39,757 bases of DNA. Origin: a virus. The notes under the pieces were generated by a model that made no database searches, was not told the DNA's origin, and saw nothing but the letters and a program-made list of their open reading frames with translations. The stretch lies in the IMG/VR virus record IMGVR_UViG_3300022933_000001, positions 1 through 39,757 of that record; one strand, 5' to 3'. Position numbers and translations under genes: made by a program. This document shows positions 1 to 39,757 of the stretch, piece after piece. Positions within the stretch are counted from its first letter, which is position 1, and each line of letters opens with the position of its first letter.

Positions 1-127
1 CAAAGTCAAACCTTGTAGCGGCTATAAACGAATTAGATAGCGACATGGAGACAGTCGAGAATACGGTGGACTCCCATACGGCAGCAATCCCTGCTAACTT
101 ATCTACAAGATTGTCTGCGCTAGAAGC
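1..127. repeat. contig-end overlap, copy 1 (identical to 39631-39757)
   Basis: Direct base-by-base comparison of both ends. Confidence 0.97.
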
Positions 128-434
128 GAACGCCCCTAAAGCATTCGGTAGATTCACTACAGTAGCCTCCCCTGTCTTACTAGGTACAAGTTACAACGTA
201 ACATCAGTAACTCGTACAGCTACAGGTCAATACTCAGTAGTGTTAGATACAGACTGTACTACAGCCAACTACACAGTTATGCTTTCCTACGAGGATTCAA
301 CTGCTACTATCCAAACTGTAATGGCTAACACCATTGCTACCACAGGATTCAACATTGGGCTACGAGATTCGTCTAACGCTTTCTCTGACGCTTCGGAATC
401 CGTATCCTTTTCTATATTCGAGAACAACGGCTAA
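1..434 (+). CDS. tail fibre protein, C-terminal part (continuation of the ORF that leaves the window at 39757)
   Basis: The frame with codons starting at base 3 is open from base 1. It is the same frame as 37245..39757 once the 127-bp end overlap is collapsed. Stop TAA is at 432-434. The ATG at 45 in the ORF track is an internal Met. Confidence 0.85.
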   Translation, partial: KSNLVAAINELDSDMETVENTVDSHTAAIPANLSTRLSALEANAPKAFGRFTTVASPVLLGTSYNVTSVTRTATGQYSVVLDTDCTTANYTVMLSYEDSTATIQTVMANTIATTGFNIGLRDSSNAFSDASESVSFSIFENNG

Positions 435-438
435 TAAA

Positions 439-915
439 ATGAATATTATAATTAAATATCTAATAGGTCTTTTTGCCCTTTGGCAACCCTCTTTAAACGT
501 GGAGATGCACGACCGTAACAATGATGGAATTGTATCTTCCGTTGGTGGAACGACTAATCATGACTACGCTCATAGCTTTGAGATACAAGGCAGGTGGAGT
601 GCCATCTCTTATACTTATAAAAGGAACGACCCTTATCGCGTGATGGGGGATACGAGTGGTATGGTGCGCTTTGATGTACCTGTTACTACAGGCGAAACAC
701 AAGTGGTATATTTTGTTGCAGATAATACATCATCGCATTATCTTTATTTTCATAGGATAGGGGGAGTGAGTGTACACGAAGGGGTAGGTATTGATTGGAA
801 TACTACATCACTTGACCCCAACGCTACTGCGACTCTATGCCTTGTGGGGATACCTAGCGGCACTCTTTTCTACGATAATGGCGACACCATCTACAAAACC
901 CATCCACGAGAATAA
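439..915 (+). CDS. hypothetical protein (158 aa) with hydrophobic N-terminus, downstream of the fibre gene
   Basis: ATG 439 lies 5 nt after the fibre stop. The N-terminus is MNIIIKYLIGLFALW and the rest looks beta-rich. The upstream part of track ORF 334..915 overlaps the fibre gene out of frame and is not used. Confidence 0.6.
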   Translation: MNIIIKYLIGLFALWQPSLNVEMHDRNNDGIVSSVGGTTNHDYAHSFEIQGRWSAISYTYKRNDPYRVMGDTSGMVRFDVPVTTGETQVVYFVADNTSSHYLYFHRIGGVSVHEGVGIDWNTTSLDPNATATLCLVGIPSGTLFYDNGDTIYKTHPRE

Positions 916-921
916 CATATA

Positions 922-1230
922 ATGTATACACGCCTCCGAATCTACCTTATAGTCCTCTTCCTATTCCCTATAGCGTGCGCATTAACACCCCTTGAGGCGG
1001 GACTTGTTGGAGCTGTTGCAGGTACAACTACCACTATGTTACTTGATAGTGACCCCGATATAATCGTAGGGGATGGAGCTACAGTAGTCCAAGAGCAGGT
1101 GGATAACGCCTATGGACTACTCGCTGTGCTTATCGACAACGCTTGGTCGGTGGCTTTGGTTTGCCTTGTCTTTTGGTTTCTTCCCAATCCGTCACAGATA
1201 CGTCGGCTGTTGAAGAAGAAAGCGAAGTGA
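922..1230 (+). CDS. holin-like small membrane protein (102 aa)
   Basis: Two to three hydrophobic segments are visible (IYLIVLFLFPIACAL; LLAVLIDNAWSVALVCLVFWFL). The C-terminal tail is basic (RRLLKKKAK). It is the last gene of the + strand late operon. Confidence 0.55.
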   Translation: MYTRLRIYLIVLFLFPIACALTPLEAGLVGAVAGTTTTMLLDSDPDIIVGDGATVVQEQVDNAYGLLAVLIDNAWSVALVCLVFWFLPNPSQIRRLLKKKAK

Positions 1231-1555
1231 CCGTGTAGGAGTTTCGTTGTGGTACGTTCAGGAGATAATCAACGAACTTAGGGTTGTCTATAATTATTTG
1301 ATATAGTACCTGACTCAAGACGTACACCTCTTGGTGACTCATCTCTAAATCTAGGAAATCATCCACCGCGTGGACTAGCTCGTGTAACACAGTCACCCTT
1401 TCCTGAACCTCACCGCACTCACTATTTATTGTGATGGTCATTTCATTTGGGTCCCACACGCCGTAGACTTCCTCTTCAGGGTCTACGGGCTTACTGTTAG
1501 AAACAATCACGGGAATAGATACACCGAGAAGCCTTATATGTTTAGGTCTAAACAT
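1130..1555 (-). CDS. small HExxH zinc-metallopeptidase-like protein (141 aa)
   Basis: The motif VLHELVHAVDD is an HExxH signature. The start overlaps the exonuclease stop (ATGTTTAG). It is the last gene of the - strand replication operon. Confidence 0.6.
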   Translation of the reverse strand: MFRPKHIRLLGVSIPVIVSNSKPVDPEEEVYGVWDPNEMTITINSECGEVQERVTVLHELVHAVDDFLDLEMSHQEVYVLSQVLYQIIIDNPKFVDYLLNVPQRNSYTVTSLSSSTADVSVTDWEETKRQGKPKPPTKRCR

Positions 1556-2294
1556 TAGCAGGCTTCCAAAGTTTTAGGGTGTTCGAGCTGAGTATGTAAT
1601 CACTACCTCGTAGTATCCTAGCCAAGCGTGCTTGCACTAAAGCCTCATCATACTCTATACCTTTCGATGCAAAGGTCTCAAGTACAGCTACCCACATATC
1701 CTCTGTAGGAACGTCGAGTATCTTAGCCGCCGTCTTAGGACCAACGGAAGGACATCCTTTGTACCCATCTGTAGAGTCACCACATAATGTTTGGAACATA
1801 TGGTTGTAGTGCGCATACTCAGGTGTTATCTCAGTAATGCCATCTTCAGGATAGTTAGGATTGAAGTGCAACCCCGCTACAGTCTTGAGGTCCTTATCTA
1901 CGGAAATCATTATACCCTCCTCAGAGAGCAAGCCGAGTAAGTCATCAGCCTCTAAGGTATCAACCACCTTAGAATCATAGGTCTTCATCGCCCACTCCTT
2001 CAGAGGGGAGAGGACTATAGGTTTGCGATTCTTCTTACGGTTAGCCTTATACTCAGGGTATATAGTGTTCCTCCAATTATTAGAACCTGAGAAGCAGAGT
2101 AAGATAGGGAAGTCATCAGGGAACTCTGCCCTGATAGCCTCTATCTCCTGCTCAAAGATTTCCTTAGCTGTACCAAGGTCTGAGTGGAGTGTCCATAAGT
2201 CATCATCCCATTCAGTCTCTATCTCAGAGGCGAACGAGGCTTTATAGAGAGGCACGTCGGCATCTATAAGTAAAAGTGGTAGGTCTTCTGTCAT
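1548..2294 (-). CDS. 5'-3' exonuclease, FEN/T7 gp6-like
   Basis: N-terminal acidic PIN-like motif LLIDADVPLYKA, internal ADDLLG and VDKDLKT motifs, and an H3TH-like GDSTDGYKGCPSVGPKTAAKIL. It is positioned after the DNA polymerase, as in T7. Confidence 0.88.
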   Translation of the reverse strand: MTEDLPLLLIDADVPLYKASFASEIETEWDDDLWTLHSDLGTAKEIFEQEIEAIRAEFPDDFPILLCFSGSNNWRNTIYPEYKANRKKNRKPIVLSPLKEWAMKTYDSKVVDTLEADDLLGLLSEEGIMISVDKDLKTVAGLHFNPNYPEDGITEITPEYAHYNHMFQTLCGDSTDGYKGCPSVGPKTAAKILDVPTEDMWVAVLETFASKGIEYDEALVQARLARILRGSDYILSSNTLKLWKPANV

Positions 2295-2357
2295 TGTTTC
2301 TTGTCCTTATTATAGTGGTGATGTGGGGGTTATCAAGTAGAATCTTAGGTTTATTTT

Positions 2358-2597
2358 CTAGCACTCAACATCGCTCATACGACGTTGGAACTCTTGGTCT
2401 TCAATATACACATGGTAAGCCTTATGCATACTATCTACAACCTCCTTCAATTCATCTACGTTTATGATTGCATCGCCTTCAGCGTTCTTAACGATGACAT
2501 CTCCGTCGGGGTAGAGGGTGAACTGCACCTCGTCGAATTGGTTAGGGTCAGATGGGTAACAGAAGTTTTCAGTCTCTATTGTTTTGATTGGTTTCAT
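2358..2597 (-). CDS. hypothetical protein (79 aa)
   Basis: ATG-initiated ORF in the operon orientation that fills the gap between flanking genes. No recognisable motif. Confidence 0.55.
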   Translation of the reverse strand: MKPIKTIETENFCYPSDPNQFDEVQFTLYPDGDVIVKNAEGDAIINVDELKEVVDSMHKAYHVYIEDQEFQRRMSDVEC

Positions 2598-2605
2598 TTT
2601 GTTTA

Positions 2606-2818
2606 TTAGTTAGTGTAAACCCATATAGGAGTATTCTCTCCTACATAAGCGTGGATGGTATTAAACTCTAGGAACTCTAACGCTTCCTCATAGTCCATCC
2701 CATCCCTATCGTGAAGAACTTGTATAGCTTTATCTACAGAGTAGACAGCGATGTTATCTTTAGTTATACCAAGCATCGCCTTATCAAACCCGTTTGCAAT
2801 TAAAAGTTCTTCTTCCAT
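2606..2818 (-). CDS. hypothetical protein (70 aa)
   Basis: ATG ORF whose start abuts the DNAP stop (1-nt overlap at 2818). Same strand as the operon. Confidence 0.6.
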   Translation of the reverse strand: MEEELLIANGFDKAMLGITKDNIAVYSVDKAIQVLHDRDGMDYEEALEFLEFNTIHAYVGENTPIWVYTN

Positions 2819-4743
2819 TAGTGAGTCTCAGCCCAATTGTTTCCTAGTTTATACTCACCGTCCATCGGACAATGAATGTTGAATTGTTTCCCTGCGTGTA
2901 TCATTGCTGACACCGCAAGCTGTCCGACTCGTTCAGCTTGGTCTTCTCTGACCTCTAGCTGTACTTCGTCGTGGACATGGAGTACTAGCTTAGCATCTAA
3001 TCCCTCCGTGTCAATAGCTTCCATTAGATTAACTGTAGCTTGCTTCATAAGGATTGCTCCTGTTGATTGCATCAGCAGGTTCAGAGCTGAGTGTTCAGAG
3101 CGTACAGGTAGCTTCCTGCCATCTAAACCTCGCAACCACCCACGCTTCTTAGCCACGCCCTTCACCTCTTTGATGAGGTTGTTAAGGGCAGGCAGAGCCC
3201 TTAGAAATCTACCTCGCAAGGCACGTCCTGCTCCCTCACCACGCTCTACTATCTCACCTATCTTTGCATTACCTGCCCCATATAGGAAGGCGTAGATGAA
3301 AGTCTTAGCTTGGTCACGGGTATCTAAACCTGCCGCCCATTGGTTGAGAGTATGGATGTCACCTGATAGTATCTCATTGACATACTCACCCTCATCCCAA
3401 TCATACATATAGTGAGCGAGGCATCGTAACTCTAAGCCGCTCATATCTGCACCCACCATCTTGTAACCTTTCGGTACATCGAAGACAGACCGACAGGCTT
3501 CTCCGAACTCAACACGCACCGCAGGTACTTGACTCATGTTAGGCGTGTTGTGAGTACACCTACCTGATAGCGCACCGTTGTGGTTAATACGTCCGTGCAT
3601 ACGTCCCCCTTTCTCTAGCTTCAACCATGCGTTATCTCCCTCAGCTATCTGACCTATGCGCTTGCATAGCATCATGTATCTAGCGATGAGGATAGCTTCG
3701 GGGTAATCTAAACCATTGAGTATTTCCTCGTCCACGCGGGGCTTACCTGTTGGGGAGTACTCTGTAGGTATCCACTTATGCTTCTTTATGAAAGCTTCAG
3801 CTATCTGCTGTCGGCTATTAGGATTAAAATGTTTCTCCTTAGTCTTCAGAGGTCCTGCTGTTAGAGCCTGTCTGATGTTGTAAGGGGCTTCGCTCTTAAT
3901 CCTATACTTGTTTCCCTCAGCGTCAAGCCAATAAGCTACCGTCTTAGTCTCAATAGTCTCAGGAGGAAACACCTTTGCAATTTCCTTTAAGACCTTATCC
4001 TTCTCACCTAAGAGTGTGCCGTAAAGAGAGGCACAGGATTCTGTATTGAAACCTACCCCGTTGCGTTCCATCTGCGCTAACGCAGTAGCAAACTTATGCT
4101 CTAGGTCTAGACTACGCTTGGTCATCTCCTCCCCCTCTAGCTTGTGGGCTAGGTGAAGAGTGACGATGGTATCTTGTATACAATACTCGCCCATCTCTAG
4201 GGAGTACTCCGTCCAATCAGTATCCTCATGGCTGAACTCTCCCTTCAGAGAGCCGAGCCTATAGCCCCAAGCCTTGAGGGAGTGAGAGCCACGATACTTC
4301 TTAGGTATCCTCTCAGCCATGTAGTCTGTATCCATCAGGTTAGGGAAAGCCATACGACTCATCACTAAGGTATCTCGCACCCTAGCCTGTGTCTTCCAAT
4401 TAGGATACAGCTTCTTTATCACAGGGATGTCAAAGCCTATGATGTTATGCCCTACAATAGTCTCTGCATTAGAGAGGTGGTGTAGTGCCATAGGTATGTC
4501 ATCCTGTGCGAATAAGGAAGAGTCTCCGTTCGGTGTTGTTAGTGAGATGCAATGTATCTTAGTACACTCATCTAGTAATCCATCAGTCTCCATGTCGAAG
4601 ATGAAGGTATCTTTTGTTTGTTCTTTTAATTGTCCCATTGTTTCTATTAGGTCAGGTCTTGGTTGTTTGTAATCCATGAGGTCCATCTTAAAATTAGGAC
4701 GAAACCTCTTATGAGTATCGCGGAGCATTAGGGTTATGTTCAT
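2818..4743 (-). CDS. family A DNA polymerase with 3'-5' exonuclease domain (T7 gp5-like, 641 aa)
   Basis: Exo motifs FDMETDGL, HNIIGFDIPV and YCIQDT. Pol motifs DMSGLELRCLAH (A), RDQAKTFIYAFLYGAG (B) and HVHDEVQ (C). Confidence 0.95.
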   Translation of the reverse strand: MNITLMLRDTHKRFRPNFKMDLMDYKQPRPDLIETMGQLKEQTKDTFIFDMETDGLLDECTKIHCISLTTPNGDSSLFAQDDIPMALHHLSNAETIVGHNIIGFDIPVIKKLYPNWKTQARVRDTLVMSRMAFPNLMDTDYMAERIPKKYRGSHSLKAWGYRLGSLKGEFSHEDTDWTEYSLEMGEYCIQDTIVTLHLAHKLEGEEMTKRSLDLEHKFATALAQMERNGVGFNTESCASLYGTLLGEKDKVLKEIAKVFPPETIETKTVAYWLDAEGNKYRIKSEAPYNIRQALTAGPLKTKEKHFNPNSRQQIAEAFIKKHKWIPTEYSPTGKPRVDEEILNGLDYPEAILIARYMMLCKRIGQIAEGDNAWLKLEKGGRMHGRINHNGALSGRCTHNTPNMSQVPAVRVEFGEACRSVFDVPKGYKMVGADMSGLELRCLAHYMYDWDEGEYVNEILSGDIHTLNQWAAGLDTRDQAKTFIYAFLYGAGNAKIGEIVERGEGAGRALRGRFLRALPALNNLIKEVKGVAKKRGWLRGLDGRKLPVRSEHSALNLLMQSTGAILMKQATVNLMEAIDTEGLDAKLVLHVHDEVQLEVREDQAERVGQLAVSAMIHAGKQFNIHCPMDGEYKLGNNWAETH

Positions 4744-6377
4744 CGTGCGTAAGCCGCCTTCTCTTTATTGATGAGGGATACCGAAGCTGTCTCCTTCAGT
4801 CTCCCTGTTTCTTTGTTGTACTTAAGGGTGCAGTTTATCCCTGTCTCCCCTGAGTATCTGTTCTTCAGTACCCTAACGGTAGTTACGTCAGCCTCATCTT
4901 CAGACTGTTGGTCACGTTCAAAGCCTATAACTAAGTCACTGAGTTGCCCAAGGCTTGCGCTTCCCCTAAGTTGAGCCAAGCTAGTCTTCGCTCCTTCTTC
5001 GTGCGCCTTACCTTCGGGTCGTTTGAGATGCGACACGAGGATGAGAGCTATGCCTAGTTCCTCTACAAGAGAGCGGAGCTTGGTCATTATGTTGTCAATG
5101 CGCCTACGCTCATCACCATCTTCATACCCTGATACCATGATAGATATGTGGTCAAGGAATACATACTCTACGTCGAGAGCCTTCACCATGTATCTTATCT
5201 TACCTAGTAGGTGGTCGGAGTCCATCGAACCGAAGTGGTCATACAGTACACAGTTACCTGTACCCATCGTAGCTTGGAATGCCTCGTGTAATCTCTCCAT
5301 CCCTACATCAGTACCATGTATATGAATAGGTAGGTTGAGTGAGATACCCATAATGCCCTTAGCAGTACGCGCCACGCTCTCTTCGAGTGCGATGTAGCCT
5401 ACCTTCTTGTCATTGATTATCAGGTGGTGTGCTACCTCTCGGCAGATGCTAGACTTGCCGATGCCTGTGCCTGATGTGAGCGTGACTAACTCACCCTTGC
5501 GGATGCCGTAAGTCTTATCGTTCAACCCTGCCCATGGATACGGGAAGGATTCTGAATCGTCCACCTCTGACACCTGTTCCCATAGGTCTTCACCTAAGAC
5601 AACACCATCAGGTCTGAAAGGTTTAGCACCCCATTGGGCTGACACTAGCTCACTACCTCGACCTGCCACTAACATCTCGTTAGCGTCCTTCAAGGGTAGC
5701 GTAGCTATCTTAGCCTTACCTACTGAGAGCATAAGGCTACACTTCTCCGCCGCCTCGCGTCCTGCTTGGTCGTTATCAAACATGAACACTACAGACTCGA
5801 ATGTCTCTAGCCACTCAAGGCTACGAGCCACAGCTTTATGCGCACCCTGCGCACCGTTAGGCACGGAGACTACAGCCCACTTGTTGCCTGTCTGTTGGCT
5901 GACTGATAGAGCATCTATCTCTCCCTCAGTTACGGTGACCATCTTGCCACCACCTCGCCATAGGTGTTCACCATACAGCCCCATCTTCTTGGAGTTGCCT
6001 AGTATCTGAAAGGATTTGTCAGGCATCCGTAGCTTCTGTGCTATCGGTACACCTGCATCGTTGCGGTACGTCGCTACCTGCATAGGCTTACCATGATGTA
6101 GTGTTACACCATAGTCCCATTTCTTACAGGTCTCTTCGTTTAGCCCACGGTTAGGTATGGCTTGGTATTCTCTGTCTATTAAAGACTTAGAGACTTCGGG
6201 TTGCTTCTCAGAAGCTACTCCTGATTCTTGCTCGTGGTAACTACAGCTAAAGCAGTAGCCATGCCCGTCATCATATCTTGCAAGAGCGTCTGAGGATTCG
6301 CAACTTGGGCAGGCTTCATGTCCTGTAAAGTTACTGTCTGAATCAAGACGTGAGTTGTTGGTGTTGTTGTTGTCCAT
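4740..6377 (-). CDS. bifunctional primase-helicase (T7 gp4-like, 545 aa)
   Basis: Cys4 zinc ribbon CPSCESSD..GYCFSC. TOPRIM motifs VTEGEIDALS and FDNDQAG. SF4 helicase Walker A SGTGIGKSS, Walker B VFLDHIS, plus LRGSASLGQ. Confidence 0.95.
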   Translation of the reverse strand: MDNNNTNNSRLDSDSNFTGHEACPSCESSDALARYDDGHGYCFSCSYHEQESGVASEKQPEVSKSLIDREYQAIPNRGLNEETCKKWDYGVTLHHGKPMQVATYRNDAGVPIAQKLRMPDKSFQILGNSKKMGLYGEHLWRGGGKMVTVTEGEIDALSVSQQTGNKWAVVSVPNGAQGAHKAVARSLEWLETFESVVFMFDNDQAGREAAEKCSLMLSVGKAKIATLPLKDANEMLVAGRGSELVSAQWGAKPFRPDGVVLGEDLWEQVSEVDDSESFPYPWAGLNDKTYGIRKGELVTLTSGTGIGKSSICREVAHHLIINDKKVGYIALEESVARTAKGIMGISLNLPIHIHGTDVGMERLHEAFQATMGTGNCVLYDHFGSMDSDHLLGKIRYMVKALDVEYVFLDHISIMVSGYEDGDERRRIDNIMTKLRSLVEELGIALILVSHLKRPEGKAHEEGAKTSLAQLRGSASLGQLSDLVIGFERDQQSEDEADVTTVRVLKNRYSGETGINCTLKYNKETGRLKETASVSLINKEKAAYAR

Positions 6378-6715
6378 CGTTTTGTTTCTATTGATGCTAT
6401 GATTCTCTTATCGTCCTCGATTACCCCGTGCGTTTGAAGCGCATCCCATAGAGCCTTGTTGTAATTGTCAAGGTCAGGGTTAGGGTAGTCGAGTTTCGTA
6501 GTCTTCGGTCGTTGCACTTCAAAGAGTTGTGCAATGAGTAGAGAACTATTAAGAGGTAAAATACCTTCAGCCTTTGCTTCCTTGATTACTTGCGCTATGG
6601 TTACATGGATGTTCTTTCGATACTCCGTGTATTTCTTACCATAATAAACCCCCCATTTACTGACTCGGGGTCTACTCGCAGGCACAGGGTTTTGTTTAAG
6701 CTGAAGGTATAACAT
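6215..6715 (-). CDS. rusA: RusA-family Holliday junction resolvase with an unusually long C-terminal extension
   Basis: RusA-like pattern PASRPRV..., NPDLDNYNKALWDAL and VIEDDKRI. The last ~54 codons overlap the primase-helicase start out of frame. Confidence 0.7.
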   Translation of the reverse strand: MLYLQLKQNPVPASRPRVSKWGVYYGKKYTEYRKNIHVTIAQVIKEAKAEGILPLNSSLLIAQLFEVQRPKTTKLDYPNPDLDNYNKALWDALQTHGVIEDDKRIIASIETKRWTTTTPTTHVLIQTVTLQDMKPAQVANPQTLLQDMMTGMATALAVVTTSKNQE

Positions 6716-6717
6716 GA

Positions 6718-6954
6718 TTATAGTTTATCCTCCTGAAAGTCTTTCCAAGATTCAAATCGTTCTTCAGGGGTGAGTAAAGACATCGCTTCCACCCACTTGT
6801 AGTAGCCCCAATGATGGTCTCTCATCTTTGGTTCTTTATCCTTTAGCCTTTCATCGTACTCTTCACGAGTTTCTTTGACAGGCATAGGTTTCCACTCAGG
6901 ATTGGAAGCCCATTCACGAGCTTCCTTCTCTTCCATATCTTCGGGAAAAAACAT
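6718..6954 (-). CDS. hypothetical protein (78 aa)
   Basis: ATG ORF tightly packed between the SSB and RusA genes on the operon strand. Confidence 0.6.
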   Translation of the reverse strand: MFFPEDMEEKEAREWASNPEWKPMPVKETREEYDERLKDKEPKMRDHHWGYYKWVEAMSLLTPEERFESWKDFQEDKL

Positions 6955-6956
6955 AA

Positions 6957-7559
6957 TTAGAAGTTAAAGCTGTCGCCTCCTTCGACTTCGCTAAAACTCT
7001 CAGCACCCGCAGGTACTACCGTCTTAGCTGTGCCTTCTTCTACAACATCGAAGGCATCTGCTGATGCTTCTTCGCCGTAATAGTTAGCGTCTATAATCTG
7101 AGCCGACACGATTTCAAACGTCACTCCGACCTTCGGGTTACCGTAAGGTTTCATGCCGATTGACATCCTTAGCTTTGTTCCTTTACCTAGCGAACCTTCA
7201 GGTGTGAAGGGCTGTAGGTCAGCACCAAACAGCACAGGTGGTTTGTTCTCCCACGTTGAGCCATCCTTTCTGATACCACTAGCTTTACGCTTGCACTTAA
7301 AGACGAGCTTACCTGTTTTGTTTCCTTCCTCATCGACGTGTTCTTTAATCGGTAGAGGGTTTGTTGCTTTGGAAGCACCGAAGTGTTCGCGTGTCTCTGT
7401 GTAAAAAGCCTCAGCATCTGCAACAAAAGATTCTGCATCTGCCTTATCCACGAGTAAGTCACAGTACCACTGAGGGTCGAACTTTGTATCGGGTGCTTCG
7501 TTTAAGGCACACCATGATGATGTACCAATTGGGGTTGTAATTTTTTTGGTCTTTACCAT
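6957..7559 (-). CDS. single-stranded DNA-binding protein, T7 gp2.5-like (200 aa)
   Basis: It lies between the RNAP and the nuclease/primase genes. The size fits gp2.5, and the acidic C-terminal tail ends in an aromatic residue (EVEGGDSFNF), as in gp2.5. Confidence 0.65.
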   Translation of the reverse strand: MVKTKKITTPIGTSSWCALNEAPDTKFDPQWYCDLLVDKADAESFVADAEAFYTETREHFGASKATNPLPIKEHVDEEGNKTGKLVFKCKRKASGIRKDGSTWENKPPVLFGADLQPFTPEGSLGKGTKLRMSIGMKPYGNPKVGVTFEIVSAQIIDANYYGEEASADAFDVVEEGTAKTVVPAGAESFSEVEGGDSFNF

Positions 7560-7577
7560 TTTATTTCCTGCCTCATT

Positions 7578-9950
7578 CTAGTGAAAGAAGTATAAGGACT
7601 TTGTTAGTTGGTTAATGTCTAATGTTCCTGTTGAAAGAAACGGAAGACGTTCGTTGTGGGTATCAGGATATGATTGCCTGATGTCCCTGTCAAATGAAAT
7701 CTGAAGATTATTTTGAAAAGTATCAATCACTACTTCTCGCAACCCCTCAGCTAGGGCAGGACAATCACTCGCATGTGTTGCGAATGAGTCATGCACCATG
7801 GCTAGTGAGTTGATACCCTTAGATTTCATAAGGTTAGTTGTCGTGAGCATGATGCTCGCGTCAAGTGAGTGGATGTAGTTAGGCACGATACCCTTGAGGT
7901 TGTTACGCCTTGAGAGTTTATCGAGAGGGTCACGGTAGTGCGCTTCCTTCCTTATGTTCGAGCCTATTGCTGTGACTACACGACGGCGCACCGTCTGTTT
8001 ATATCCTTGATGCACAGTCATACCTATCGGTGTTGTCCATGATATAACATTGTCTGCATATAAGGCGGGGCGTATCGTGTCCTTCAACCAAGACATTAAC
8101 TCTAATGCTCTCGGCATAAGCTCAGCGATTACACCCCATGTTACCGATGCTAATATCTTACTGTATGTACGCAACTGTTTCTGCATACTCTGTGGTGTTT
8201 CCCCCTCTATGAACCGAGTGTATAGAGTATCTTGGAATAATTGAATCATCGTATAGTACGATGCCCCGTAAGGTACTGACATCACAGCCCGCTTCATTAA
8301 GGCACGGTCAATGCCATACCTCAACAGTCTCAGGTTCTGCTTGTTTGGGTCAGCCTTCAGCCTCCTTGTCACCTCGTCTGCTACCTCTTGGTATATATCA
8401 GCAGGACTACCTAACGGTGTGCAGTTAGTAGCCTCGCCTATGTCCTCATCGCGTATCATTAAAGACATAAGCTGTAGCCCGTTATTACTTCCGTCCATCG
8501 CACAAGGTATGTGTGATAAGAAGTTAGGATTCTCTAGCCACTCAGCAAACTCGAAGCACCACGCTAGGAATTGGAAAGGCTTATCTGCCTCAGCCCAATG
8601 CAGGTAGTCTAATGGGTTGGTCGCGTTCTTCTTTAACGACTCTTGCATCCCTAGCATCTTATCTACCCGACGCTTGTAAGAACCCTTGATGCCCCATAGG
8701 TTTGCGCCGTGTATCAAGAACCACTTGCTACCTTCACCTTGAAAGGTCTTACCCTCTACGAAGTGAAGCAATCCCTTAGCGATGTCATCACCTTGAGGAT
8801 TGAATACCTTCGGTATCGGGTAGGCTCTACCTCTAAAGTCTAAGCTATGTGGGAAGTATATTGCACTTTCCCCTGAAAATTTTTCAGCAGTTTTTATACA
8901 CTCATTTAGCCTGAACCTCCGACCTACATTTAGGTTGTTGGTTGCTCGTACTCTCTGAAGATTTCGGAAGTAATACCCCCTCTCCTTGTCTGTGAAGTCA
9001 GCACTAAACACAGGCTCTGCTAGGAAGTCGCAATTAGGCAAGCCTGCGATGGTGGATTGTTCTTTCCACAGTTGCTTCATCACGTCAAGAACCTTAGTGT
9101 TCACCGCCCAAGCCGTTGATTGTAGTGCGTTCACCCCATCGAATACGGCGGGGCAGTCATCGTAAGTCAGGTCGTCATAGTGGTTACCTTCCTTCGCGTT
9201 AATGAAACCCTTAGTCTGAAACTCCCTAAGTGTGTAGCCTCCTGTGAAGTTGTCCACCCAATCATTAGGTGGTACAACCATTGGCTCATATAACATACCT
9301 CGTGTTGCATCTCTCTTGTAACTTTCCTCTAGCCACTCCTTCATGTCGGGCGTGGGTGCAACAAGACCGATGCGTTTACCGTTCAACACCCGATGGTACA
9401 GGACAATCATTCCTGTATGTTTCTGCATCAACATCAAGGCTGTCATACCTATAGAGATTAAGTCTCCTTTATCCCACCAACGATTGATAATGCCTGCTCG
9501 TCGAGCTTCCCGAAGTATTATCTGTTCCGTGTTTCTATCATTCTCGTGTTTGTTCTCTATCACCTTAGTGCGGAACAGGTCGATGTGATTCTCCTTGAAC
9601 TTCTGTAGTTGATACTCTTGCTGTATCGCTCTACCTATAGCACCTGCGAGTGCCGTGCGCTTACGCTTACGACTAATGCCATCGAGTACCGCCCTTGCTA
9701 TCACCGTGGCTGTAAGCTCAGGCGTAAGCAGTCTGAAGAAAGGCTTAACTTTCTTACCTACCCCTGCACCCTCACCGTCAAGCCAATCAACGATACCTAA
9801 AGACAGAGGTACGATTGCTCTTGATAGCGCGATGCTACCTGTTGCAGTCGTAGTCTCTTGCTCTTTAGCTACACGTTTAGCGTTGCGCTTCGTGCGTCGA
9901 GAAGCACCCGCGATGAGTGCTTCCCGTTCTTGTTCATGTTGCTTAGACAT
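7578..9950 (-). CDS. single-subunit DNA-directed RNA polymerase (T7 gp1-like, ~790 aa)
   Basis: Catalytic motifs MDGSNNGLQ (T7 D537 region) and MVHDSFATH (T7 D812 region). The start is uncertain. ATG 9950 (MSKQHEQ) overlaps the upstream stop by 8 nt. The track start at 9974 is a TTG. Confidence 0.93.
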   Translation of the reverse strand: MSKQHEQEREALIAGASRRTKRNAKRVAKEQETTTATGSIALSRAIVPLSLGIVDWLDGEGAGVGKKVKPFFRLLTPELTATVIARAVLDGISRKRKRTALAGAIGRAIQQEYQLQKFKENHIDLFRTKVIENKHENDRNTEQIILREARRAGIINRWWDKGDLISIGMTALMLMQKHTGMIVLYHRVLNGKRIGLVAPTPDMKEWLEESYKRDATRGMLYEPMVVPPNDWVDNFTGGYTLREFQTKGFINAKEGNHYDDLTYDDCPAVFDGVNALQSTAWAVNTKVLDVMKQLWKEQSTIAGLPNCDFLAEPVFSADFTDKERGYYFRNLQRVRATNNLNVGRRFRLNECIKTAEKFSGESAIYFPHSLDFRGRAYPIPKVFNPQGDDIAKGLLHFVEGKTFQGEGSKWFLIHGANLWGIKGSYKRRVDKMLGMQESLKKNATNPLDYLHWAEADKPFQFLAWCFEFAEWLENPNFLSHIPCAMDGSNNGLQLMSLMIRDEDIGEATNCTPLGSPADIYQEVADEVTRRLKADPNKQNLRLLRYGIDRALMKRAVMSVPYGASYYTMIQLFQDTLYTRFIEGETPQSMQKQLRTYSKILASVTWGVIAELMPRALELMSWLKDTIRPALYADNVISWTTPIGMTVHQGYKQTVRRRVVTAIGSNIRKEAHYRDPLDKLSRRNNLKGIVPNYIHSLDASIMLTTTNLMKSKGINSLAMVHDSFATHASDCPALAEGLREVVIDTFQNNLQISFDRDIRQSYPDTHNERLPFLSTGTLDINQLTKSLYFFH

Positions 9951-10287
9951 TTGATGTGTTCCAAACGTATGCAATCTCTGTGCGCATCATACGTCCTAAC
10001 GTCGATAGCTGTACTAGCTTGCGACGCTTATCCGCAGGGTCGATGACACATTGAATTAAACCTGCACACTCACCGCCTCGTGGGTGGTCATCATCTGAAC
10101 CTAGCAATCGTAGGTATCGTATGATTGAGCCGTGGCTAACACCCACCATATCCATCAGCTCTTTCACAAGCAAAGGGTTAGGGTCGTGTTCCATAACGTG
10201 CAGTAGTAGCGAGACACCTTGAGTCTCCAAGTCTCCACCTGCATACCGACGTATGATGTCGAAGGTCTTAGTTAGATTCTGCATCAT
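9943..10287 (-). CDS. MarR-like winged-helix transcriptional regulator (114 aa)
   Basis: HTH segment LVKELMDMVGVSHGSIIRYLRLL followed by the wing signature GLIQCVIDPADKRRKLVQLSTLG, matching the MarR pattern Glv.r..dp.DrR...v.LT..G. Confidence 0.7.
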   Translation of the reverse strand: MMQNLTKTFDIIRRYAGGDLETQGVSLLLHVMEHDPNPLLVKELMDMVGVSHGSIIRYLRLLGSDDDHPRGGECAGLIQCVIDPADKRRKLVQLSTLGRMMRTEIAYVWNTSNV

Positions 10288-10730
10288 TACTCTGCCCCCA
10301 TGATTGCTACCACACGGTCAGCGTAAGCCTTAGTGTGTTTACGTTTCATGCCATTCCATCCACCGTGGTGGATACGAGCAAGGCTGTGCCAATCCTCGTT
10401 ATGCCACGCCTTATTAGCGTACCGTCGCATATAACTTTCAATCACAACACGCCCCACACTAGGCAACATACAGTCTGCAAAGTCTAAGTCTAGATTGGCA
10501 AACTCCACAGCATCTTGGAAGTATGCTTCAGTTATCTGATACCGCCCCTGCTCACCATGTGAACCCCAAGCCATGTCGTCATTGTTGCTCTCGACTACGC
10601 CGATTGCATTGTAGAAGTCATCAAGCGTAGGCTTGTGTCCTGTTTCATTATGGTAACTCATCCAAATCGTCAGCGTTACCATGCACAATAGTATAAACAT
10701 TGCGCCTGTAAATTCTTGTTTCTTATCCAT
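10287..10730 (-). CDS. lytic transglycosylase (SLT/lysozyme-like) with N-terminal membrane anchor; candidate SAR-type endolysin
   Basis: Hydrophobic N-terminus FTGAMFILLCMVTLTIWMSY. SLT-like motifs VESNNDDMAWGSHGEQGRYQI and IHHGGWNG. SD AGGGAG lies upstream. Confidence 0.68.
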   Translation of the reverse strand: MDKKQEFTGAMFILLCMVTLTIWMSYHNETGHKPTLDDFYNAIGVVESNNDDMAWGSHGEQGRYQITEAYFQDAVEFANLDLDFADCMLPSVGRVVIESYMRRYANKAWHNEDWHSLARIHHGGWNGMKRKHTKAYADRVVAIMGAE

Positions 10731-10732
10731 TT

Positions 10733-10918
10733 TTAATCTCCCTGTTTGGGTGGTTTAGTAGGTATGGCTACCTTCTTTAAGTTTGTTTGTATCGAGCCAT
10801 CAAGTTTTGCAACCGATAGCCAATGCTTGTGGCATAAGTGAAACGTGCCATCGTTACGGTCAGCAACAGAGATGTAATCTCCCTGTTGCCGACAGCGTTT
10901 CCATGAGCAGGTTACGAT
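10733..10918 (-). CDS. possible Cys/His-rich small protein (61 codons) lacking a canonical start codon
   Basis: The reading frame is open from 10942 down to TAA 10733-10735. AGGAG sits 5 nt upstream of an ATC codon at 10918. The peptide contains CSWKRC...HLCHKH. There is no in-frame ATG, GTG or TTG. Confidence 0.3.
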   Translation of the reverse strand: MVTCSWKRCRQQGDYISVADRNDGTFHLCHKHWLSVAKLDGSIQTNLKKVAIPTKPPKQGD

Positions 10919-11124
10919 GCGTTCTCCTGTCGTGCTAAGACTCTATTGTATAGCTCGACGGGTGTTACCCCACAAAGCTCTACAATAGCAACATCGCACA
11001 TACCGTCTTTCAATAGGCGAGACATTACTACATCTTTTGGCATCGTATCCTCAGCCATCGCTGTGATAAACTCGCACCACATCTGTAGCAATGTATCCTT
11101 GTCTATGTTGAAGGTGTTAGTCAT
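10912..11124 (-). CDS. hypothetical early protein (70 aa)
   Basis: ATG ORF whose start overlaps the upstream stop by 1 nt. Operon strand. Confidence 0.6.
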   Translation of the reverse strand: MTNTFNIDKDTLLQMWCEFITAMAEDTMPKDVVMSRLLKDGMCDVAIVELCGVTPVELYNRVLARQENAS

Positions 11125-11405
11125 TACGCCACCTCCGTTGGTTCGTCGTAGCTGACAGACTCCTCGATAAACTCCTCCTCATCATACTCCCAATGAGTAT
11201 CATAGTATAAAAAGCTATCGCCGTTAATATCTTTATGCTCAGCGATTAACCTTATCTGTTCCTCAGCACCTAATTCTTCGATGCGTTCAGCTTCAGCCAT
11301 GCACTCAGCCTCTGTTCCCTCGATGGTCACGGTTTCCTGCATAGTCCAATGAACCACGCGCTCGACGTTGATTGTTATTTCTAACTCTTGTTTTGTTTCT
11401 GACAT
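11124..11405 (-). CDS. highly acidic early protein (93 aa)
   Basis: Strong SD (CAGGAGATTAAAATG). By my count, 28 of 93 residues are D/E against 5 K/R. Confidence 0.65.
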   Translation of the reverse strand: MSETKQELEITINVERVVHWTMQETVTIEGTEAECMAEAERIEELGAEEQIRLIAEHKDINGDSFLYYDTHWEYDEEEFIEESVSYDEPTEVA

Positions 11406-11468
11406 TTTAATCTCCTGTCTTTCGACGGTTAGAGTAAGAGAGTGTCGCTCTCGTAGTTTGTTTGTAGT

Positions 11469-11496
11469 ATCTTAACATATCCTTAGAGTATGTCAA
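11469..11496 (-). promoter_or_regulatory. sigma70-like promoter (TTGACA-16-TAAGAT) upstream of the 93-aa acidic gene
   Basis: Minus-strand read: TCTTGACAtactctaaggatatgtTAAGAT. Confidence 0.55.
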
Positions 11497-11599
11497 GAAG
11501 TTTCTTTAAGAAAAGATAAAAAAGATTTACTAAATAGTTCTTGATTATCTTCAAGGCATCTTTACGATGGGGTTCGTGGTGGCTTTTACCAAGAGGGAA

Positions 11600-11626
11600 G
11601 AAGGGTAAGTGAAAGACCTACCCTTC
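11600..11626 (-). terminator. possible intrinsic terminator or attenuator after the 82-aa early gene
   Basis: An 8-bp stem GAAGGGTA/TACCCTTC with an 11-nt loop. On the - strand it is followed by UUCCCUCUU. Confidence 0.4.
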
Positions 11627-11634
11627 GGTTCTCT

Positions 11635-11883
11635 TTAGTTAAGACCTCCCTTACCTAGCACCACCTCTGTGTATTGTGAATACTTAGTGGTCGTAATCTC
11701 TACCACTCTGAGGAAAGAGTTATTTATGTTTAGTTCCTCTGAGTTTAGCAACTCAAGAAGGTCTGCTAGTATCTGTGTCTCTGACTCACCACTAGATAGT
11801 GGCTTCCAAGTAGTGATGCCACCCTCTACATCGTCGTAGTCATAGACTTCTAAGCGATACATTGTTCCTATGGTTCGTGCCAT
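11635..11883 (-). CDS. hypothetical early protein (82 aa)
   Basis: ATG ORF with 1-nt start/stop overlap with the upstream gene. A hairpin follows it. Confidence 0.6.
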   Translation of the reverse strand: MARTIGTMYRLEVYDYDDVEGGITTWKPLSSGESETQILADLLELLNSEELNINNSFLRVVEITTTKYSQYTEVVLGKGGLN

Positions 11884-12692
11884 TACGCCACCTCCAATGC
11901 TTTGTAGGCTTTACGTCCTTCGCTCTCAGCTTCGTTGATAGCTATCGCCATCATACTTGCCGACCTGTAAGTAGCTCGTAAGGCTTCCCCTTCTGCACCT
12001 GTGAAGATTAACATCACACCTGCAAGCACCTCTTGGAATCGCTCGACTCCTTCGATGTCCATCTTACGGTCACCCCAACCACACGCAAACTCCTCAGCCA
12101 TAACTTTGTCTAGGTAGCTTATGCTTCTCGTGTAAGTATCGGGTTCGTAAGCCATCTCGACCCACACTATCCTATCTCTACCCTCGAATCCGTGTTCCGT
12201 GTTCAGCTTATTAACCTTAGTCTCAAGTGGTTGTTTGAGTTTTGTGTATTCTTTCGATACTTTCTCGAAGTCCTCCCAAGTATGGTCGCAGTTCTGCTTA
12301 ACATACTCAGCTAAGTAGTCCGACTCCTTCTTTACTTCGGCTTTCTTCGCATCATCGCGTTCAGCCTTCGCCTTCGCTATGTCTTGTAGCTTGTCTGCTC
12401 TAACCAAGAAAGCTCGTAGCTTCTTCGGTGTTGCATAGTCCGTGCATCGTATGAGTTTATCATCACACTTTAGTGTAAGGGAAGTTATATAGCTTCGCCA
12501 AGCTTCGGGGTCAGCGACGCAGTAGCTTTGAGTTATTTTAGCATACCCTTCCTTTGAGAAGCGTCGGTAGTACTTATGGTTGCCGTCGGTATCGCGTTCA
12601 TCGTCGTTGGGTGTAGTCCAACCGTCTGCTACTAGCGTATCGTGAATGGAAGTAGCTATCGCTTCTATCCTTATTGTTTCTGATTGTGTCAT
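11883..12692 (-). CDS. hypothetical early protein (269 aa) with a central charged helical segment
   Basis: Strong SD (GCAGGAGATTAAACAAATG) downstream of a sigma70-like promoter. No enzymatic motif recognised. Confidence 0.7.
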   Translation of the reverse strand: MTQSETIRIEAIATSIHDTLVADGWTTPNDDERDTDGNHKYYRRFSKEGYAKITQSYCVADPEAWRSYITSLTLKCDDKLIRCTDYATPKKLRAFLVRADKLQDIAKAKAERDDAKKAEVKKESDYLAEYVKQNCDHTWEDFEKVSKEYTKLKQPLETKVNKLNTEHGFEGRDRIVWVEMAYEPDTYTRSISYLDKVMAEEFACGWGDRKMDIEGVERFQEVLAGVMLIFTGAEGEALRATYRSASMMAIAINEAESEGRKAYKALEVA

Positions 12693-12762
12693 TTGTTTAA
12701 TCTCCTGCCTTACGGCGGTTAGTGAATAGGAAGTTACGTTCTCCCTTAAAGTGTGAGAGCTA

Positions 12763-12791
12763 AGCTTAGCCTAGCCCTCGTTGTTTGTCAA
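12763..12791 (-). promoter_or_regulatory. sigma70-like promoter (TTGACA-17-TAAGCT) upstream of the 269-aa gene
   Basis: Minus-strand read: TCTTGACAaacaacgagggctaggcTAAGCT. Confidence 0.55.
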
Positions 12792-12816
12792 GACATTTAT
12801 CTTGAAAGTTTTGTGT

Positions 12817-12834
12817 GAATTATAATGCCCCCTC
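12817..12834. promoter_or_regulatory. GGGCATTATAA motif copy D (reads on the - strand)
   Basis: The reverse complement is GGGGGCATTATAATTCAC. It overlaps the stop of the 79-aa gene, just upstream of the 12763-12791 promoter. Confidence 0.35.
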
Positions 12835-13059
12835 TTTCAGTAGGTTCAAGTGTATCTCTACTACTTGGTCGATGGTGTAGTCTGTACAGTACTTACCTTT
12901 ACCTCGACCACAATCGTAGTGGTATACTATACCTCTAGATACTAGCTTCTCCATGCGACGCTTCGCCTTAGCCCATGAGTTAGGCTTGTAGAATTTAGAT
13001 TGACAGAATCCTATTCGTATCAATTGTTCCTCGTGTTCTGCGTTGTACTTTCGTGGCAT
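12820..13059 (-). CDS. small basic early protein (79 aa)
   Basis: ATG ORF with 1-nt overlap with the upstream gene. Lys/Arg-rich (AKAKRRMEKL, GRGKGK). Confidence 0.6.
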   Translation of the reverse strand: MPRKYNAEHEEQLIRIGFCQSKFYKPNSWAKAKRRMEKLVSRGIVYHYDCGRGKGKYCTDYTIDQVVEIHLNLLKEGAL

Positions 13060-13448
13060 TACGCTACCCCCTCAAACATTCTAGATATTACCTTACCGTT
13101 ATTATCTAAACCGTCAAACTTTTGGGTTAGCCCTAAGCGGTTTAAGTAAACCCATACCCCTACTTCTGTTAGGTATTGGTGCGCCCCTTGACGTATCCTA
13201 AACGACATCTCCGTTAGCTTGTTAAGCCTGTTAGTTGTCGTAGGTGTATGCCACCCGCAGTTAGATACATATGTGCTATCTACTCGGTATTCTACTATCA
13301 TGTTGTCGTGATACTCGACGTAAAAGGAATTATCAATCCAATCCCTATATAGGTAGGTGTTGTGTCCTAGTTTAGCGCGGTCGCGGTTACCTATGAAGGC
13401 TTTCGCTGATGCGTAGTCCGTTACATTTTCTAATGTTAAGTTACTCAT
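13059..13448 (-). CDS. hypothetical early protein (129 aa)
   Basis: ATG ORF directly downstream of the best sigma70-like promoter in the window. Confidence 0.65.
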   Translation of the reverse strand: MSNLTLENVTDYASAKAFIGNRDRAKLGHNTYLYRDWIDNSFYVEYHDNMIVEYRVDSTYVSNCGWHTPTTTNRLNKLTEMSFRIRQGAHQYLTEVGVWVYLNRLGLTQKFDGLDNNGKVISRMFEGVA

Positions 13449-13505
13449 TTTATTGTTGTATGTTGTATAGCCTTACCGTGCCTTAGTGTTAAGTGTTGAG
13501 GGCTT

Positions 13506-13534
13506 AGTATAAACTAGCCCCCTTTAGTTGTCAA
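13506..13534 (-). promoter_or_regulatory. sigma70-like promoter (TTGACA-17-TATACT) upstream of the 129-aa gene
   Basis: Minus-strand read: TCTTGACAactaaagggggctagttTATACT. Confidence 0.65.
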
Positions 13535-13557
13535 GATATATATCTTGTTTATTTTTT

Positions 13558-13878
13558 TTATGCTTCCCCCTCCATCGCTCTATTAAACTCGCCCACCTCT
13601 GCTAGATAATCCTGAAGTGGTGTACGCTTAGCGACCTCCTCCTTTGCGTCATCTATTAAACAGTTCAGCGCGTGTTCTGCGCTATGGTCTAGCTCGTCAA
13701 GGTCTCGCACCTTACCTAGCTCATCATAGAGGTTAATATCCACCACGTCTCCGCTATCGTCTAGCTCGAAGGATACGCTATGATAGTCGTATAACCCATG
13801 ACAAGGAAACTGTTCCTTAAAGGTGTCAAACTCTGAGCGTCCGACATAATATTTTCCTACTTTATAGGGGCAATCCAT
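13558..13878 (-). CDS. acidic early protein (106 aa), second gene of the early operon
   Basis: The ATG overlaps the upstream stop (TAATG). By my count, 26 of 106 residues are D/E against 10 K/R. Confidence 0.65.
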   Translation of the reverse strand: MDCPYKVGKYYVGRSEFDTFKEQFPCHGLYDYHSVSFELDDSGDVVDINLYDELGKVRDLDELDHSAEHALNCLIDDAKEEVAKRTPLQDYLAEVGEFNRAMEGEA

Positions 13879-14054
13879 TACAGAACCCCCAAATCTTCAG
13901 CTAGTGCCTCTAGTTCTTCAGCGACAAACACGGGGTCTCCCGTCATGTTGTCGCGGATAAACTCCGTGATGCGCGGGTCGCTATGCACTACTTCCGAGAA
14001 GTCTGCGCAGGTGTTACCCTCGAATATCGAGGCGATTAAGTTAATGTTATTCAT
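13878..14054 (-). CDS. small acidic protein (58 aa), first gene of the early operon (below the ORF-track size cut-off)
   Basis: GGAGGT SD lies 4 nt upstream of ATG 14054. The peptide reads MNNINLIASIFEGNTCADFSEV...AEDLGVL. The stop overlaps the next ATG. Confidence 0.5.
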   Translation of the reverse strand: MNNINLIASIFEGNTCADFSEVVHSDPRITEFIRDNMTGDPVFVAEELEALAEDLGVL

Positions 14055-14608
14055 GTGTACCTCCTGAGTACTTGGTTAATTGTGGAAGGCTTAACGTTTT
14101 CACGGCGCGGTTGCCTATCTTCCGCGCGACAATCGGGGCGGTGTTTGGTCTTTAGACCCTACTGCACTACCCCTTAATTGTTTCTATTTTCACAATTTGA
14201 TATACCGCTAGAATCAACGCTTGCCGAGAGCGTCCGTCCTTAGCGGTTAGCTTTATGGTACACGGCATAGACCGAATCTCTGTACTAGGACTTAATCAGT
14301 CCTAAGGGTCCTAGCGCTATCGCTTCCCTCTACCCTAACCTTTGGGGTCTGCTTGGTTTACCATGATTTTGTTCTTTATCCTTAGTCCGTTTTAGCCTGC
14401 CGTCCTGCACGGAGTATCAGAGGTTCATTCGATATTTTTAGCGGTTCGGCTCTAGCCTACCTCTTGCTAATGGGGTTCTCGCAAAAGCTTGCCCTATCGA
14501 GGAACATGATATTTTACTTTAACGTTTTCAGTTACAGCTTAGTTTCACTTATTCCTAGCGTCTCGTTCTTCCTAATTGTTAATGAGCTTCTGTCTTTCTC
14601 TTGCCCCT

Positions 14609-14637
14609 ATCCTATCCCCGCCCTCTTGCTTTGTCAA
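14609..14637 (-). promoter_or_regulatory. sigma70-like early promoter (TTGACA-17-TAGGAT)
   Basis: Minus-strand read: cCTTGACAaagcaagagggcggggaTAGGAT. It lies about 550 nt upstream of the first early gene. Confidence 0.5.
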
Positions 14638-14793
14638 GGGTATTTAGTTAAAACTTTTTAGGGGTCTAGCGTATGGCAGGGTCGGTTTTATCCGAATGCC
14701 TAGTGGCTAGTCCGTCCTAGATGTTTCACGTGGAACACTTGACTTAGCAGGGCGAGAATTTGAAAGAGCTATGAGGTTGGGTTATCCCTTTCT

Positions 14794-14822
14794 CATACCC
14801 CTATTCTATCATGACTTGTCAA
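14794..14822 (-). promoter_or_regulatory. possible additional early promoter (good -35, poor -10)
   Basis: Minus-strand TCTTGACAAG is present, but no convincing -10 lies at 16-18 nt. Confidence 0.25.
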
Positions 14823-14851
14823 GAGTGCAACCCCTAAAATCAAGGTATTTT

Positions 14852-14871
14852 AAATAGGGCATTATAATTCC
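14852..14871. promoter_or_regulatory. GGGCATTATAA motif copy A (candidate phage-RNAP promoter or operator)
   Basis: AAATAGGGCATTATAATTCC. The core is quasi-palindromic. Confidence 0.4.
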
Positions 14872-14881
14872 AAATAGCTAG

Positions 14882-14901
14882 AAATAGTGCATTATAAGTG
14901 C
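14882..14901. promoter_or_regulatory. GGGCATTATAA motif copy B
   Basis: AAATAGTGCATTATAAGTGC, exactly 30 bp after copy A. Confidence 0.4.
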
Positions 14902-15146
14902 ATAGCCTATCTCGCACACAATCGAGTACAGGGCAGTCGTAAGTACAGTCAGACAAAGGACTTAGGACGATTGACGTAAGTCTAGTGTTTACAAGGGGTT
15001 AGGACTGAATCTGCGTTCGTCCTTAATGTGGGTACTCAGTAGGGTTACGCGTCAAGGCTCTTAGAACGGCTCTAAATGCCCTTAGAGCGCAAGCGTAACC
15101 CTAGTGCCTGTAACGACTTAGGACGGCTAAAACAGAGGACGCAGGA

Positions 15147-15306
15147 GGGCAGGGCAGGCTACTGTTGAGACTCAATCTCATTAAGAGTCGAGACAATGAC
15201 TGTTGAGACCTAGTCTCATTAAGACACCCCCGCCTGCCTGCCTGTACTCTTGAGACTCAATCTCATTAAGGCAAGAGCCGTGTTGTTGCGACAGAGTCTC
15301 AACAAG
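15147..15306. repeat. cluster of four hairpin-forming repeat units flanked by GC-rich complementary arms
   Basis: Direct units CTGTTGAGACTCAATCTCATTAAG (15162-15185), CTGTTGAGACCTAGTCTCATTAAG (15200-15223) and CTCTTGAGACTCAATCTCATTAAG (15247-15270). One inverted degenerate unit lies at 15282-15306. The arms are GGGCAGGGCAGGC (15147-15159) and CGCCTGCCTGCCTG (15231-15244). Confidence 0.85.
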
Positions 15307-15500
15307 ACCCTGCGGGGCTACCCCTATGGGGGGAACGGCGCGTTCCATCCATATATATACCCGCTCACATTTTTCTGCAATTTTTGGCGGTCACTCCATA
15401 CCCTTTAGGAAAACAAAACAAACCCGATGGGAACCCACTAGCTCCAAGGTATTTCCCTGTGAGCGAGGCGGGGAGCGAGAATAACTCTCAGCTCATGGAG

Positions 15501-15520
15501 GGACTTATAATGCCCAATAG
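15501..15520. promoter_or_regulatory. GGGCATTATAA motif copy C (reads on the - strand)
   Basis: The reverse complement is CTATTGGGCATTATAAGTCC. It lies about 250 nt downstream of the terL stop. Confidence 0.4.
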
Positions 15521-15768
15521 ATTCTGTGAAACGAAGTATATTTCCTCATAATCACATTACCTTTTTACTTTTTCTTTAGGGGAGGTGGTGGGAGGATTAC
15601 TCTAAGGTACTATAGAGTACCTACTACCTACTTCCTTTTCTCCCCTAACAGGGAACTAAGGGGCTGTAGTGACTCTCTATTATACTTAGAGAACTCTGTC
15701 TACCGCGCATATGGTCTAGCGTACCACACTTTTTTGTCTTCTCTAGAGGAAGGGAAGAAATATTTTTC

Positions 15769-17433
15769 TTACATCCATGAGGACTTGTTATTGGTATATC
15801 CAACAGCATTCTCCATGAACTTATCTAGCTCTATCTGTAGTCTTTCAGCCTTATCTTCCTGCATACGCTCTTCTACGTCTTGCCCTACAGCTTCTACCCA
15901 ATAGTGAGCTGCCATAGACATAACTTCTAACCTGTCGTCGTGAGCTAATGCTCCTCTAGCTGTGGTTATTCTTGTGAGTTGGTGGAAGAGCCTATACTGA
16001 GGAGCTTTCTCAGGAGGTAGGTGCCTAGTAGAGCTATAATCATTCTCGATTACTTCAGGAGATATAACGATTCTGTGTTGATTTAATAGAGGTTCTAAGG
16101 TCTCAATGATTCGCCGCTCCTTCTGAGTGGAGTGTCGTACCTCAGAGAGGGTGACAGGGTATATCTTCTTAAGGTATGGTGTGAGTAGTTCATTGAACAT
16201 ACCATCGCCGAAGTTAGATTCCACCTGTATCTCTTTGACCTTGTACTTCTTCGCTAGTTCTGCTAGAGCAGTCAGGGTTTCCGTAGAGTATCCCCCCGCT
16301 ACCCCTGAGCATTCGTGGACATACAGGAAACCGTTGAGCATCGACATGATACAGTAACCTGTTTCGTCACTACCACGACCTGAAGGGTCGATGGTCATTA
16401 CAGTACCACGGTATGGTATAAAGTCACCATCAACAGCGAGGGGTCTATAGAAGTAGTCCCCGCTAAAACCGACAGATGGTAGGTCCTTTATGACCCTCTC
16501 AGCACTATTGGAGTGTATGACACGCTCAGGTGCTACCTCAAGGTCTATCTCCATAACAATGAAGTCCTGTAGCTTGAGAGGATACCTATTAGCATCCGAC
16601 AAGCTAGGGTCAAGCATGAATTGCAACGCAAAGCCTGAACGACCATAGGATAGCTCACGTTCCACTAGGTCATCCTCATCGAAACGCTTAGGGTCTACAG
16701 GTTCCCCCTCTAATGACGGGTCCTCTGTAATCTTATCGAGGATATAAGGGGCTAAGTGAGAACCGTATGCGGCTACTTTGTCGCTTTTGGGATATCTTCC
16801 TGTCCACACACGAGGTATGTAACCCCTAGCAGGTAAGACTTTGTATAAAGACATCTCTGTTTGGTACGTCCCTAGATACCTTACCTGTCCATTAGGCTTG
16901 AGAATGGAGTCAAATTCCTTCACGAGGTTACCTAACTTGTCCCTCATGCCCTGAGTTTCGCTATTATTTAGGGACTCCACGTCGTCTGCCACAATCAGGT
17001 CCGCACGAGAACCTGTTAGCTGTCCTGTGATTCCGACCGCCTTCACAGAGGGGGCGTGTGCCGCAGGGGCAGGACCAACATCGAAGGCTATCTTGGAATC
17101 TCTCTGCTCAGGTCTAGCCTTCAGATGCTCCAATATTGGCATCTCATTGATTAGACGTTGAGTGAAGGTAGAGAAGTCATCCGAGCGGTTCTTAGATGCT
17201 GACACCACTAGGATGTTTAGAGATGGGTCTAGTAACAGCCGCCAACAGACGTAGGCAGAGGTTAGGTATGACTTACCTACACCGCGGTACGCAAGAATGA
17301 TTTGTCTTCGGGGTCCGTCCTGTAGATATTCAGATATATCATACTGTACAGGCGTAGGCTCGGGGAGACCTAAATGCTCCCATGCCATGTATACGAAATT
17401 CCTAAAGTCCCTCAGCTCTTTAGGGATTTCCAT
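15769..17433 (-). CDS. terL: terminase large subunit (T7 gp19-like, 554 aa)
   Basis: Walker A-like YRGVGKSY, Walker B LIVADDVES, and a C-terminal nuclease region with acidic motifs. The size is typical. Confidence 0.93.
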   Translation of the reverse strand: MEIPKELRDFRNFVYMAWEHLGLPEPTPVQYDISEYLQDGPRRQIILAYRGVGKSYLTSAYVCWRLLLDPSLNILVVSASKNRSDDFSTFTQRLINEMPILEHLKARPEQRDSKIAFDVGPAPAAHAPSVKAVGITGQLTGSRADLIVADDVESLNNSETQGMRDKLGNLVKEFDSILKPNGQVRYLGTYQTEMSLYKVLPARGYIPRVWTGRYPKSDKVAAYGSHLAPYILDKITEDPSLEGEPVDPKRFDEDDLVERELSYGRSGFALQFMLDPSLSDANRYPLKLQDFIVMEIDLEVAPERVIHSNSAERVIKDLPSVGFSGDYFYRPLAVDGDFIPYRGTVMTIDPSGRGSDETGYCIMSMLNGFLYVHECSGVAGGYSTETLTALAELAKKYKVKEIQVESNFGDGMFNELLTPYLKKIYPVTLSEVRHSTQKERRIIETLEPLLNQHRIVISPEVIENDYSSTRHLPPEKAPQYRLFHQLTRITTARGALAHDDRLEVMSMAAHYWVEAVGQDVEERMQEDKAERLQIELDKFMENAVGYTNNKSSWM

Positions 17434-17651
17434 TATGCTTCTTTAGCTTCTGTGAAGGGAAGAGCCTTAACTAAGTTTAGCATAGGTTTACTCTCTTCCA
17501 CTACTACAGTCACATCGTTATCCTTCAAGAACTTAACAGCTACAGAGATTTCAGCCGACGTTGCTTCGCCTGAAGCAATGCGGTCTAAAAGCTCGGAGGC
17601 TACGTCTACATGAAGTTTTTCTAAAAGGGACTTGATATCGGGGTTACTCAT
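17433..17651 (-). CDS. terS: terminase small subunit candidate (T7 gp18-like, 72 aa)
   Basis: Internal ATG 17651 gives MSNPDIKSLLEKLHVDVASELLDRI.... The stop overlaps the terL ATG (TAATG). The longer track ORF from 17789 runs antisense into the neighbouring gene and is rejected. Confidence 0.55.
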   Translation of the reverse strand: MSNPDIKSLLEKLHVDVASELLDRIASGEATSAEISVAVKFLKDNDVTVVVEESKPMLNLVKALPFTEAKEA

Positions 17652-17660
17652 AGTTATAAT
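17632..17660 (+). promoter_or_regulatory. near-consensus sigma70-like promoter facing the late (+) operon (TTGATA-17-TATAAT)
   Basis: Plus-strand read: cTTGATAtcggggttactcatagtTATAAT. The -35 lies inside the terS coding start. The -10 lies in the 55-bp divergent intergenic region. Confidence 0.5.
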
Positions 17661-17706
17661 GTGCGAACTACACCCCTGTAGTATACCACAACTCAATCGA
17701 ATCTCT

Positions 17707-18720
17707 ATGGGTATTACCCCCGAACAATTCAACAAAAATGTCGAAGACATGAGAGTTGAAATGAAACGTCTAAAATCTGAGGTACGCAAGGCGTATAATA
17801 AGTTATCTAAACAGCAGTCTACAGAGGCTTTGATTCAGGAAGCCGTAGACGATGCTCTCGCAGGCATTAAGCTGTACCCTGCCCCGACCCTACGAAAAGA
17901 GAAAAAGACCAAGAGAAGCCCTAGGAACGCTCCTGAAGCGTGGCTGTGTCTCTCGGATTGGCAGGTAGGGAAGGTGACAGAGACCTATAACTCCAAGATA
18001 GCGGCTAGACGTATCCATCAGCTAACCAATCAGGCGGCTGAACTACTCCGTAAAGAGAAGCCCAAGGTCCTACATATCGTCCTGCAGGGTGATATGGTAG
18101 AAGGTGAGGCTATCTTCGCGGGGCAGCCCTTCGAGATTGACGATGACCTATGGACACAATCAGTCAAGTCAGTACCCAAGCTAATTACTCATGTCATTAC
18201 CAAACTATCCCCTCTCGTCCCTAAAATTAAAGTGGCAGCAGTTCATGGAAACCACGGTCGTTCAGGCTTTAAGGGAGGAGGACATAGCAGAAAGACAAAT
18301 TGGGATTTGGTATCTTACAATACTGCCAAACTTATGTGTCAGGTTGCGGGGGTTAAGAATATGTCTTGGGACATTTCTGAAACGTGGTACGTTAAGCAGA
18401 AAGTAGCAGGAAACGGCATCCTATGCGTGCATGGGGACCAAGTTGGGGGTGGAAACCCCTTCAACGTGAATGCAATATTCAAGAAAGCTATGGGGTGGGC
18501 GCATAATATAGAGGATTGGAAGTTCCTTAGCGTTGGACACCACCACACTCACGCATCAGGAGAACTAAATCGTGATGTATACTTCTTCCTAAGCGGTAGC
18601 CCTGAGTCAGGGAACGAGTTTGCTAGAGAAAGATTAGCTCAAGGAGGACTAGCAATGCAGCGAATGTGCTTCTTCGACCGTAAAGGACTAATTTCAGAGC
18701 ATTTATTGAAGATGAACTAA
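17707..18720 (+). CDS. calcineurin-like metallophosphoesterase (337 aa) with a charged coiled-coil-like N-terminal extension
   Basis: Motifs appear in order: LSDWQVG (variant of DxH), QGDMVEGE (GDxxE/D), VHGNHG (GNH), VHGD and GHHHTH (GHxH). The track start at 17632 is a TTG that coincides with a -35 box. Confidence 0.78.
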   Translation: MGITPEQFNKNVEDMRVEMKRLKSEVRKAYNKLSKQQSTEALIQEAVDDALAGIKLYPAPTLRKEKKTKRSPRNAPEAWLCLSDWQVGKVTETYNSKIAARRIHQLTNQAAELLRKEKPKVLHIVLQGDMVEGEAIFAGQPFEIDDDLWTQSVKSVPKLITHVITKLSPLVPKIKVAAVHGNHGRSGFKGGGHSRKTNWDLVSYNTAKLMCQVAGVKNMSWDISETWYVKQKVAGNGILCVHGDQVGGGNPFNVNAIFKKAMGWAHNIEDWKFLSVGHHHTHASGELNRDVYFFLSGSPESGNEFARERLAQGGLAMQRMCFFDRKGLISEHLLKMN

Positions 18721-18908
18721 TGGATAAAGAGTCTTTTCCTAATATAACTAAAAAACAAGTCGAGGCACTTGTTGAACTAATCCCAAAAGAATTACCCTCT
18801 CTACTAGATACTGACAGAGAGATATGGTATAATGTCGGAAGGCAGTCTGTGGTAGACCTCTTCCTTGAGATATACCGTATTCAGAACGAGTCTATTCTAG
18901 ATAAATAA
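18720..18908 (+). CDS. hypothetical protein (62 aa)
   Basis: The ATG overlaps the upstream stop (TAATG). Late-operon strand. Confidence 0.5.
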   Translation: MDKESFPNITKKQVEALVELIPKELPSLLDTDREIWYNVGRQSVVDLFLEIYRIQNESILDK

Positions 18909-18910
18909 CT

Positions 18911-19012
18911 ATGTCAGCTTTTTCAACTTATATTAAAGATTTCGGCACAAAGAATGCCGCTACTATCCTTTGGTTTACCTTAGGCTTACTACTTGGGGCG
19001 TTTGTACTCTAA
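18911..19012 (+). CDS. possible 33-aa single-pass membrane peptide
   Basis: ATG 18911 gives MSAFSTYIKDFGTKNAATILWFTLGLLLGAFVL. The stop overlaps the next ATG (TAATG). It is too short for the ORF track. Confidence 0.35.
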   Translation: MSAFSTYIKDFGTKNAATILWFTLGLLLGAFVL

Positions 19013-19197
19013 TGTGTATGGGTAGCGCACCAAAGATGCCTGAGATTCCTGAGGCTCCACCTGCTCCTGAGCCACCTGAACCGCTTGCCCGTAAGGTAGA
19101 AAACCCTGAAGCGGCAGGTTCAGATGAGTTTGGAAGACGTAGGCGAGGTAAAGGTTCTCTAGTTATCCCACGCAGGGGATTAAGTATACCTAGCTAA
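19012..19197 (+). CDS. small Pro/Glu-rich, Arg-tailed protein (61 aa)
   Basis: ATG 19012 gives MCMGSAPKMPEIPEAPPAPEPPEPL...GRRRRGKG. The stop overlaps the portal ATG. The track start at 18970 is a non-ATG extension. Confidence 0.45.
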   Translation: MCMGSAPKMPEIPEAPPAPEPPEPLARKVENPEAAGSDEFGRRRRGKGSLVIPRRGLSIPS

Positions 19198-20756
19198 TGC
19201 CTGAAGCAGACGTAGTAACCGCACAGGTATGGTATGAGAAGCAGCAGGGTAACCGTGCGCCATACTTAGACCGAGCGCGAGAGGCTTCAAAGCTAACCAT
19301 CCCAACGCTTGTAACAGCAGAGGGAGATGTGTCAAGTCAAAAGCTTAAGACCCCTTATCAGAGCGTAGGCGCGAGGGGTGTTAATAACCTCAGCTCCGCG
19401 CTACTGATGAGCTTACTTCCACCTAACGCTCCCTTCTTCCGTCTAGCACTAGATGAGAAAGCGAAGGCAGAGATGGAAGGTGTTGAACAGGTAAAGACTG
19501 AAGTAGCCACCGCACTCTCTGAGATGGAACGTAATATCCATAAAGAGATTGAGGGTAATAACTTCCGAGTAGGATTGTTTGAAGCCCTGAAGCACCTGAT
19601 TGTTTCAGGTAACGTACTACTCCAAGTACCTAAGGAAGGACACATGAGAGTGTTCCACTTAGACCGTTTCGTGATTACACGAGACCCGATGGGAAATGTC
19701 GAGCGTATCGTAATTAAAGAAGATATAGCTAAAGACCAAGTACCCGAAGATGCCAAGCCATCAGAAACACCCTCAGACGTTGATACTGTCAGCCTGTATA
19801 CCTCCATAACTACCATTGATTCTAAAACTGTTGAAGTGTATCAAGAGATTGGCGGCATCCGTTTGGGGGGTTCTGAAGGCACTTACCCTAAAGATAAGAA
19901 CCCATTCTTGGCTCTGCGCCTTAACCGCATTGATGGTGAGGATTATGGTCGTGGTTATGTCGAGGAATACTTAGGAGACTTAGAGTCTCTTGAAGGATTG
20001 ACTCAAGCTATTGTTGAAGGCTCAGCCGCGTCAGCTAAGTTACTATTCTTAGTAGCTCCGAACGGCACAACAAGAAAGTCTCGCATAGCCTCTGCGGCTA
20101 ACGGGGCTATCATTGACGGCTCAGCAGGTGATGTATCTGTTCTACAGACACAGAAACACGCTGACTTCCGTGTAGCCTTTGAGACTATCAATCAGATTCA
20201 AGAACGCTTGAACTACGCATTCATGCTCACTGAAGCAGCTATCCGCAAGGCGGAGAGAGTAACTGCTGAGGAAGTACGTTTAGTGACGCAAGCCATCGAG
20301 CGTCAGCTCGGAGGAATCTACTCAGTTCTGTCACAAGAGTTCCAATTACCCCTAGTTAAGATTGTCATGCAACGTATGCAGTCTGCAGGACGCTTACCTA
20401 AGATGCCTAAGAATATGATTCACCCGATGGTGGTGACAGGTATCGAAGCATTAGGAAGAGGTAACGACCTCAATAAACTAGACAGCTTTGTTGCAGGTAT
20501 CGGACAGATACTTGGACCTGAAGCTGTACAACAGTTTGTTAATATATCAGAGTACCTAGACCGTAGAGCGGCGGCACTTGGTATAGATACTAAGGGACTA
20601 ATCAAGTCACAGGAAGAGCTACAACAAGAAGCTCAACAAGCCCAACAGCAGGCAATGATGCAGCAGTTAGGTCCTAAGGCGATGGATGCAGTTACTGACT
20701 CCGCGCAACTCCAACAACAACAACAAAACCAAGCCCCTCCACAAGAGGGCGAATAA
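19197..20756 (+). CDS. portal (head-to-tail connector) protein, T7 gp8-like (519 aa)
   Basis: YQSVGARGVNNLSSALLMSLLPP matches the conserved gp8 N-terminal motif. The position and size fit, and the C-terminus is Gln-rich. Confidence 0.9.
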   Translation: MPEADVVTAQVWYEKQQGNRAPYLDRAREASKLTIPTLVTAEGDVSSQKLKTPYQSVGARGVNNLSSALLMSLLPPNAPFFRLALDEKAKAEMEGVEQVKTEVATALSEMERNIHKEIEGNNFRVGLFEALKHLIVSGNVLLQVPKEGHMRVFHLDRFVITRDPMGNVERIVIKEDIAKDQVPEDAKPSETPSDVDTVSLYTSITTIDSKTVEVYQEIGGIRLGGSEGTYPKDKNPFLALRLNRIDGEDYGRGYVEEYLGDLESLEGLTQAIVEGSAASAKLLFLVAPNGTTRKSRIASAANGAIIDGSAGDVSVLQTQKHADFRVAFETINQIQERLNYAFMLTEAAIRKAERVTAEEVRLVTQAIERQLGGIYSVLSQEFQLPLVKIVMQRMQSAGRLPKMPKNMIHPMVVTGIEALGRGNDLNKLDSFVAGIGQILGPEAVQQFVNISEYLDRRAAALGIDTKGLIKSQEELQQEAQQAQQQAMMQQLGPKAMDAVTDSAQLQQQQQNQAPPQEGE

Positions 20757-20760
20757 AAAC

Positions 20761-21504
20761 ATGGGTGAAACTCAATCAGTAGAAGTTCCTTTCGAGGAAA
20801 CAGGCTCTTTAAGTCCTGAACAACAAGCTAACGAAGCTCAAGCTGCCGAAGTTATTTCGGAAGTGGCTGAGACTGAAGCAGCGGCAGACCGTCCTGATTA
20901 CCTTCCTGAGAAGTTCAATTCTCCTGAAGAGATGGCGGCAGCCTATAAGGAACTAGAAGGCAAGTTAGGTACTCCAACAGAGGAAGCCCCCGCGATTGAG
21001 GGGACCGTTAGTAATAATGATATGCAGTTCTACTCTGACCGCTTTGCTGAGAATGGTCAGCTAGAGGAATCAGACTATGCAGGTCTAGAAGCTAAGGGCA
21101 TATCTAAAGACATGGTGGATAACTACATTGCAGGGCAGCAGGCAATGATTACCCAACACACACAGACTGTATTCAGTCAAGTCGGAGGCGAAGAGCAATA
21201 CACAGCTATGACTCAATGGGCTTCCGAAACATTCTCCGCTGAAGAGGTTGCCGTGTTTGACGCGGCTGTTAATTCAGGAGATATGAACCAAACAATGAGT
21301 GCGGTAAAGGGCTTACAAGCTCGTTACAAAATGGAGAACGGCACTCAACCAAACCTAATGCAGGGTAAGACAGGCGGCTCAGGAGTTATAGCTTATTCCT
21401 CTCTAGCAGAAATGAAGAGAGACATGGCTAATCCTAAGTACGCTCAAGACTCTGCATTCCGCGAGACTGTAAAACGCAAGCTCGCAAACTCAAACATCAT
21501 GTAA
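20761..21504 (+). CDS. scaffolding protein, T7 gp9-like (247 aa)
   Basis: Acidic, Ala/Glu/Gln-rich protein between the portal and capsid genes. ATG 20761 lies 5 nt after the portal stop. The track start at 20686 overlaps the portal gene. Confidence 0.7.
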   Translation: MGETQSVEVPFEETGSLSPEQQANEAQAAEVISEVAETEAAADRPDYLPEKFNSPEEMAAAYKELEGKLGTPTEEAPAIEGTVSNNDMQFYSDRFAENGQLEESDYAGLEAKGISKDMVDNYIAGQQAMITQHTQTVFSQVGGEEQYTAMTQWASETFSAEEVAVFDAAVNSGDMNQTMSAVKGLQARYKMENGTQPNLMQGKTGGSGVIAYSSLAEMKRDMANPKYAQDSAFRETVKRKLANSNIM

Positions 21505-21624
21505 GTGATGTTGCAGAACTAAGTGTAAGTGTTTAGCCCTTTACGAAGGATAACTCTACAACCTAAGCAGTGTTCTATTTCTAACTAATTTTTCTTTTAA
21601 CGACATAACCCACAGGAGTTTTAA

Positions 21625-22650
21625 ATGTCATTACCACTATCACGCTTGGGTGATGCAGCAGGAGATGGGACGAATACAAACGCCCTATTCTTGAAGCAAT
21701 TCTCAGGAGAAGTCATTACAGCGTTCGAAACATCGAACATAATGATGCCTCTACACACAGTCCGTACTATCTCACAAGGTAAGTCGGCACAATTCCCCGT
21801 CATCGGTACTACTAACGCGCAGTACCACACCCCTGGAAATTCTCTTATCGAGACTGACCCTGCGGGCGGCGCGTTTGACAAGTTTAAGCACAACGAGCGT
21901 CTAATCCACATTGATGATTTGCTTGTCTCAACTGCCTTTATTGACAGTTTAGATGAGGCTAAGAATCACTATGATTACCGTTCAGAGTATAGTCGCAAGA
22001 TGGGCTATGCTCTATCTAAACGCGCTGACGAACATCTACTATCAGTAATTGCAGAAGCTTCCCAAGCGACAGCAACTGCTCCGCAAGCTGCGGGTGGTGG
22101 TATTGTTGAAATCGGCACACACGCTACAGGTGCAGCAGATAGTGATATTACATCAGCAGCGTTGGTTTCAGCTCTGTTCGAAGCGGCTTCAAAAATGGAT
22201 ATCGCAGGTATCCCTGATGAAGACCGTTATATTGTAATGAACCCTACATTATACTACAACCTAATCAGTAATGGTTCAGTAGGATTTGACATCACTACTA
22301 CTGTTGCTAACTCCGACATCGGCGGCTCAGGCTTCGGTTCAGGTAAGGTTCCAATGATTGCAGGTTTTGAAATCTACAAGACTGCTCACTTACCAACTGT
22401 GGACCAAGTAGGCGGCGCAGATACAATCTATGAAGGTGCTAACAACACTTACACCACTGATGCAGCAACTGCAAAGCTTAAAGGTGTAATATTCCATAAG
22501 TCAGCCGTTGGAACTGTAAAGCTTCGTGACTTGTCAATGGAAGCTGAATACCAAATCGAGAGACAAGGTACGCTGATGGTAGCTAAGTATGCTATGGGTC
22601 ACGGAATGCTCCGTCCTGAAGCTGCTTACTCACTTGTAAACGCTACTTAA
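21625..22650 (+). CDS. major capsid protein, T7 gp10-like (341 aa)
   Basis: ALFLKQFSGEVITAFE...VRTISQGKSAQFPVIG closely parallels the T7 gp10 N-terminal region. Strong SD (ACAGGAGTTTTAAATG). Confidence 0.95.
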   Translation: MSLPLSRLGDAAGDGTNTNALFLKQFSGEVITAFETSNIMMPLHTVRTISQGKSAQFPVIGTTNAQYHTPGNSLIETDPAGGAFDKFKHNERLIHIDDLLVSTAFIDSLDEAKNHYDYRSEYSRKMGYALSKRADEHLLSVIAEASQATATAPQAAGGGIVEIGTHATGAADSDITSAALVSALFEAASKMDIAGIPDEDRYIVMNPTLYYNLISNGSVGFDITTTVANSDIGGSGFGSGKVPMIAGFEIYKTAHLPTVDQVGGADTIYEGANNTYTTDAATAKLKGVIFHKSAVGTVKLRDLSMEAEYQIERQGTLMVAKYAMGHGMLRPEAAYSLVNAT

Positions 22651-22669
22651 TACTAGCTATTATTTTTGG

Positions 22670-22689
22670 GGGGTATCTTTTGATGCCCC
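22670..22689 (+). terminator. hairpin immediately downstream of the major capsid gene (terminator or mRNA-stabilising element)
   Basis: GGGGUAUC-UUUU-GAUGCCCC forms 8 bp including one G-U pair, which is valid only on the + transcript. It is not followed by a U tract. The position matches that of T7 T-phi. Confidence 0.35.
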
Positions 22690-22707
22690 TCATTCCTACA
22701 CTAAACT

Positions 22708-23079
22708 ATGACTTTACTAAAGACAGTAATGAAAAGAGACCACGAAGGTGTTCTACGTAAGAGAGCTGAGTATTGGCGCATACCTTCAGGCATTGAGGTA
22801 GGCGAGTCCACACAGACGTATGACACAATAGACGCTAAAGCTGTATTCTTCTTCTCTAACGCTGCGTTAGAAGTGCGTATACCTTCCGTCAATCCTGACG
22901 GCTCTACTAGCGAGGTATCTCACTTGAGCGCAGAAGTGACCTCCTCAAAAGGAGTCATGGTAGACTCTAAAGCTAACACAGTAGGACATATCACAGGCAA
23001 TGCAATGCCCCCATTCTTCCGCTTAAAAGTATCAGGCGCAACTACTAATTCACTAGGTGCTGTATACATAACTTTCTAA
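22708..23079 (+). CDS. hypothetical virion-module protein (123 aa) between the capsid and gp11-like genes
   Basis: ATG ORF on the late strand with beta-rich composition. No T7 counterpart at this position. Confidence 0.55.
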   Translation: MTLLKTVMKRDHEGVLRKRAEYWRIPSGIEVGESTQTYDTIDAKAVFFFSNAALEVRIPSVNPDGSTSEVSHLSAEVTSSKGVMVDSKANTVGHITGNAMPPFFRLKVSGATTNSLGAVYITF

Positions 23080-23080
23080 C

Positions 23081-23695
23081 ATGGCTGACCCTTCAACAAC
23101 TACCGAAATACAGGCAGTAAACACTATCCTCTCCGCTATTGGAGAGCTTCCTACCACAGCAACTGTACTCGCTAACGGAACATCAGCTGATGTTGTTATG
23201 GCGAAGCAGATACTAGATGAAGTTAATCGTGAGGTACAAGCAGAGGGATGGCACTTCAATACAGACTATAAGGTAACCTTCACTCCTGACGGAAGCACTA
23301 AGCATATTGTCCTTACAGATGGAAACATCGTAAGAGTTACAGTAGCGGGGAGAGACCTAACTATCCGATACGACTCAGGAACTACTGAGCGTAGGCTCTA
23401 TGATAAAGAGGAGAACACCTATGAGTTTGAATCTCCACTAACTGAAGAGGCTGTAGTAGTCTACCTCTTTGAGTTCTTCGGTATACCTGAAGCGGCTAAA
23501 CGATACATTACTATACGCTCTGCACGTCTATTCCAAGACCGCATGGTTGGCTCTGCTAATCATCACAAGTTCACAGAGCGCGACGAGTTCAAAGCTCTAT
23601 TAGACCTTAAGGAATACGAAGGGTCTACAGCTGCACCAAACATCTTCCAAAGTCTAGGCACATACAACATCATTAAGCGAGGCTCTGTACTTTAA
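23081..23695 (+). CDS. tail tubular protein A (adaptor), T7 gp11-like (204 aa)
   Basis: AVNTILSAIGELP...AKQILDEVNREVQAEGWHFNTDY parallels the gp11 N-terminus. Confidence 0.9.
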   Translation: MADPSTTTEIQAVNTILSAIGELPTTATVLANGTSADVVMAKQILDEVNREVQAEGWHFNTDYKVTFTPDGSTKHIVLTDGNIVRVTVAGRDLTIRYDSGTTERRLYDKEENTYEFESPLTEEAVVVYLFEFFGIPEAAKRYITIRSARLFQDRMVGSANHHKFTERDEFKALLDLKEYEGSTAAPNIFQSLGTYNIIKRGSVL

Positions 23696-26600
23696 TGGGG
23701 ATACTAAACTCCTCCCTCTCTAACCTCTTAGGTGGTGTCTCGCAACAAGCAGAATCCCTAAGGGGTGCATCTAATTGTGAGGAGCAGACTAACGCTTACC
23801 CTTCCCCTGTGAATGGTTTAGTTAAGCGTCCACCTACACAGTTTATGACTGATGCTTTAGGTGCTAACTTCCAAGATGCTAACGCATTAGATACAGCATC
23901 GCACCTAATCAATAGAGATTCATCTGAAAGATACTTACTAACAATATCAGGTAAGACTATTGCAGAGGATGATGCAACTAGCGTAATATCAGTATGGGAC
24001 TTAGAGAACAACGTAGCTAAGACTGTTTACTATGATGAGGATGCTGTTGATTACCTTAACGCTACAGACTCTACTACAGCTTTCTCTTTCGCTACTGCGG
24101 GAGATGTGACTTACATTAACAACAAGGAAGTCACTCCTAAAATGCTACCTGAGTTAAGCACCGCGGCAATAGATAATGCAATAGTCCATGTTAGGCAGGG
24201 AGCATCTGATACTGAGTACAATATCAAACTTGAAGGAATTACAGTAACACATGAAACACCAACGTCGGGGGATAACTCCATAAAGACTTCAGTTATTGCA
24301 ACAGGATTATACAACGGGTTAATATCAGGTAAGACTGCGACACTCCATTCAGATACTGCTATAACACTACCTGCTGACCATCCTAACGATGGAACCTCTA
24401 TGGGGTACAACGGCACTACACAGTACCACGCTTTCAAACTTAATATAAGTACAGGGACTCCACTAACTAACTTACCAACTGTAAAAGTAACAGGTAGCGT
24501 AGTTAGGTTTGTGAGTGAGGGAACTTATCCAATGTATTATAAAAAAGTACCACACGGGGTTTTTTACCCCATAGCTACGGGAGCTAATTATAGAATACGA
24601 AAGACGGATTCGGAGACAGCTCCCTCATGGATAGAGTTAGAAACTATGAGTGGTGAACCTATGCTACGCGGTTGGAACGGTAATAACCCTGCCCCTGCAG
24701 GTACTGCATCTATAGTGATTGAGGACACCCAAGGCTCTACTAATTTTTCAGCCTACACATTTACTAAACATGACTCTACAATACTAATACACGATACTAT
24801 AGGCGTTGAAGATTTCAATATAGAAACATCCGACTCAGTAGGGGATACATACTTAAAAGCCTTTAAGGGAAGTACGCAATACTTTTCAGACCTTCCTGAA
24901 TCCTGTATTGATGGAATGCGTATGAAAGTAACAGGAAGTGTTGAATCAGCTATAGATGATTACTATGTAGAGTTTAGTACAAGTGGTTCAAATACTTACG
25001 GGAAAGGTTCTTGGATAGAAAAGGCTTCTACAAGTACTCGACATAAAATAGACACAAGTACGATGCCTCATATTCTTATAAGACAATCTGATGGTACGTT
25101 CCTATTCAAGCCTGCTGATGGTTTAACTACTCCTGATGATGTAACTAGCGGCTTTGCCTTACCTGTAGAAGAAACACTTAGCTGTTCAGGAGTCGGTGCT
25201 TATGATACTAATGATACAACGTATACTGTAGATGGTCTAGTAGCTGATACGGTAATTAAAGCAGGCTCAAGGTTGTTAGTACCTGCGGGAGGTTCAGATG
25301 AAGTTATTCTAGGTGACGCAACTGTAGCTCTTGATGGGTCTGTAAGTCTCACAACAGCAGCTACTTTAGGTAATTTTTCTGATGATGAAGCAATGCAGGT
25401 AAAGCTAGTAGGTGACTACTCTTCATTTGAATGGGAAGAACGTAAGGCGGGAGATGATGTGACAAACCCTTTACCTAACTTCATAGGTAACCCAATTAAC
25501 GACATCTTCTTTTATGAAAACCGCTTAGGTATGTTGTCAGGAGAGTCCGTCACGCTATCAGAGTCAGGACAGTTCTTTAACTTTTTTAGAACTACTATCA
25601 TTGATTTATTAGATACTGCCCCTATAGAAGTGGTAGGTTCGTCTAACTCTGTAAACACTCTTCGTCATGCACTGCCGTTTAACAGTAACCTACTACTGTT
25701 TGGTGATAATACACAATTCATGTTAGGCTCAGGTCAAGAAGGACTTTCTCCGAAAACTGTAGCTATGAGCCAAGTCTCTAACTACGAGTGTGACCCTAAC
25801 TGCGCCCCTGCGATTGGAGGCACGTCTGTATTCTTTGCATACCCACGAGGTAGCTACGGCGGTCTACAAGACATGGTTATCCGTGACCCTGAAGCTAGAG
25901 ACCTGCAAGCCTTTGACCTAACAGACTCAGTACCTTCGTACATCGAGAACCCGTTTAGAGCTATTGCAACAATGCCTCAAGAGAATCTAGTCATAGGATT
26001 ACCTAAGGCTGAAGGTGGGGATATGCAAGACCTATACCTATATAAGTATCTCGACAGAGGCAACGAGCGGATTCAGTCAGCTTGGTTTAAGTTTACCTTA
26101 TCTTCTTTCGGAGCCGCCGCGGATGATACACAACAGATAATAGGTATACATACTGTAGAGAATGTATTATATGTACTATCTAGATTTGTAGATAGCGTCA
26201 CACCCAATAGCTCTCACACATCTATCCATAAGATAGAGTTTACTACTGAGGGGATAACAGACCTATTCAGTCAGCCCCCACTACTTGATAACGTACTCTC
26301 TCGTCTAGGTAATAACTCTGGTCTTATCCAAGATGGCGGAACTTTAGTAGACGGTGATACTGTGTTTACTCTTCCTTACGGTAGTGAAGGTAAATCAGCA
26401 TCTGACTTTCAGATTATTACCAAACATAAAACAGGTGATGATGGAGGAGTAGTAATTCCAATACTTTCAGGAACTTTCCTTGCAGAATCTACAACACTAA
26501 CAGTAGACGGTGATAAAAGAGCAGAACACGTTTGGATAGGCTCTAAGTATGACATGACATACAAGTATGCTTCCCCTATCTTCAAAGGTCCTTCCTCAGG

Positions 26601-26925
26601 AGGCGGAGCATCATTAGTAACTTCAGGTCGCTATCAGATACATTCAGCAGACATTGTCTACCACGACACAAATACATTCAATGTAGCCGTGTCAGTAGAG
26701 GGTCGTAGTGATTATTCTTACACCTTTACCGCAGACACTACTCAGGTAGATGTGACTTCTGAAGGTTCAGTCGGACTAGACTCAGGAGACATGAGGATAC
26801 CTATTCATGCTAAGAATGATACATACGATATGACTATTACTTCTGACTCAGCTTATCCTGTAAAACTGTTATCGACTGAGTTCGAGGCACAGTATAATGC
26901 TCGTAGCAGGAGGATGGGAATATGA
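23695..26925 (+). CDS. tail tubular protein B (nozzle), T7 gp12-like, enlarged (1076 aa)
   Basis: The N-terminal LLGGVSQQAESLR...NGLVKRPP matches the gp12 signature. Synteny supports the call. Confidence 0.9.
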   Translation: MGILNSSLSNLLGGVSQQAESLRGASNCEEQTNAYPSPVNGLVKRPPTQFMTDALGANFQDANALDTASHLINRDSSERYLLTISGKTIAEDDATSVISVWDLENNVAKTVYYDEDAVDYLNATDSTTAFSFATAGDVTYINNKEVTPKMLPELSTAAIDNAIVHVRQGASDTEYNIKLEGITVTHETPTSGDNSIKTSVIATGLYNGLISGKTATLHSDTAITLPADHPNDGTSMGYNGTTQYHAFKLNISTGTPLTNLPTVKVTGSVVRFVSEGTYPMYYKKVPHGVFYPIATGANYRIRKTDSETAPSWIELETMSGEPMLRGWNGNNPAPAGTASIVIEDTQGSTNFSAYTFTKHDSTILIHDTIGVEDFNIETSDSVGDTYLKAFKGSTQYFSDLPESCIDGMRMKVTGSVESAIDDYYVEFSTSGSNTYGKGSWIEKASTSTRHKIDTSTMPHILIRQSDGTFLFKPADGLTTPDDVTSGFALPVEETLSCSGVGAYDTNDTTYTVDGLVADTVIKAGSRLLVPAGGSDEVILGDATVALDGSVSLTTAATLGNFSDDEAMQVKLVGDYSSFEWEERKAGDDVTNPLPNFIGNPINDIFFYENRLGMLSGESVTLSESGQFFNFFRTTIIDLLDTAPIEVVGSSNSVNTLRHALPFNSNLLLFGDNTQFMLGSGQEGLSPKTVAMSQVSNYECDPNCAPAIGGTSVFFAYPRGSYGGLQDMVIRDPEARDLQAFDLTDSVPSYIENPFRAIATMPQENLVIGLPKAEGGDMQDLYLYKYLDRGNERIQSAWFKFTLSSFGAAADDTQQIIGIHTVENVLYVLSRFVDSVTPNSSHTSIHKIEFTTEGITDLFSQPPLLDNVLSRLGNNSGLIQDGGTLVDGDTVFTLPYGSEGKSASDFQIITKHKTGDDGGVVIPILSGTFLAESTTLTVDGDKRAEHVWIGSKYDMTYKYASPIFKGPSSGGGASLVTSGRYQIHSADIVYHDTNTFNVAVSVEGRSDYSYTFTADTTQVDVTSEGSVGLDSGDMRIPIHAKNDTYDMTITSDSAYPVKLLSTEFEAQYNARSRRMGI

Positions 26926-27401
26926 AAGCAATCGTAAGAGAGTCAATACTACAGGACGCTAAGGACATGGCTCCTTACTTGCGTGATGCAGACTATGCAG
27001 AACTACGAGCATCTATAGGTGATACATTAGATACCGCGGAACTCCTAAAGATAAGCATTGAACATTCCGATGACCCAAGAACGGTAGAGCTTGATGGAAA
27101 GCCTATTGCTATCTTCGGTGTCGTGGATTCACACGAAACTACACCAAGAGTAGGATATGTGTGGATGCTTGGAACAAACAAGATTAAAGATATTAGAAGT
27201 CAGTTCCTACGGAAGTGTAAGGAACAGTTAATACAACAGGAAGAGCCTTATGAGGTGCTTACCAACTTCGTAGATGCCCGCAACAAGGTACATATCAAAT
27301 GGTTGCGATGGATGGGCTTTACAATTATAAGAGAGGTAGAAAATTATGGAGCAGAGAAGAGAACTTTTTATGAATTTGCGAGGATTAAGGTAAATGTGTA
27401 A
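26922..27401 (+). CDS. gp13-like internal virion/assembly protein (159 aa)
   Basis: It lies between the gp12- and gp14-like genes. Strong SD (AGGAGG). The call rests on synteny only. Confidence 0.5.
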   Translation: MKAIVRESILQDAKDMAPYLRDADYAELRASIGDTLDTAELLKISIEHSDDPRTVELDGKPIAIFGVVDSHETTPRVGYVWMLGTNKIKDIRSQFLRKCKEQLIQQEEPYEVLTNFVDARNKVHIKWLRWMGFTIIREVENYGAEKRTFYEFARIKVNV

Positions 27402-28209
27402 CCCCGTATGGATGGCTTTCGCAGGCGGCGCACAGGCTGCTGTAGGTAACTTTCAAGCTAATGCAGCACATAAGTGGAAGCAGAAGATGGAGGAAGCAGG
27501 TGAACACAATGCCTTCCTCTCTAATGCTGTCCAACAGAGACAGCTCGGTACTCAGACGCAACAGAAGATGCGCTCAGTCAATGAGGAGATTCGCATGATA
27601 CAGCGTAAGGGTAACCAAGTGGCTGCAGCAGCCGCCGTAAGAGCTACGAAGGGTGGAGTGCAGGCAGACTCTGCCTCAGTACAAGCTCTACAACAACAGT
27701 TCGGTAAGGATGCTATGCAAGCTATCGGGGTGCGTGATGTGGAAGGGCAAGAGACTCTCACCTTCTCACAACAACAAGCTAAGGCTATTGAGCTTCAGAC
27801 TCAAGCCCGCATCGACTCAGTACAAGCAGGACCTGCACCTTCCTTTGGTGGACAGGTGCTGAATGTTATTTCAGGAGTGGCTCAGGGATATATGTCAGGT
27901 AAGGATATGCAAAACCCTATAACTCCTGCGGCTCCTACGGGAGGAGCCTTTGCCCCTATGGGTAGCGCGTCTACATACGGGCTATCAATCGTCCCCGCTA
28001 ATCCAATATCATCAGGACTAGGAGGGACGGCTTTAACAACAGCTAACCCCTACCTAAGCATAGGTAGTATGCCTCATTCAGCTTTGTGGAATATGCCAAT
28101 AACGAAACTACCTGCGCAGGGGAGTATGAACCTGTTTAACCCTTACCCTGTTGGACCCCTCAGTTCGTTTGGTCCTTTTAGTCCTTTCGCTTCCTTCGGT
28201 ACTTACTAA
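27394..28209 (+). CDS. internal virion protein, gp14-like (271 aa)
   Basis: Synteny supports the call. The centre is Gln/Ala-rich helical and the C-terminus is Gly/Pro/Ser-rich. Confidence 0.55.
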   Translation: MCNPVWMAFAGGAQAAVGNFQANAAHKWKQKMEEAGEHNAFLSNAVQQRQLGTQTQQKMRSVNEEIRMIQRKGNQVAAAAAVRATKGGVQADSASVQALQQQFGKDAMQAIGVRDVEGQETLTFSQQQAKAIELQTQARIDSVQAGPAPSFGGQVLNVISGVAQGYMSGKDMQNPITPAAPTGGAFAPMGSASTYGLSIVPANPISSGLGGTALTTANPYLSIGSMPHSALWNMPITKLPAQGSMNLFNPYPVGPLSSFGPFSPFASFGTY

Positions 28210-30554
28210 TGCCACAACGCCAACAAACACAGGGAGACTTCGGACTCCGCCCAACTAAGGTAACTCAAGGCATTACAGATGTCTATCATGCACCTTCGAT
28301 ACCTAAGCCTGATATGTCAGGGTTACAGGCTATTGCTAACCTCAGTAAGACTGCTATGGGTTTAGTCCAAGAGCAACACAGACTAGATGTTAGAGATGCT
28401 AAGTTTGCTCAAGAGGAGGCAGAAGCACACGAGAAAACAGGCAGAGAGTTCGGAGAAGCTCATCCTTTTGCTGAGTTCCCAAGAGGTTCTACAGAAGCAA
28501 TGATACTCGGCGGGCGTAAAGGAAGAGCAGCGGCTATGCAGTCTATGTATAGAAATGCAGTAAAAGAAGGCTTCTCCTCCCACTTACTCACTAACCCCGA
28601 AGAGGCTACTAACCCTGACGCTTTCTTTAACTTTGCAGATAATACCTATAATGAGTGGGCATCTACTCATGCAGAGTCTCTCGGCGAGTTAGGATTACAG
28701 GAGTTTGCTGCAGGTCACATAGAGTGGAGGCATCATCAAGGTGCGATACACGGAAACAAAGCTATCGCTCAGGGAGTTGAAGATTTCATTGGAGTGTCAG
28801 ACACTATAATGCCTCAGACTCTTACGGAACTAGAATCTATAAACTCAGCAATAGATGGATATAGCGATTCTCAGATTATCGCTTTATTTCCTGAATACGA
28901 TAGTGAGGAAGAGTTCAATGTAGAGGAACACCGTCAGTTACTTAGAGAGCAGTATGGCACAGTACCTATGCAGAACTTACAAAACTATCTAGGTGAGGCT
29001 CATAGAATGGGAGATGACGTACTGAGACAAGCTGTTGATAGAATATCTACGGACCTCATAAAGGAGATGACTGATGGTATGAATCCAATAGCCGCACATA
29101 CTATGCTTCTAAATCTCCGCACAGGCTCAGGAGCGTTTATAGACCGCCCTGAAGTTAATGAGAAGTACCGTAACTCTTTACAAAAGTTTGAAGCTAATGT
29201 TAATACTCTAAACGCAGATGTTATAGCTTCTAACGCTTCTTTGAATTTTCTAGATTTAGATTCCGATAAGAACTACACTGACTCGCAGGTAAGCTCAGGA
29301 TTATCAGGAGTCGCATTCAACGCTAAAGTAGAAGATGATATATATAATATGTCACTCATTAACGACGAAGATGGGAACGTGCAGCTTTCCGCGAAGGCGG
29401 TCATCGCGCACCTAGTAGATAACCCTGATTTACCCAAAGCCCCCCGCACATCAGAGACTATAACTACTGCACTTAGTTACTTACTTGATAGAAATATTGA
29501 AGCTAATCCTGAAGTTGTTAGTCTAGGTTTAGAGCTTTATAGGTTTGCTCAGAAGTCTACCCCTCTGCTAAAACGCTTAGGACTAGATGCTCATCAACAG
29601 CTTGTCCTTAATTTTGCAACTATGGAAGCCGCTAAAGAAGATTTTCAAGGCGTATCATCTCTACCGCAATTGATAAGAGATGCTAATCTCTATATTGATT
29701 CAGATATTAGAATAACTGCTGAAGAAATGAGGGAGGCTTTCTCAGAGGCTACGACTAGCGGGTGGTGGGCGCGGCTTCATGGAAGTTCCCGTAGACCTAT
29801 AGCCTTCCAATCCGTAGAGGGAATAGAACCCGAACAGATTAGTGGTGATTTTTTACAACGCGCAGAGGCAGTTTATTTGAATCTAGCACAGCAGAGAGGA
29901 AATTCACAATTAAATAAAGAGCAGTTGATGGATAAAACTATTGAACAGTTAGAGACTTTCGGAGTAGTTAATGTGGATGGAAGACCTTTTCAACTCCCTG
30001 AAGGGCGTGGGATGCAGGATGTAGCGGAGATAGAAAAAATAGCAAAACAGAAGTTACTTTCAGAAATACAGGAAGATGCGCTGACGATGCGAGAGATTCA
30101 GGCGGAAATAGGAGAAATGACCCCTGCTGAGTTTAATAGTAAGTACCCTGAAGCTCCTCCTATATTAGAGGGGAGTATGTTCGGTTTAATGAGAAGTGCG
30201 CTTAGACCTGATATATGGTTTAAGGCACGCGCTGAAGAAATCTTCTTCCTTAGAAATAATAGAAGCCCTCTTAATATTACATTTGATGATTATAGTGATT
30301 CTTCTTCATGGGAAGATTTACCTATCAGCCTATATTCCGATTTTGAATTTAAGGAAAACCCTGACTATCTTTTCATAAACGAGGATACAGGAACAGTATT
30401 GGATGGTGTTTCTAGTGATATATTTAATACAAGAGAATTTTCAGCTATGTTTGAGATTGCTCAAGTTATCTTAACCGCAGAGGAAGCAAGGCGGATGGAT
30501 GCGTTTATAGAACATAAAGATAGTACATACTTCAAGTCTACTCCTTTTAATTAG
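28209..30554 (+). CDS. internal core/ejection protein, gp15-like (781 aa)
   Basis: Synteny and size support the call (T7 gp15 is 747 aa). Confidence 0.65.
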   Translation: MPQRQQTQGDFGLRPTKVTQGITDVYHAPSIPKPDMSGLQAIANLSKTAMGLVQEQHRLDVRDAKFAQEEAEAHEKTGREFGEAHPFAEFPRGSTEAMILGGRKGRAAAMQSMYRNAVKEGFSSHLLTNPEEATNPDAFFNFADNTYNEWASTHAESLGELGLQEFAAGHIEWRHHQGAIHGNKAIAQGVEDFIGVSDTIMPQTLTELESINSAIDGYSDSQIIALFPEYDSEEEFNVEEHRQLLREQYGTVPMQNLQNYLGEAHRMGDDVLRQAVDRISTDLIKEMTDGMNPIAAHTMLLNLRTGSGAFIDRPEVNEKYRNSLQKFEANVNTLNADVIASNASLNFLDLDSDKNYTDSQVSSGLSGVAFNAKVEDDIYNMSLINDEDGNVQLSAKAVIAHLVDNPDLPKAPRTSETITTALSYLLDRNIEANPEVVSLGLELYRFAQKSTPLLKRLGLDAHQQLVLNFATMEAAKEDFQGVSSLPQLIRDANLYIDSDIRITAEEMREAFSEATTSGWWARLHGSSRRPIAFQSVEGIEPEQISGDFLQRAEAVYLNLAQQRGNSQLNKEQLMDKTIEQLETFGVVNVDGRPFQLPEGRGMQDVAEIEKIAKQKLLSEIQEDALTMREIQAEIGEMTPAEFNSKYPEAPPILEGSMFGLMRSALRPDIWFKARAEEIFFLRNNRSPLNITFDDYSDSSSWEDLPISLYSDFEFKENPDYLFINEDTGTVLDGVSSDIFNTREFSAMFEIAQVILTAEEARRMDAFIEHKDSTYFKSTPFN

Positions 30555-30556
30555 AA

Positions 30557-33500
30557 ATGGCTGACAAATTAAATTTACAAGACCTACAAGACCCACAAGA
30601 CCCACAAGACCCTAAAAAGAAAAAGAGGGTGGGTGCTGTGGATAGGGTGTTTCCTATTGAAGAGCCTATAAAGACACACGCTCAGGTACAGCACGAAGAA
30701 GCACAAGTCAAAATACAAGACAGGACAGGATTCGTAGGAACCCTACAGGAGGGGGTAGAGTTTATGGCGATGAAACTCCCTACTACTTTGACGGGATTAG
30801 GGATTATGAAAATAGCATCCCCTAGTTTTACCCCTGACAATTCTTATCGAATGAGTGAAGATTTCATGCGCTCAATATCGCTAACAGTACCAAGAGAACA
30901 CCAACAATATATACTAGCTTCTGAATCAGAGGAGGAAGCTAAGTGGCGTTATACTGACGTTCAAGGACGGCTTAAAAACGAGGCGCATTTGGCTGAGTAT
31001 GGGTTTGGTGGAAATGTAGTGGGGCTACTCACAGACCTCCTTGACCCTTCCATGTTAGCTACTTTTGGGGTTGGAGTTAAAGTGGCAAATGTTGCAATGG
31101 GAGCTAAGACTTTGACTGCCGCAGAGATGGCACAGGCGCGGGGGATTTTTAATAGTAAGCTACGGGCTGCAGGGATAACGGAAGCTCAACTCAGAGCTGA
31201 TTTAGAAGCAGTAATTAAAGCAACAGGTAGCGGTGCTAAAACAGTACAGCTATCCGATGAATATTATAAAGTTATAGCAGAGGCTAGAGCAGCAGGCATG
31301 AGATATCTCTCACGCCCCACCTTGACTGAAAGCGTTGTTAGGACTGCGGCAGGTTTTGGAGCAGTAGAGACAGCTAGGGCAAGCTTAAATCCTTTAATAG
31401 ATGAGGAAGATGTTTTATATGCAATTGCTGCGGGAGCTGTAGCGGGCGGAGGTTTATTTCACCCCCTCGGACGCGCTTGGAGGGCAATAAAACAAGGTCC
31501 TTTACCTCCTCCTGAATATATAGGAGGGGTAGGCAAAGGTCCTTGGAGACCTAGACTAGGCGGAGGTTATGATGGACCTGCGGGACCTAAAGGCGGAGGC
31601 GGAAGCCCTAGCATCATACCCCCATCTCCTGACGGTAAGATGCCTACTCCTGAGATGTTCGGGTTACCTGCACCTCACCCTAAAATGCGTATCCCTACGC
31701 ACGTCCCCCTTGAAGGACCTAGTGGACCTAGTGGACCTAGCGGGAGACTGCCACAACTAAACGCGCCGCAACCTGCCTCTACTCATGCCTTTGTTATACC
31801 TCCAAAAGGAGGAGGAGAGTCTGTCATTGTGCCTATTGGAGAGACAGACCCACGACCTATGTTCAAGTCATGGCATGTACTAAACTCACTACATCCTGAT
31901 ACTAAAATTGATGGGGTACTGAAGGCTCTTGAGAAAGCACAGGTATCTAAGTCAGAGATTGCTTACGTTATGAAATCGGGGCAGACGAAGGAGCAGTTAG
32001 AGGCTTTAGCGTTTTTAGATAATTGGGAGAGTTTCTCGACGGGTTATGAGACCAACGCGCTTGATATGAACGAATGGGTTGAGAGAGGTTTTACGGAAAC
32101 CATCCGTGGAGACCGCAATTTCTCTCATAAGCAATTCGCAGAACTTTATAGCGACTATATAGGAGATGATTATTATATAAAGGCGTGGGATATAGGGGTG
32201 TTGCAGAGGAAAGCTCTTAATTTACTTGACGAGAATACCAATATAGCTATAGTGAAGGCTAAAGTCATTGTGGAGGAGAAGTATGACGCCCTCCGTGAAG
32301 CTCATATAGCAGAAACTATATCTATATTAAATGACGCAAAGGCAGGGTTAGATGCGGAATATCACGACGCTTTCCCATTACTAGAAAGATTAGTTGAGTA
32401 TTCTAAGACAAGAGTATCCTATGAAGATTCGGCACTCCGCCTTTTTGAGAAATTAAGTCATGTTCAAAGTTATGACTCATTCCTTGAGGACGTAGATATA
32501 ATTGCGCATCGCTTTTCACCCCTGCTACTCATGAGAAACTCTGACTTTCTCATGATGTTCAAGGCGGTGCAGGAGTTAGGTCATATCCATAATACTATAC
32601 TTGATAGGCTTGCTAATGTATCTGATGGAAATACTTACAGCGTTACCCATACTGAACACTCGCTTGGATACCTCCGTGGACTAGAAATATTCGATATGAC
32701 GGAGTTAGCAGAGAAACACGGAAATCTTTTGCAGATAGACGCAGCTGCTGCAAGGATGTTTTATAAGGCTAAACTACTAAATGAGGTAGGTCCTGCACCT
32801 GAGGCTCCCCTAGAGAAACTTAGAAAAGTTATAGGAGGCACAAGAGAACTAACAGCTCAGAAGCTAGTGAAGAACTATGCGCTTCCTATGATTACTACTG
32901 AGTCTTTTTTAAGTCATATAAAACCCCCCATTACAGAAGAAGTAAAGAACTTGAAGGATAGTTTATTGTTCTTGAAGAGGGAAAGAAATAGACTACTAGA
33001 TTCGATAAAGGAGGAAGAACTAGAGATAAAACTTGCGGAGGAAAAGATACGATACGGGGAGAGCCAACGCGCAAACCCTGATGAAGATACTACCGAAGTC
33101 CTCATGGAAGCATTTGGCACATCCGCCCAAGAAGCATTAGATATTGCAGAGCAGAGATTATCGGTACAGCAAGATAATTTAGCCCATGTAGCGCTAGAAA
33201 TAGAAGATACCATAGCCATGATAAGTAGTGCGTCGATGGTGGGCTTCGGCAATATCCCATACAAAGGTGCAAAGACTTCTGACGTAGTTCCGTATAGTGA
33301 TTCTAAATATAAAAGCCTACCTGTGAATGTTACTGTCATTAGTTCTCCTTCTATTGTTAATTGGAGGAGGCTGCACGATAGTATATTAGGAGCGGGCGGT
33401 TTGGGTTGGGTGCGATGGAGTGCTACCGATGGGGTAGGTATAAAAACCGAAGTATTTGAGAATCAAAACGACCAAACGAAAGGAGAACATACTAAAAAGG

Positions 33501-36500
33501 CAGAAATGGACCCTGAAAGAAAGATGTTAGTTGCTTCACTAGCGTATCAAAGTGCCTATGCAAACATCATAGAGATGGTAAGGTTTGGGGGGCGTGAGAT
33601 AAAGTTTGCAAGTGCTGCGGAAATTCGTGCAAAATCATCAGGCTCTAACCCATCGGATTGGCTTTACGAGGATAAACTTCCCACATTCTACAGAAGATTA
33701 GCTGAGGCTTATGGCTTGAAGTATACTGAGACAGAGGTAATAAGAAACCCGTCTGATACTTATGCTACTTTTAATAAAATTAGAACAGAATTTAGTAGAA
33801 AAGGATTAAAGGAAGAGGCAGAGAAGTACCTCGATTTAATCAGAAGGCAGCAGTACGAACAAGCAGGCGATTGGGCTTATACTAAAATGGGCGGGGAAGC
33901 GTCTGAGTATATGGTGGGTGATTTAACTAAAGAGGCTGCGACTATCGGTAAGAACTATCAGTCTTTCTTAAAGACTAATAAGTACCCACAACGTATCCTC
34001 CGCTTTACGGAGTCAGAAGCTAAGAGGTTCTTAGATAACGCACCTAGATTCCTTAATCCGTTCGCCGCCCCGAAGAGTGTTGTTCAGAAACCTGCGAAGG
34101 CTCTAACCCCTGATGAGCTTACTATCCGTGAACTTGAACGCCTGCTTCCTGCGGAGGCTTTGGATGCTATTGGGTTCAATGTGAAGTTCCCTCGTGAGAT
34201 TATGGAGCAGGCGATGTTCCAAACAGTCGGTGCGGATTATATCGTACCGTTGAGAGATGACATGGGGATGGCGGAACTTAAAGAGATTGTCGCACGAGAG
34301 AATCTTGGAGTTACTCACAGGTCTATGAAGGGTTTAAGGAAAAGGATAACTCTTGCACGAGTTCAGAGACAGGCGGCTGTAACTCAACCTGACCTACGTC
34401 CTGTTATAGTGCCTCAAAGCGTTGCTGATAACTTCCCTGAGATTACTGAAGAAACAGGATTCGTTATCGTTCCTGACGGTGGAATCATGGCTCCAACAGG
34501 CGGAGGAGAAAAGCCACCTACTGTACCACCTACAGCCGACGGCACTACACCGCCTCCTTCTGACCCTGAACCAACACCCGAACCTCTACCTTTTGAGGAT
34601 GTATTAAAACTCATGTATGAGGTAATACCTGCGGCGGGTATGGAGAATATGAGAGGAGGTGCTAAATTTGCTTACAGTCTTTCATATCTTTTAGGTAGAA
34701 GTGACGGACCTGCATCTCTAAGATTCTTACACCACTTCGCTCTTCAGACTCTAATCTCCCCTGTAGATTTACAGGGTGAGAATGTTCCTGTAGGAATAGC
34801 CGCTGATATGAAGGCGGATTCGTTTACTAGAGCTGACTTATCGAAAGTCGGAGAGGAAGTTCAAGGTCTATTTGATTCTTGGTACACAGAAAATAAACAC
34901 CGTTTCCCTTTTATAGGAGGGGAGAAGGCTGTAAGACTACGCAATGCTCAAGAAGACTTCTACCGTCAGGTGTTTGAAGGACTACACGGTAAACCTATTA
35001 CTGACCTCCGTGTACAGTTATCCGTAGATGCTTTCAATAAAGCTAACGCACGGAACGCAAAGAAGATACATGAGAGTGGACTTTCAGAAACTTTATTGGA
35101 ATCTGAAGGATACGCACCGCACTCATGGCTTGTAAAGCAGGTAGGTAATAACATTAGATTGTATGGTCTTGACGTAATGACTTCATTATTTCGTGATGGT
35201 CTTCTAAAACTTAACCCTCACTTTACTGAGAGACAGGCTACACTAATAGCTAAATCATTACTAATAAACGTAAACACACGGGGTTTAGATGTAGATTATG
35301 AAAGCACTAGCGGTGTAGGCGAGGATAGCTTCGCTGCTTTAGAGCGTAAACTCTCCGCTGTGCCTGATATAACCGCAGAAGAAATAGCTGAGATACTAAG
35401 CGTAACTAAAAAGGTTCCAAATAAACCTTCTTTCTTACGCAACCGAACAGAGTTAGACATCTTTACTTCACAGGCTATGCGGAATAAAGAGACAGGCGAG
35501 ATGGACACAGTATCTATTATAGATATGTTGAATACCAACGCCGCTTCTCTGTTGGTCCACCACCAACGCCAACTTAACGGTCAGCTTATGTACCGTGAGA
35601 TGATGACAGAGTTGGCTAAGTTCTTAGGGAAGCCCGAAGCTACTTGGGAAGACTTGAAGGAGTTGGCTAAGTTTGAGATGTTACAACGTGGAGAGAATAA
35701 CGCGGAGACTATGGAGTTAATCGAACACGTCCAACGGATTGTTCTCGGTATACCCATCGACCCCGCACAAGGTAAGTGGGGAGAGTATGCTCGGATACTA
35801 CAGAAGTTCTCTCTCGCCGCCTTTGGTGCTACCTTCGGTATTGCCGCATTAGCTGAAGGAGGACAAGCGGTAGCTATGTCTTCTTTGGAATCAATGCAAC
35901 GGATGTTCCCTGAAATGCAAGCCATTATGATGGATGTCTTAGCAGGTAACATGACTAAGAGCGAACTAGCTAGAGAGCTACAGAACTACGCAGGAATAGC
36001 CCATCCTAAATTCGGTAGAGGGACTAACATGAACCGTGAGTTTGACCACATTGCTGAGGACGTGCAAGGCATGGTCGAGTCTCTTCTAGATTTCTTAGGT
36101 GAGAAGGCATTATCTTTCGGTGGTCTACTCGCTTTAGATACAATGCAAAGGCTGTGGTCAGCTATCTTATTTACTGACAATCTAGTAAACGGTGTACTTG
36201 CAGGTGGGATGCCATACTCTAGGATACACTTGGCGCAGATAGGACTAACTCCTGACATGGCGTATAGAGTTGTAGCTATGATTAACAAGCATGGTAAACT
36301 TTATGATGCCGCCAATGGTGGTAAGAAGATAGGACGATGCCACCCTGAGAATTGGGAAGATATAGAAGCGGCGGAAGCCTTCCGTTGGGCTTTGAACTTA
36401 CACTCTCGAAGGACCATCCACGAGGCGATGAAGGGTCAGTACCACCACAAGTTCCAAGGTCAGATAGGTAGATTGTTTTGGCAGTTCCGTACCTTTATGC

Positions 36501-37024
36501 TATCAGCCTATGAAGGTCAAGCGGTCACCGCAGTACAAGGAATGCAACACGGGGATAAGAGAGCCGCATTTGGTTTACTTACCAACTCTATGTTTGCAGG
36601 TCTTTCCTATATAGCAGGAGTTTTAGTGCGCTACGGACACGATGAAGAGAAGGTGAAGAAGTATCTAACTATGGAGCAGATAGCAAAAGGTATGTTAGTT
36701 AAGTCAGGTTGGTTTACAATAGGTATGCCTATCCTTGATTCAGTACAGAGATTCAGAGGTGAAAGCCCTCTGTTCTCCTACGCCCACACTAATACAGGAC
36801 TTGCATCTAGTGCGCTGATGGGTTCACCTTCAGTAGCTATCGCTGACGCTTTGGCGGGTGTTGTTAAGAGTGTAGTAGCTCCTGTAACCAACCCCAACTA
36901 TAAATATAGTAAACAAGATTGGAGAAATATAGAAACGCTCGCTCCTCTTCACGGGCTAATAGGATGGGGAAACTCTTTGAAAATGATAGGCGATAGACTA
37001 CCCGAAAAATCTAAAGGAAACTAA
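30557..37024 (+). CDS. giant internal core/ejection protein, gp16-like (2155 aa)
   Basis: It is the last internal-protein gene before the fibre. The ORF is uninterrupted for 6468 nt. No SLT catalytic motif is visible at the N-terminus. Confidence 0.7.
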   Translation: MADKLNLQDLQDPQDPQDPKKKKRVGAVDRVFPIEEPIKTHAQVQHEEAQVKIQDRTGFVGTLQEGVEFMAMKLPTTLTGLGIMKIASPSFTPDNSYRMSEDFMRSISLTVPREHQQYILASESEEEAKWRYTDVQGRLKNEAHLAEYGFGGNVVGLLTDLLDPSMLATFGVGVKVANVAMGAKTLTAAEMAQARGIFNSKLRAAGITEAQLRADLEAVIKATGSGAKTVQLSDEYYKVIAEARAAGMRYLSRPTLTESVVRTAAGFGAVETARASLNPLIDEEDVLYAIAAGAVAGGGLFHPLGRAWRAIKQGPLPPPEYIGGVGKGPWRPRLGGGYDGPAGPKGGGGSPSIIPPSPDGKMPTPEMFGLPAPHPKMRIPTHVPLEGPSGPSGPSGRLPQLNAPQPASTHAFVIPPKGGGESVIVPIGETDPRPMFKSWHVLNSLHPDTKIDGVLKALEKAQVSKSEIAYVMKSGQTKEQLEALAFLDNWESFSTGYETNALDMNEWVERGFTETIRGDRNFSHKQFAELYSDYIGDDYYIKAWDIGVLQRKALNLLDENTNIAIVKAKVIVEEKYDALREAHIAETISILNDAKAGLDAEYHDAFPLLERLVEYSKTRVSYEDSALRLFEKLSHVQSYDSFLEDVDIIAHRFSPLLLMRNSDFLMMFKAVQELGHIHNTILDRLANVSDGNTYSVTHTEHSLGYLRGLEIFDMTELAEKHGNLLQIDAAAARMFYKAKLLNEVGPAPEAPLEKLRKVIGGTRELTAQKLVKNYALPMITTESFLSHIKPPITEEVKNLKDSLLFLKRERNRLLDSIKEEELEIKLAEEKIRYGESQRANPDEDTTEVLMEAFGTSAQEALDIAEQRLSVQQDNLAHVALEIEDTIAMISSASMVGFGNIPYKGAKTSDVVPYSDSKYKSLPVNVTVISSPSIVNWRRLHDSILGAGGLGWVRWSATDGVGIKTEVFENQNDQTKGEHTKKAEMDPERKMLVASLAYQSAYANIIEMVRFGGREIKFASAAEIRAKSSGSNPSDWLYEDKLPTFYRRLAEAYGLKYTETEVIRNPSDTYATFNKIRTEFSRKGLKEEAEKYLDLIRRQQYEQAGDWAYTKMGGEASEYMVGDLTKEAATIGKNYQSFLKTNKYPQRILRFTESEAKRFLDNAPRFLNPFAAPKSVVQKPAKALTPDELTIRELERLLPAEALDAIGFNVKFPREIMEQAMFQTVGADYIVPLRDDMGMAELKEIVARENLGVTHRSMKGLRKRITLARVQRQAAVTQPDLRPVIVPQSVADNFPEITEETGFVIVPDGGIMAPTGGGEKPPTVPPTADGTTPPPSDPEPTPEPLPFEDVLKLMYEVIPAAGMENMRGGAKFAYSLSYLLGRSDGPASLRFLHHFALQTLISPVDLQGENVPVGIAADMKADSFTRADLSKVGEEVQGLFDSWYTENKHRFPFIGGEKAVRLRNAQEDFYRQVFEGLHGKPITDLRVQLSVDAFNKANARNAKKIHESGLSETLLESEGYAPHSWLVKQVGNNIRLYGLDVMTSLFRDGLLKLNPHFTERQATLIAKSLLINVNTRGLDVDYESTSGVGEDSFAALERKLSAVPDITAEEIAEILSVTKKVPNKPSFLRNRTELDIFTSQAMRNKETGEMDTVSIIDMLNTNAASLLVHHQRQLNGQLMYREMMTELAKFLGKPEATWEDLKELAKFEMLQRGENNAETMELIEHVQRIVLGIPIDPAQGKWGEYARILQKFSLAAFGATFGIAALAEGGQAVAMSSLESMQRMFPEMQAIMMDVLAGNMTKSELARELQNYAGIAHPKFGRGTNMNREFDHIAEDVQGMVESLLDFLGEKALSFGGLLALDTMQRLWSAILFTDNLVNGVLAGGMPYSRIHLAQIGLTPDMAYRVVAMINKHGKLYDAANGGKKIGRCHPENWEDIEAAEAFRWALNLHSRRTIHEAMKGQYHHKFQGQIGRLFWQFRTFMLSAYEGQAVTAVQGMQHGDKRAAFGLLTNSMFAGLSYIAGVLVRYGHDEEKVKKYLTMEQIAKGMLVKSGWFTIGMPILDSVQRFRGESPLFSYAHTNTGLASSALMGSPSVAIADALAGVVKSVVAPVTNPNYKYSKQDWRNIETLAPLHGLIGWGNSLKMIGDRLPEKSKGN
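30575..30610 (+). repeat. 9-bp tandem repeat x4 at the 5' end of the gp16-like gene
   Basis: TTACAAGAC CTACAAGAC CCACAAGAC CCACAAGAC, encoding LQD LQD PQD PQD. Confidence 0.9.
31715..31741 (+). repeat. 9-bp tandem repeat x3 (GPS GPS GPS) in the first Pro/Gly-rich linker of the gp16-like gene
   Basis: GGACCTAGT GGACCTAGT GGACCTAGC. Confidence 0.9.
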
Positions 37025-37245
37025 TGACTACCCACGACCAAGACTTACTCGTAGCTATCGGCAGACTCGAAGGCAAGATGGATGCTTTGATAGCTATCAC
37101 CAACGCTCACAATGAGATGATTCAGAAACATGATGAACGTCTTCGTGAGTTAGAGACTTCACGCTCTGCCCTGATAGGTGCAGTAGCTATCCTTTCCACA
37201 GCAATTAGTGCCGCCGTAGCGTGGCTCTCAGCAAACTCAGTATAA
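37024..37245 (+). CDS. small coiled-coil protein with C-terminal transmembrane segment (73 aa)
   Basis: Start and stop overlap the flanking genes (TAATG at both ends). The C-terminus is LIGAVAILSTAISAAVAWL. Confidence 0.55.
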   Translation: MTTHDQDLLVAIGRLEGKMDALIAITNAHNEMIQKHDERLRELETSRSALIGAVAILSTAISAAVAWLSANSV

Positions 37246-39757
37246 TGCCATACGATAGACATGATAATGAAAAGATAGACCGTAAGGTTATGGACTGTAG
37301 AGCCAAACTTGGAGGTACTAATATTGTTGTAGGTGGGAACACTGATGCTATAGCTATAAACAAAACTAAGCTAGACCTAATGACGGTAACACAGGCTGTG
37401 AACCTTGATGACATGGAGTCTGACATAGGAGCGGTTAGCGGTTTAACAACCGATGAAAAAGATAATCTAGTAGGGGCTGTAAATGAGCTAGACACTAACA
37501 CTAATGACTGTCAAGCAGATGCTACTAACGCCTCGACTTTTGCAACTACTGCCCTCCTTGCTATAGGAACTACGAGTAATCTCCCAAACCCCCCTGCATC
37601 GCTAGTCGAGGAGATAAATACCCTAGACGTAGCAGTAGATTCAAACACAACTAAATTAGATGGTATTGAAGCAAGTGCAACTGCTGACCAAACAGACGCT
37701 GAAATTAGAACTGCAGTAGAAGCTGCAACTGATTCAAACGTGTTCACTGATGCTGACCATACTAAACTAAATGCTATTGAAGCAGGTGCTGATGTGACAG
37801 ACTCAACAAATGTTGTAGCTGCTTTAACAGCAGGAGAGAATGTAACTATATCTGCAGGTGGAACTATAGCTTCCACAGATACAGACACAACTTATTCATC
37901 TAGTGATTTTACACATGATGACTTAATAGGTTTTGTAGCTGATGAACATATAGATTGGACAGGTGCTTCAGCAGGAACTATCCACTCTTCTAACTATACT
38001 GATACAGATACAACTTATACAAGTTCAAATTTTACACATGATGACTTAACAGGTTTTGTAGCTGATAAACATATTGATTGGACATTAACTAACATTAAGA
38101 ATATCCACTCTTCTAACTATACTGATACAGTTTATGACTCAACTGATATTGATGCAGCAGTAGATTTAAACACAGCAAAGGTAACCTATCCTTCTGCTGA
38201 CTCTACTAAGGTGGGGTATATCAGCGTTACGGAAGCTATAAACTTAGATACCTTACGCGATGACGTAGATAGTAATGATGCAGATATTGCAACTAATGTT
38301 ACGAATATCAGCAGTAACGCTGCAGACATTCTCACGCTACAAGGTAACGTAAATAGCAACGATGCAGATATTGCAAATAATGTTACGAATATCAGCAATA
38401 ACGATGCAGACATAGCCGCCTTACAGTCTGCTGTAACTAGCAACGATGCAGATATTGCAAATAATGTTACGAATATCAGCAATAACGATGCAGACATAGC
38501 CGCCTTACAGTCTGCTGTAACTAGCAACGATACAGATATTGCAACTAATGTTACAAACATAACTACCAACTCCGATGCCATCGGAACACTTTCATCATTA
38601 GCCACGAGTGCTAAAACCAACTTAGTGGGGGCGGTTAATGAGCTACATACAGAATTAGGTAGCGAGACAACAACGTCCTTAGTTTTATCTGGTAACATCC
38701 TCACGTTTACTAATCAGGATGGTGTAACGAACACTATATCCTTAGCCCACTACTTAGATGACACAGACACAAATACCTTTGTGTCGTCAGGGTCGGTAAA
38801 TAGCGCAGGGCTAGTCACTTTCATTATGAGCGACGCTTCGACATTTACAGTAAACTTAGAGTCTTTATTAGACACTACAGTTACTGTAGTTGATAACTTG
38901 ATAAGTACGAGTACCGTAGATGCTTTGAGTGCTGGTAGGGGCAAGGTATTAAAGGATGGTCTTGATACTCTCACCACCACTAAAGTAGCTACATCGTCTA
39001 ACCAAGCGTTAGTTTCCGCAACTGATGCTATGACTATTAGTGACCATACTATTACTTTAAATAGAGCAGATGGAACTACGGACACAGTTACAGTTCCTGA
39101 TAATGACACCACTTATACGGTAGGCGATGGTGGGCTAACTGAAATTAACTTTACGTCAGCGGATAATACTAAACTAGACGGTATAGCAGCAGGTGCTACA
39201 GTAGACCAAAGTGCTGCAGAAATAAAAACTCTTTTAGAGGATGGGATTAATAGTGTTCATTATGTAGATGGAAGTATAGATACTATTCACATAGGTGATG
39301 ACCAAGTAACAGTAGACAAACTGGCGAACTCAATCAATACAACTATAGCCGCCAATACAGCTAAAGACACTAACGTCACAACCGATTTAAGCGTAAGCAG
39401 AGATGGAACCAAGTTGGTTGTAGTTTCGAGTGATGGAGCAAACGCAACACTACCCCTAGTTGATACAAATAATTGGGGTGTGATGTCGGATGAAATGTTC
39501 GACGAGCATACAACCAATAATGCTAAGACAGGCATTTCGCCTGTACAGGCAGCAGCTATTACAAATAATACTACTGCTATAAGTGGTAACGATACAGACA
39601 TAGGAACACTCGCTAGTTTAACGACTACAACAAAGTCAAACCTTGTAGCGGCTATAAACGAATTAGATAGCGACATGGAGACAGTCGAGAATACGGTGGA
39701 CTCCCATACGGCAGCAATCCCTGCTAACTTATCTACAAGATTGTCTGCGCTAGAAGC
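37245..39757 (+). CDS. tail fibre protein, N-terminal 837 codons (ORF continues through the circular junction to 434; ~939 aa in total)
   Basis: My manual translation from ATG 37245 shows no stop up to the window end. The motifs NLVGAVNEL and TKLDGIEAGA recur, and internal tandem repeats are present. The ORF is absent from the track because it has no stop inside the window. Confidence 0.85.
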   Translation, partial: MPYDRHDNEKIDRKVMDCRAKLGGTNIVVGGNTDAIAINKTKLDLMTVTQAVNLDDMESDIGAVSGLTTDEKDNLVGAVNELDTNTNDCQADATNASTFATTALLAIGTTSNLPNPPASLVEEINTLDVAVDSNTTKLDGIEASATADQTDAEIRTAVEAATDSNVFTDADHTKLNAIEAGADVTDSTNVVAALTAGENVTISAGGTIASTDTDTTYSSSDFTHDDLIGFVADEHIDWTGASAGTIHSSNYTDTDTTYTSSNFTHDDLTGFVADKHIDWTLTNIKNIHSSNYTDTVYDSTDIDAAVDLNTAKVTYPSADSTKVGYISVTEAINLDTLRDDVDSNDADIATNVTNISSNAADILTLQGNVNSNDADIANNVTNISNNDADIAALQSAVTSNDADIANNVTNISNNDADIAALQSAVTSNDTDIATNVTNITTNSDAIGTLSSLATSAKTNLVGAVNELHTELGSETTTSLVLSGNILTFTNQDGVTNTISLAHYLDDTDTNTFVSSGSVNSAGLVTFIMSDASTFTVNLESLLDTTVTVVDNLISTSTVDALSAGRGKVLKDGLDTLTTTKVATSSNQALVSATDAMTISDHTITLNRADGTTDTVTVPDNDTTYTVGDGGLTEINFTSADNTKLDGIAAGATVDQSAAEIKTLLEDGINSVHYVDGSIDTIHIGDDQVTVDKLANSINTTIAANTAKDTNVTTDLSVSRDGTKLVVVSSDGANATLPLVDTNNWGVMSDEMFDEHTTNNAKTGISPVQAAAITNNTTAISGNDTDIGTLASLTTTTKSNLVAAINELDSDMETVENTVDSHTAAIPANLSTRLSALE
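37875..38120 (+). repeat. 123-bp (41-codon) tandem duplication inside the fibre gene
   Basis: TDTDTTYSSSDFTHDDLIGFVADEHIDWT...IHSSNY is followed by TDTDTTYTSSNFTHDDLTGFVADKHIDWT...IHSSNY. Confidence 0.85.
38271..38522 (+). repeat. 84-bp (28-codon) tandem repeat x3 inside the fibre gene; units 2 and 3 are identical
   Basis: Units lie at 38271-38354 (diverged), 38355-38438 and 38439-38522 (identical). A further degenerate unit follows. They encode SNDADIANNVTNISNNDADIAALQSAVT. Confidence 0.9.
39631..39757. repeat. contig-end overlap, copy 2 (identical to 1-127)
   Basis: Direct base-by-base comparison of both ends. Confidence 0.97.

Follow-up and report, generated by a model that had tools for sequence, protein, structure and literature searches.

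Phages of the Autographiviridae are recognized by an RNA polymerase (RNAP) of their own and by a common unidirectional gene arrangement (PMC9145550, PMC8143317). Genome entry in T7 is transcription-dependent, with gp16 mutants permitting full transcription-independent entry (PMC3737178), and T7 mutants built with altered gene orders (Endy, Springman, Cecchini et al.) tie order and direction to this transcription-driven entry, rearrangements being costly and recovery slow (PMC3737178). Opposed arms are found in other phages with T7-like polymerases: coliphage N4 (Schitoviridae) is a podophage with T7-family single-subunit RNAPs whose late genes (virion and lysis) are opposite in polarity to early/middle genes and rely on host sigma-70 RNAP for their transcription (PMC4496689). 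Xanthomonas phage Xp10, Colwellia 9A, and Shewanella KASIA likewise pair a T7-like RNAP with opposed arms (PMC4513864, PMC9145550), the very long late operon of Xp10 being read by host RNAP with help from p7 (PMC4513864).

The nearest isolate, by large terminase subunit (terL), to the genome described here is Roseobacter phage CRP-227 (OR420746.1; marine HTVC019P/CRP-type Autographiviridae; terL 59% and portal 51% identical). With CRP-227 and T7 our genome shares the order early genes, MarR-like regulator, RNAP, single-stranded-DNA-binding protein (SSB), primase-helicase, DNA polymerase (DNAP), and exonuclease; the set portal, scaffold, capsid, tubular proteins A/B, internal proteins, fiber, and small membrane proteins, then small terminase subunit (terS) and terL; and a size of ~40 kb. 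The two differ in direction, in that 49 of 49 CRP-227 genes (including a MarR–integrase–RNAP run) lie on one strand whereas the portal-to-holin block here is reversed. In addition, the present RNAP is just ~32% identical to that of any isolate, RusA replaces endonuclease I, the structural block begins with a phosphoesterase, integrase is absent, and the gp16-like protein is 2155 aa, against 1303 aa at the equivalent CRP-227 position (annotated as hypothetical only).

Gene content and layout of the genome

The window (the whole stretch of DNA analyzed, 39,757 nucleotides) is the genome of a complete, uncultivated marine T7-type podophage. Self-comparison of its ends shows positions 1–127 to be identical to 39631–39757, a 127-bp terminal overlap that identifies the assembly as circular and leaves a unique length of 39,630 bp. 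The contig break falls within the fiber gene, whose ORF reads through on the 39,630-bp circle, and the wrap is therefore legitimate. Megablast of the whole window against GenBank phages gave zero matches, and tRNA and Rfam scans of the genome found nothing.

Searches against PHROGs and Pfam recovered the full T7-type gene set (Table 1), in agreement with the strand assignment and gene identities proposed in an initial annotation. The − strand (~16.5 kb) carries the early genes, RNAP, replication genes, and terS–terL; the + strand carries the phosphoesterase, portal through fiber, and a two-TM holin, in a flipped block of ~23.15 kb (~60% of the genome). That annotation had equated the + strand order with T7 gp8–gp17, which is borne out by a PHROG match for each gene and extends to gp17.5. 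It had also described the whole virion/lysis block as inverted; this stands for the virion genes and holin, but the endolysin lies outside the block on the − strand. The separation of lysozyme (outside) from holin (inside) parallels T7, in which the lysozyme belongs to class II and the holin follows the fiber.

Table 1. Features of the genome, with predicted promoter elements; coordinates are those of the window.
Feature	Position	Strand	Basis or remark
Tail fiber, 939 aa on circle	37245-39757, resuming at base 128, ending 434	+	wrapped ORF
193-aa ORF, function unassigned	334-915	+	ORF list
102-aa protein, two TM, basic C-terminus (class II holin-like)	922-1230	+	closes flipped block
Junction A	1130-1230		convergent 101-bp tail-to-tail overlap of last - gene (HExxH) and last + gene (holin-like)
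HExxH (metalloprotease-like) protein, 141 aa	1130-1555	-	final gene of replication arm
5'-3' exonuclease, T7 gp6-like	1548-2294	-	PHROGs/Pfam
Sigma-70-like promoter	2336-2309		upstream of exonuclease gene
Family A DNAP	2818-4743	-	PHROGs/Pfam
T7-type primase-helicase	4740-6377	-	PHROGs/Pfam
RusA-like Holliday junction resolvase	6215-6715	-	PHROGs/Pfam
gp2.5-like SSB	6957-7559	-	PHROGs/Pfam
Single-subunit T7-type RNAP, 798 aa	7578-9974	-	phrog_414, E=1e-193, full length
wHTH/MarR-like transcriptional regulator, 114 aa	9943-10287	-	adjoins RNAP gene
Destabilase-type lysozyme, N-terminal TM (SAR-endolysin-like)	10287-10730	-	outside flipped block
Early region, small ORFs	10912-14054	-	open reading frames
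Sigma-70-like promoters, early region	13534-13506, ~12791, 11496-11469		orientation-consistent; accompanied by palindromic operator-like sites
Non-coding gap, 1.7 kb	14055-15768		terL to early genes; ORF map
Sigma-70-like promoters, gap	14637-14609, ~14828-14800
26-nt repeat cluster, gap	15160-15313
terL, T7 gp19-like	15769-17433	-	PHROGs/Pfam
terS, 72 aa	17433-17651	-	PHROGs/Pfam; from ATG at 17651
TTGATA-17-TATAAT	17632-17660	+	oriented toward structural block
Junction B	17652-17706		55-bp divergent control region, terS/phosphoesterase
TGnTATACT	17685-17680	-	oriented toward terS
Calcineurin-like (Mre11/SbcD-type) phosphoesterase	17707-18720	+	heads flipped block
Portal, T7 gp8-like	19197-20756	+	PHROGs/Pfam
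Scaffolding protein	20686-21504	+	PHROGs/Pfam
Major capsid protein	21625-22650	+	PHROGs/Pfam
Tail tubular protein A (gp11)	23081-23695	+	PHROGs/Pfam
Tail tubular protein B (gp12)	23695-26925	+	PHROGs/Pfam
Four internal virion/ejection proteins (159, 271, 781, 2155 aa)	26922-37024	+	PHROGs/Pfam
Coiled-coil protein, 73 aa, C-terminal TM segment	37024-37245	+	sequence features

Compared with the Autographiviridae, the genome has its own single-subunit T7-type RNAP (homologues of which bear Pfam RPOL_N and RNA_pol), the T7-type replication set (primase-helicase, family A DNAP, gp2.5 SSB, gp6 exonuclease), and, by PHROG, the T7-ordered morphogenesis set (portal, scaffold, capsid, tubular A/B, internal core, fiber, terS–terL). 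Its size of 39,630 bp is compatible with the ~40-kb linear genomes of that family that bear direct terminal repeats, the assembly itself being circular. What it lacks, as do 21 related contigs, is the unidirectional gene arrangement. Comparison with phages of opposed arms places it in neither group. The N4 genome is 70 kb long and encodes a giant RNAP (~3500 aa) that is packaged in the virion, a heterodimeric RNAPII, and the N4SSB activator, whereas the gene set here is T7-type; at 39.6 kb the genome is well short of the ~70 kb of Schitoviridae, and we found no virion RNAP domain in it, the largest protein (2155 aa) having no RNAP family or PDB match. Xp10-type siphophages combine structural modules of siphovirus type with late operons resembling those of lambda; here the structural genes are the T7 gp8–gp17 set and gave no matches to a tape measure or major tail protein.

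Among the loci compared, the phosphoesterase occurs in the flipped clade alone, and it is missing from T7-like isolates. The gp16-type profile match of the 2155-aa protein is limited to its C-terminal 780 aa, with Pfam, PDB, and homologue searches of the extra N-terminal ~1370 aa giving no matches; searches with the 781-aa internal protein were similarly without a match. The MarR-like regulator is 96–99% conserved in relatives whose RNAP is ~78% identical.

On a circular map a 23-kb flip is equivalent to the complementary 16.5-kb flip, such that calling the block inverted "in situ" requires the physical ends to be located in the non-coding gap that separates terL from the early genes. Purely by analogy with T7-type genomes, the genome ends and terminal repeat would be placed in this gap, which also contains GGGCATTATAATGCCC-like palindromes.

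The two junctions and late transcription

One or both of the junctions bounding the block are reproduced in 21 independently assembled public contigs with RNAP identities of 43–99%, drawn from IMG/VR, TARA/ENA, Logan, and NCBI (JAAENA010000310.1, JAANSZ011778296.1, BOPT01004642.1); both junctions occur on a single contig in three cases (L005/L023, L007, and L010). Junction B is present in 12 independent contigs, and the same convergent junction A likewise in 12 (L001, L002, L005–L010, L172–L175). No intrinsic terminator lies between the junction A genes of this genome, and inspection of two relatives gave nothing consistent.

Junction B appears to comprise two conserved, overlapping sigma-70-type promoters, whose predicted start sites overlap by a few bases. 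Both −10 elements are kept across six relatives with diverged spacers; indeed the only bases conserved at this junction among diverged relatives are TATAAT and TGnTATACT, both correctly oriented and plausibly spaced from the start codons. In the distant members L007 and L010, the terS-proximal intergenic region spans just 18 bp, with less distinct promoter footprints. Across the genome, sigma-70-like sites are no more numerous than expected from shuffled sequence; the argument for these putative promoters draws on their position, orientation, and conservation.

From these elements and from gene orientation we propose the following order of expression. Host RNAP would start at the sigma-70-type promoter cluster at ~14.8–11.4 kb, transcribing the phage RNAP gene along with the early genes, and the replication arm would be transcribed next in the same direction. 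Late units would then fire from junction B, terS–terL leftwards and the phosphoesterase, portal through fiber, and holin rightwards, the latter unit running head-on into the replication arm at the terminator-less junction A; judged by gene orientation, late transcription would thus oppose early/middle transcription. The pair of sigma-70-type promoters at junction B suggests that host RNAP likely has a share in late transcription, as it does in N4 and Xp10, and it is on these promoters that the likeness to N4 late-gene logic is based. Phage RNAP may add late transcripts from promoters that we do not recognize.

A quite possible alternative, if not the one we favor, retains the same fixed inversion but has phage RNAP reading both late units from phage-specific promoters, with the sigma-70-like elements of junction B incidental or minor. 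To our knowledge, structural genes are transcribed by phage RNAP in all T7-like phages that have been studied, and T7 has some host-type promoters that are regarded as minor. The present RNAP is full-length, and the clade alignment shows invariant residues in it; the chance-level counts noted above fit an incidental origin, and a phage promoter could lie within a strongly conserved 45-nt block that precedes the capsid gene. Set against this, neither strand yielded a repeated T7-type promoter motif in pairwise comparison of 18-mers among intergenic regions, in comparison of 16-mers (≤3 mismatches) from all upstream regions with the genome, or in searches with specific motifs from junction B and the capsid leader, and the restriction of junction B conservation to two correctly oriented −10 elements speaks against an incidental role. 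(The candidates that these searches did yield were ribosome-binding sites, operator-like palindromes, and chance-level matches, rather than phage promoters.)

Origin and stability of the reversed block

Among RNAP homologues a discrete clade spans 43–99% identity, after which identity falls to 35%. Layout follows relatedness closely: loci with portal identity of at least 70% always have the flipped layout (12 loci), and those at or below 60% always have the canonical one (30 informative IMG/VR loci). In portal and terL trees (neighbor-joining, midpoint-rooted, without support values) the flipped genomes are monophyletic and nested among canonical-layout genomes, with canonical sisters L025–L029, CRP-227, and L011; in these sisters the portal directly follows the exonuclease on the same strand, and terS–terL follow the fiber. 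Monophyly together with canonical sisters makes a single ancestral inversion in this lineage, its breakpoints falling behind the exonuclease region and ahead of terS, the best reading of the sequences, in keeping with the earlier proposal of an inverted block. AT skew is negative over 1–17 kb and positive over 17–39 kb, tracking the coding strand, which indicates that the layout is old.

The flipped layout was not found in the nearest GenBank phages, in the 30 informative IMG/VR loci outside the clade, or in 27 informative loci from a search of 185,579 species genomes. The last were RNAP loci reused as layout controls from a prophage search aimed at host assignment, which detected no clade members (best RNAP identity 33%). 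A literature search similarly found no isolate or paper describing this layout, and the comparison with other RNAP-encoding podophages that the initial annotation had called for thus turned up no described relative that shares it. The lineage is undescribed, though public metagenome data already contain relatives that had drawn no comment, so the family's sequences are not new as data.

We consider it improbable that the two-direction layout is ancestral, with unidirectional T7-like genomes derived and the block never flipped in this lineage. Many podophages, as well as N4, Xp10, Colwellia 9A, and Shewanella KASIA with their T7-like RNAPs, have opposed arms, and the tree methods leave some latitude in rooting. 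However, the nesting of the flipped clade holds in both trees; the IMG/VR and genome loci outside it, and the nearest isolates, are all unidirectional; and gene order is exactly that of T7 both inside and outside the block, such that a single inversion suffices where the alternative demands identical re-inversion in many lineages. Still harder to sustain is a programmed, reversible inversion, in which a recombinase would flip the 23-kb block and both orientations would coexist in the population. A tyrosine integrase does adjoin the RNAP gene in distant clade members, but our genome encodes no invertase (RusA is its sole recombinase), a search for inverted repeats pairing 1130–1230 with 17651–17707 found none, and it thus has neither the border repeats nor the cognate enzyme of Gin/Hin/Cin-type systems. 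Moreover, the related contigs share one orientation (21/21), ORFs overlap across junction A, and the skew is equilibrated; the orientation of the block is fixed, not switchable. An assembly artefact (a chimeric contig or a segment mis-oriented by the assembler), a concern raised by a single metagenomic contig with assembler-type overlapping ends, is effectively refuted, since the related contigs come not from one assembly but from different samples, databases, and pipelines, nucleotide skew matches the coding strand over the whole block, and junction A is bridged by overlapping ORFs and junction B conserved in sequence, all of which excludes the mis-join against which the initial annotation had cautioned.

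Genome entry and implications

By analogy with T7, the reversed block may bear on transcription-driven genome entry. Co-directional transcription could account for the uptake of no more than the leading ~14 kb, which make up the early/replication arm; any late promoter would enter the cell only after the DNA that it would pull, and so the remaining ~25 kb would need a transcription-independent route, e.g., translocation driven by the ejection proteins. Transcription-coupled entry has been demonstrated for T7 and not for its marine relatives, and the layout may therefore conflict with nothing here. Taken together, a fixed inversion of the morphogenesis-plus-holin block and the expression and entry model outlined above are, in our judgment, likely to be correct. 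We hold far more tentatively, and as rather unlikely in its entirety, a fuller scheme of N4-like expression and T7-unlike entry on a T7-type backbone. Here phage RNAP would be confined to the early-to-middle arm, host sigma-70 RNAP would drive the virion and packaging genes through an overlapping, mutually exclusive divergent promoter pair where terS meets the portal block, convergent read-through between holin and replication genes would act as antisense timing control, and ~60% of the genome would enter without transcription, possibly in connection with the enlarged 2155-aa gp16-like protein.

The flipped layout breaks the one-direction arrangement treated as a hallmark of T7 relatives. One-strand order in T7 is mechanistically linked to genome entry and to early/middle/late timing, and laboratory-rearranged T7 stays unfit for thousands of generations; those engineered mutants are translocations with all genes kept on one strand, whereas this lineage represents a natural, evolutionarily stable inversion of comparable scale. 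The compact divergent promoter pair and terminator-less convergent junction are candidate regulatory parts. Strand uniformity is unusable as a filter for recognizing or classifying RNAP-encoding podophages in metagenomes. That a natural, old, and diversified lineage carries the T7 gene set with 60% of it reversed means that the one-strand constraint is not universal, and the lineage provides a natural experiment on how far T7 relatives in general share transcription-coupled entry and late expression driven by RNAP.

Gene map and recurrence of the flipped layout

The first 127 bases of the window equal its last 127, a signature of circular assembly that gives a unique length of 39,630 bp, and the contig break lies inside the fibre gene, whose ORF stays open across it. 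The wrap drawn in the initial annotation is therefore legitimate, and PHROG and Pfam scans bore out every gene that it had named, at its coordinates. T7 gene order is kept inside each arm of the window; AT skew tracks the coding strand, with negative values across 1-17 kb and positive values from 17 to 39 kb.

Features of the window and the basis of their assignment (coordinates on the 39,757-nt record)
Feature	Coordinates	Strand	Basis or remark
Two-TM holin-like protein	ends at 1230	+	
HExxH protein	ends at 1130	-	
gp2.5-like SSB, RusA, primase-helicase, DNAP, exonuclease	below RNAP, high-to-low order	-	PHROG/Pfam
Single-subunit RNAP	7578-9974	-	PHROG/Pfam
MarR-like/wHTH regulator, 114 aa	9943-10287	-	PHROG/Pfam
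SAR-type destabilase lysozyme	10287-10730	-	PHROG/Pfam
Small early ORFs	14054-10912	-	
TTGACA-16-TAAGAT	11496-11469	-	predicted sigma-70-type early promoter
TTGACA	~12791	-	predicted early promoter element
TTGACA-17-TATACT	13534-13506	-	predicted sigma-70-type early promoter
TTGACA-17-TAGGAT	14637-14609	-	predicted sigma-70-type early promoter
Operator-like palindromes, two kinds	12815-12830, 14857-14872, 14884-14901, 15500-15515; also 13530-13547, 12787-12804		early region and gap
Gap without ORFs, 1.7 kb	14055-15768		between early ORFs and terL
26-nt repeat cluster	15160-15313		non-coding gap
terL	17433-15769	-	PHROG/Pfam
terS	17651-17433	-	PHROG/Pfam
Calcineurin-like phosphoesterase	17707-18720	+	PHROG/Pfam
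75-aa proline-rich ORF	18970-19197	+	directly 5' of portal
Portal, scaffold, capsid, tubular proteins A and B	downstream of phosphoesterase	+	PHROG/Pfam
Capsid-leader block, 45 nt	21526-21568		5' of capsid gene
Four internal proteins (159, 271, 781, 2155 aa)	2155-aa gp16-like protein, 30557-37024	+	
73-aa membrane protein	37024-37245	+	coiled coil, C-terminal TM segment
Tail fibre	37245-39757 plus 1-434	+	939 aa on circle
Fibre tandem repeats	within 37626-38560		84-bp units x3-4, 38242-38560; 123-bp units, 37875-38130
193-aa ORF	between fibre and holin-like gene	+	

The flipped layout, in which the ~23-kb + strand virion-and-holin block opposes all other genes, is not an assembly artefact. A mis-join is excluded by the recurrence of junction A (1130-1230, the convergent end of the block), junction B (17652-17706, between the divergent terS and phosphoesterase genes) or both in 21 independent contigs, three of which carry both. 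An RNAP search of IMG/VR returned 6 contigs from 6 samples (RNAP ~78% identical), among which both junctions are reproduced, and a portal search of the same database gave 12 further loci with terL(-)/terS(-) adjoining phosphoesterase(+)/portal(+). Across 5.8 billion proteins searched, the RNAP clade is discrete, spanning 43-99% identity before a fall to 35%. We inspected contigs for clade members at RNAP identities of 99, 65, 51, 44 and 43%, drawn from ENA/TARA, Logan, JGI and NCBI (JAAENA010000310.1, JAANSZ011778296.1, BOPT01004642.1); the exonuclease arm meets oppositely oriented virion genes in all of them, and terS-terL diverges from the phosphoesterase in every one that extends that far.

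The possibility that such relatives had already been described was also considered, and none was found among GenBank phages, genome and MAG loci or the literature searched. By tblastn, none of 50,697 GenBank phage records holds an RNAP more than 32% identical, and each top-listed record appearing in more than one of the RNAP, terL and portal lists has all its detected genes on one strand; 27 of 80 genome or MAG loci with a T7-like RNAP also carry portal or terL, all strand-concordant (27/27). A survey from 2025, covering 1253 marine Autographiviridae genomes, describes synteny and nowhere mentions orientation (PMC12361551). Our literature search for inverted or opposite-strand T7-like genomes yielded nothing relevant. 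Bidirectional layouts are ordinary among phages generally. A T7-family RNAP is combined with oppositely oriented arms in N4 (PMC4496689), Xp10 (PMC4513864), Colwellia 9A and Shewanella KASIA (PMC9145550), but the virion modules of these phages differ from the window's. The window is T7-like by gene content, yet fails the layout criterion of the family (Autographiviridae).

The fibre gene is a presence/absence polymorphism: in L174, a contig with a 99% identical RNAP, the interval from the 73-aa gene to the holin holds just one gene, of 201 aa (11382-12516), and the fibre slot measures 0.5-1.2 kb in the related loci L005 (18560-20267) and L006 (6117-7164). The tandem repeats within the window's fibre gene encode recurring 'SNDADIANNVTNIS'-type segments. 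Enlarged gp11/gp12 genes occur in some relatives (992-aa and 1006-aa ORFs in L015). The 73-aa protein is 87% identical in L007/L008 (L007 19877-20089), against 35-68% for most other proteins there, and this pattern points to unusually strong constraint or recent exchange. The 75-aa ORF before the portal gene, with an N-terminal hydrophobic segment containing a Cys and no family match, might be an Rz1-like outer-membrane spanin.

Origin of the inversion

Within the portal-based IMG/VR set, every locus at portal identity of at least 70% is flipped, and at 60% or below 30/30 informative loci carry RNAP, DNAP and exonuclease directly upstream of portal on the same strand. The flipped genomes form one clade in both portal and terL neighbour-joining trees, the distant members L007 and L010 included. 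Its canonical sisters (all genes on one strand, as in T7) are contigs L025-L029 in the portal tree and, in the terL tree, Roseobacter phage CRP-227 (OR420746.1) followed by contig L011. CRP-227, the nearest isolate by terL (59%), has 49/49 genes on one strand, unlike the window, in the order MarR regulator, integrase, RNAP ... exonuclease ... portal ... fibre ... terS, terL. In the outgroup contig L011, terS-terL is followed by the lysogeny/early region and RNAP as in the window, the difference being that the gene preceding terS is co-oriented with it. Judged from these gene maps, a single inversion, one break lying after the exonuclease region and the other before terS, turns the canonical map into that of the window.

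Recurrence, trees and canonical sisters together support the initial interpretation, namely that the T7 gp8-gp17.5 block was genuinely inverted in place. If the map is circular or concatemeric, flipping a block amounts to flipping its complement; the in situ reading would hold if the physical genome ends fall in the gap between the early ORFs and terL, a position suggested by T7-type genomes and by the promoters clustered in that gap. A switchable inversion is ruled out: the window contains no inverted repeats pairing junctions A and B and encodes no invertase, and the block has the same orientation in all relatives, so the inversion is fixed. An undescribed marine clade has the flipped arrangement as a lineage trait. 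The probable host is a Gram-negative bacterium of the sea; one of the window's relatives fell into a bin with Gammaproteobacteria.

The Mre11/SbcD-like phosphoesterase gene, the first of the virion block, sits exactly at an inversion breakpoint; of the loci examined, only those of the flipped clade have it, and its nearest phage homologues (~32%) belong to actinophages rather than to T7-like phages. In the distant flipped members a tyrosine integrase gene immediately precedes RNAP (L007 9148-10008; L010 9019-10008), and a GP88/Dam cassette of opposite orientation separates terL from the early genes (L007 4905-5822); together these suggest temperate relatives. The window genome has no integrase; CRP-227 has MarR-integrase-RNAP where the window has its MarR-like regulator and RNAP.

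Promoters and junction anatomy

Several predicted sigma-70-type promoters, some overlapped by palindromes, lie in consistent orientation on the - strand between ~14.8 and 11.4 kb, an arrangement consistent with early transcription by host RNAP in the direction of the RNAP gene. The GGGCATTATAATGCCC-like palindromes are kept in five related loci (L001, L003-L005, L019), and CAAGATATATATCTTG overlaps the -35 of two early promoters. The MarR-like regulator, whose gene overlaps the RNAP start and which is 96-99% identical in relatives with an RNAP just ~78% identical, is a candidate binder of both palindromes. The 26-nt unit of the gap (three direct copies and one inverted, containing the palindrome TTGAGACTCAA) is also present in four copies in L019, and the cluster may serve as an origin, as a packaging signal or as an array bound by a regulator. 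The capsid-leader block is almost invariant among relatives with capsid proteins of just 53-59% identity. It includes a hairpin that has a 4-bp stem, a UACG/UGCG loop and, in L017, a single compensatory change from T-A to C-G; the block may act as a leader structure or processing site, or belong to a phage promoter.

Junction B comprises only 55 bp of intergenic sequence, and what six sequences with diverged spacers have in common there is a pair of -10 elements. One, a TATAAT (TATACT in a single sequence), directly adjoins the terS start codon and points toward the structural block, preceded 17 bp upstream in closer relatives by a TTGATA or TTGAGA -35; the other, a TGnTATACT facing terS, is perfectly conserved across all six. 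Because the predicted starts (~17667 + and ~17673 -) overlap, competition between the two promoters would be expected. A near-consensus sigma-70 promoter precedes the exonuclease gene in the window and two relatives; no repeated T7-type promoter was found on either strand of the window. We infer a model in which junction B would act as a late hub working in both directions, terS-terL being read leftwards from it and the virion genes and holin rightwards, with host RNAP contributing to late transcription, for which N4 and Xp10 are precedents. On this last point, late genes driven by the phage RNAP alone from unrecognised promoters are about equally probable. At junction A, the holin and HExxH genes overlap tail-to-tail by 101 bp, with no terminator in the window and none consistently in two relatives; under the model of a late hub at junction B, late and middle transcription would converge here and produce mutual antisense RNA.

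Genome entry

In T7, transcription pulls in most of the genome, and gp16 mutants allow full transcription-independent entry (PMC3737178). Were the early end of the window genome to enter first, co-directional transcription could draw in no more than the ~14-kb early/replication arm, and the remaining ~25 kb would need another route. Known profiles match only the last 780 aa of the gp16-like ejection protein, and a search for homologues of its first ~1370 aa detected none; the CRP-227 protein at the equivalent position has 1303 aa as against 2155, and relatives' versions have precomputed DUF3293 and SAP matches. The flipped layout contradicts a hallmark of the T7-like family, and the flipped clade constitutes a natural test of transcription-coupled entry.

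Follow-up and report, generated by a model that had tools for sequence, protein, structure and literature searches.

The concatemer junction of phage T7 comprises right-end unique DNA with phiOR, a 160-bp terminal repeat, the CJ pause site, CCTAAAG short repeats, A0, phiOL, A1–A3, and the leader to gene 0.3; in the T7 record, the repeat is followed by the leftward promoter A0 and then by phiOL and A1–A3. Phages whose records hold two copies of the repeat share a common arrangement, i.e., a pre-repeat motif abutting the repeat, a run of C about 25 nt into it, and TCTGTT at its far boundary. The right repeat begins directly after the last base of this motif in T7, Ralstonia phage RSB2 (214 bp; GAAAAATCTGAGAGGGTA), Pseudomonas phage gh-1 (216 bp; GAAAAATCTGAATGGTCA), and cyanophage Syn5 (237 bp; ATAATTTTGTGAAGGGGTA). 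In Pseudomonas phage LUZ100 (244 bp), for which rapid-kit nanopore reads served to map the ends (PMC10134795), the motif ends 10 nt short of the annotated repeat. SP6 (174 bp) has no clear motif and has the C-run and the TCTGTT boundary in common with the others. The C-run lies at about +25 to +29 in T7, RSB2, gh-1, Syn5 (at +25), and SP6, and ATCTGTT directly follows the repeat in these same five phages, in Syn5 immediately after CCCC; both the C-run and an ATCTGT boundary are present in the Autographiviridae members RSB2, gh-1, and LUZ100. The role of the ATCTGTT-type pause signal has been described for T7 (10.1101/2021.01.11.426313; PMC3276506).

The window analysed here is the whole 39,757-nt stretch of IMG/VR record IMGVR_UViG_3300022933_000001. 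Its ORF-free region at 14055–15768 (minus strand, 1.7 kb) extends from the terL stop to the first early gene and is read in the same orientation as both. It is very probably the concatemer junction of a marine podophage of the T7-like (Autographiviridae-type) group, continuous because the assembler circularised a linear genome and merged both terminal repeats. Genes are ordered on one strand as terS-terL, the gap, early genes, RNA polymerase, primase/helicase, and DNA polymerase, with a single-subunit RNA polymerase and a T7-like replication module present (PHROG 414, E = 1e-193; PHROG 239, E = 2e-185; PHROG 17, E = 3e-144). The adjacent terS and terL form a T7-type packaging gene pair with a large terminase of the maturase B type, and are the packaging genes acting on the junction. 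All best tblastn matches of terL were T7-like “DNA maturase B” proteins from podophages of Roseobacter, Pelagibacter, Pseudomonas, and Ralstonia, the nearest cultured relatives being Roseobacter CRP phages (58% identity), followed by RSB-type phages and LUZ100 (54–56%). In contrast to T7, to the Autographiviridae plan with all genes on one strand, and to the unidirectional genomes of RSB2, gh-1, and LUZ100, which also differ in hosts and GC content, the morphogenesis arm from exonuclease to tail fibre (17708 to 37024 and beyond) is inverted onto the opposite strand, a layout that recurs in relatives L001–L003 and in an independent contig.

The ends of the assembly overlap by 127 nt, so the assembly is circular and a collapsed terminal repeat is to be expected. 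The sequence was contained in 24 DNA runs and one RNA run, in all of them as assembled contigs and with flat depth. The one full-length contig (run X1, 39137 nt; flat depth) breaks in the tail-fibre tandem repeats and not in the junction region. The junction interpretation is accordingly supported by comparison rather than by reads; blastn of the whole junction region against cultured phages gave no match, and likeness to T7 at the nucleotide level is confined to short signals.

The region is five times longer than the second-largest gene-free gap of the genome (at most 340 nt) and, at about 1.7 kb, also longer than the T7 junction. Small genes are annotated in the equivalent place in RSB2 (ORF51, ORF52), LUZ100 (gp54-56), and T7 (gene 19.5), and small ORFs of 25–65 aa occur on both strands of the gap, so that protein genes missed by ORF criteria had to be weighed. 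Such genes are very unlikely: the longest ORF on either strand encodes 65 aa, the nine longest small ORFs had no PHROG match and only a sub-threshold chance match in Pfam, none is conserved in L001–L003, and a 55-aa ORF (15181–15348) crosses the palindromic repeats described below. In an alignment of the terL-proximal 411 nt with three relatives, variable columns were distributed as 26/30/26 over the three codon positions, i.e., without three-base periodicity, and indels were 1, 2, 13, 20, and 22 nt long, i.e., not multiples of three. By substitution periodicity and indel pattern the junction region is non-coding, which bears out the claim of an earlier note on this DNA that no credible ORF lies between terL and the first early gene.

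From terL onwards on the minus strand, about 410 nt of right-end unique non-coding DNA come first, followed by the motif AAAAATGTGAGCGGGTA (15374–15358), the predicted repeat, TCTGTTTT at +222, and left-end unique DNA. The last contains a conserved block, a pair of ATTATAA motifs, putative host promoters of the TTGACA type, and the leader into the first early gene (Table 1). The elements beyond the repeat follow the order of the T7 record, and the region likewise lies where terL ends and the early genes begin; the proposal in the earlier note that it corresponds to the T7 concatemer junction is upheld by that position and by signals arranged as those that bracket known repeats.

Table 1. Coordinates of features in and around the junction region, ordered from the packaging genes towards the early genes
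Feature	Position	Strand	Remarks
terS	17651-17433	-	72 aa counted from ATG; PHROG 891, E = 1e-14
terL	15769-17433	-	PHROG 38, E = 3e-115
Hairpin with T-run, terminator-like	15737..15758	+	Consensus match only
TACGCTAGACC motif	15713..15723	-	About 45 nt past terL stop; kept in L001-L003 and L006-L008
Small hairpin CTCTA-N7-TAGAG	15675..15691		Stem kept through two-sided change (CCCTA..TAGGG) in L001 and L002
GGGCATTATAAG motif, one copy	15500..15515	-	Within 20-nt insertion absent from L001-L003
Pre-repeat motif CGCCAAAAATTGCAGAAAAATGTGAGCGGGTA	15358..15389	-	Single-copy in genome; counterpart of sequence abutting right terminal repeat in T7, RSB2, gh-1, Syn5
Predicted direct terminal repeat	15138..15357	-	About 220 bp, once in circular assembly; from homology of signals
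C-run CCCCCCATAGGGG (CCCCCC)	15328..15333	-	At +25 of predicted repeat, 25 nt beyond pre-repeat motif
Four copies of 26-nt unit, palindromic core TGAGAC-N3-GTCTCA	15160..15306		No other such sites in genome
TCTGTTTT	15129..15136	-	At +222; resembles class II pause signal ATCTGTT
Conserved block CCGTCCTAAGTCGTTACAGGCACTAG...	15093..15128	-	92% identical in L002 and L003
Two tandem GGGCATTATAA-type motifs	14857..14902	+	30 nt apart; ATTATAAT core palindromic
Second TTGACA	14817-14822	-	Early-gene strand; consensus match only
Sigma70-like promoter TTGACA-17-TAGGAT	14609..14637	-	Points at early genes; consensus match only
Leader of first early gene	14055..14381	-	87% identical in L003; ends in AGGAGG (14061-14066), then ATG at 14054
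First early gene	13878-14054	-	AGGAGG at 14061-14066, ATG at 14054
MarR-like transcriptional regulator	9943-10287		Just upstream of RNA polymerase gene; weak MarR match: PHROG 9665, E = 1e-10; Pfam MarR_2, E = 0.003

The pre-repeat motif matches the sequence adjoining the right terminal repeat of T7, RSB2, gh-1, and Syn5 (ATAAAAATCTGAGTGACTA followed by TCTCAC at the repeat boundary of T7; GAAAAATGTGAGCGGGTA followed by TATATA in the window), and a set of 34 non-redundant marine relatives likewise carries it downstream of terL. It is conserved in the form of an A-rich stretch ending in CTGAGnGnnTA that abuts the start of the right repeat, and in relatives with a terL identity of only 58–60% it lies 450–900 nt past terL. 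Using a scoring matrix built from the 34 unique relative sites, 15350–15389 scored 38 bits and every other site in the genome below 8 bits. The marine T7-like comparison set comprised Syn5, Roseobacter CRP phages, Pelagibacter HTVC podophages, and Prochlorococcus P-SCSP1; the records of CRP-114 and P-SCSP1b have no terminal redundancy and hence do not define their ends, and P-SCSP1 differs in carrying terL on the strand opposite to the motif. The motif is a probable terminase recognition or cleavage signal, and no published description of it was found in the openly accessible literature.

The motif is also laid out like a promoter of a single-subunit RNA polymerase (AT-rich, specific core, TATA), and the terminal repeat is read from signals rather than observed directly. 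Packaging by headful or by another mode lacking a short exact terminal repeat, with the conserved motif serving only as a pac site or promoter, would agree with both points; it is nevertheless highly improbable given that terL clusters with T7-type maturases, that in four phages whose repeat is known the motif directly adjoins it, that the genome has one copy of the motif where a general phage promoter would recur, and that the spacing of the C-run and TCTGTT fits known repeats.

The concatemer junction is predicted to include a direct terminal repeat (about 220 bp) that the circular assembly has collapsed; the left end of the genome would lie at 15357 ± 2, and the repeat would reach its right boundary near 15138 ± 2. 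That such a repeat lies inside the region had been suggested before, and is now supported by the homology of the signals together with the circular assembly. In each of the 34 non-redundant relative loci the C-run begins between +25 and +28, and in both T7 (CCCCCATAGGGGG) and the window it begins at about +25; its spacing and that of TCTGTT in the window agree with known repeats. Nucleotide similarity to L002 and L003 stops at 15350 and restarts at 15128, bracketing the predicted repeat, and left-end unique DNA is considered to begin with the conserved block because similarity to these two relatives resumes there past variable arrays. At the predicted far boundary, the window has a candidate for the TCTGTT signal of T7, although CTCTGTTTT at +222 carries C in place of A (CTCTGTT in the window, ATCTGTT in T7). 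Among the relative loci, TCTGTT was found at +190 to +230 in 8 (0.27 expected, p = 6e-10), and at a comparable place in neither L002, L003, nor many other relatives; a search for the right boundary with strict ATCTGT found it absent from the window and most relatives. The least secure part of the prediction is thus the right boundary, since CTCTGTT is not the strict signal and TCTGTT is absent in many relatives.

Putative host-type promoters lie downstream of the predicted repeat, as in T7. Of the sigma70-like promoters previously proposed, one TTGACA-17-TAGGAT and a second TTGACA on the early-gene strand stand as consensus matches, and TTGACA-type sites recur in early intergenic gaps, but the promoter scan overall was not above chance (5 found, 2.9 ± 1.8 expected). 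The terminator-like hairpin next to terL would stop antisense transcription into that gene. The window differs from T7 in having no recognisable T7-type promoter consensus. The repeated phage-promoter-like motif of the earlier note is real as a repetition, GGGCATTATAA occurring three times in the junction region and once at 12820-12830. As the phage promoter it is doubtful: none of the four copies stands ahead of late genes, the core is palindromic, and one copy sits in a 20-nt insertion specific to the window. The direction of the GGGCATTATAA-type motifs is ambiguous because of the palindromic ATTATAAT core; the tandem pair is placed much like A0, the leftward promoter, and phiOL in T7. GAGTGGCTAGAG (three copies) was rejected as phage promoter, as its contexts are unrelated and lie inside genes. 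CTAAG-type short motifs occur on both sides of the repeat as in T7, and the dispersed heptamers reported earlier hold in part, CTAAG/CTTAG being found 12 times where 5.4 were expected (p = 0.01), an enrichment that is only weak.

Short repeated motifs flank or fill the predicted repeat, i.e., the array of four palindromic 26-nt units in the window, which falls inside it and has no counterpart in T7, and the relatives’ own arrays. Palindromic TGAGAC units are found in the window and L001, CCTAACAG in L002, and TTTGCAACATCCTAGC in L003, and L005 and L006-8 carry other repeat arrays at the same place. Four regularly spaced 15-bp palindromes that cluster here and occur nowhere else in the genome would suit an operator or origin array for a phage protein (the MarR-like regulator, terS, or a replication initiator), the region then being primarily one of control or replication origin. 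Directly ahead of the RNA polymerase gene, the genome encodes a regulator that matches MarR weakly, and promoters near the ends serve as secondary origins in T7-like phages. However, terS is identical or near-identical among L001, L002, and L003 despite three different arrays, and the MarR-like proteins of the L002 and L003 contigs are 96–98% identical to that of the window, with the helix-turn-helix stretch unchanged, while the palindromes are absent there. The repeat arrays were not found to covary with either protein and track neither, since they differ while both proteins stay near-constant. An operator or origin array is thus unlikely, and could hold alongside the concatemer junction, not in its place.

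Because the arrays do not follow terS or the regulator, they might serve something undescribed for T7. The terminal repeat would be a hotspot at which whole short-repeat arrays are swapped between near-identical genomes, possibly with a concatemer-dependent late arm, a reading that we regard as speculative and doubtful. If it were true, the arrays may act as decoys or targets in host defence, in the control of genome entry, or as primers for hairpin-based repeat duplication; outward promoter-like motifs beside the repeat would read into the inverted late arm only after concatemers join the ends, and part of late expression would depend on concatemer formation.

A structured non-coding RNA, which had been offered as an alternative or additional product of the region, found no support. 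In its favour, the region is long and lacks coding sequence, a 367-nt contig from a metatranscriptome run covers 14354–14720, one small hairpin stem is preserved through a two-sided change, and the leader (14381–14055) is conserved in L003. Against these points, Rfam searches found nothing at the gathering score across the window, nor at E ≤ 1 within 13900–15900, coverage of the region in the RNA run is no denser than that of terL or the exonuclease gene (~21% vs ~23%), and unrelated sequence replaces most of the region in close relatives. Sliding-window fold z-scores (region means −1.1 and −1.3; coding controls −0.6 and −1.3, −0.5 and −0.4) were unexceptional, with the lowest values on the palindromic DNA repeats and equal on both strands. 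The many hairpins noted earlier are consequently not borne out; the actual symmetry in the region is that of the four palindromic DNA repeats. No tRNA or tmRNA was found. A structured RNA encoded by all or part of the region as its main product is most improbable.

For the concatemer junction, the position, the motifs, their spacing, and their conservation are observed; cutting, pausing, promoter activity, and the precise length of the repeat are inferred, the mechanism by analogy with T7. Replication would yield head-to-tail concatemers with one repeat per junction, and the small terminase subunit would recognise the signal beside the repeat. Phage RNA polymerase crossing the junction may pause at the TCTGTT-type signal and help to recruit the terminase, whose large subunit would cut both repeat boundaries; with duplication of the repeat, virion DNA would carry a copy at each end. 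After injection, host RNA polymerase would initiate at the TTGACA promoters and early genes would be expressed.

The junction region is ordinary for the T7-like family and of a kind already known, its signals recurring across lineages from T7 to uncultured marine phages. On circular metagenomic T7-like assemblies, genome ends may be placed without reads by means of the single-copy motif, a C-run at +25, and TCTGTT near +200 to +220. For this phage genome, these signals fix the likely start of the map and explain its largest non-coding stretch, and the junction would mark the site that controls packaging, early transcription, and duplication of the ends. Experiments may be worthwhile on one aspect, the rapid turnover of the arrays within the predicted repeat.

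The earlier note had found no credible open reading frame (ORF) in the interval between terL and the first early gene (14055–15768), which was confirmed: the longest ORF on either strand comprises at most 65 aa, and the nine longest small ORFs yielded no PHROG match and no Pfam family above threshold. In the terL-proximal 411 nt aligned with three relatives, variable columns were distributed over codon positions as 26/30/26, and indels were 1, 2, 13, 20, and 22 nt long. Together with a next-largest gene gap of at most 340 nt in the genome (based on simple gene calls), this identifies the region as genuinely non-coding and as an exception within this genome.

The assembly is circular, i.e., bases 1–127 equal 39631–39757 exactly (unit of 39630 bases); this 127-nt overlap inside the tail-fibre gene is the signature of k-mer assembly with circularisation, not a biological repeat. 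An independent contig from sequencing run X1, which lacks only 493 nt of the genome, in the tail-fibre tandem repeats, and carries one flat depth value, is colinear with the window over 1–3000 and 12000–19000. The tail-fibre gene (947 aa) crosses the window end and contains an 84-nt unit in three to four tandem copies as well as a duplicated stretch of 123 nt (38242–38560 and 37875–38130), and the break of the X1 Logan contig falls exactly in these repeats. The exonuclease-portal-capsid-tail-fibre arm (17708–37024 and, across the window end, as far as about 1230, plus strand) lies on the strand opposite to the early, replication, and terS-terL genes (1130–17651, minus). Descriptions of the Autographiviridae give them unidirectional genomes (PMC10438801). 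The divergent joint (17651/17708) is kept in the three closest relatives, L001–L003. A near-consensus sigma70-type promoter, TTGATA-17-TATAAT (17632–17660, plus), was read by eye inside the first terS codons, facing the exonuclease gene (ATG at 17708), and the late arm may thus start from a host-type promoter; the promoter scan by tool covered 13800–16000.

Features of the gene-free region and the adjoining genes
Feature	Position	Strand	Remark
terS	17651–17433	minus	
terL	17433–15769	minus	
Right-end unique DNA	15768–15358		
GGGCATTATAA-type motifs	14857–14902		two in tandem; left-end unique DNA
TTGACA	14822	early-gene strand	consensus match
TTGACA-17-TAGGAT	14637–14609	early-gene strand	consensus match
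Small early genes	start at 14054	minus	after the gap
Single-subunit RNA polymerase	9974–7578	minus	
Primase/helicase and DNA polymerase		minus	beyond the RNA polymerase gene in reading direction

A terL search of IMG/VR retrieved 80 loci of relatives. The terL of L001–L003 is 92–94% identical to that of the window, and the gap after terL measures 1.4–2.0 kb in these and in L005, and is shorter in L004 and L006–L008. Colinearity with the window extends to 14710 in L001 but stops at 15350 in L002 and L003, where similarity returns at 15128, in L003 over most of the leader. At this breakpoint of similarity lies a motif, CGCCAAAAATTGCAGAAAAATGTGAGCGGGTA followed by TATATATG (minus strand, 15389–15350), which is kept in L001–L008, remains recognisable in relatives with terL only 58–60% identical, and is always positioned 450–900 nt after terL in the relatives' loci. 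A weight matrix built from 34 unique sites scored the window site at 38 bits and no other genome site at 8 bits or more, hence the motif is a single-copy signal, unlike a general promoter. By short-query blast, it was located near the right end of Roseobacter CRP, Pelagibacter HTVC, Prochlorococcus P-SCSP1, and Ralstonia phage records. In the cultured cyanophage P-SCSP1b of Prochlorococcus (OM416764.1, 36500–37821), whose record is without terminal redundancy, the motif is on the plus strand and terL with its adjoining gene on the minus strand, an inversion that differs from that of the window.

For phages whose records include both repeat copies, both record ends were fetched and the repeat was found by exact match. 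By our count, a C-run (CCCCCATAGGGGG in T7) starts some 25 to 29 nt into the repeat in all tabulated phages. The ends of LUZ100 had been mapped by nanopore rapid-kit reads (PMC10134795).

Repeat boundaries (slash) in reference phages
Phage	Repeat (bp)	Start	End
T7	160	ATAAAAATCTGAGTGACTA/TCTCACAG	CCCT/ATCTGTTACAG
RSB2	214	GAAAAATCTGAGAGGGTA/TCTCATG	CCCT/ATCTGTACG
gh-1	216	GAAAAATCTGAATGGTCA/CCTCTCA	ATCTGTC/CCTATCTGTAAG
Syn5	237	ATAATTTTGTGAAGGGGTA/GCTACTAG	CCCC/ATCTGTTCG
SP6	174	no clear motif	GGGCTA/TCTGTTCG
LUZ100	244	motif end 10 nt before annotated repeat	no ATCTGT at end

In the window, the motif ends in GGGTA (15362–15358), which places the predicted left genome end at 15357 ± 2, with the genome running from there to lower coordinates (offsets are counted in nt from this end). 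The C-run, CCCCCCATAGGGG, follows from 15333 (+25) and starts at +25 to +28 in 34/34 non-redundant loci. Over the following 650 nt, TCTGTT occurs just once, within TCTGTTTT at 15136–15129 (+222); it stands at +223 in L001, and at +190 to +230 in eight non-redundant loci, compared with an expectation of 0.27 derived from the rest of the region (p = 6e-10). The conserved block that the window has in common with L002 and L003 starts directly after TCTGTTTT, at 15128. From motif end, C-run, TCTGTT, and conserved block, a terminal repeat is thus predicted that spans about 220 bp, from 15357 to roughly 15138, and was reduced to one copy by the assembler. Its right boundary is less certain than its left, as a C instead of an A precedes TCTGTT and as L002, L003, and many relatives have no comparable TCTGTT. 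The T7-type concatemer junction proposed earlier is supported by comparison with relatives and with phages of known repeats, at the level of sequence. In T7, a paused polymerase-lysozyme complex is thought to contact gp18 and gp19, starting maturation and packaging (PMC3276506), with gp18 recognising PacB and gp19 cutting at PacC (PMC9860248).

Inside the predicted repeat, 15160–15306 is occupied by a 26-nt unit in four copies, built on the palindromic core TGAGAC-N3-GTCTCA, which occurs nowhere else in the genome. L001 carries palindromic units as in the window, L002 roughly ten CCTAACAG units together with three of 24 nt, L003 seven CTTTGCAACATCCTAGC units, L005 and L006–L008 TTTGCAAC-type units, and the distant clade (L012–L080) TTTGCACCA. 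Within the predicted repeat and beyond it (+60 to +410 from the predicted left end), that clade has elements of its own at fixed positions, namely TTTGCACCA near +68, GGCAACAGTTA near +122, TCTCTATTGTTTTC between +235 and +370, and TAACTGTTTACA between +355 and +410. No covariation of the arrays was found with terS (L001–L003) or a MarR-like regulator (L002 and L003): the terS products are identical or one residue apart, and the regulator is 96–98% identical with an unchanged helix-turn-helix stretch. Since the arrays vary while both proteins stay near-constant, their behaviour is that of the fast-evolving short repeats flanking the T7 repeat rather than that of specific operators.

The gene for this transcriptional regulator (9943–10287, minus; 114 aa; PHROG 9665, E = 1e-10; weak Pfam MarR_2, E = 0.003) immediately precedes that for the RNA polymerase, an arrangement shared with the temperate-like T7 relatives discussed in connection with LUZ100; among the proteins scanned, there was no integrase. 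The minus strand also encodes an early-region protein with a Destabilase (lysozyme-like) domain (Pfam, E = 1e-7) and a second exonuclease (10287–10730 and 1548–2294), the latter of PHROG 107, besides the exonuclease of PHROG 284 at 17708–18720.

A structured non-coding RNA, the alternative raised for this region, found no support. Rfam gave no match at gathering score in the whole window and none at E ≤ 1 in 13900–15900, and no tRNA or tmRNA was found. Mean fold z-scores in 150-nt windows of the region (−1.1 plus, −1.3 minus) resembled those of two coding controls (−0.6/−1.3 and −0.5/−0.4); the lowest values fell on the palindromic repeats and were equal on both strands, as expected from their DNA symmetry. 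Metatranscriptome run X8 contains a 367-nt contig at 14354–14720, identical to that section of the leader, with the region covered no more densely than the neighbouring genes are; no further RNA run with this sequence was found.

Flanking the predicted repeat, the right-end unique DNA of the junction contains a plus-strand hairpin with a T-run beside the terL stop, a TACGCTAGACC motif kept even in L006–L008, and a small hairpin with one compensatory change. One GGGCATTATAAG copy (15495–15520) falls within a 20-nt insertion that only the window has and that is missing from L001–L003, and looks as if inserted as a unit; another lies just past the stop codon of a gene that ends at 12820. Beyond the repeat, CTAAG-type motifs (the dispersed heptamers of the earlier note) occur in the left-end DNA and are weakly enriched (12 versus 5.4 expected). 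The GGGCATTATAA motif, with a palindromic ATTATAAT core, exists in only four copies, none ahead of late genes. TTGACA-17-TAnnnT is found again between early genes, near 13520, 12780, and 11480, which supports putative host-polymerase promoters of TTGACA type for the early genes; the leader before the first of these is 87% conserved in L003. The T7 record has the same order after its repeat: leftward A0, then phiOL, A1, A2, and A3.

The turnover of repeat arrays inside the predicted repeat is worth keeping as a result, and the rule of motif, C-run, and TCTGTT places predicted ends on circular assemblies of T7-like phages without reads.

Follow-up and report, generated by a model that had tools for sequence, protein, structure and literature searches.

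The window, as we call the whole 39,757-nucleotide stretch of DNA analyzed here, represents a circularly assembled marine T7-like phage from an uncultured clade, with a structural module that is inverted relative to that of T7. It encodes a single-subunit RNA polymerase of 798 amino acids (7578..9974, minus strand; Pfam RNA_pol, E 3e-76) that shares no more than 32% identity with the catalogued phage polymerases. The start of this gene is overlapped by 32 nt by the end of a gene for a 114-amino-acid MarR-fold winged-helix protein (9943..10287, minus strand; phrog_9665, E 1e-10). A non-coding gap of 1714 nt carries a T7-like terminal-repeat signature and gave no match in a DNA search against catalogued phages. 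The signature lies at 15321..15368 on the minus strand and consists of GTGAGCGGGTATATATATG followed by GTTCCCCCCATAGGGG, the T7 counterpart being GTTCCCCCATAGGGGG at nt 23-38, and 27 marine T7-like contigs contain this junction element. The presumed terminal repeat includes four 26-nt tandem repeats resembling TTGAGACTCAATCTCATTAAG (15160..15306, plus strand), each relative having a repeat unit of its own at this place. The break of contig X1 falls elsewhere, within coding tandem repeats at approximately 38.0-38.5 kb.

Four copies of a short quasi-palindromic word are present in this genome, three of them (A, B, and C) within the non-coding gap. Copy A (14852..14871, plus strand; AAATAGGGCATTATAATTCC) has the core GGGCATTATAATTCC at 14857-14871 and a dyad center at 14864/14865. 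Copy B (14882..14901, plus strand; AAATAGTGCATTATAAGTGC, core GTGCATTATAAGTGC) follows in tandem, exactly 30 bp from A. Copy C (15501..15520, minus strand; CTATTGGGCATTATAAGTCC) is located ~250 nt past the terL stop codon and ~130 nt before the conserved junction element, whose position would place the physical genome end between C and the A/B pair. Copy D (12815..12834, minus strand; GAGGGGGCATTATAATTCAC) overlaps the last codons (..EGAL*) of an open reading frame at 12820-13059 and is a probable but less certain member of the family. The 13-mer GGGCATTATAAKT occurs exactly at 12818-12830 (minus), 14857-14869 (plus), and 15503-15515 (minus), and with one mismatch at 14887-14899 (plus). All four copies had been reported in a preliminary description of the sequence, in which A, B, C, and the A/B spacing were given exactly; the 18-mer reported for D, GGGGGCATTATAATTCAC, is also real but sits at 12815-12832 on the minus strand, two nucleotides away from the 12817-12834 quoted for it. 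The weaker matches mentioned there, located here at 5346-5358, 26893-26900, and 37241-37248, are inside genes and at chance level.

Each site is a quasi-palindrome of 15-16 bp with the form G.GCATTA|TAATYC.C, in which GNG and CC parts are separated by about one helical turn on either side of an AT-rich center. Among 14 sites from four lineages, the two left-hand G positions are occupied by G in 13 and 12 sites and their respective mirror positions on the right by C in 7-9 and 11, all of these being columns that played no part in locating the sites. The palindrome is imperfect, the left C being non-complementary to the Y at its mirror position, and the left flank is AT-rich and AWTAG-like, as in T7-group promoters. 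The ambiguity of orientation pointed out previously is genuine: ATTATAAT is self-complementary, and the 18-nt arms of A and C are 89% complementary.

Recurrence of the word is, by itself, weak evidence. Six matches with at most two mismatches were found against 1.63 expected, a number reached in none of 100 shuffles; this test was made post hoc on a pre-chosen pattern. A de novo count of 13-mer families at no more than one mismatch returned four members for 13 seeds and five for one seed, and unrelated 12-mer triples also occur in the genome (e.g., codons for EWLE); four-member families are thus common here, and recurrence alone is not exceptional. The unusual part is the presence of three members inside the non-coding gap: a three-member family arose in just 10 of 1000 dinucleotide-shuffled versions of the gap. 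Conservation among relatives, described below, strengthens the case.

A scan for sigma-70-type promoters called none on any of the four TATAA cores, in agreement with the earlier remark that no copy has a usable -35. Several such promoters are predicted nearby. A putative promoter P1 (TTGCAC-16-TAGAAT; 14803..14830, minus strand), read from the sequence, faces the early genes; it matches the consensus at 8 of 12 positions in the window, a weak call, and at 10 of 12 in the relative L092 (TTGCTA-16-TATAAT). On the same strand are TTGACA-17-TAGGAT (14609..14637), with a consensus -35, and TTGACA-17-TAAGCT (12763..12791), downstream of D, and there are further early sigma-70-type promoters at 13534, 11496, and 2336. 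The early promoters other than P1 score 9-11 out of 12, all with TTGACA or TTGATA. Measured from the predicted starts, A and B are centered at -68.5 and -98.5 relative to P1 and D at -66.5 relative to the promoter at 12791; copy C is near no predicted sigma-70 promoter. In lineage L294 the cluster of sites is ~650 nt from the first strong promoter, which indicates that a fixed promoter geometry is not conserved, and some sites in L291 and L294 overlap promoter-like hexamers. An argument from the helical phase of A, D, and the second L093 site relative to -35 hexamers was dropped, as it depends on which hexamer is chosen as the -35. A related sequence just before the terS start codon (CATTATAA; 17654..17661, minus strand), site E, was not counted in the family. 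On the plus strand it forms the -10 of TTGATA-17-TATAAT (17632-17660; 11 of 12), which faces the structural genes, and its position is kept in all lineages. Contigs of a low-depth metatranscriptome (X8) show RNA, or DNA carry-over, across 14354-14720, downstream of P1; in this single data set no contig covered A, B, C, or D.

Clusters of the word were identified in the terminal regions of four related lineages, including L093, L291, and L294, always in terminal non-coding DNA 40-450 nt from the conserved junction signature. All three matches in the 18 kb of L291 fall within ~80 bp. Tandem spacing is 30 bp in the window, L003, and L294 (s3/s4), 31 bp in L291 (1/2) and L294 (s1/s2), and 34 bp in L093, or approximately three helical turns. 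Sites s2 and s3 of L294 are arranged head-to-head with centers 16 bp apart, and the same composite is found in L291. In the window, A and B are directed away from the early genes, whereas the homologous tandem pair of L093 and the three L291 sites point towards them.

The individual copies differ in how well they are retained. Copy A is identical in L001, L003, L084, and L092, and lies inside an invariant 56-nt block (14828-14883) shared by the window, L001, and L003, with flanks of ~80% identity. At the place of B, L001, L003, and L092 have GCGCACTATAAACGC, with five changes in 21 nt. Copy C is present only in the window and L092, its place being taken by AT(T/C)GGGTCTAATAGTCCC in L001, L002, L003, L089, and L090. 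The 16-19 nt of D end three unrelated open reading frames in the window, L002, and L003; in the latter two the counterpart supplies a TAATG stop/start overlap, and conservation of D may be partly owed to a Shine–Dalgarno/TAATG gene-junction role.

Other relatives lack the word over the stretches examined. No [GA]CATTATA was found in ~26 kb of the L285/L007/L304 lineage, and no sites in 16-22 kb of L002/L086 and L005/L305, their terminal regions included. Likewise, L004, L005, and L007 have no analogous motif pair flanking the terminal repeat, and none of 78 more distant marine relatives has a conserved ATTGGGCA-like element after terL. An IMG/VR scan for tandem GCATTATA-N16-32-GCATTATA returned more than 117 unrelated matches and none related to the window phage; among these matches the only look-alike, in the unrelated 58-kb phage L182, was rejected as a tandem duplication of 32 bp.

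The preliminary description had named a MarR-like protein as a possible binder, and the MarR assignment is confirmed by the predicted fold. Pfam MarR_2 falls below its cutoff for the 114-amino-acid protein; the AlphaFold2 model has a pLDDT of 91 and its top Foldseek matches are PcaV, MarR, MepR, and SlyA, the best 50 of 1,047 matches (E up to 1e-3) all being MarR-family proteins. The protein is 95-98% conserved in close relatives, and no other DNA-binding regulator was recognized among the early genes scanned. Its recognition helix, VGVSHGS(I/V)IRYLRLLG, is found in every motif-bearing lineage for which sequence is available, and the motif-free L285/L007/L304 lineage carries a diverged helix, VRVTQGSVARYLRLLG (TQGSVA). 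The comparison covers very few independent lineages, and the SHGSII helix is also present in two site-free genomes (L002 and L305). Further helix variants, VTHGSII, SHSSAS, and TQPSVI, occur within the clade. The occurrence of the same helix without sites in L002/L086 and L005/L305 means that the sites are not the only or essential targets of the regulator. A perfect palindrome with two copies in L285 and L007, GCTCTATAGAGC, was at first taken as the operator of the diverged helix; it was rejected as part of a hairpin element (TAGTAGGC...GCAAG), located before the first early gene in all lineages, that is probably an RNA feature.

On the basis of sequence comparison, we tentatively interpret the copies as operator-like sites for a dimeric DNA-binding protein, the prime candidate being the phage's own MarR-fold regulator, whose gene is translationally coupled to that of the RNA polymerase; we put this at a little short of an even chance. 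The genome encodes a MarR-family protein, and the sites agree with the pseudopalindromic form expected of its operators (~16-20 bp, half-sites one turn apart). GNG and CC elements about one helical turn apart around an AT-rich center are the geometry used by MarR-family dimers. Promoter and operator had been considered equally possible. The comparative data fit an operator better, in the symmetry of the sites, their free orientation, the head-to-head pairs, the 30-34-bp spacing, and the accompanying recognition helix, with the MarR-fold protein standing as a candidate binder.

The alternative that the phage single-subunit RNA polymerase uses the sites as promoters, in a low-copy class like that of Syn5, seems to us unlikely. 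Copy C would then act as a right-end promoter directed into the terminal repeat, D as one preceding the polymerase and replication genes, and A/B as a left-end tandem pair for replication priming or concatemer processing. The likeness to SP6 and K11 promoters noted previously is real: CAYTATA followed by A aligns with -7..+1 of T7, SP6, and K11 promoters without gaps, so that the spacing shorter by 2 nt postulated earlier is not needed. The sites have the T7-group form (AT-rich -17..-13, CAYTATA, purine at +1), with C at -7 in 13 of the 14 sites, A at +1 in 10, and five pre-core positions rich in A, G, and T, the TATA columns being partly fixed by how the sites were found. In L003 the variant of copy B is CACTATA exactly. 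The window polymerase has R, V, R, and E at the positions of T7 R746, N748, R756, and Q758, and C at -7 fits the conserved arginine at the R746 position (PMC11880802). Copy C also shares 11 nt (TCTATTGGGCA), plus TAAG, with the Syn5 promoter at 44797, 6 nt past the Syn5 terL stop; against the 15-nt ATTGGGCACCCGTAA it matches at 8 contiguous positions with three flanking bases and TAAG, and is 1 nt shorter. Syn5-like phages have only two promoters per genome, and we found no other recurrent non-coding motif able to serve as a phage promoter in the window, a search that covered k-mer repeats, repeats across the genome, and the gaps preceding primase genes having yielded nothing convincing. Against this, the Syn5 and T7 registers are 2 nt apart, so that at most one of the two resemblances can reflect homology. 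With GGGCA at -12..-8, as in the Syn5/K11 register, +1 is a pyrimidine in 13 of the 14 sites. Of the bases at -8 to -11, which in a promoter should be invariant within a genome, one varies: the would-be -9 (-11 if read in the Syn5/K11 register) is G in A and C but T in B, and G, T, C, and A in 4, 5, 2, and 3 of all sites, respectively. Nor do the sites follow the polymerase. The same motif accompanies three specificity-loop sets, RVRE (window), RTRN (L291), and RVTN (L294), while the RVRE lineage L285 has no copy in ~26 kb, and relatives with identical specificity and AT-rich loops have GGGTCTAATAG in place of C or a diverged copy of B, or, in the case of L002, none of A, B, and C; there is neither co-variation with the loop nor retention where the loop is kept. 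The sites do not point along the genes they would serve, their orientation being opposite between lineages and some being head-to-head 16 bp apart. Of the copies, only A/B could serve the plus-strand structural genes, by transcription that traverses the genome end and 2 kb of terL in antisense, and these genes are already preceded by a sigma-70-type promoter. The comparison of A/B with the promoter pair of the T7 primary origin is not supported, as A/B adjoin the terminal-repeat region and not the polymerase gene. A very unlikely hybrid would have composite promoters in which the MarR-fold protein is a specificity or recruitment factor for the phage polymerase; it would explain the T7-like appearance (CAYTATA|A) together with the dyad, and why the motif seems to follow the MarR helix while the polymerase loop drifts. 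In a related variant, outward- and inward-facing phage polymerase promoters would flank the terminal repeat for concatemer processing or end replication instead of gene expression.

Recognition by another protein acting at the genome end, be it from the host (a nucleoid protein or transcription factor recruited to the DNA that enters first) or from the phage (a protein of replication, packaging, or end protection), with the MarR-fold protein unrelated, appears unlikely. It would account for clusters that are always in the terminal non-coding region and whose presence varies among close relatives that keep the MarR gene, for the inverted orientation in which A/B and C flank the presumed terminal repeat, and for the ~30-bp spacing, typical of cooperative arrays; however, D is 2 kb inside the early region and no further DNA-binding protein was recognized in the early genes. 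In a comparison by eye, no convincing fit was seen to the consensus sequences of Fis, Lrp, ArgR, Fur, CRP, CtrA, or IHF. We regard as distinctly unlikely that the sites are host sigma-70 elements, that is, a -10 (TATAAT) with a GC-rich discriminator (TATAATGCNC) serving as early promoters without a -35 or as polymerase-capture or pause sites at the end that enters the cell. Nearly every site does have a perfect TATAAT on one strand or both, and in the TATAAT direction the 10-mer conserved best is TATAATGC(A/C/G)C; s2 and s3 of L294 form TGAACA-17-TATAAT (10 of 12), site E is truly the -10 of its promoter, and T7 carries A0, a host promoter directed leftward that adjoins its left terminal repeat. 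However, A-D have neither a -35 at 16-18 bp nor a TGn extension, the TATAAT strand of C and D points away from genes, and conservation of G.G and C.C outside the hexamer would be left unexplained. That the copies have no common function, A/B having arisen by tandem duplication in place and C and D representing fortuitous matches or a cassette at gene junctions, is most improbable. This would suit the abundance of four-member 13-mer families and of 18-24-nt imperfect repeats in the genome, the explanation of D by its junction role, and the confinement of C to two genomes, but conflicts with the rarity of three members in the shuffled gap, the independent clusters of L093, L291, and L294, and the location of A in an invariant block.

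A close known counterpart of the MarR-fold protein is pMarR (PSSP7_011) of the marine T7-like cyanophage P-SSP7, a MarR-family dimer that is expressed early and whose gene lies immediately ahead of the RNA polymerase gene region; the window protein is 27% identical to it over 83 residues (E 9e-6). P-SSP7 pMarR binds several sites and contacts the alpha subunit of host RNA polymerase (PMC9692554). Its characterized target is a host promoter (rne), with the site downstream of the start, and operator arrays on a phage genome have not been reported for this protein. The window protein differs from pMarR in a conserved DDHPRGGEC insert. P-SSP7 has an integrase gene between its MarR and polymerase genes, whereas these genes overlap in the window and no integrase was found among the window open reading frames scanned. 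In LUZ100 a MarR-like gene (gp10; 28% identity, E 4e-8) is likewise upstream of the polymerase gene, and LUZ100 terL is among the closer catalogued relatives of the window terL (56%). MarR sites near promoters have been proposed for temperate T7-like phages, where they would control the switch to RNA polymerase-dependent transcription (PMC10134795). The model of Boeckman et al., as cited there, has sites that flank the promoter directly upstream of the polymerase gene and serve lysogeny, with an integrase (PMC10134795), as opposed to the genome terminus and a position 2.8 kb upstream of the polymerase gene in the window.

Compared with mapped phage promoters, the window sites show both likenesses and differences. 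The numerous promoters of LUZ100 (ATTACCACACAGGTATGGA) have been mapped, and no phage promoter was identified in the window. The Syn5 promoter (ATTGGGCACCCGTAA|G), also mapped experimentally, occurs in few copies per genome, of which one follows terL closely near the right end. It is not palindromic, unlike the window sites, and copy C has one base fewer between GGGCA and TAAG. The Syn5 and window polymerases are only 25-28% identical and have E/K/R/K and R/V/R/E, respectively, at the specificity positions, and the Syn5-like site is not conserved in the window's close relatives, including those with the same polymerase loop. T7-group promoters (T7, T3, SP6, and K11) share the CAYTATA core and AT-rich upstream part, and T7 phiOL and phiOR resemble the window sites in flanking the concatemer junction close to the terminal repeat. 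T7, however, has 17 promoters, all directed along genes and invariant at -7..-11, as against four copies of mixed orientation with one variable specificity position.

In the operator reading, the regulator, made from early transcripts, would bind the sites and modulate transcription by the host sigma-70 RNA polymerase. The sites, single or arrayed with 16- or 30-34-bp spacing, are in non-coding DNA next to the terminal repeat, at the genome end that enters the cell first, with one more (D) in front of an early promoter. The positions of A and D, ~66-68 bp upstream of the predicted starts of sub-consensus promoters, would be those of a class-I activator and are compatible with the contact between the P-SSP7 MarR protein and polymerase alpha, while the L291 and L294 sites that overlap promoter-like hexamers would repress. 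The sites, their symmetry and distribution, the protein fold, and the lack of agreement with the phage polymerase are observed, whereas the identity of the binder and the sign of regulation are inferred.

The repeated word more probably marks binding sites of the MarR-type regulator than promoters of the phage polymerase, which would make it a fairly ordinary regulatory feature in an unusual phage. Comparative tests on the sequences argue against labeling it a phage promoter, and annotators should be cautious, as a repeated TATA-containing word near the ends of T7-like genomes easily receives that label. MarR-type regulators are widespread in marine and temperate T7-like phages, and their phage-borne targets have so far only been hypothesized. 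If our reading is true, GNGCATTATAAKYCC would be a concrete operator sequence for such a regulator, whose action would bear on host-polymerase transcription of the DNA that enters the cell first.

The repeated near-palindromic word in this marine T7-like phage is a real feature. All four copies quoted in the preliminary description are present, A (14852-14871) and B (14882-14901) on the + strand and C (15501-15520) and D on the - strand; the sequence of D was also correct, but its position is shifted by 2 nt, to 12815-12832. It is the concentration of the copies, rather than their recurrence, that is unusual. An unbiased count found four-member 13-mer families to be common in the window (13 seeds give a family of four and one a family of five), several 12-mers of unrelated sequence are present three times, imperfect 18-24-nt repeats are also frequent, and a post-hoc pattern test gave 6 matches against 1.6 expected. 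Three family members in 1714 non-coding bases, however, arose in just 10 of 1000 dinucleotide shuffles. Comparison with related viral contigs (L numbers) supports the reality of the feature. Copy A lies inside a 56-nt block that L001 and L003 share with the window without a change, with flanks ~80% identical, and its 20-nt core is kept in L092 despite different flanks. In L093, whose terL is 83% identical, the region homologous to B/A carries two copies spaced 34 bp apart, and the terminal non-coding regions of L291 and L294 hold clusters of three copies (the only three [GA]CATTATA in 18 kb of L291) and four sites, respectively, each within 80 bp. A 32-bp tandem duplication with TTGGTGCATTATAAGACAC was also seen in a divergent intergenic region of an unrelated 58-kb viral contig (L182, reverse strand, 3495-3560).

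Positions 1-127 of the window exactly repeat 39631-39757 (127 bp), and the window is therefore a circular assembly of ~39.63 kb, with contig ends inside a gene and away from the phage termini. It encodes a T7-type single-subunit RNA polymerase (9974..7578, -), T7-type small and large terminase subunits (terS, terL; 17652..15769, -), and a T7-type primase/helicase and family-A DNA polymerase. Among catalogued phages, no polymerase exceeds 32% identity to the RNA polymerase and no terminase exceeds 59% identity to the terminase, for which roseophages and LUZ100 are nearest; the sequence was found in seawater metagenomes. With the portal-to-tail module on the + strand (17.7-37.2 kb) and terS/terL on the - strand, the 15769-37245 region has its structural module inverted relative to T7 gene order, a layout common to L285, L291 and L005. 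In-frame tandem repeats of 84 and 123 nt occur in - strand ORFs at the genome end (37626-38560, 39159-39607) that look like tail fibers, and the Logan contig of sequencing run X1 breaks within the 84-nt repeat region (~38009-38501). ORFs 45..434 (+) and 39287..39676 (-) start back-to-back on one ATG/CAT (window 44-47), and at least one of these starts is probably wrong.

The terL stop and the first early gene are separated by 1.7 kb (14055-15768) in which the strand coding for the flanking genes lacks any ORF of at least 50 aa. Along the - strand, the first feature of this stretch is a conserved element, AAAAATGTGAGCGGGTATATATATG; next comes GTTCCCCCCATAGGGG, a match to GTTCCCCCATAGGGGG at nt 23-38 of T7's terminal repeat, and then four 26-nt tandem repeats. 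All relatives share the junction signature, as do 27 marine T7-like contigs (27 IMG/VR loci, L310...L421), and AAAAATnTGAGnGGGTATATATA followed 15-25 nt on by CCCCC(A/G)TGG is kept 3' of terL in many marine T7-like lineages (window 15321-15368, -). The signature, similar to those T7 nucleotides, is probably a concatemer-junction or terminus signal, and would place the physical genome end, collapsed in assembly, at ~15340-15370 and thus between copy C and copies A and B. At the left end, TGTACTCGATTGTGTGCGAG (14911-14930, -; two copies in L092) is more strongly conserved than any other block of that region and may mark where the terminal repeat ends on its inner side; L002 departs from the window a few bases past it, and TGTACTCGAATCTA is present in two copies in L291. 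Closely upstream of the first early gene, every lineage has a hairpin with the loop (A/G)TAGTAGG(C/G)...TA.AG.GCAAG (window 14135-14173, -; L285 5862-5960; L291 4990-5030; L305 3185-3225), often with GATTGTC on its 3' side, which may serve for RNase III-type processing or as an RNA element of the leader. A 367-nt contig from a seawater metatranscriptome (run X8) matches 14354-14720 of the non-coding early leader at 100%, at a depth close to that of terS/terL contigs. Unless due to DNA carry-over, the contig is evidence of RNA from the leader downstream of P1, a putative sigma-70-type promoter facing the early genes (14803-14830, -).

Fourteen sites from four lineages were aligned, with the columns fixed by the search set apart. 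Directly 5' of CATTATA are G (13/14), any base and G (12/14), and on the 3' side A (10/14), T/K, Y, C (11/14) and C (9/14); the 5' flank is A/T-rich, frequently AWTAG. The G.G and C.C columns make the site a quasi-palindrome of the halves G.GCATTA and TAATYC.C, with a single systematic non-complementary pair (C versus Y), and fully symmetric copies are found in L002 and L003 (GCATTATAATGC), L093 (GTGCATTATAATGTAC) and L294 (GGGATTATAATTCCC). Such quasi-dyad symmetry, together with free orientation and arrays at 16 and 30-34 bp, would be expected of a dimeric winged-helix protein. The most probable reading, though somewhat short of an even chance, is that the copies form an operator-type array to which a dimeric regulator would bind, with the phage MarR-fold protein as prime candidate; binding by another end-binding protein, the nearest rival, is unlikely.

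The candidate regulator is encoded by ORF 10287..9943, which overlaps the polymerase gene start. It has a match to a transcriptional-regulator PHROG and a weak one, below cutoff, to Pfam MarR_2. Its AlphaFold2 model (pLDDT 91) has MarR topology, with PcaV, MarR, MepR, MftR and SlyA as best PDB matches. The protein shares 27-28% identity with P-SSP7 pMarR and LUZ100 gp10; among close relatives it is 95-98% conserved, against a polymerase identity of only 78%. All motif-bearing lineages with the gene available have the recognition helix VGVSHGS(I/V)IRYLRLLG, and a lineage with the helix VRVTQGSVARYLRLLG has no sites; yet L002 and L005/L305 have the same VGVSHGS helix and no sites, and with few independent lineages the association is only circumstantial. 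Measured from the starts predicted for two sigma-70-type promoters of sub-consensus sequence, A, B and D have their centers at ~-68, -98 and -66, distances that would fit the contact reported between pMarR and the polymerase alpha subunit (PMC9692554), and some L291 and L294 sites overlap promoter-like hexamers, so that either sign of regulation could apply. An insert between recognition helix and wing, DDHPRGG(E/K/Q)C (residues 65-74), is present in 17/17 MarR-like homologs, only HPRGG..C being strictly invariant, and is a possible metal or ligand site; for comparison, binding by pMarR is Ca2+-stimulated, and the window protein carries the insert as DDHPRGGEC. In LUZ100 (L307), ACTATCCAC occurs at 376, 577, 3939, 3995 and 6965; it is found within the spacers of the host promoters P1 and P2 of that phage, as well as twice upstream of phi1 and the RNAP gene, and may be the phage's MarR site or a plain part of its promoter architecture.

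The preliminary description also proposed promoters for the phage single-subunit RNA polymerase, a reading that is possible but disfavored, ranking below an end-binding protein. CAYTATA then A aligns to -7 to +1 of the T7, SP6 and K11 promoters without a gap, removing the 2-nt shorter spacing once thought to separate the sites from SP6/K11-class promoters. C at -7 is the partner of the T7 R746 equivalent in 91% of T7-like polymerase/promoter pairs (PMC11880802), and arginine is kept at this position in all lineages. Copy C shares TCTATTGGGCA...TAAG with the Syn5 promoter mapped 6 nt past the Syn5 terL stop (PMC3950665), and low copy number is no objection because genomes of Syn5-like phages carry just two promoters. 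However, close relatives with identical specificity loop and AT-rich recognition loop have AT(T/C)GGGTCTAATAGTCC in place of C and five changes in B, one genome (L002/L086) lacking A, B and C altogether, and in the L285/L007/L304 lineage, which shares the loop RRRVVTAIGSKIRKEA with the window, [GA]CATTATA is absent from ~26 kb of terminal, early and replication regions. The motif accompanies other residues at T7 positions 746/748/756/758 (RTRN in L291, RVTN in L294, RVRE in the window). The would-be -9 base (-11 in the Syn5/K11 register) varies between copies of one genome, and the Syn5 and T7 registers are 2 nt apart, so the two resemblances cannot both be equivalent contacts. Orientation varies too, A and B facing away from the early genes whereas the homologous L093 pair and the L291 sites face them, and L294 and L291 each have two sites head-to-head, centers 16 bp apart. 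The + strand structural genes lie beyond reach of every copy and are already preceded by an 11/12 sigma-70-type promoter with its -10, 'CATTATAA', directly before terS.

Bare host -10 elements are less likely than phage-polymerase promoters and, in our view, rather improbable. Every site has TATAAT on at least one strand, and TATAATGCNC is well conserved when so read, but A-D have no -35, as described earlier, and no TGn extension, whereas the early promoters of this phage (14637, 13534, 12791, 11496 and 2336) carry TTGACA or TTGATA at a spacing of 16-17 bp. Repeated promoter cassettes, in which a small stem-loop CAAGATAnATnTCTTG runs into TTGACA-17-TAnnnT and then GGGCTAG, lie at boundaries of differing gene content among relatives (window 13500-13545 and 12760-12805, -; L002 9130-9180 and 9940-9990) and recall the mobile promoter-stem-loop cassettes known from T4-type phages. 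An extended -10, TGGTATACT (17680-17688, -), ~20 nt upstream of the terS ATG and kept in L004/L093 and L291, probably belongs to a terS-terL promoter divergent from the structural-gene promoter.

Copy D has a second aspect, as the same 16-19 nt, A[A/C]AGAGGGGGCATTATAA, form the last codons (..EGAL-stop) of three unrelated small ORFs in window/L002 and L003 (window 12815-12834; L003 10720-10745 and 10917-10945; L002 9680-9705). A D-like sequence supplies the Shine-Dalgarno and TAATG stop/start of an inserted gene in L002 and L003, and two D-like copies flank a 66-aa gene in L003. The shared ORF-end codons and the TAATG role make D a conserved module-boundary cassette, and its sequence looks like a recombination or module-exchange junction; that D is also a binding site is uncertain.

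MarR-type regulators with sites near promoters have already been described or proposed in T7-like phages (PMC9692554, PMC10134795). If the operator reading is true, the array would be a further example of a MarR-regulator system, and what is new would be a defined candidate site and its unusual terminal location.

Follow-up and report, generated by a model that had tools for sequence, protein, structure and literature searches.

A marine T7-like phage encodes a putative gp16-type ejection protein with about 1,050 lineage-specific residues inserted at its hinge

The window, that is, the whole stretch of 39,757 nt of viral DNA analysed here, belongs to an uncultured phage that is known from seawater metagenomes only. 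According to the ORF list and its translation, the gene under study is one ORF with an ATG start that encodes 2155 residues (Table 1). It lies 3' of genes for gp13, gp14 and a protein in the position of gp15, and 5' of the tail fibre, which is the gene order by which gp16 is recognised; directly downstream are an ORF of 73 aa and a fibre with Phage_fiber_rpt. The 781-aa protein in the gp15 position had no family match in PHROG and Pfam searches. The same phage has a separate T7-type RNAP gene at 7578-9974 (-), and the sole lysozyme-like gene found is a free-standing ORF of the destabilase family at 10287-10730 (-). Gene order and the match to PHROG 342 both support the proposal, made in a preliminary description, that the product is a gp16-like protein, and we classify it as a putative gp16-type ejection protein of an Autographiviridae-like (T7-like) phage. 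By analogy with T7 gp16, we infer that it resides in the capsid core of the virion and enters the host envelope by ejection. With 2155 aa it is 837 residues longer than T7 gp16 (about 840 had been claimed) and exceeds the described gp16 length range of 609-1337 aa (PMC8954989); the relatives that we retrieved measure 825 (split), 1241, 1258, 1318 and 1532 aa.

Table 1. Features of the locus, with coordinates in the window.
Feature	Residues	Position (nt)	Strand	Character and basis
Upstream partners, whole block		26922..30554	+	PHROG, Pfam
gp13-like gene		26922-27401	+	PHROG 308 and 805 among upstream-partner matches
gp14 gene		27394-28209	+	Pfam T7_gp14, E 4.6e-10
gp15-position gene	781 aa	28209-30554	+	Position only
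Whole gene, putative gp16-type internal virion (ejection) protein	2155 aa	30557..37024	+	ORF; PHROG 342, E 2.9e-68; synteny
N-terminal tail	1-44	30557..30688	+	Acidic/Pro QDP repeats, then KKKKR
N module	45-314	30689..31498	+	Homologous to gp16 "TMH I" region; without lytic transglycosylase domain
Linker 1	315-414	31499..31798	+	25% Pro, 19% Gly
Insert, first half	415-893	31799..33235	+	Acidic (net -27), long predicted helices
Insert, second half	894-1311	33236..34489	+	31% identical to sister clade
Candidate HeH (helix-extended-helix)/Rho_N-like motif	1236-1268	34262..34360	+	Lead only
Linker 2	1312-1346	34490..34594	+	37% Pro
Block of 51 nt in linker 2		34513..34563	+	Encodes PPTVPPTADGTTPPPS; 100% DNA identity to sister clade
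C module	1347-2155	34595..37021	+	gp16-C plus TMH II; PHROG 342, hhalign, PDB profile

The protein begins with MADKLNLQDLQDPQDPQDPKKKKR, in which the previously noted repeat followed by KKKKR is present. In the DNA, the QDP repeat consists of four tandem copies of a 9-nt unit (30577-30612), and the character of the tail is kept in the sister-clade homologue P0001 (QDPQNPEPE...KESKR). We assigned the flanking modules with the PHROG 342 profile, calibrated with pieces of T7 gp16: TMH I (aa 243-410) corresponds to profile positions 240-405 and gp16-C onward to 431-1227. The N module alone matched with E 1.2e-14 (aa 45-193 on profile 208-357), its homology to the TMH I region extends over aa 45 to ~305, and hhalign placed aa 110-164 on T7 gp16 280-339. 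It has motifs common to canonical gp16s and, by hydropathy, a hydrophobic segment rich in Gly and Ala at aa 286-304. Neither the whole protein nor any of its modules had a Pfam match to an SLT or lysozyme domain, and profile positions 1-207, which represent the endolysin part, were unmatched; the absence of an SLT motif had been described before. The lytic transglycosylase comprises aa 1-156 of T7 gp16; T7-like members have it, whereas some other gp16 homologues do not. In the 2155-aa protein, the N-terminal peptidoglycan hydrolase has been lost.

The C module matched PHROG 342 with E 2.9e-68 (aa 1369-2150 on profile 465-1228), hhalign placed it on T7 gp16 665-1313 (99.5%), and its PDB profile matches were 8vb2_A (E 3.3e-11) and 9vvp_L (E 9e-8). 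Hydropathy marks aa 1747-1765, 2005-2024 and 2085-2111 as hydrophobic. T7 gp16 (internal virion protein D; PHROG 342; 1318 aa) occupies the same gene position, has homologous TMH I, gp16-C and TMH II regions and displays hydrophobic segments in equivalent places; direct sequence identity to it is detectable over aa 1961-2039 only. In T7, gp16-C is the DNA-binding cytoplasmic hub (PMC8954989). The 2155-aa protein differs from T7 gp16 in being without the lytic transglycosylase and in having ~1,050 residues added at the hinge. The preliminary description had divided the protein into three modules of about 320, 880 and 830 residues joined by linkers. Three parts (314, 897 and 809 aa) and two linkers are indeed found, but the N and C modules are, as judged by profile matching, the two halves of an ordinary gp16 and not independent modules. 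That all three modules might be ordinary parts of gp16 had been named as the outcome that would overturn this description; it holds for two of the three, since the N and C modules are ordinary gp16 halves, and fails for the central insert.

A scan in windows of 30 aa, with a threshold for P+G of at least 0.35 (protein mean 0.13), found only two rich regions, aa ~290-422 (nt 31424-31822; P+G 0.36-0.43) and aa 1292-1353 (nt 34430-34615). These contain the two low-complexity linkers described earlier, with the quoted strings in their places: PPPEYIGG at nt 31505 and GPSGPSGPSG at 31715-31744 in linker 1, and APTGGGEKPP at 34490 and EPTPEPLP, ending at 34591, in linker 2. The threefold GPS repeat is a 9-nt x 2.9 tandem repeat in the DNA (31715-31740). 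With dN/dS values in the sister clade of 0.16-0.19 for linker 1 and 0.18 for linker 2, both linkers are under strong purifying selection. Assemblies can fail at such low-complexity, repeat-bearing linkers, but uninterrupted ORFs for full-length homologues of 2097, 2099 and 2293 aa with the same architecture are present on independent ENA, JGI, IMG/VR and Tara contigs, a 39-kb contig from the source run shows zero differences across the gene, and a metatranscriptome contig (34261-34580) runs from the last part of the insert into linker 2, so that a fusion of two or three genes through mis-assembly or sequencing error at the linkers is extremely improbable.

The central insert (aa 415-1311, 897 aa) and its two linkers together amount to ~1,050 aa at the hinge between TMH I and gp16-C, and PHROG 342 matches nothing between its matches to the N and C modules. 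Sequence and profile searches of the insert against Pfam, PHROG, NCBIfam and PDB gave no match, in agreement with the earlier remark that the central module has no assignable feature, and the region aa 315-1368 as a whole is without a Pfam, NCBIfam or PHROG domain. A motif scan found no conserved catalytic motif. No similarity was detectable between the insert and gp15, gp16-C, canonical gp16s or the N module, nor does it contain internal repeats. In an exhaustive search of 1.84 billion representatives, one relative was found, the 2099-aa full-length homologue from a sister clade of marine phages; the insert is a lineage-specific orphan. Except for its first ~60 aa, the first half cannot be aligned between the clades. 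The length of the insert (~830-900 aa) is conserved between them, and so are several blocks in proteins that are 41% identical overall: DPR..FKSW.VL at the start, RW..FE.QN..RK..II.MV in the core and DLRPV..DNFPEI..ETGFVIV at the end of the second half.

Two AlphaFold models of the insert reached mean pLDDT values of only 36 and 38, and their Foldseek matches are meaningless; at this low confidence, nearly the whole insert is predicted to form alpha-helices, which are 40-60 residues long. The best-modelled stretch is a helix-loop-helix at aa 1236-1268 (pLDDT 64-75). The homologous stretch of P0001 matched Pfam Rho_N (PF07498) with E 5e-4 and 20.4 bits, the gathering cut-off being 24.9, and the same search with aa 1236-1268 of the 2155-aa protein itself gave zero Rho_N matches.

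The values of dN/dS were 0.5-0.9 for the insert, compared with 0.33 for the N module and 0.21-0.25 for the C module, and reached 0.84-0.93 in parts of the insert between the genomes L003 and L007. A cassette of ~100 aa is swapped between these two, which are elsewhere 97-100% identical. Between the phage studied here and L003, the primase is 96% and the DNA polymerase 88% identical at the amino acid level, and the insert 0-31%; the insert diverges together with its neighbour, the gp15-position gene, and with the tail fibre. Another marine variant has 59 aa added in frame at 34361/2, and the Tara variant L010 carries a further domain of 199 aa within linker 1. This domain, for which no homologues and no Pfam or PHROG matches were found, contains a DGRHR motif in a strand-helix context, over which lies its sole match, a weak one to NCBIfam SbnI (E 0.14); SbnI is presumably a member of the ParB/Srx superfamily, and DGxHR is the type of active-site motif that marks the ParB/Srx (DdrB-like) fold. 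The insert evolves faster than its flanks and is mosaic between near-identical genomes.

Comparison with other gp16 proteins places the insert at a recurrent position. Among cultured phages, the C module has its closest relatives in pelagiphage proteins (24% identity, E 1e-30). Pelagiphages have gp16 as two genes; in Bylgja EXVC010P, it is split into gp11, a "pesticin domain protein" of 619 aa, and gp12, an "internal virion protein" of 825 aa, which cover PHROG 342 positions 176-400 (TMH I) and 475-1222, respectively, so that the break falls at the same hinge as the insert. The N modules of the pelagiphage and of this phage have a common NP..DVL.A..AG.V.GG motif, but the pelagiphage uses two genes, keeps the N-terminal lysozyme-type domain and has no insert. 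The gp16 homologue of Ralstonia phage BOESR1 (1532 aa) has an insert of ~300 aa at the same hinge (profile 416-446), with a HEIAH string and zero Pfam matches; it is unrelated in sequence to the insert described here and one third of its size, and the protein keeps its N-terminal lysozyme or peptidase part. The best relative of the C module with a solved structure, the "tetrameric ejection protein" gp48 of Pectobacterium phage PhiM1 (PDB 8VB2; PMC11440229; 1263 aa), has no counterpart of the insert, and its match covers part of the C module only (positions 126-428 on chain 648-964, E 3.3e-11). The hinge between TMH I and gp16-C is a hot spot for gene splits and expansions in gp16 genes.

Large virion-borne proteins whose extra modules enter the host with the DNA, and which are mosaic, are exemplified by the polyvalent or giant ejected proteins P1 DarB/DdrB and N4 gp50 vRNAP (Iyer et al. 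2017, PMC5512222). The 2155-aa protein may follow the same logic, a resemblance that is functional speculation and not membership: polyvalent proteins carry at least two effector or LPD domains, and MPTase, ART, helicase, methylase, DdrB-ParB, LPD and RNAP domains were not detected in the protein. A virion RNA polymerase of the N4 gp50 type was rejected as well, as the protein has no RNAP family match and the RNAP of the phage is encoded by a separate gene.

The architecture itself, with both gp16 halves kept, the hydrolase lost and a lineage-specific insert exactly at the hinge, is very probably correct. To the whole explanation, in which this architecture is combined with a role of the insert as a cytoplasmic cargo module, we assign a probability of roughly 0.4. 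In the T7 topology model (PMC8954989), the chain passes from the inner membrane to the cytoplasm at the hinge; this membrane topology is itself a model and not experimentally determined. Packaged in the capsid core, the protein would thread unfolded through the tail at infection and refold in the host envelope, and the insert, on its two conserved flexible tethers, would reach the cytoplasmic side beside the entering DNA. There it would most likely act as cargo that interacts with the host or with nucleic acid, for example in early take-over or counter-defence, rather than as a conduit. Counter-defence by an ejectosome protein has a precedent in ICP3 Gp15, which inhibits CBASS CapV. The 199-aa domain in linker 1 and the 59-aa in-frame addition suggest cargo-like behaviour, as of beads on a string, and the fast and mosaic evolution of the insert is a further argument for the cargo reading. 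Against this reading, the combined domain searches and motif scan found no enzymatic or binding domain in the insert; a dN/dS near 0.9 fits near-neutral drift too, and an arms race explains co-divergence with the gp15-position gene and the tail fibre no better than envelope adaptation does. The candidate HeH motif near the end of the insert has been counted towards the cargo reading; it scores below threshold in the sister clade and escapes detection in the phage's own sequence.

We favour a cytoplasm-facing cargo module, a function that we infer, over a structural extension, in which the helices of the insert would add length or bracing to the trans-envelope conduit or to the cytoplasmic hub, with no effector role. 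Both kinds of reading, an injected effector and an extension of the channel, had been put forward in the preliminary description. An example of such an extension would be a spacer matched to the dimensions of the host envelope. We consider this alternative possible, at odds clearly short of even. The long predicted helices resemble those of the gp15/gp16 tube proteins, the lack of a catalytic motif and the co-divergence with other envelope-facing parts agree with it, and an ejectosome that has lost the transglycosylase and most of gp16-N has to be built differently anyway. However, the insert is without detectable similarity to the tube proteins and without internal repeats, a load-bearing tube element should be under more constraint than observed and should tolerate cassette swaps and additions of 59 to 199 aa less easily, and flexible Pro/Gly tethers on both sides are better suited to an appended module than to a rigid conduit.

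It is unlikely that the insert is nearly neutral and simply tolerated, having entered a permissive hinge as a foreign or de novo segment with little function of its own. In that case, the reading frame would be kept solely because the essential C module is downstream. The highest dN/dS values, the unalignable first half, the orphan status outside the clades and the tolerance of the same hinge for a gene split and other inserts would all be accounted for, but the conserved length and blocks and the strong selection on the linkers would not, and approximately 3 kb (7.5% of a 39.6-kb genome), packaged as protein in several copies per virion, would be costly junk. Still less probable is a capsid-internal role, with the insert enlarging the core stack or organising the packaged DNA, and thus mattering before ejection and not after it. 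In T7 capsids, gp16 makes up the top ring of the core stack, and the HeH motif might bind nucleic acid, yet the core proteins of related phages manage without the insert, and rapid mosaic evolution would be unexpected in a purely internal packing element.

The cargo reading can be taken further. The hinge might be a cargo slot through which a hypervariable module of ~900 aa enters the host cytoplasm ahead of the DNA for counter-defence or take-over, with conserved linkers that are flexible tethers and double as recombination junctions, one of them with its 51-nt block frozen at the nucleotide level. At these junctions, co-infecting phages would swap cassettes and leave the channel-forming halves undisturbed. 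We regard this extended version as rather doubtful.

Proteins of the gp16 type build the last and least understood part of the DNA-injection channel of podoviruses. The architecture described here shows that ~1,000 extra residues, and ~1,250 in one variant, can be accommodated at the hinge, where the membrane-inserting region joins the cytoplasmic hub. As other lineages split or insert at the same position, the hinge is a candidate general entry point for delivering protein modules with the genome. How much polypeptide can pass through a T7-type tail is a question for which the 2155-aa protein offers a natural test. The insert, being a large and widespread marine module without relatives or predicted fold, lends itself to structure determination and functional screens as a clean target.

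The target gene is a single ORF, and its product contains exactly two regions rich in proline and glycine, aa ~290–422 and aa 1292–1353, as measured in 30-aa windows against a protein mean of 0.13. The linkers leave three parts of 314, 897, and 809 aa, and the N-terminus, MADKLNLQDLQDPQDPQDPKKKKR, is a tandem repeat at the DNA level. The preliminary description had proposed a single frame with two Pro/Gly-rich linkers; both are borne out, and the sequence strings it quoted all lie where it had placed them. The same architecture is found in homologs of 2097, 2099, and 2293 aa on independent ENA, JGI, IMG/VR, and Tara contigs, a 39-kb contig of the source run shows zero differences across the gene, and a seawater metatranscriptome contig covers the end of the middle part together with linker 2. 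These observations exclude an assembly artifact, and the ORF is real. No conserved SD/ATG was found after linker 2 from which the C module could be translated separately.

To the gp16 family profile PHROG 342 ("internal virion protein with endolysin domain"), aa 1369–2150 match at profile positions 465–1228 of 1235 (E 2.9e-68), and the N module, searched alone, matches at positions 208–357 (E 1.2e-14). We calibrated the profile positions with pieces of T7 gp16, using published domain names and the associated topology model (PMC8954989): T7 aa 1–241 (transglycosylase plus "molecular tape") correspond to profile 4–236, aa 243–410 ("TMH I") to 240–405, and aa 459–1315 (gp16-C hub plus "TMH II") to 431–1227. 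The N module is therefore the TMH I region and the C module gp16-C plus TMH II. When a four-sequence family alignment was compared by hhalign with the gp16 proteins of T7, RHEph21, Lo5R7ANS, and BOESR1, aa 1519–2150 aligned with T7 665–1313 at 99.5% probability, and a weak collinear match paired aa 110–164 with T7 280–339. By eye, the motifs S.SE...N..LAE.G.G......DP and then NP...DVL.A..AG.V.GG of this protein recur in canonical gp16s and in the pelagiphage protein. Among solved structures, the C-module profile matched 8vb2_A (PhiM1 gp48, E 3e-11) and also 9vvp_L, both of them ejection proteins. Hydrophobic segments lie at aa 286–304, equivalent to TMH I, and at aa 2005–2024 and 2085–2111, equivalent to TMH II.

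Profile positions 1–207 are unmatched and Pfam detects no SLT or lysozyme domain, in line with the earlier remark that an SLT motif is missing. Simpler searches recovered less: megablast of the gene against 50,697 phage records and PDB phmmer with the whole protein gave no match, tblastn matches were confined to aa ~1520–2155, and word-indexed searches with the whole protein or the C module returned nothing, as their index does not reach these sequences. The earlier division into three modules holds as a count of parts and is refined by the PHROG 342 and hhalign results, since the flanking two are the halves of an ordinary gp16.

The interval between profile positions ~405 and 465, which comprises linker 1, aa 415–1311, and linker 2, is extra with respect to gp16, and it falls at the TMH I/gp16-C junction, referred to here as the hinge. 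In pelagiphage Bylgja, gp16 is split at the same hinge into two genes, gp11 (profile 176–400) and gp12 (profile 475–1222), and the 1532-aa gp16 of Ralstonia phage BOESR1 carries about 300 residues there, between profile positions 416 and 446. This BOESR1 insert (L015:5480–6400, aa ~386–688) contains the string HEIAH (HExxH), which may mark a zincin-type peptidase, and has no Pfam match; a relationship between it and the insert in our protein was rejected on comparison. The gp16 homologs retrieved measure 825 (split), 1241, 1258, 1318, and 1532 aa, and a 2022 review gives a range of 609–1337 aa (PMC8954989). The identity of the protein is settled: it is an ordinary gp16 minus the hydrolase, interrupted at a hinge known to vary by a giant orphan insert. 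The preliminary description thus holds in its overall observation and reading, with the refinement that the flanks are gp16 and the middle is an insert.

Features of the genome and of the gp16-type gene
Feature	Position (nt)	Strand	Protein (aa)	Remarks
Terminal direct repeat	1–127 / 39631–39757			127 nt, exact
Minus-strand genes	1130–17789	-		T7-type RNA polymerase, SSB, RusA, primase/helicase, DNA polymerase, exonuclease, terminase (both subunits)
Destabilase-family (i-type lysozyme) ORF	10287–10730	-	147 aa	free-standing among minus-strand genes
Region without any ORF over 65 aa	14054–15769			about 1.7 kb
27-nt inverted repeat	15154–15180 / 15287–15313			within the preceding region
Three 26-nt direct repeats	15160–15270			within the same region
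Plus-strand genes	17632–37024	+		portal, scaffold, major capsid protein, tubular proteins A and B, gp13-like, gp14 (Pfam T7_gp14), gp15-position gene, target gene; then a 73-aa ORF and the tail fiber
Tubular protein B (gp12-like)	23695–26925	+	1076 aa	
gp15-position gene	28209–30554	+	781 aa	
Target gene	30557–37024	+	2155 aa	one ORF
N-terminal tandem repeat	30577–30612	+		9 nt x 4
N module		+	45–314	
Linker 1		+	315–414	25% Pro, 19% Gly
GPS x3 repeat	31715–31740	+		in linker 1
Insert		+	415–1311	halves 415–893 and 894–1311
Linker 2		+	1312–1346	37% Pro
51-nt block	34513–34563	+		in linker 2; encodes PPTVPPTADGTTPPPS
C module		+	1347–2155	
Antisense frames	37205–39676	-		probably spurious
Tail-fiber gene	37245–39757, continuing to 434	+	~939 aa	Pfam Phage_fiber_rpt; spans window ends
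Tail-fiber internal repeats	37875–38560			periods 84 and 123 nt

The insert itself is nearly without relatives. An exhaustive phmmer search of aa 415–1311 against 1.84 billion cluster representatives gave one match (E 6e-35), P0001, which is a full-length homolog of 2099 aa from a sister marine phage clade with 41% identity overall. By region, identity amounts to 60–88% (C module), 30–50% (N module), ~15% (first half of the insert), and 30–40% (second half). The middle module had been described as having no assignable feature, and indeed nothing matched it in Pfam, PHROG, NCBIfam, PDB sequence and profile searches, or a motif scan. The idea that the insert is a divergent copy of gp15, of gp16-C, of the N module, of a canonical gp16, or of pelagiphage gp11 was rejected (hhalign probabilities ≤0.4%), and hhalign detected no internal repeats (≤0.4%). 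AlphaFold2 models of the whole insert (897 aa) and of its better-conserved half (418 aa), each from a two-row alignment, reached mean pLDDT values of 35.9 and 37.7; these low-confidence models are nearly all helix, with some helices of 40–60 residues and one short beta region. Foldseek searches with them against BFVD and PDB gave no match at E ≤ 0.001; the TM-scores were 0.13 or lower, and the matches were disregarded. The locally better-modeled stretch, aa 1236–1268, is a helix-loop-helix (HeH-like), and the P0001 stretch aligned to it scores 20.4 bits for Pfam Rho_N, the cut-off being 24.9; we treat the kinship with Rho_N as a lead only.

Because its two ends form an exact direct repeat, the window closes into a circle and represents a complete assembly of 39,630 bp from an Autographiviridae-like podovirus. 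Among cultured phages, pelagiphages and Mesorhizobium phage Lo5R7ANS come closest, with an RNA polymerase identity of only ~32%, and seawater metagenomes of at least 16 studies (2017–2025) contain the sequence. Its divergent layout, with RNA polymerase, replication, and terminase genes opposed to the structural genes, is unusual for a T7-like phage and is identical in sister-clade contigs. The region without any ORF over 65 aa may be an origin or early-promoter region. The destabilase-family ORF is the sole peptidoglycan-hydrolase candidate found in the genome. Tubular protein B covers its 793-position PHROG profile end to end and must therefore hold about 280 inserted residues. The gp15-position protein matches no PHROG, Pfam, or NCBIfam family. 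The tail-fiber gene crosses the window ends and is therefore absent from the ORF list; its sister-clade counterpart has only 164 aa, and the common part is just the C-terminal ~115 aa.

Comparison with the P0001 clade (contigs L003 and L007) yields amino acid identities of 96% for primase/helicase and RusA, 88% for DNA polymerase, 76–78% for RNA polymerase, and 92% for gp13, and sharp differences fall in one contiguous block. Within it, the gp15-position protein resembles its 1078-aa counterpart only in the first ~350 aa (35% identity), and identity in the N module of gp16 is 32%. The insert matches over no more than 60 aa in its first half and shows 31% identity in its second. The fiber shaft differs too, and the gp16 C module is 63% identical. 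From 34427 on, shortly ahead of linker 2, the two clades are again similar in DNA.

Within the P0001 clade, dN/dS is 0.33 for the N module, 0.16–0.19 for both linkers, 0.5–0.9 for the insert, and 0.21–0.25 for the C module. Between L003 and L007, a ~100-aa piece of the insert is wholly replaced, the remaining gene being 97–100% identical. In the 2293-aa Tara variant (L010), linker 1 is interrupted by a separate domain of 199 aa (L010:1540–2139), with a DGRHR motif in a ParB/Srx-like context and a weak, below-threshold match (E 0.14) to SbnI, a member of the ParB/Srx superfamily; no homologs of this domain were detected, word-indexed search included. A 10.8-kb contig from seawater runs X10 and X13 is ~95% identical from 33940 onward, carries unrelated insert sequence upstream, and has a 177-nt in-frame insertion at 34361/34362, just after the HeH-like stretch, while an X5 contig breaks at 34377 with an unrelated insert upstream. 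The X10/X13 and X5 sequences are further alleles of the central insert, and runs X2 and X9 are among the others that contain variants. An apparent joint 31834->35483 in an X9 contig was treated as spurious, being supported by 23 letters only. From dN/dS, cassette replacement, and the variants, it follows that the insert is modular and mosaic and evolves under weaker constraint than the parts on either side, and that the tethers are conserved.

Over the 51-nt block of linker 2, L003 and L007 agree with the window at all positions and L010 at 50/51; identity is ~67% downstream, the upstream flank is unalignable, and exact runs elsewhere in the gene reach 22 nt at most. Of the four-fold third positions in conserved residues, 15/15 are identical in the block versus 25–50% elsewhere, and linker 1 is also raised (18/26). 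Predicted RNA structure was not significant (z = −0.44), the −1 frame stops at a conserved TGA, and an antisense 41-aa ORF with AAGGAGG plus GTG is of a kind to be expected on the strand facing proline-rich codons. The promoter-like motif GCACTACNCC recurs (3 sites versus 0.16 expected) but was not accepted, because its pattern was defined post hoc and one of the sites falls within the DNA polymerase gene. When the block was searched for at the protein level with a degenerate pattern, it was found only in the two known IMG/VR contigs and in no bacterial genome. Its position at the mosaic boundary, from which the genomes are again similar in DNA, is suggestive of a recombination junction or of a signal in the nucleotide sequence; the candidate causes are such a junction, an internal signal, or a frameshift site.

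As to function, we tentatively favor the insert as a host- or nucleic-acid-interacting cargo (probability about 0.4, a figure that includes the gp16/insert architecture). This reading is favored by an arrangement like beads on tethers, by the extra domains that variants have gained, by the raised dN/dS together with cassette swaps, and by the precedent of ejectosome proteins with a second, counter-defense role and of polyvalent virion proteins. Its main rival, a structural extension or spacer, strikes us as somewhat unlikely; it would fit the predicted all-helical character of the insert, its want of any catalytic motif, and its divergence along with gp15 and the fiber. A nearly neutral, tolerated insertion is improbable, and a capsid-internal role highly so. 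On the T7 model (PMC8954989), the protein would be packaged in the core, threaded through the tail unfolded, and refolded so that TMH I and TMH II lie in the inner membrane while gp16-C is cytoplasmic. By that topology the hinge would be the point at which the chain enters the cytoplasm, and the insert would end up on the cytoplasmic face, next to the incoming DNA.
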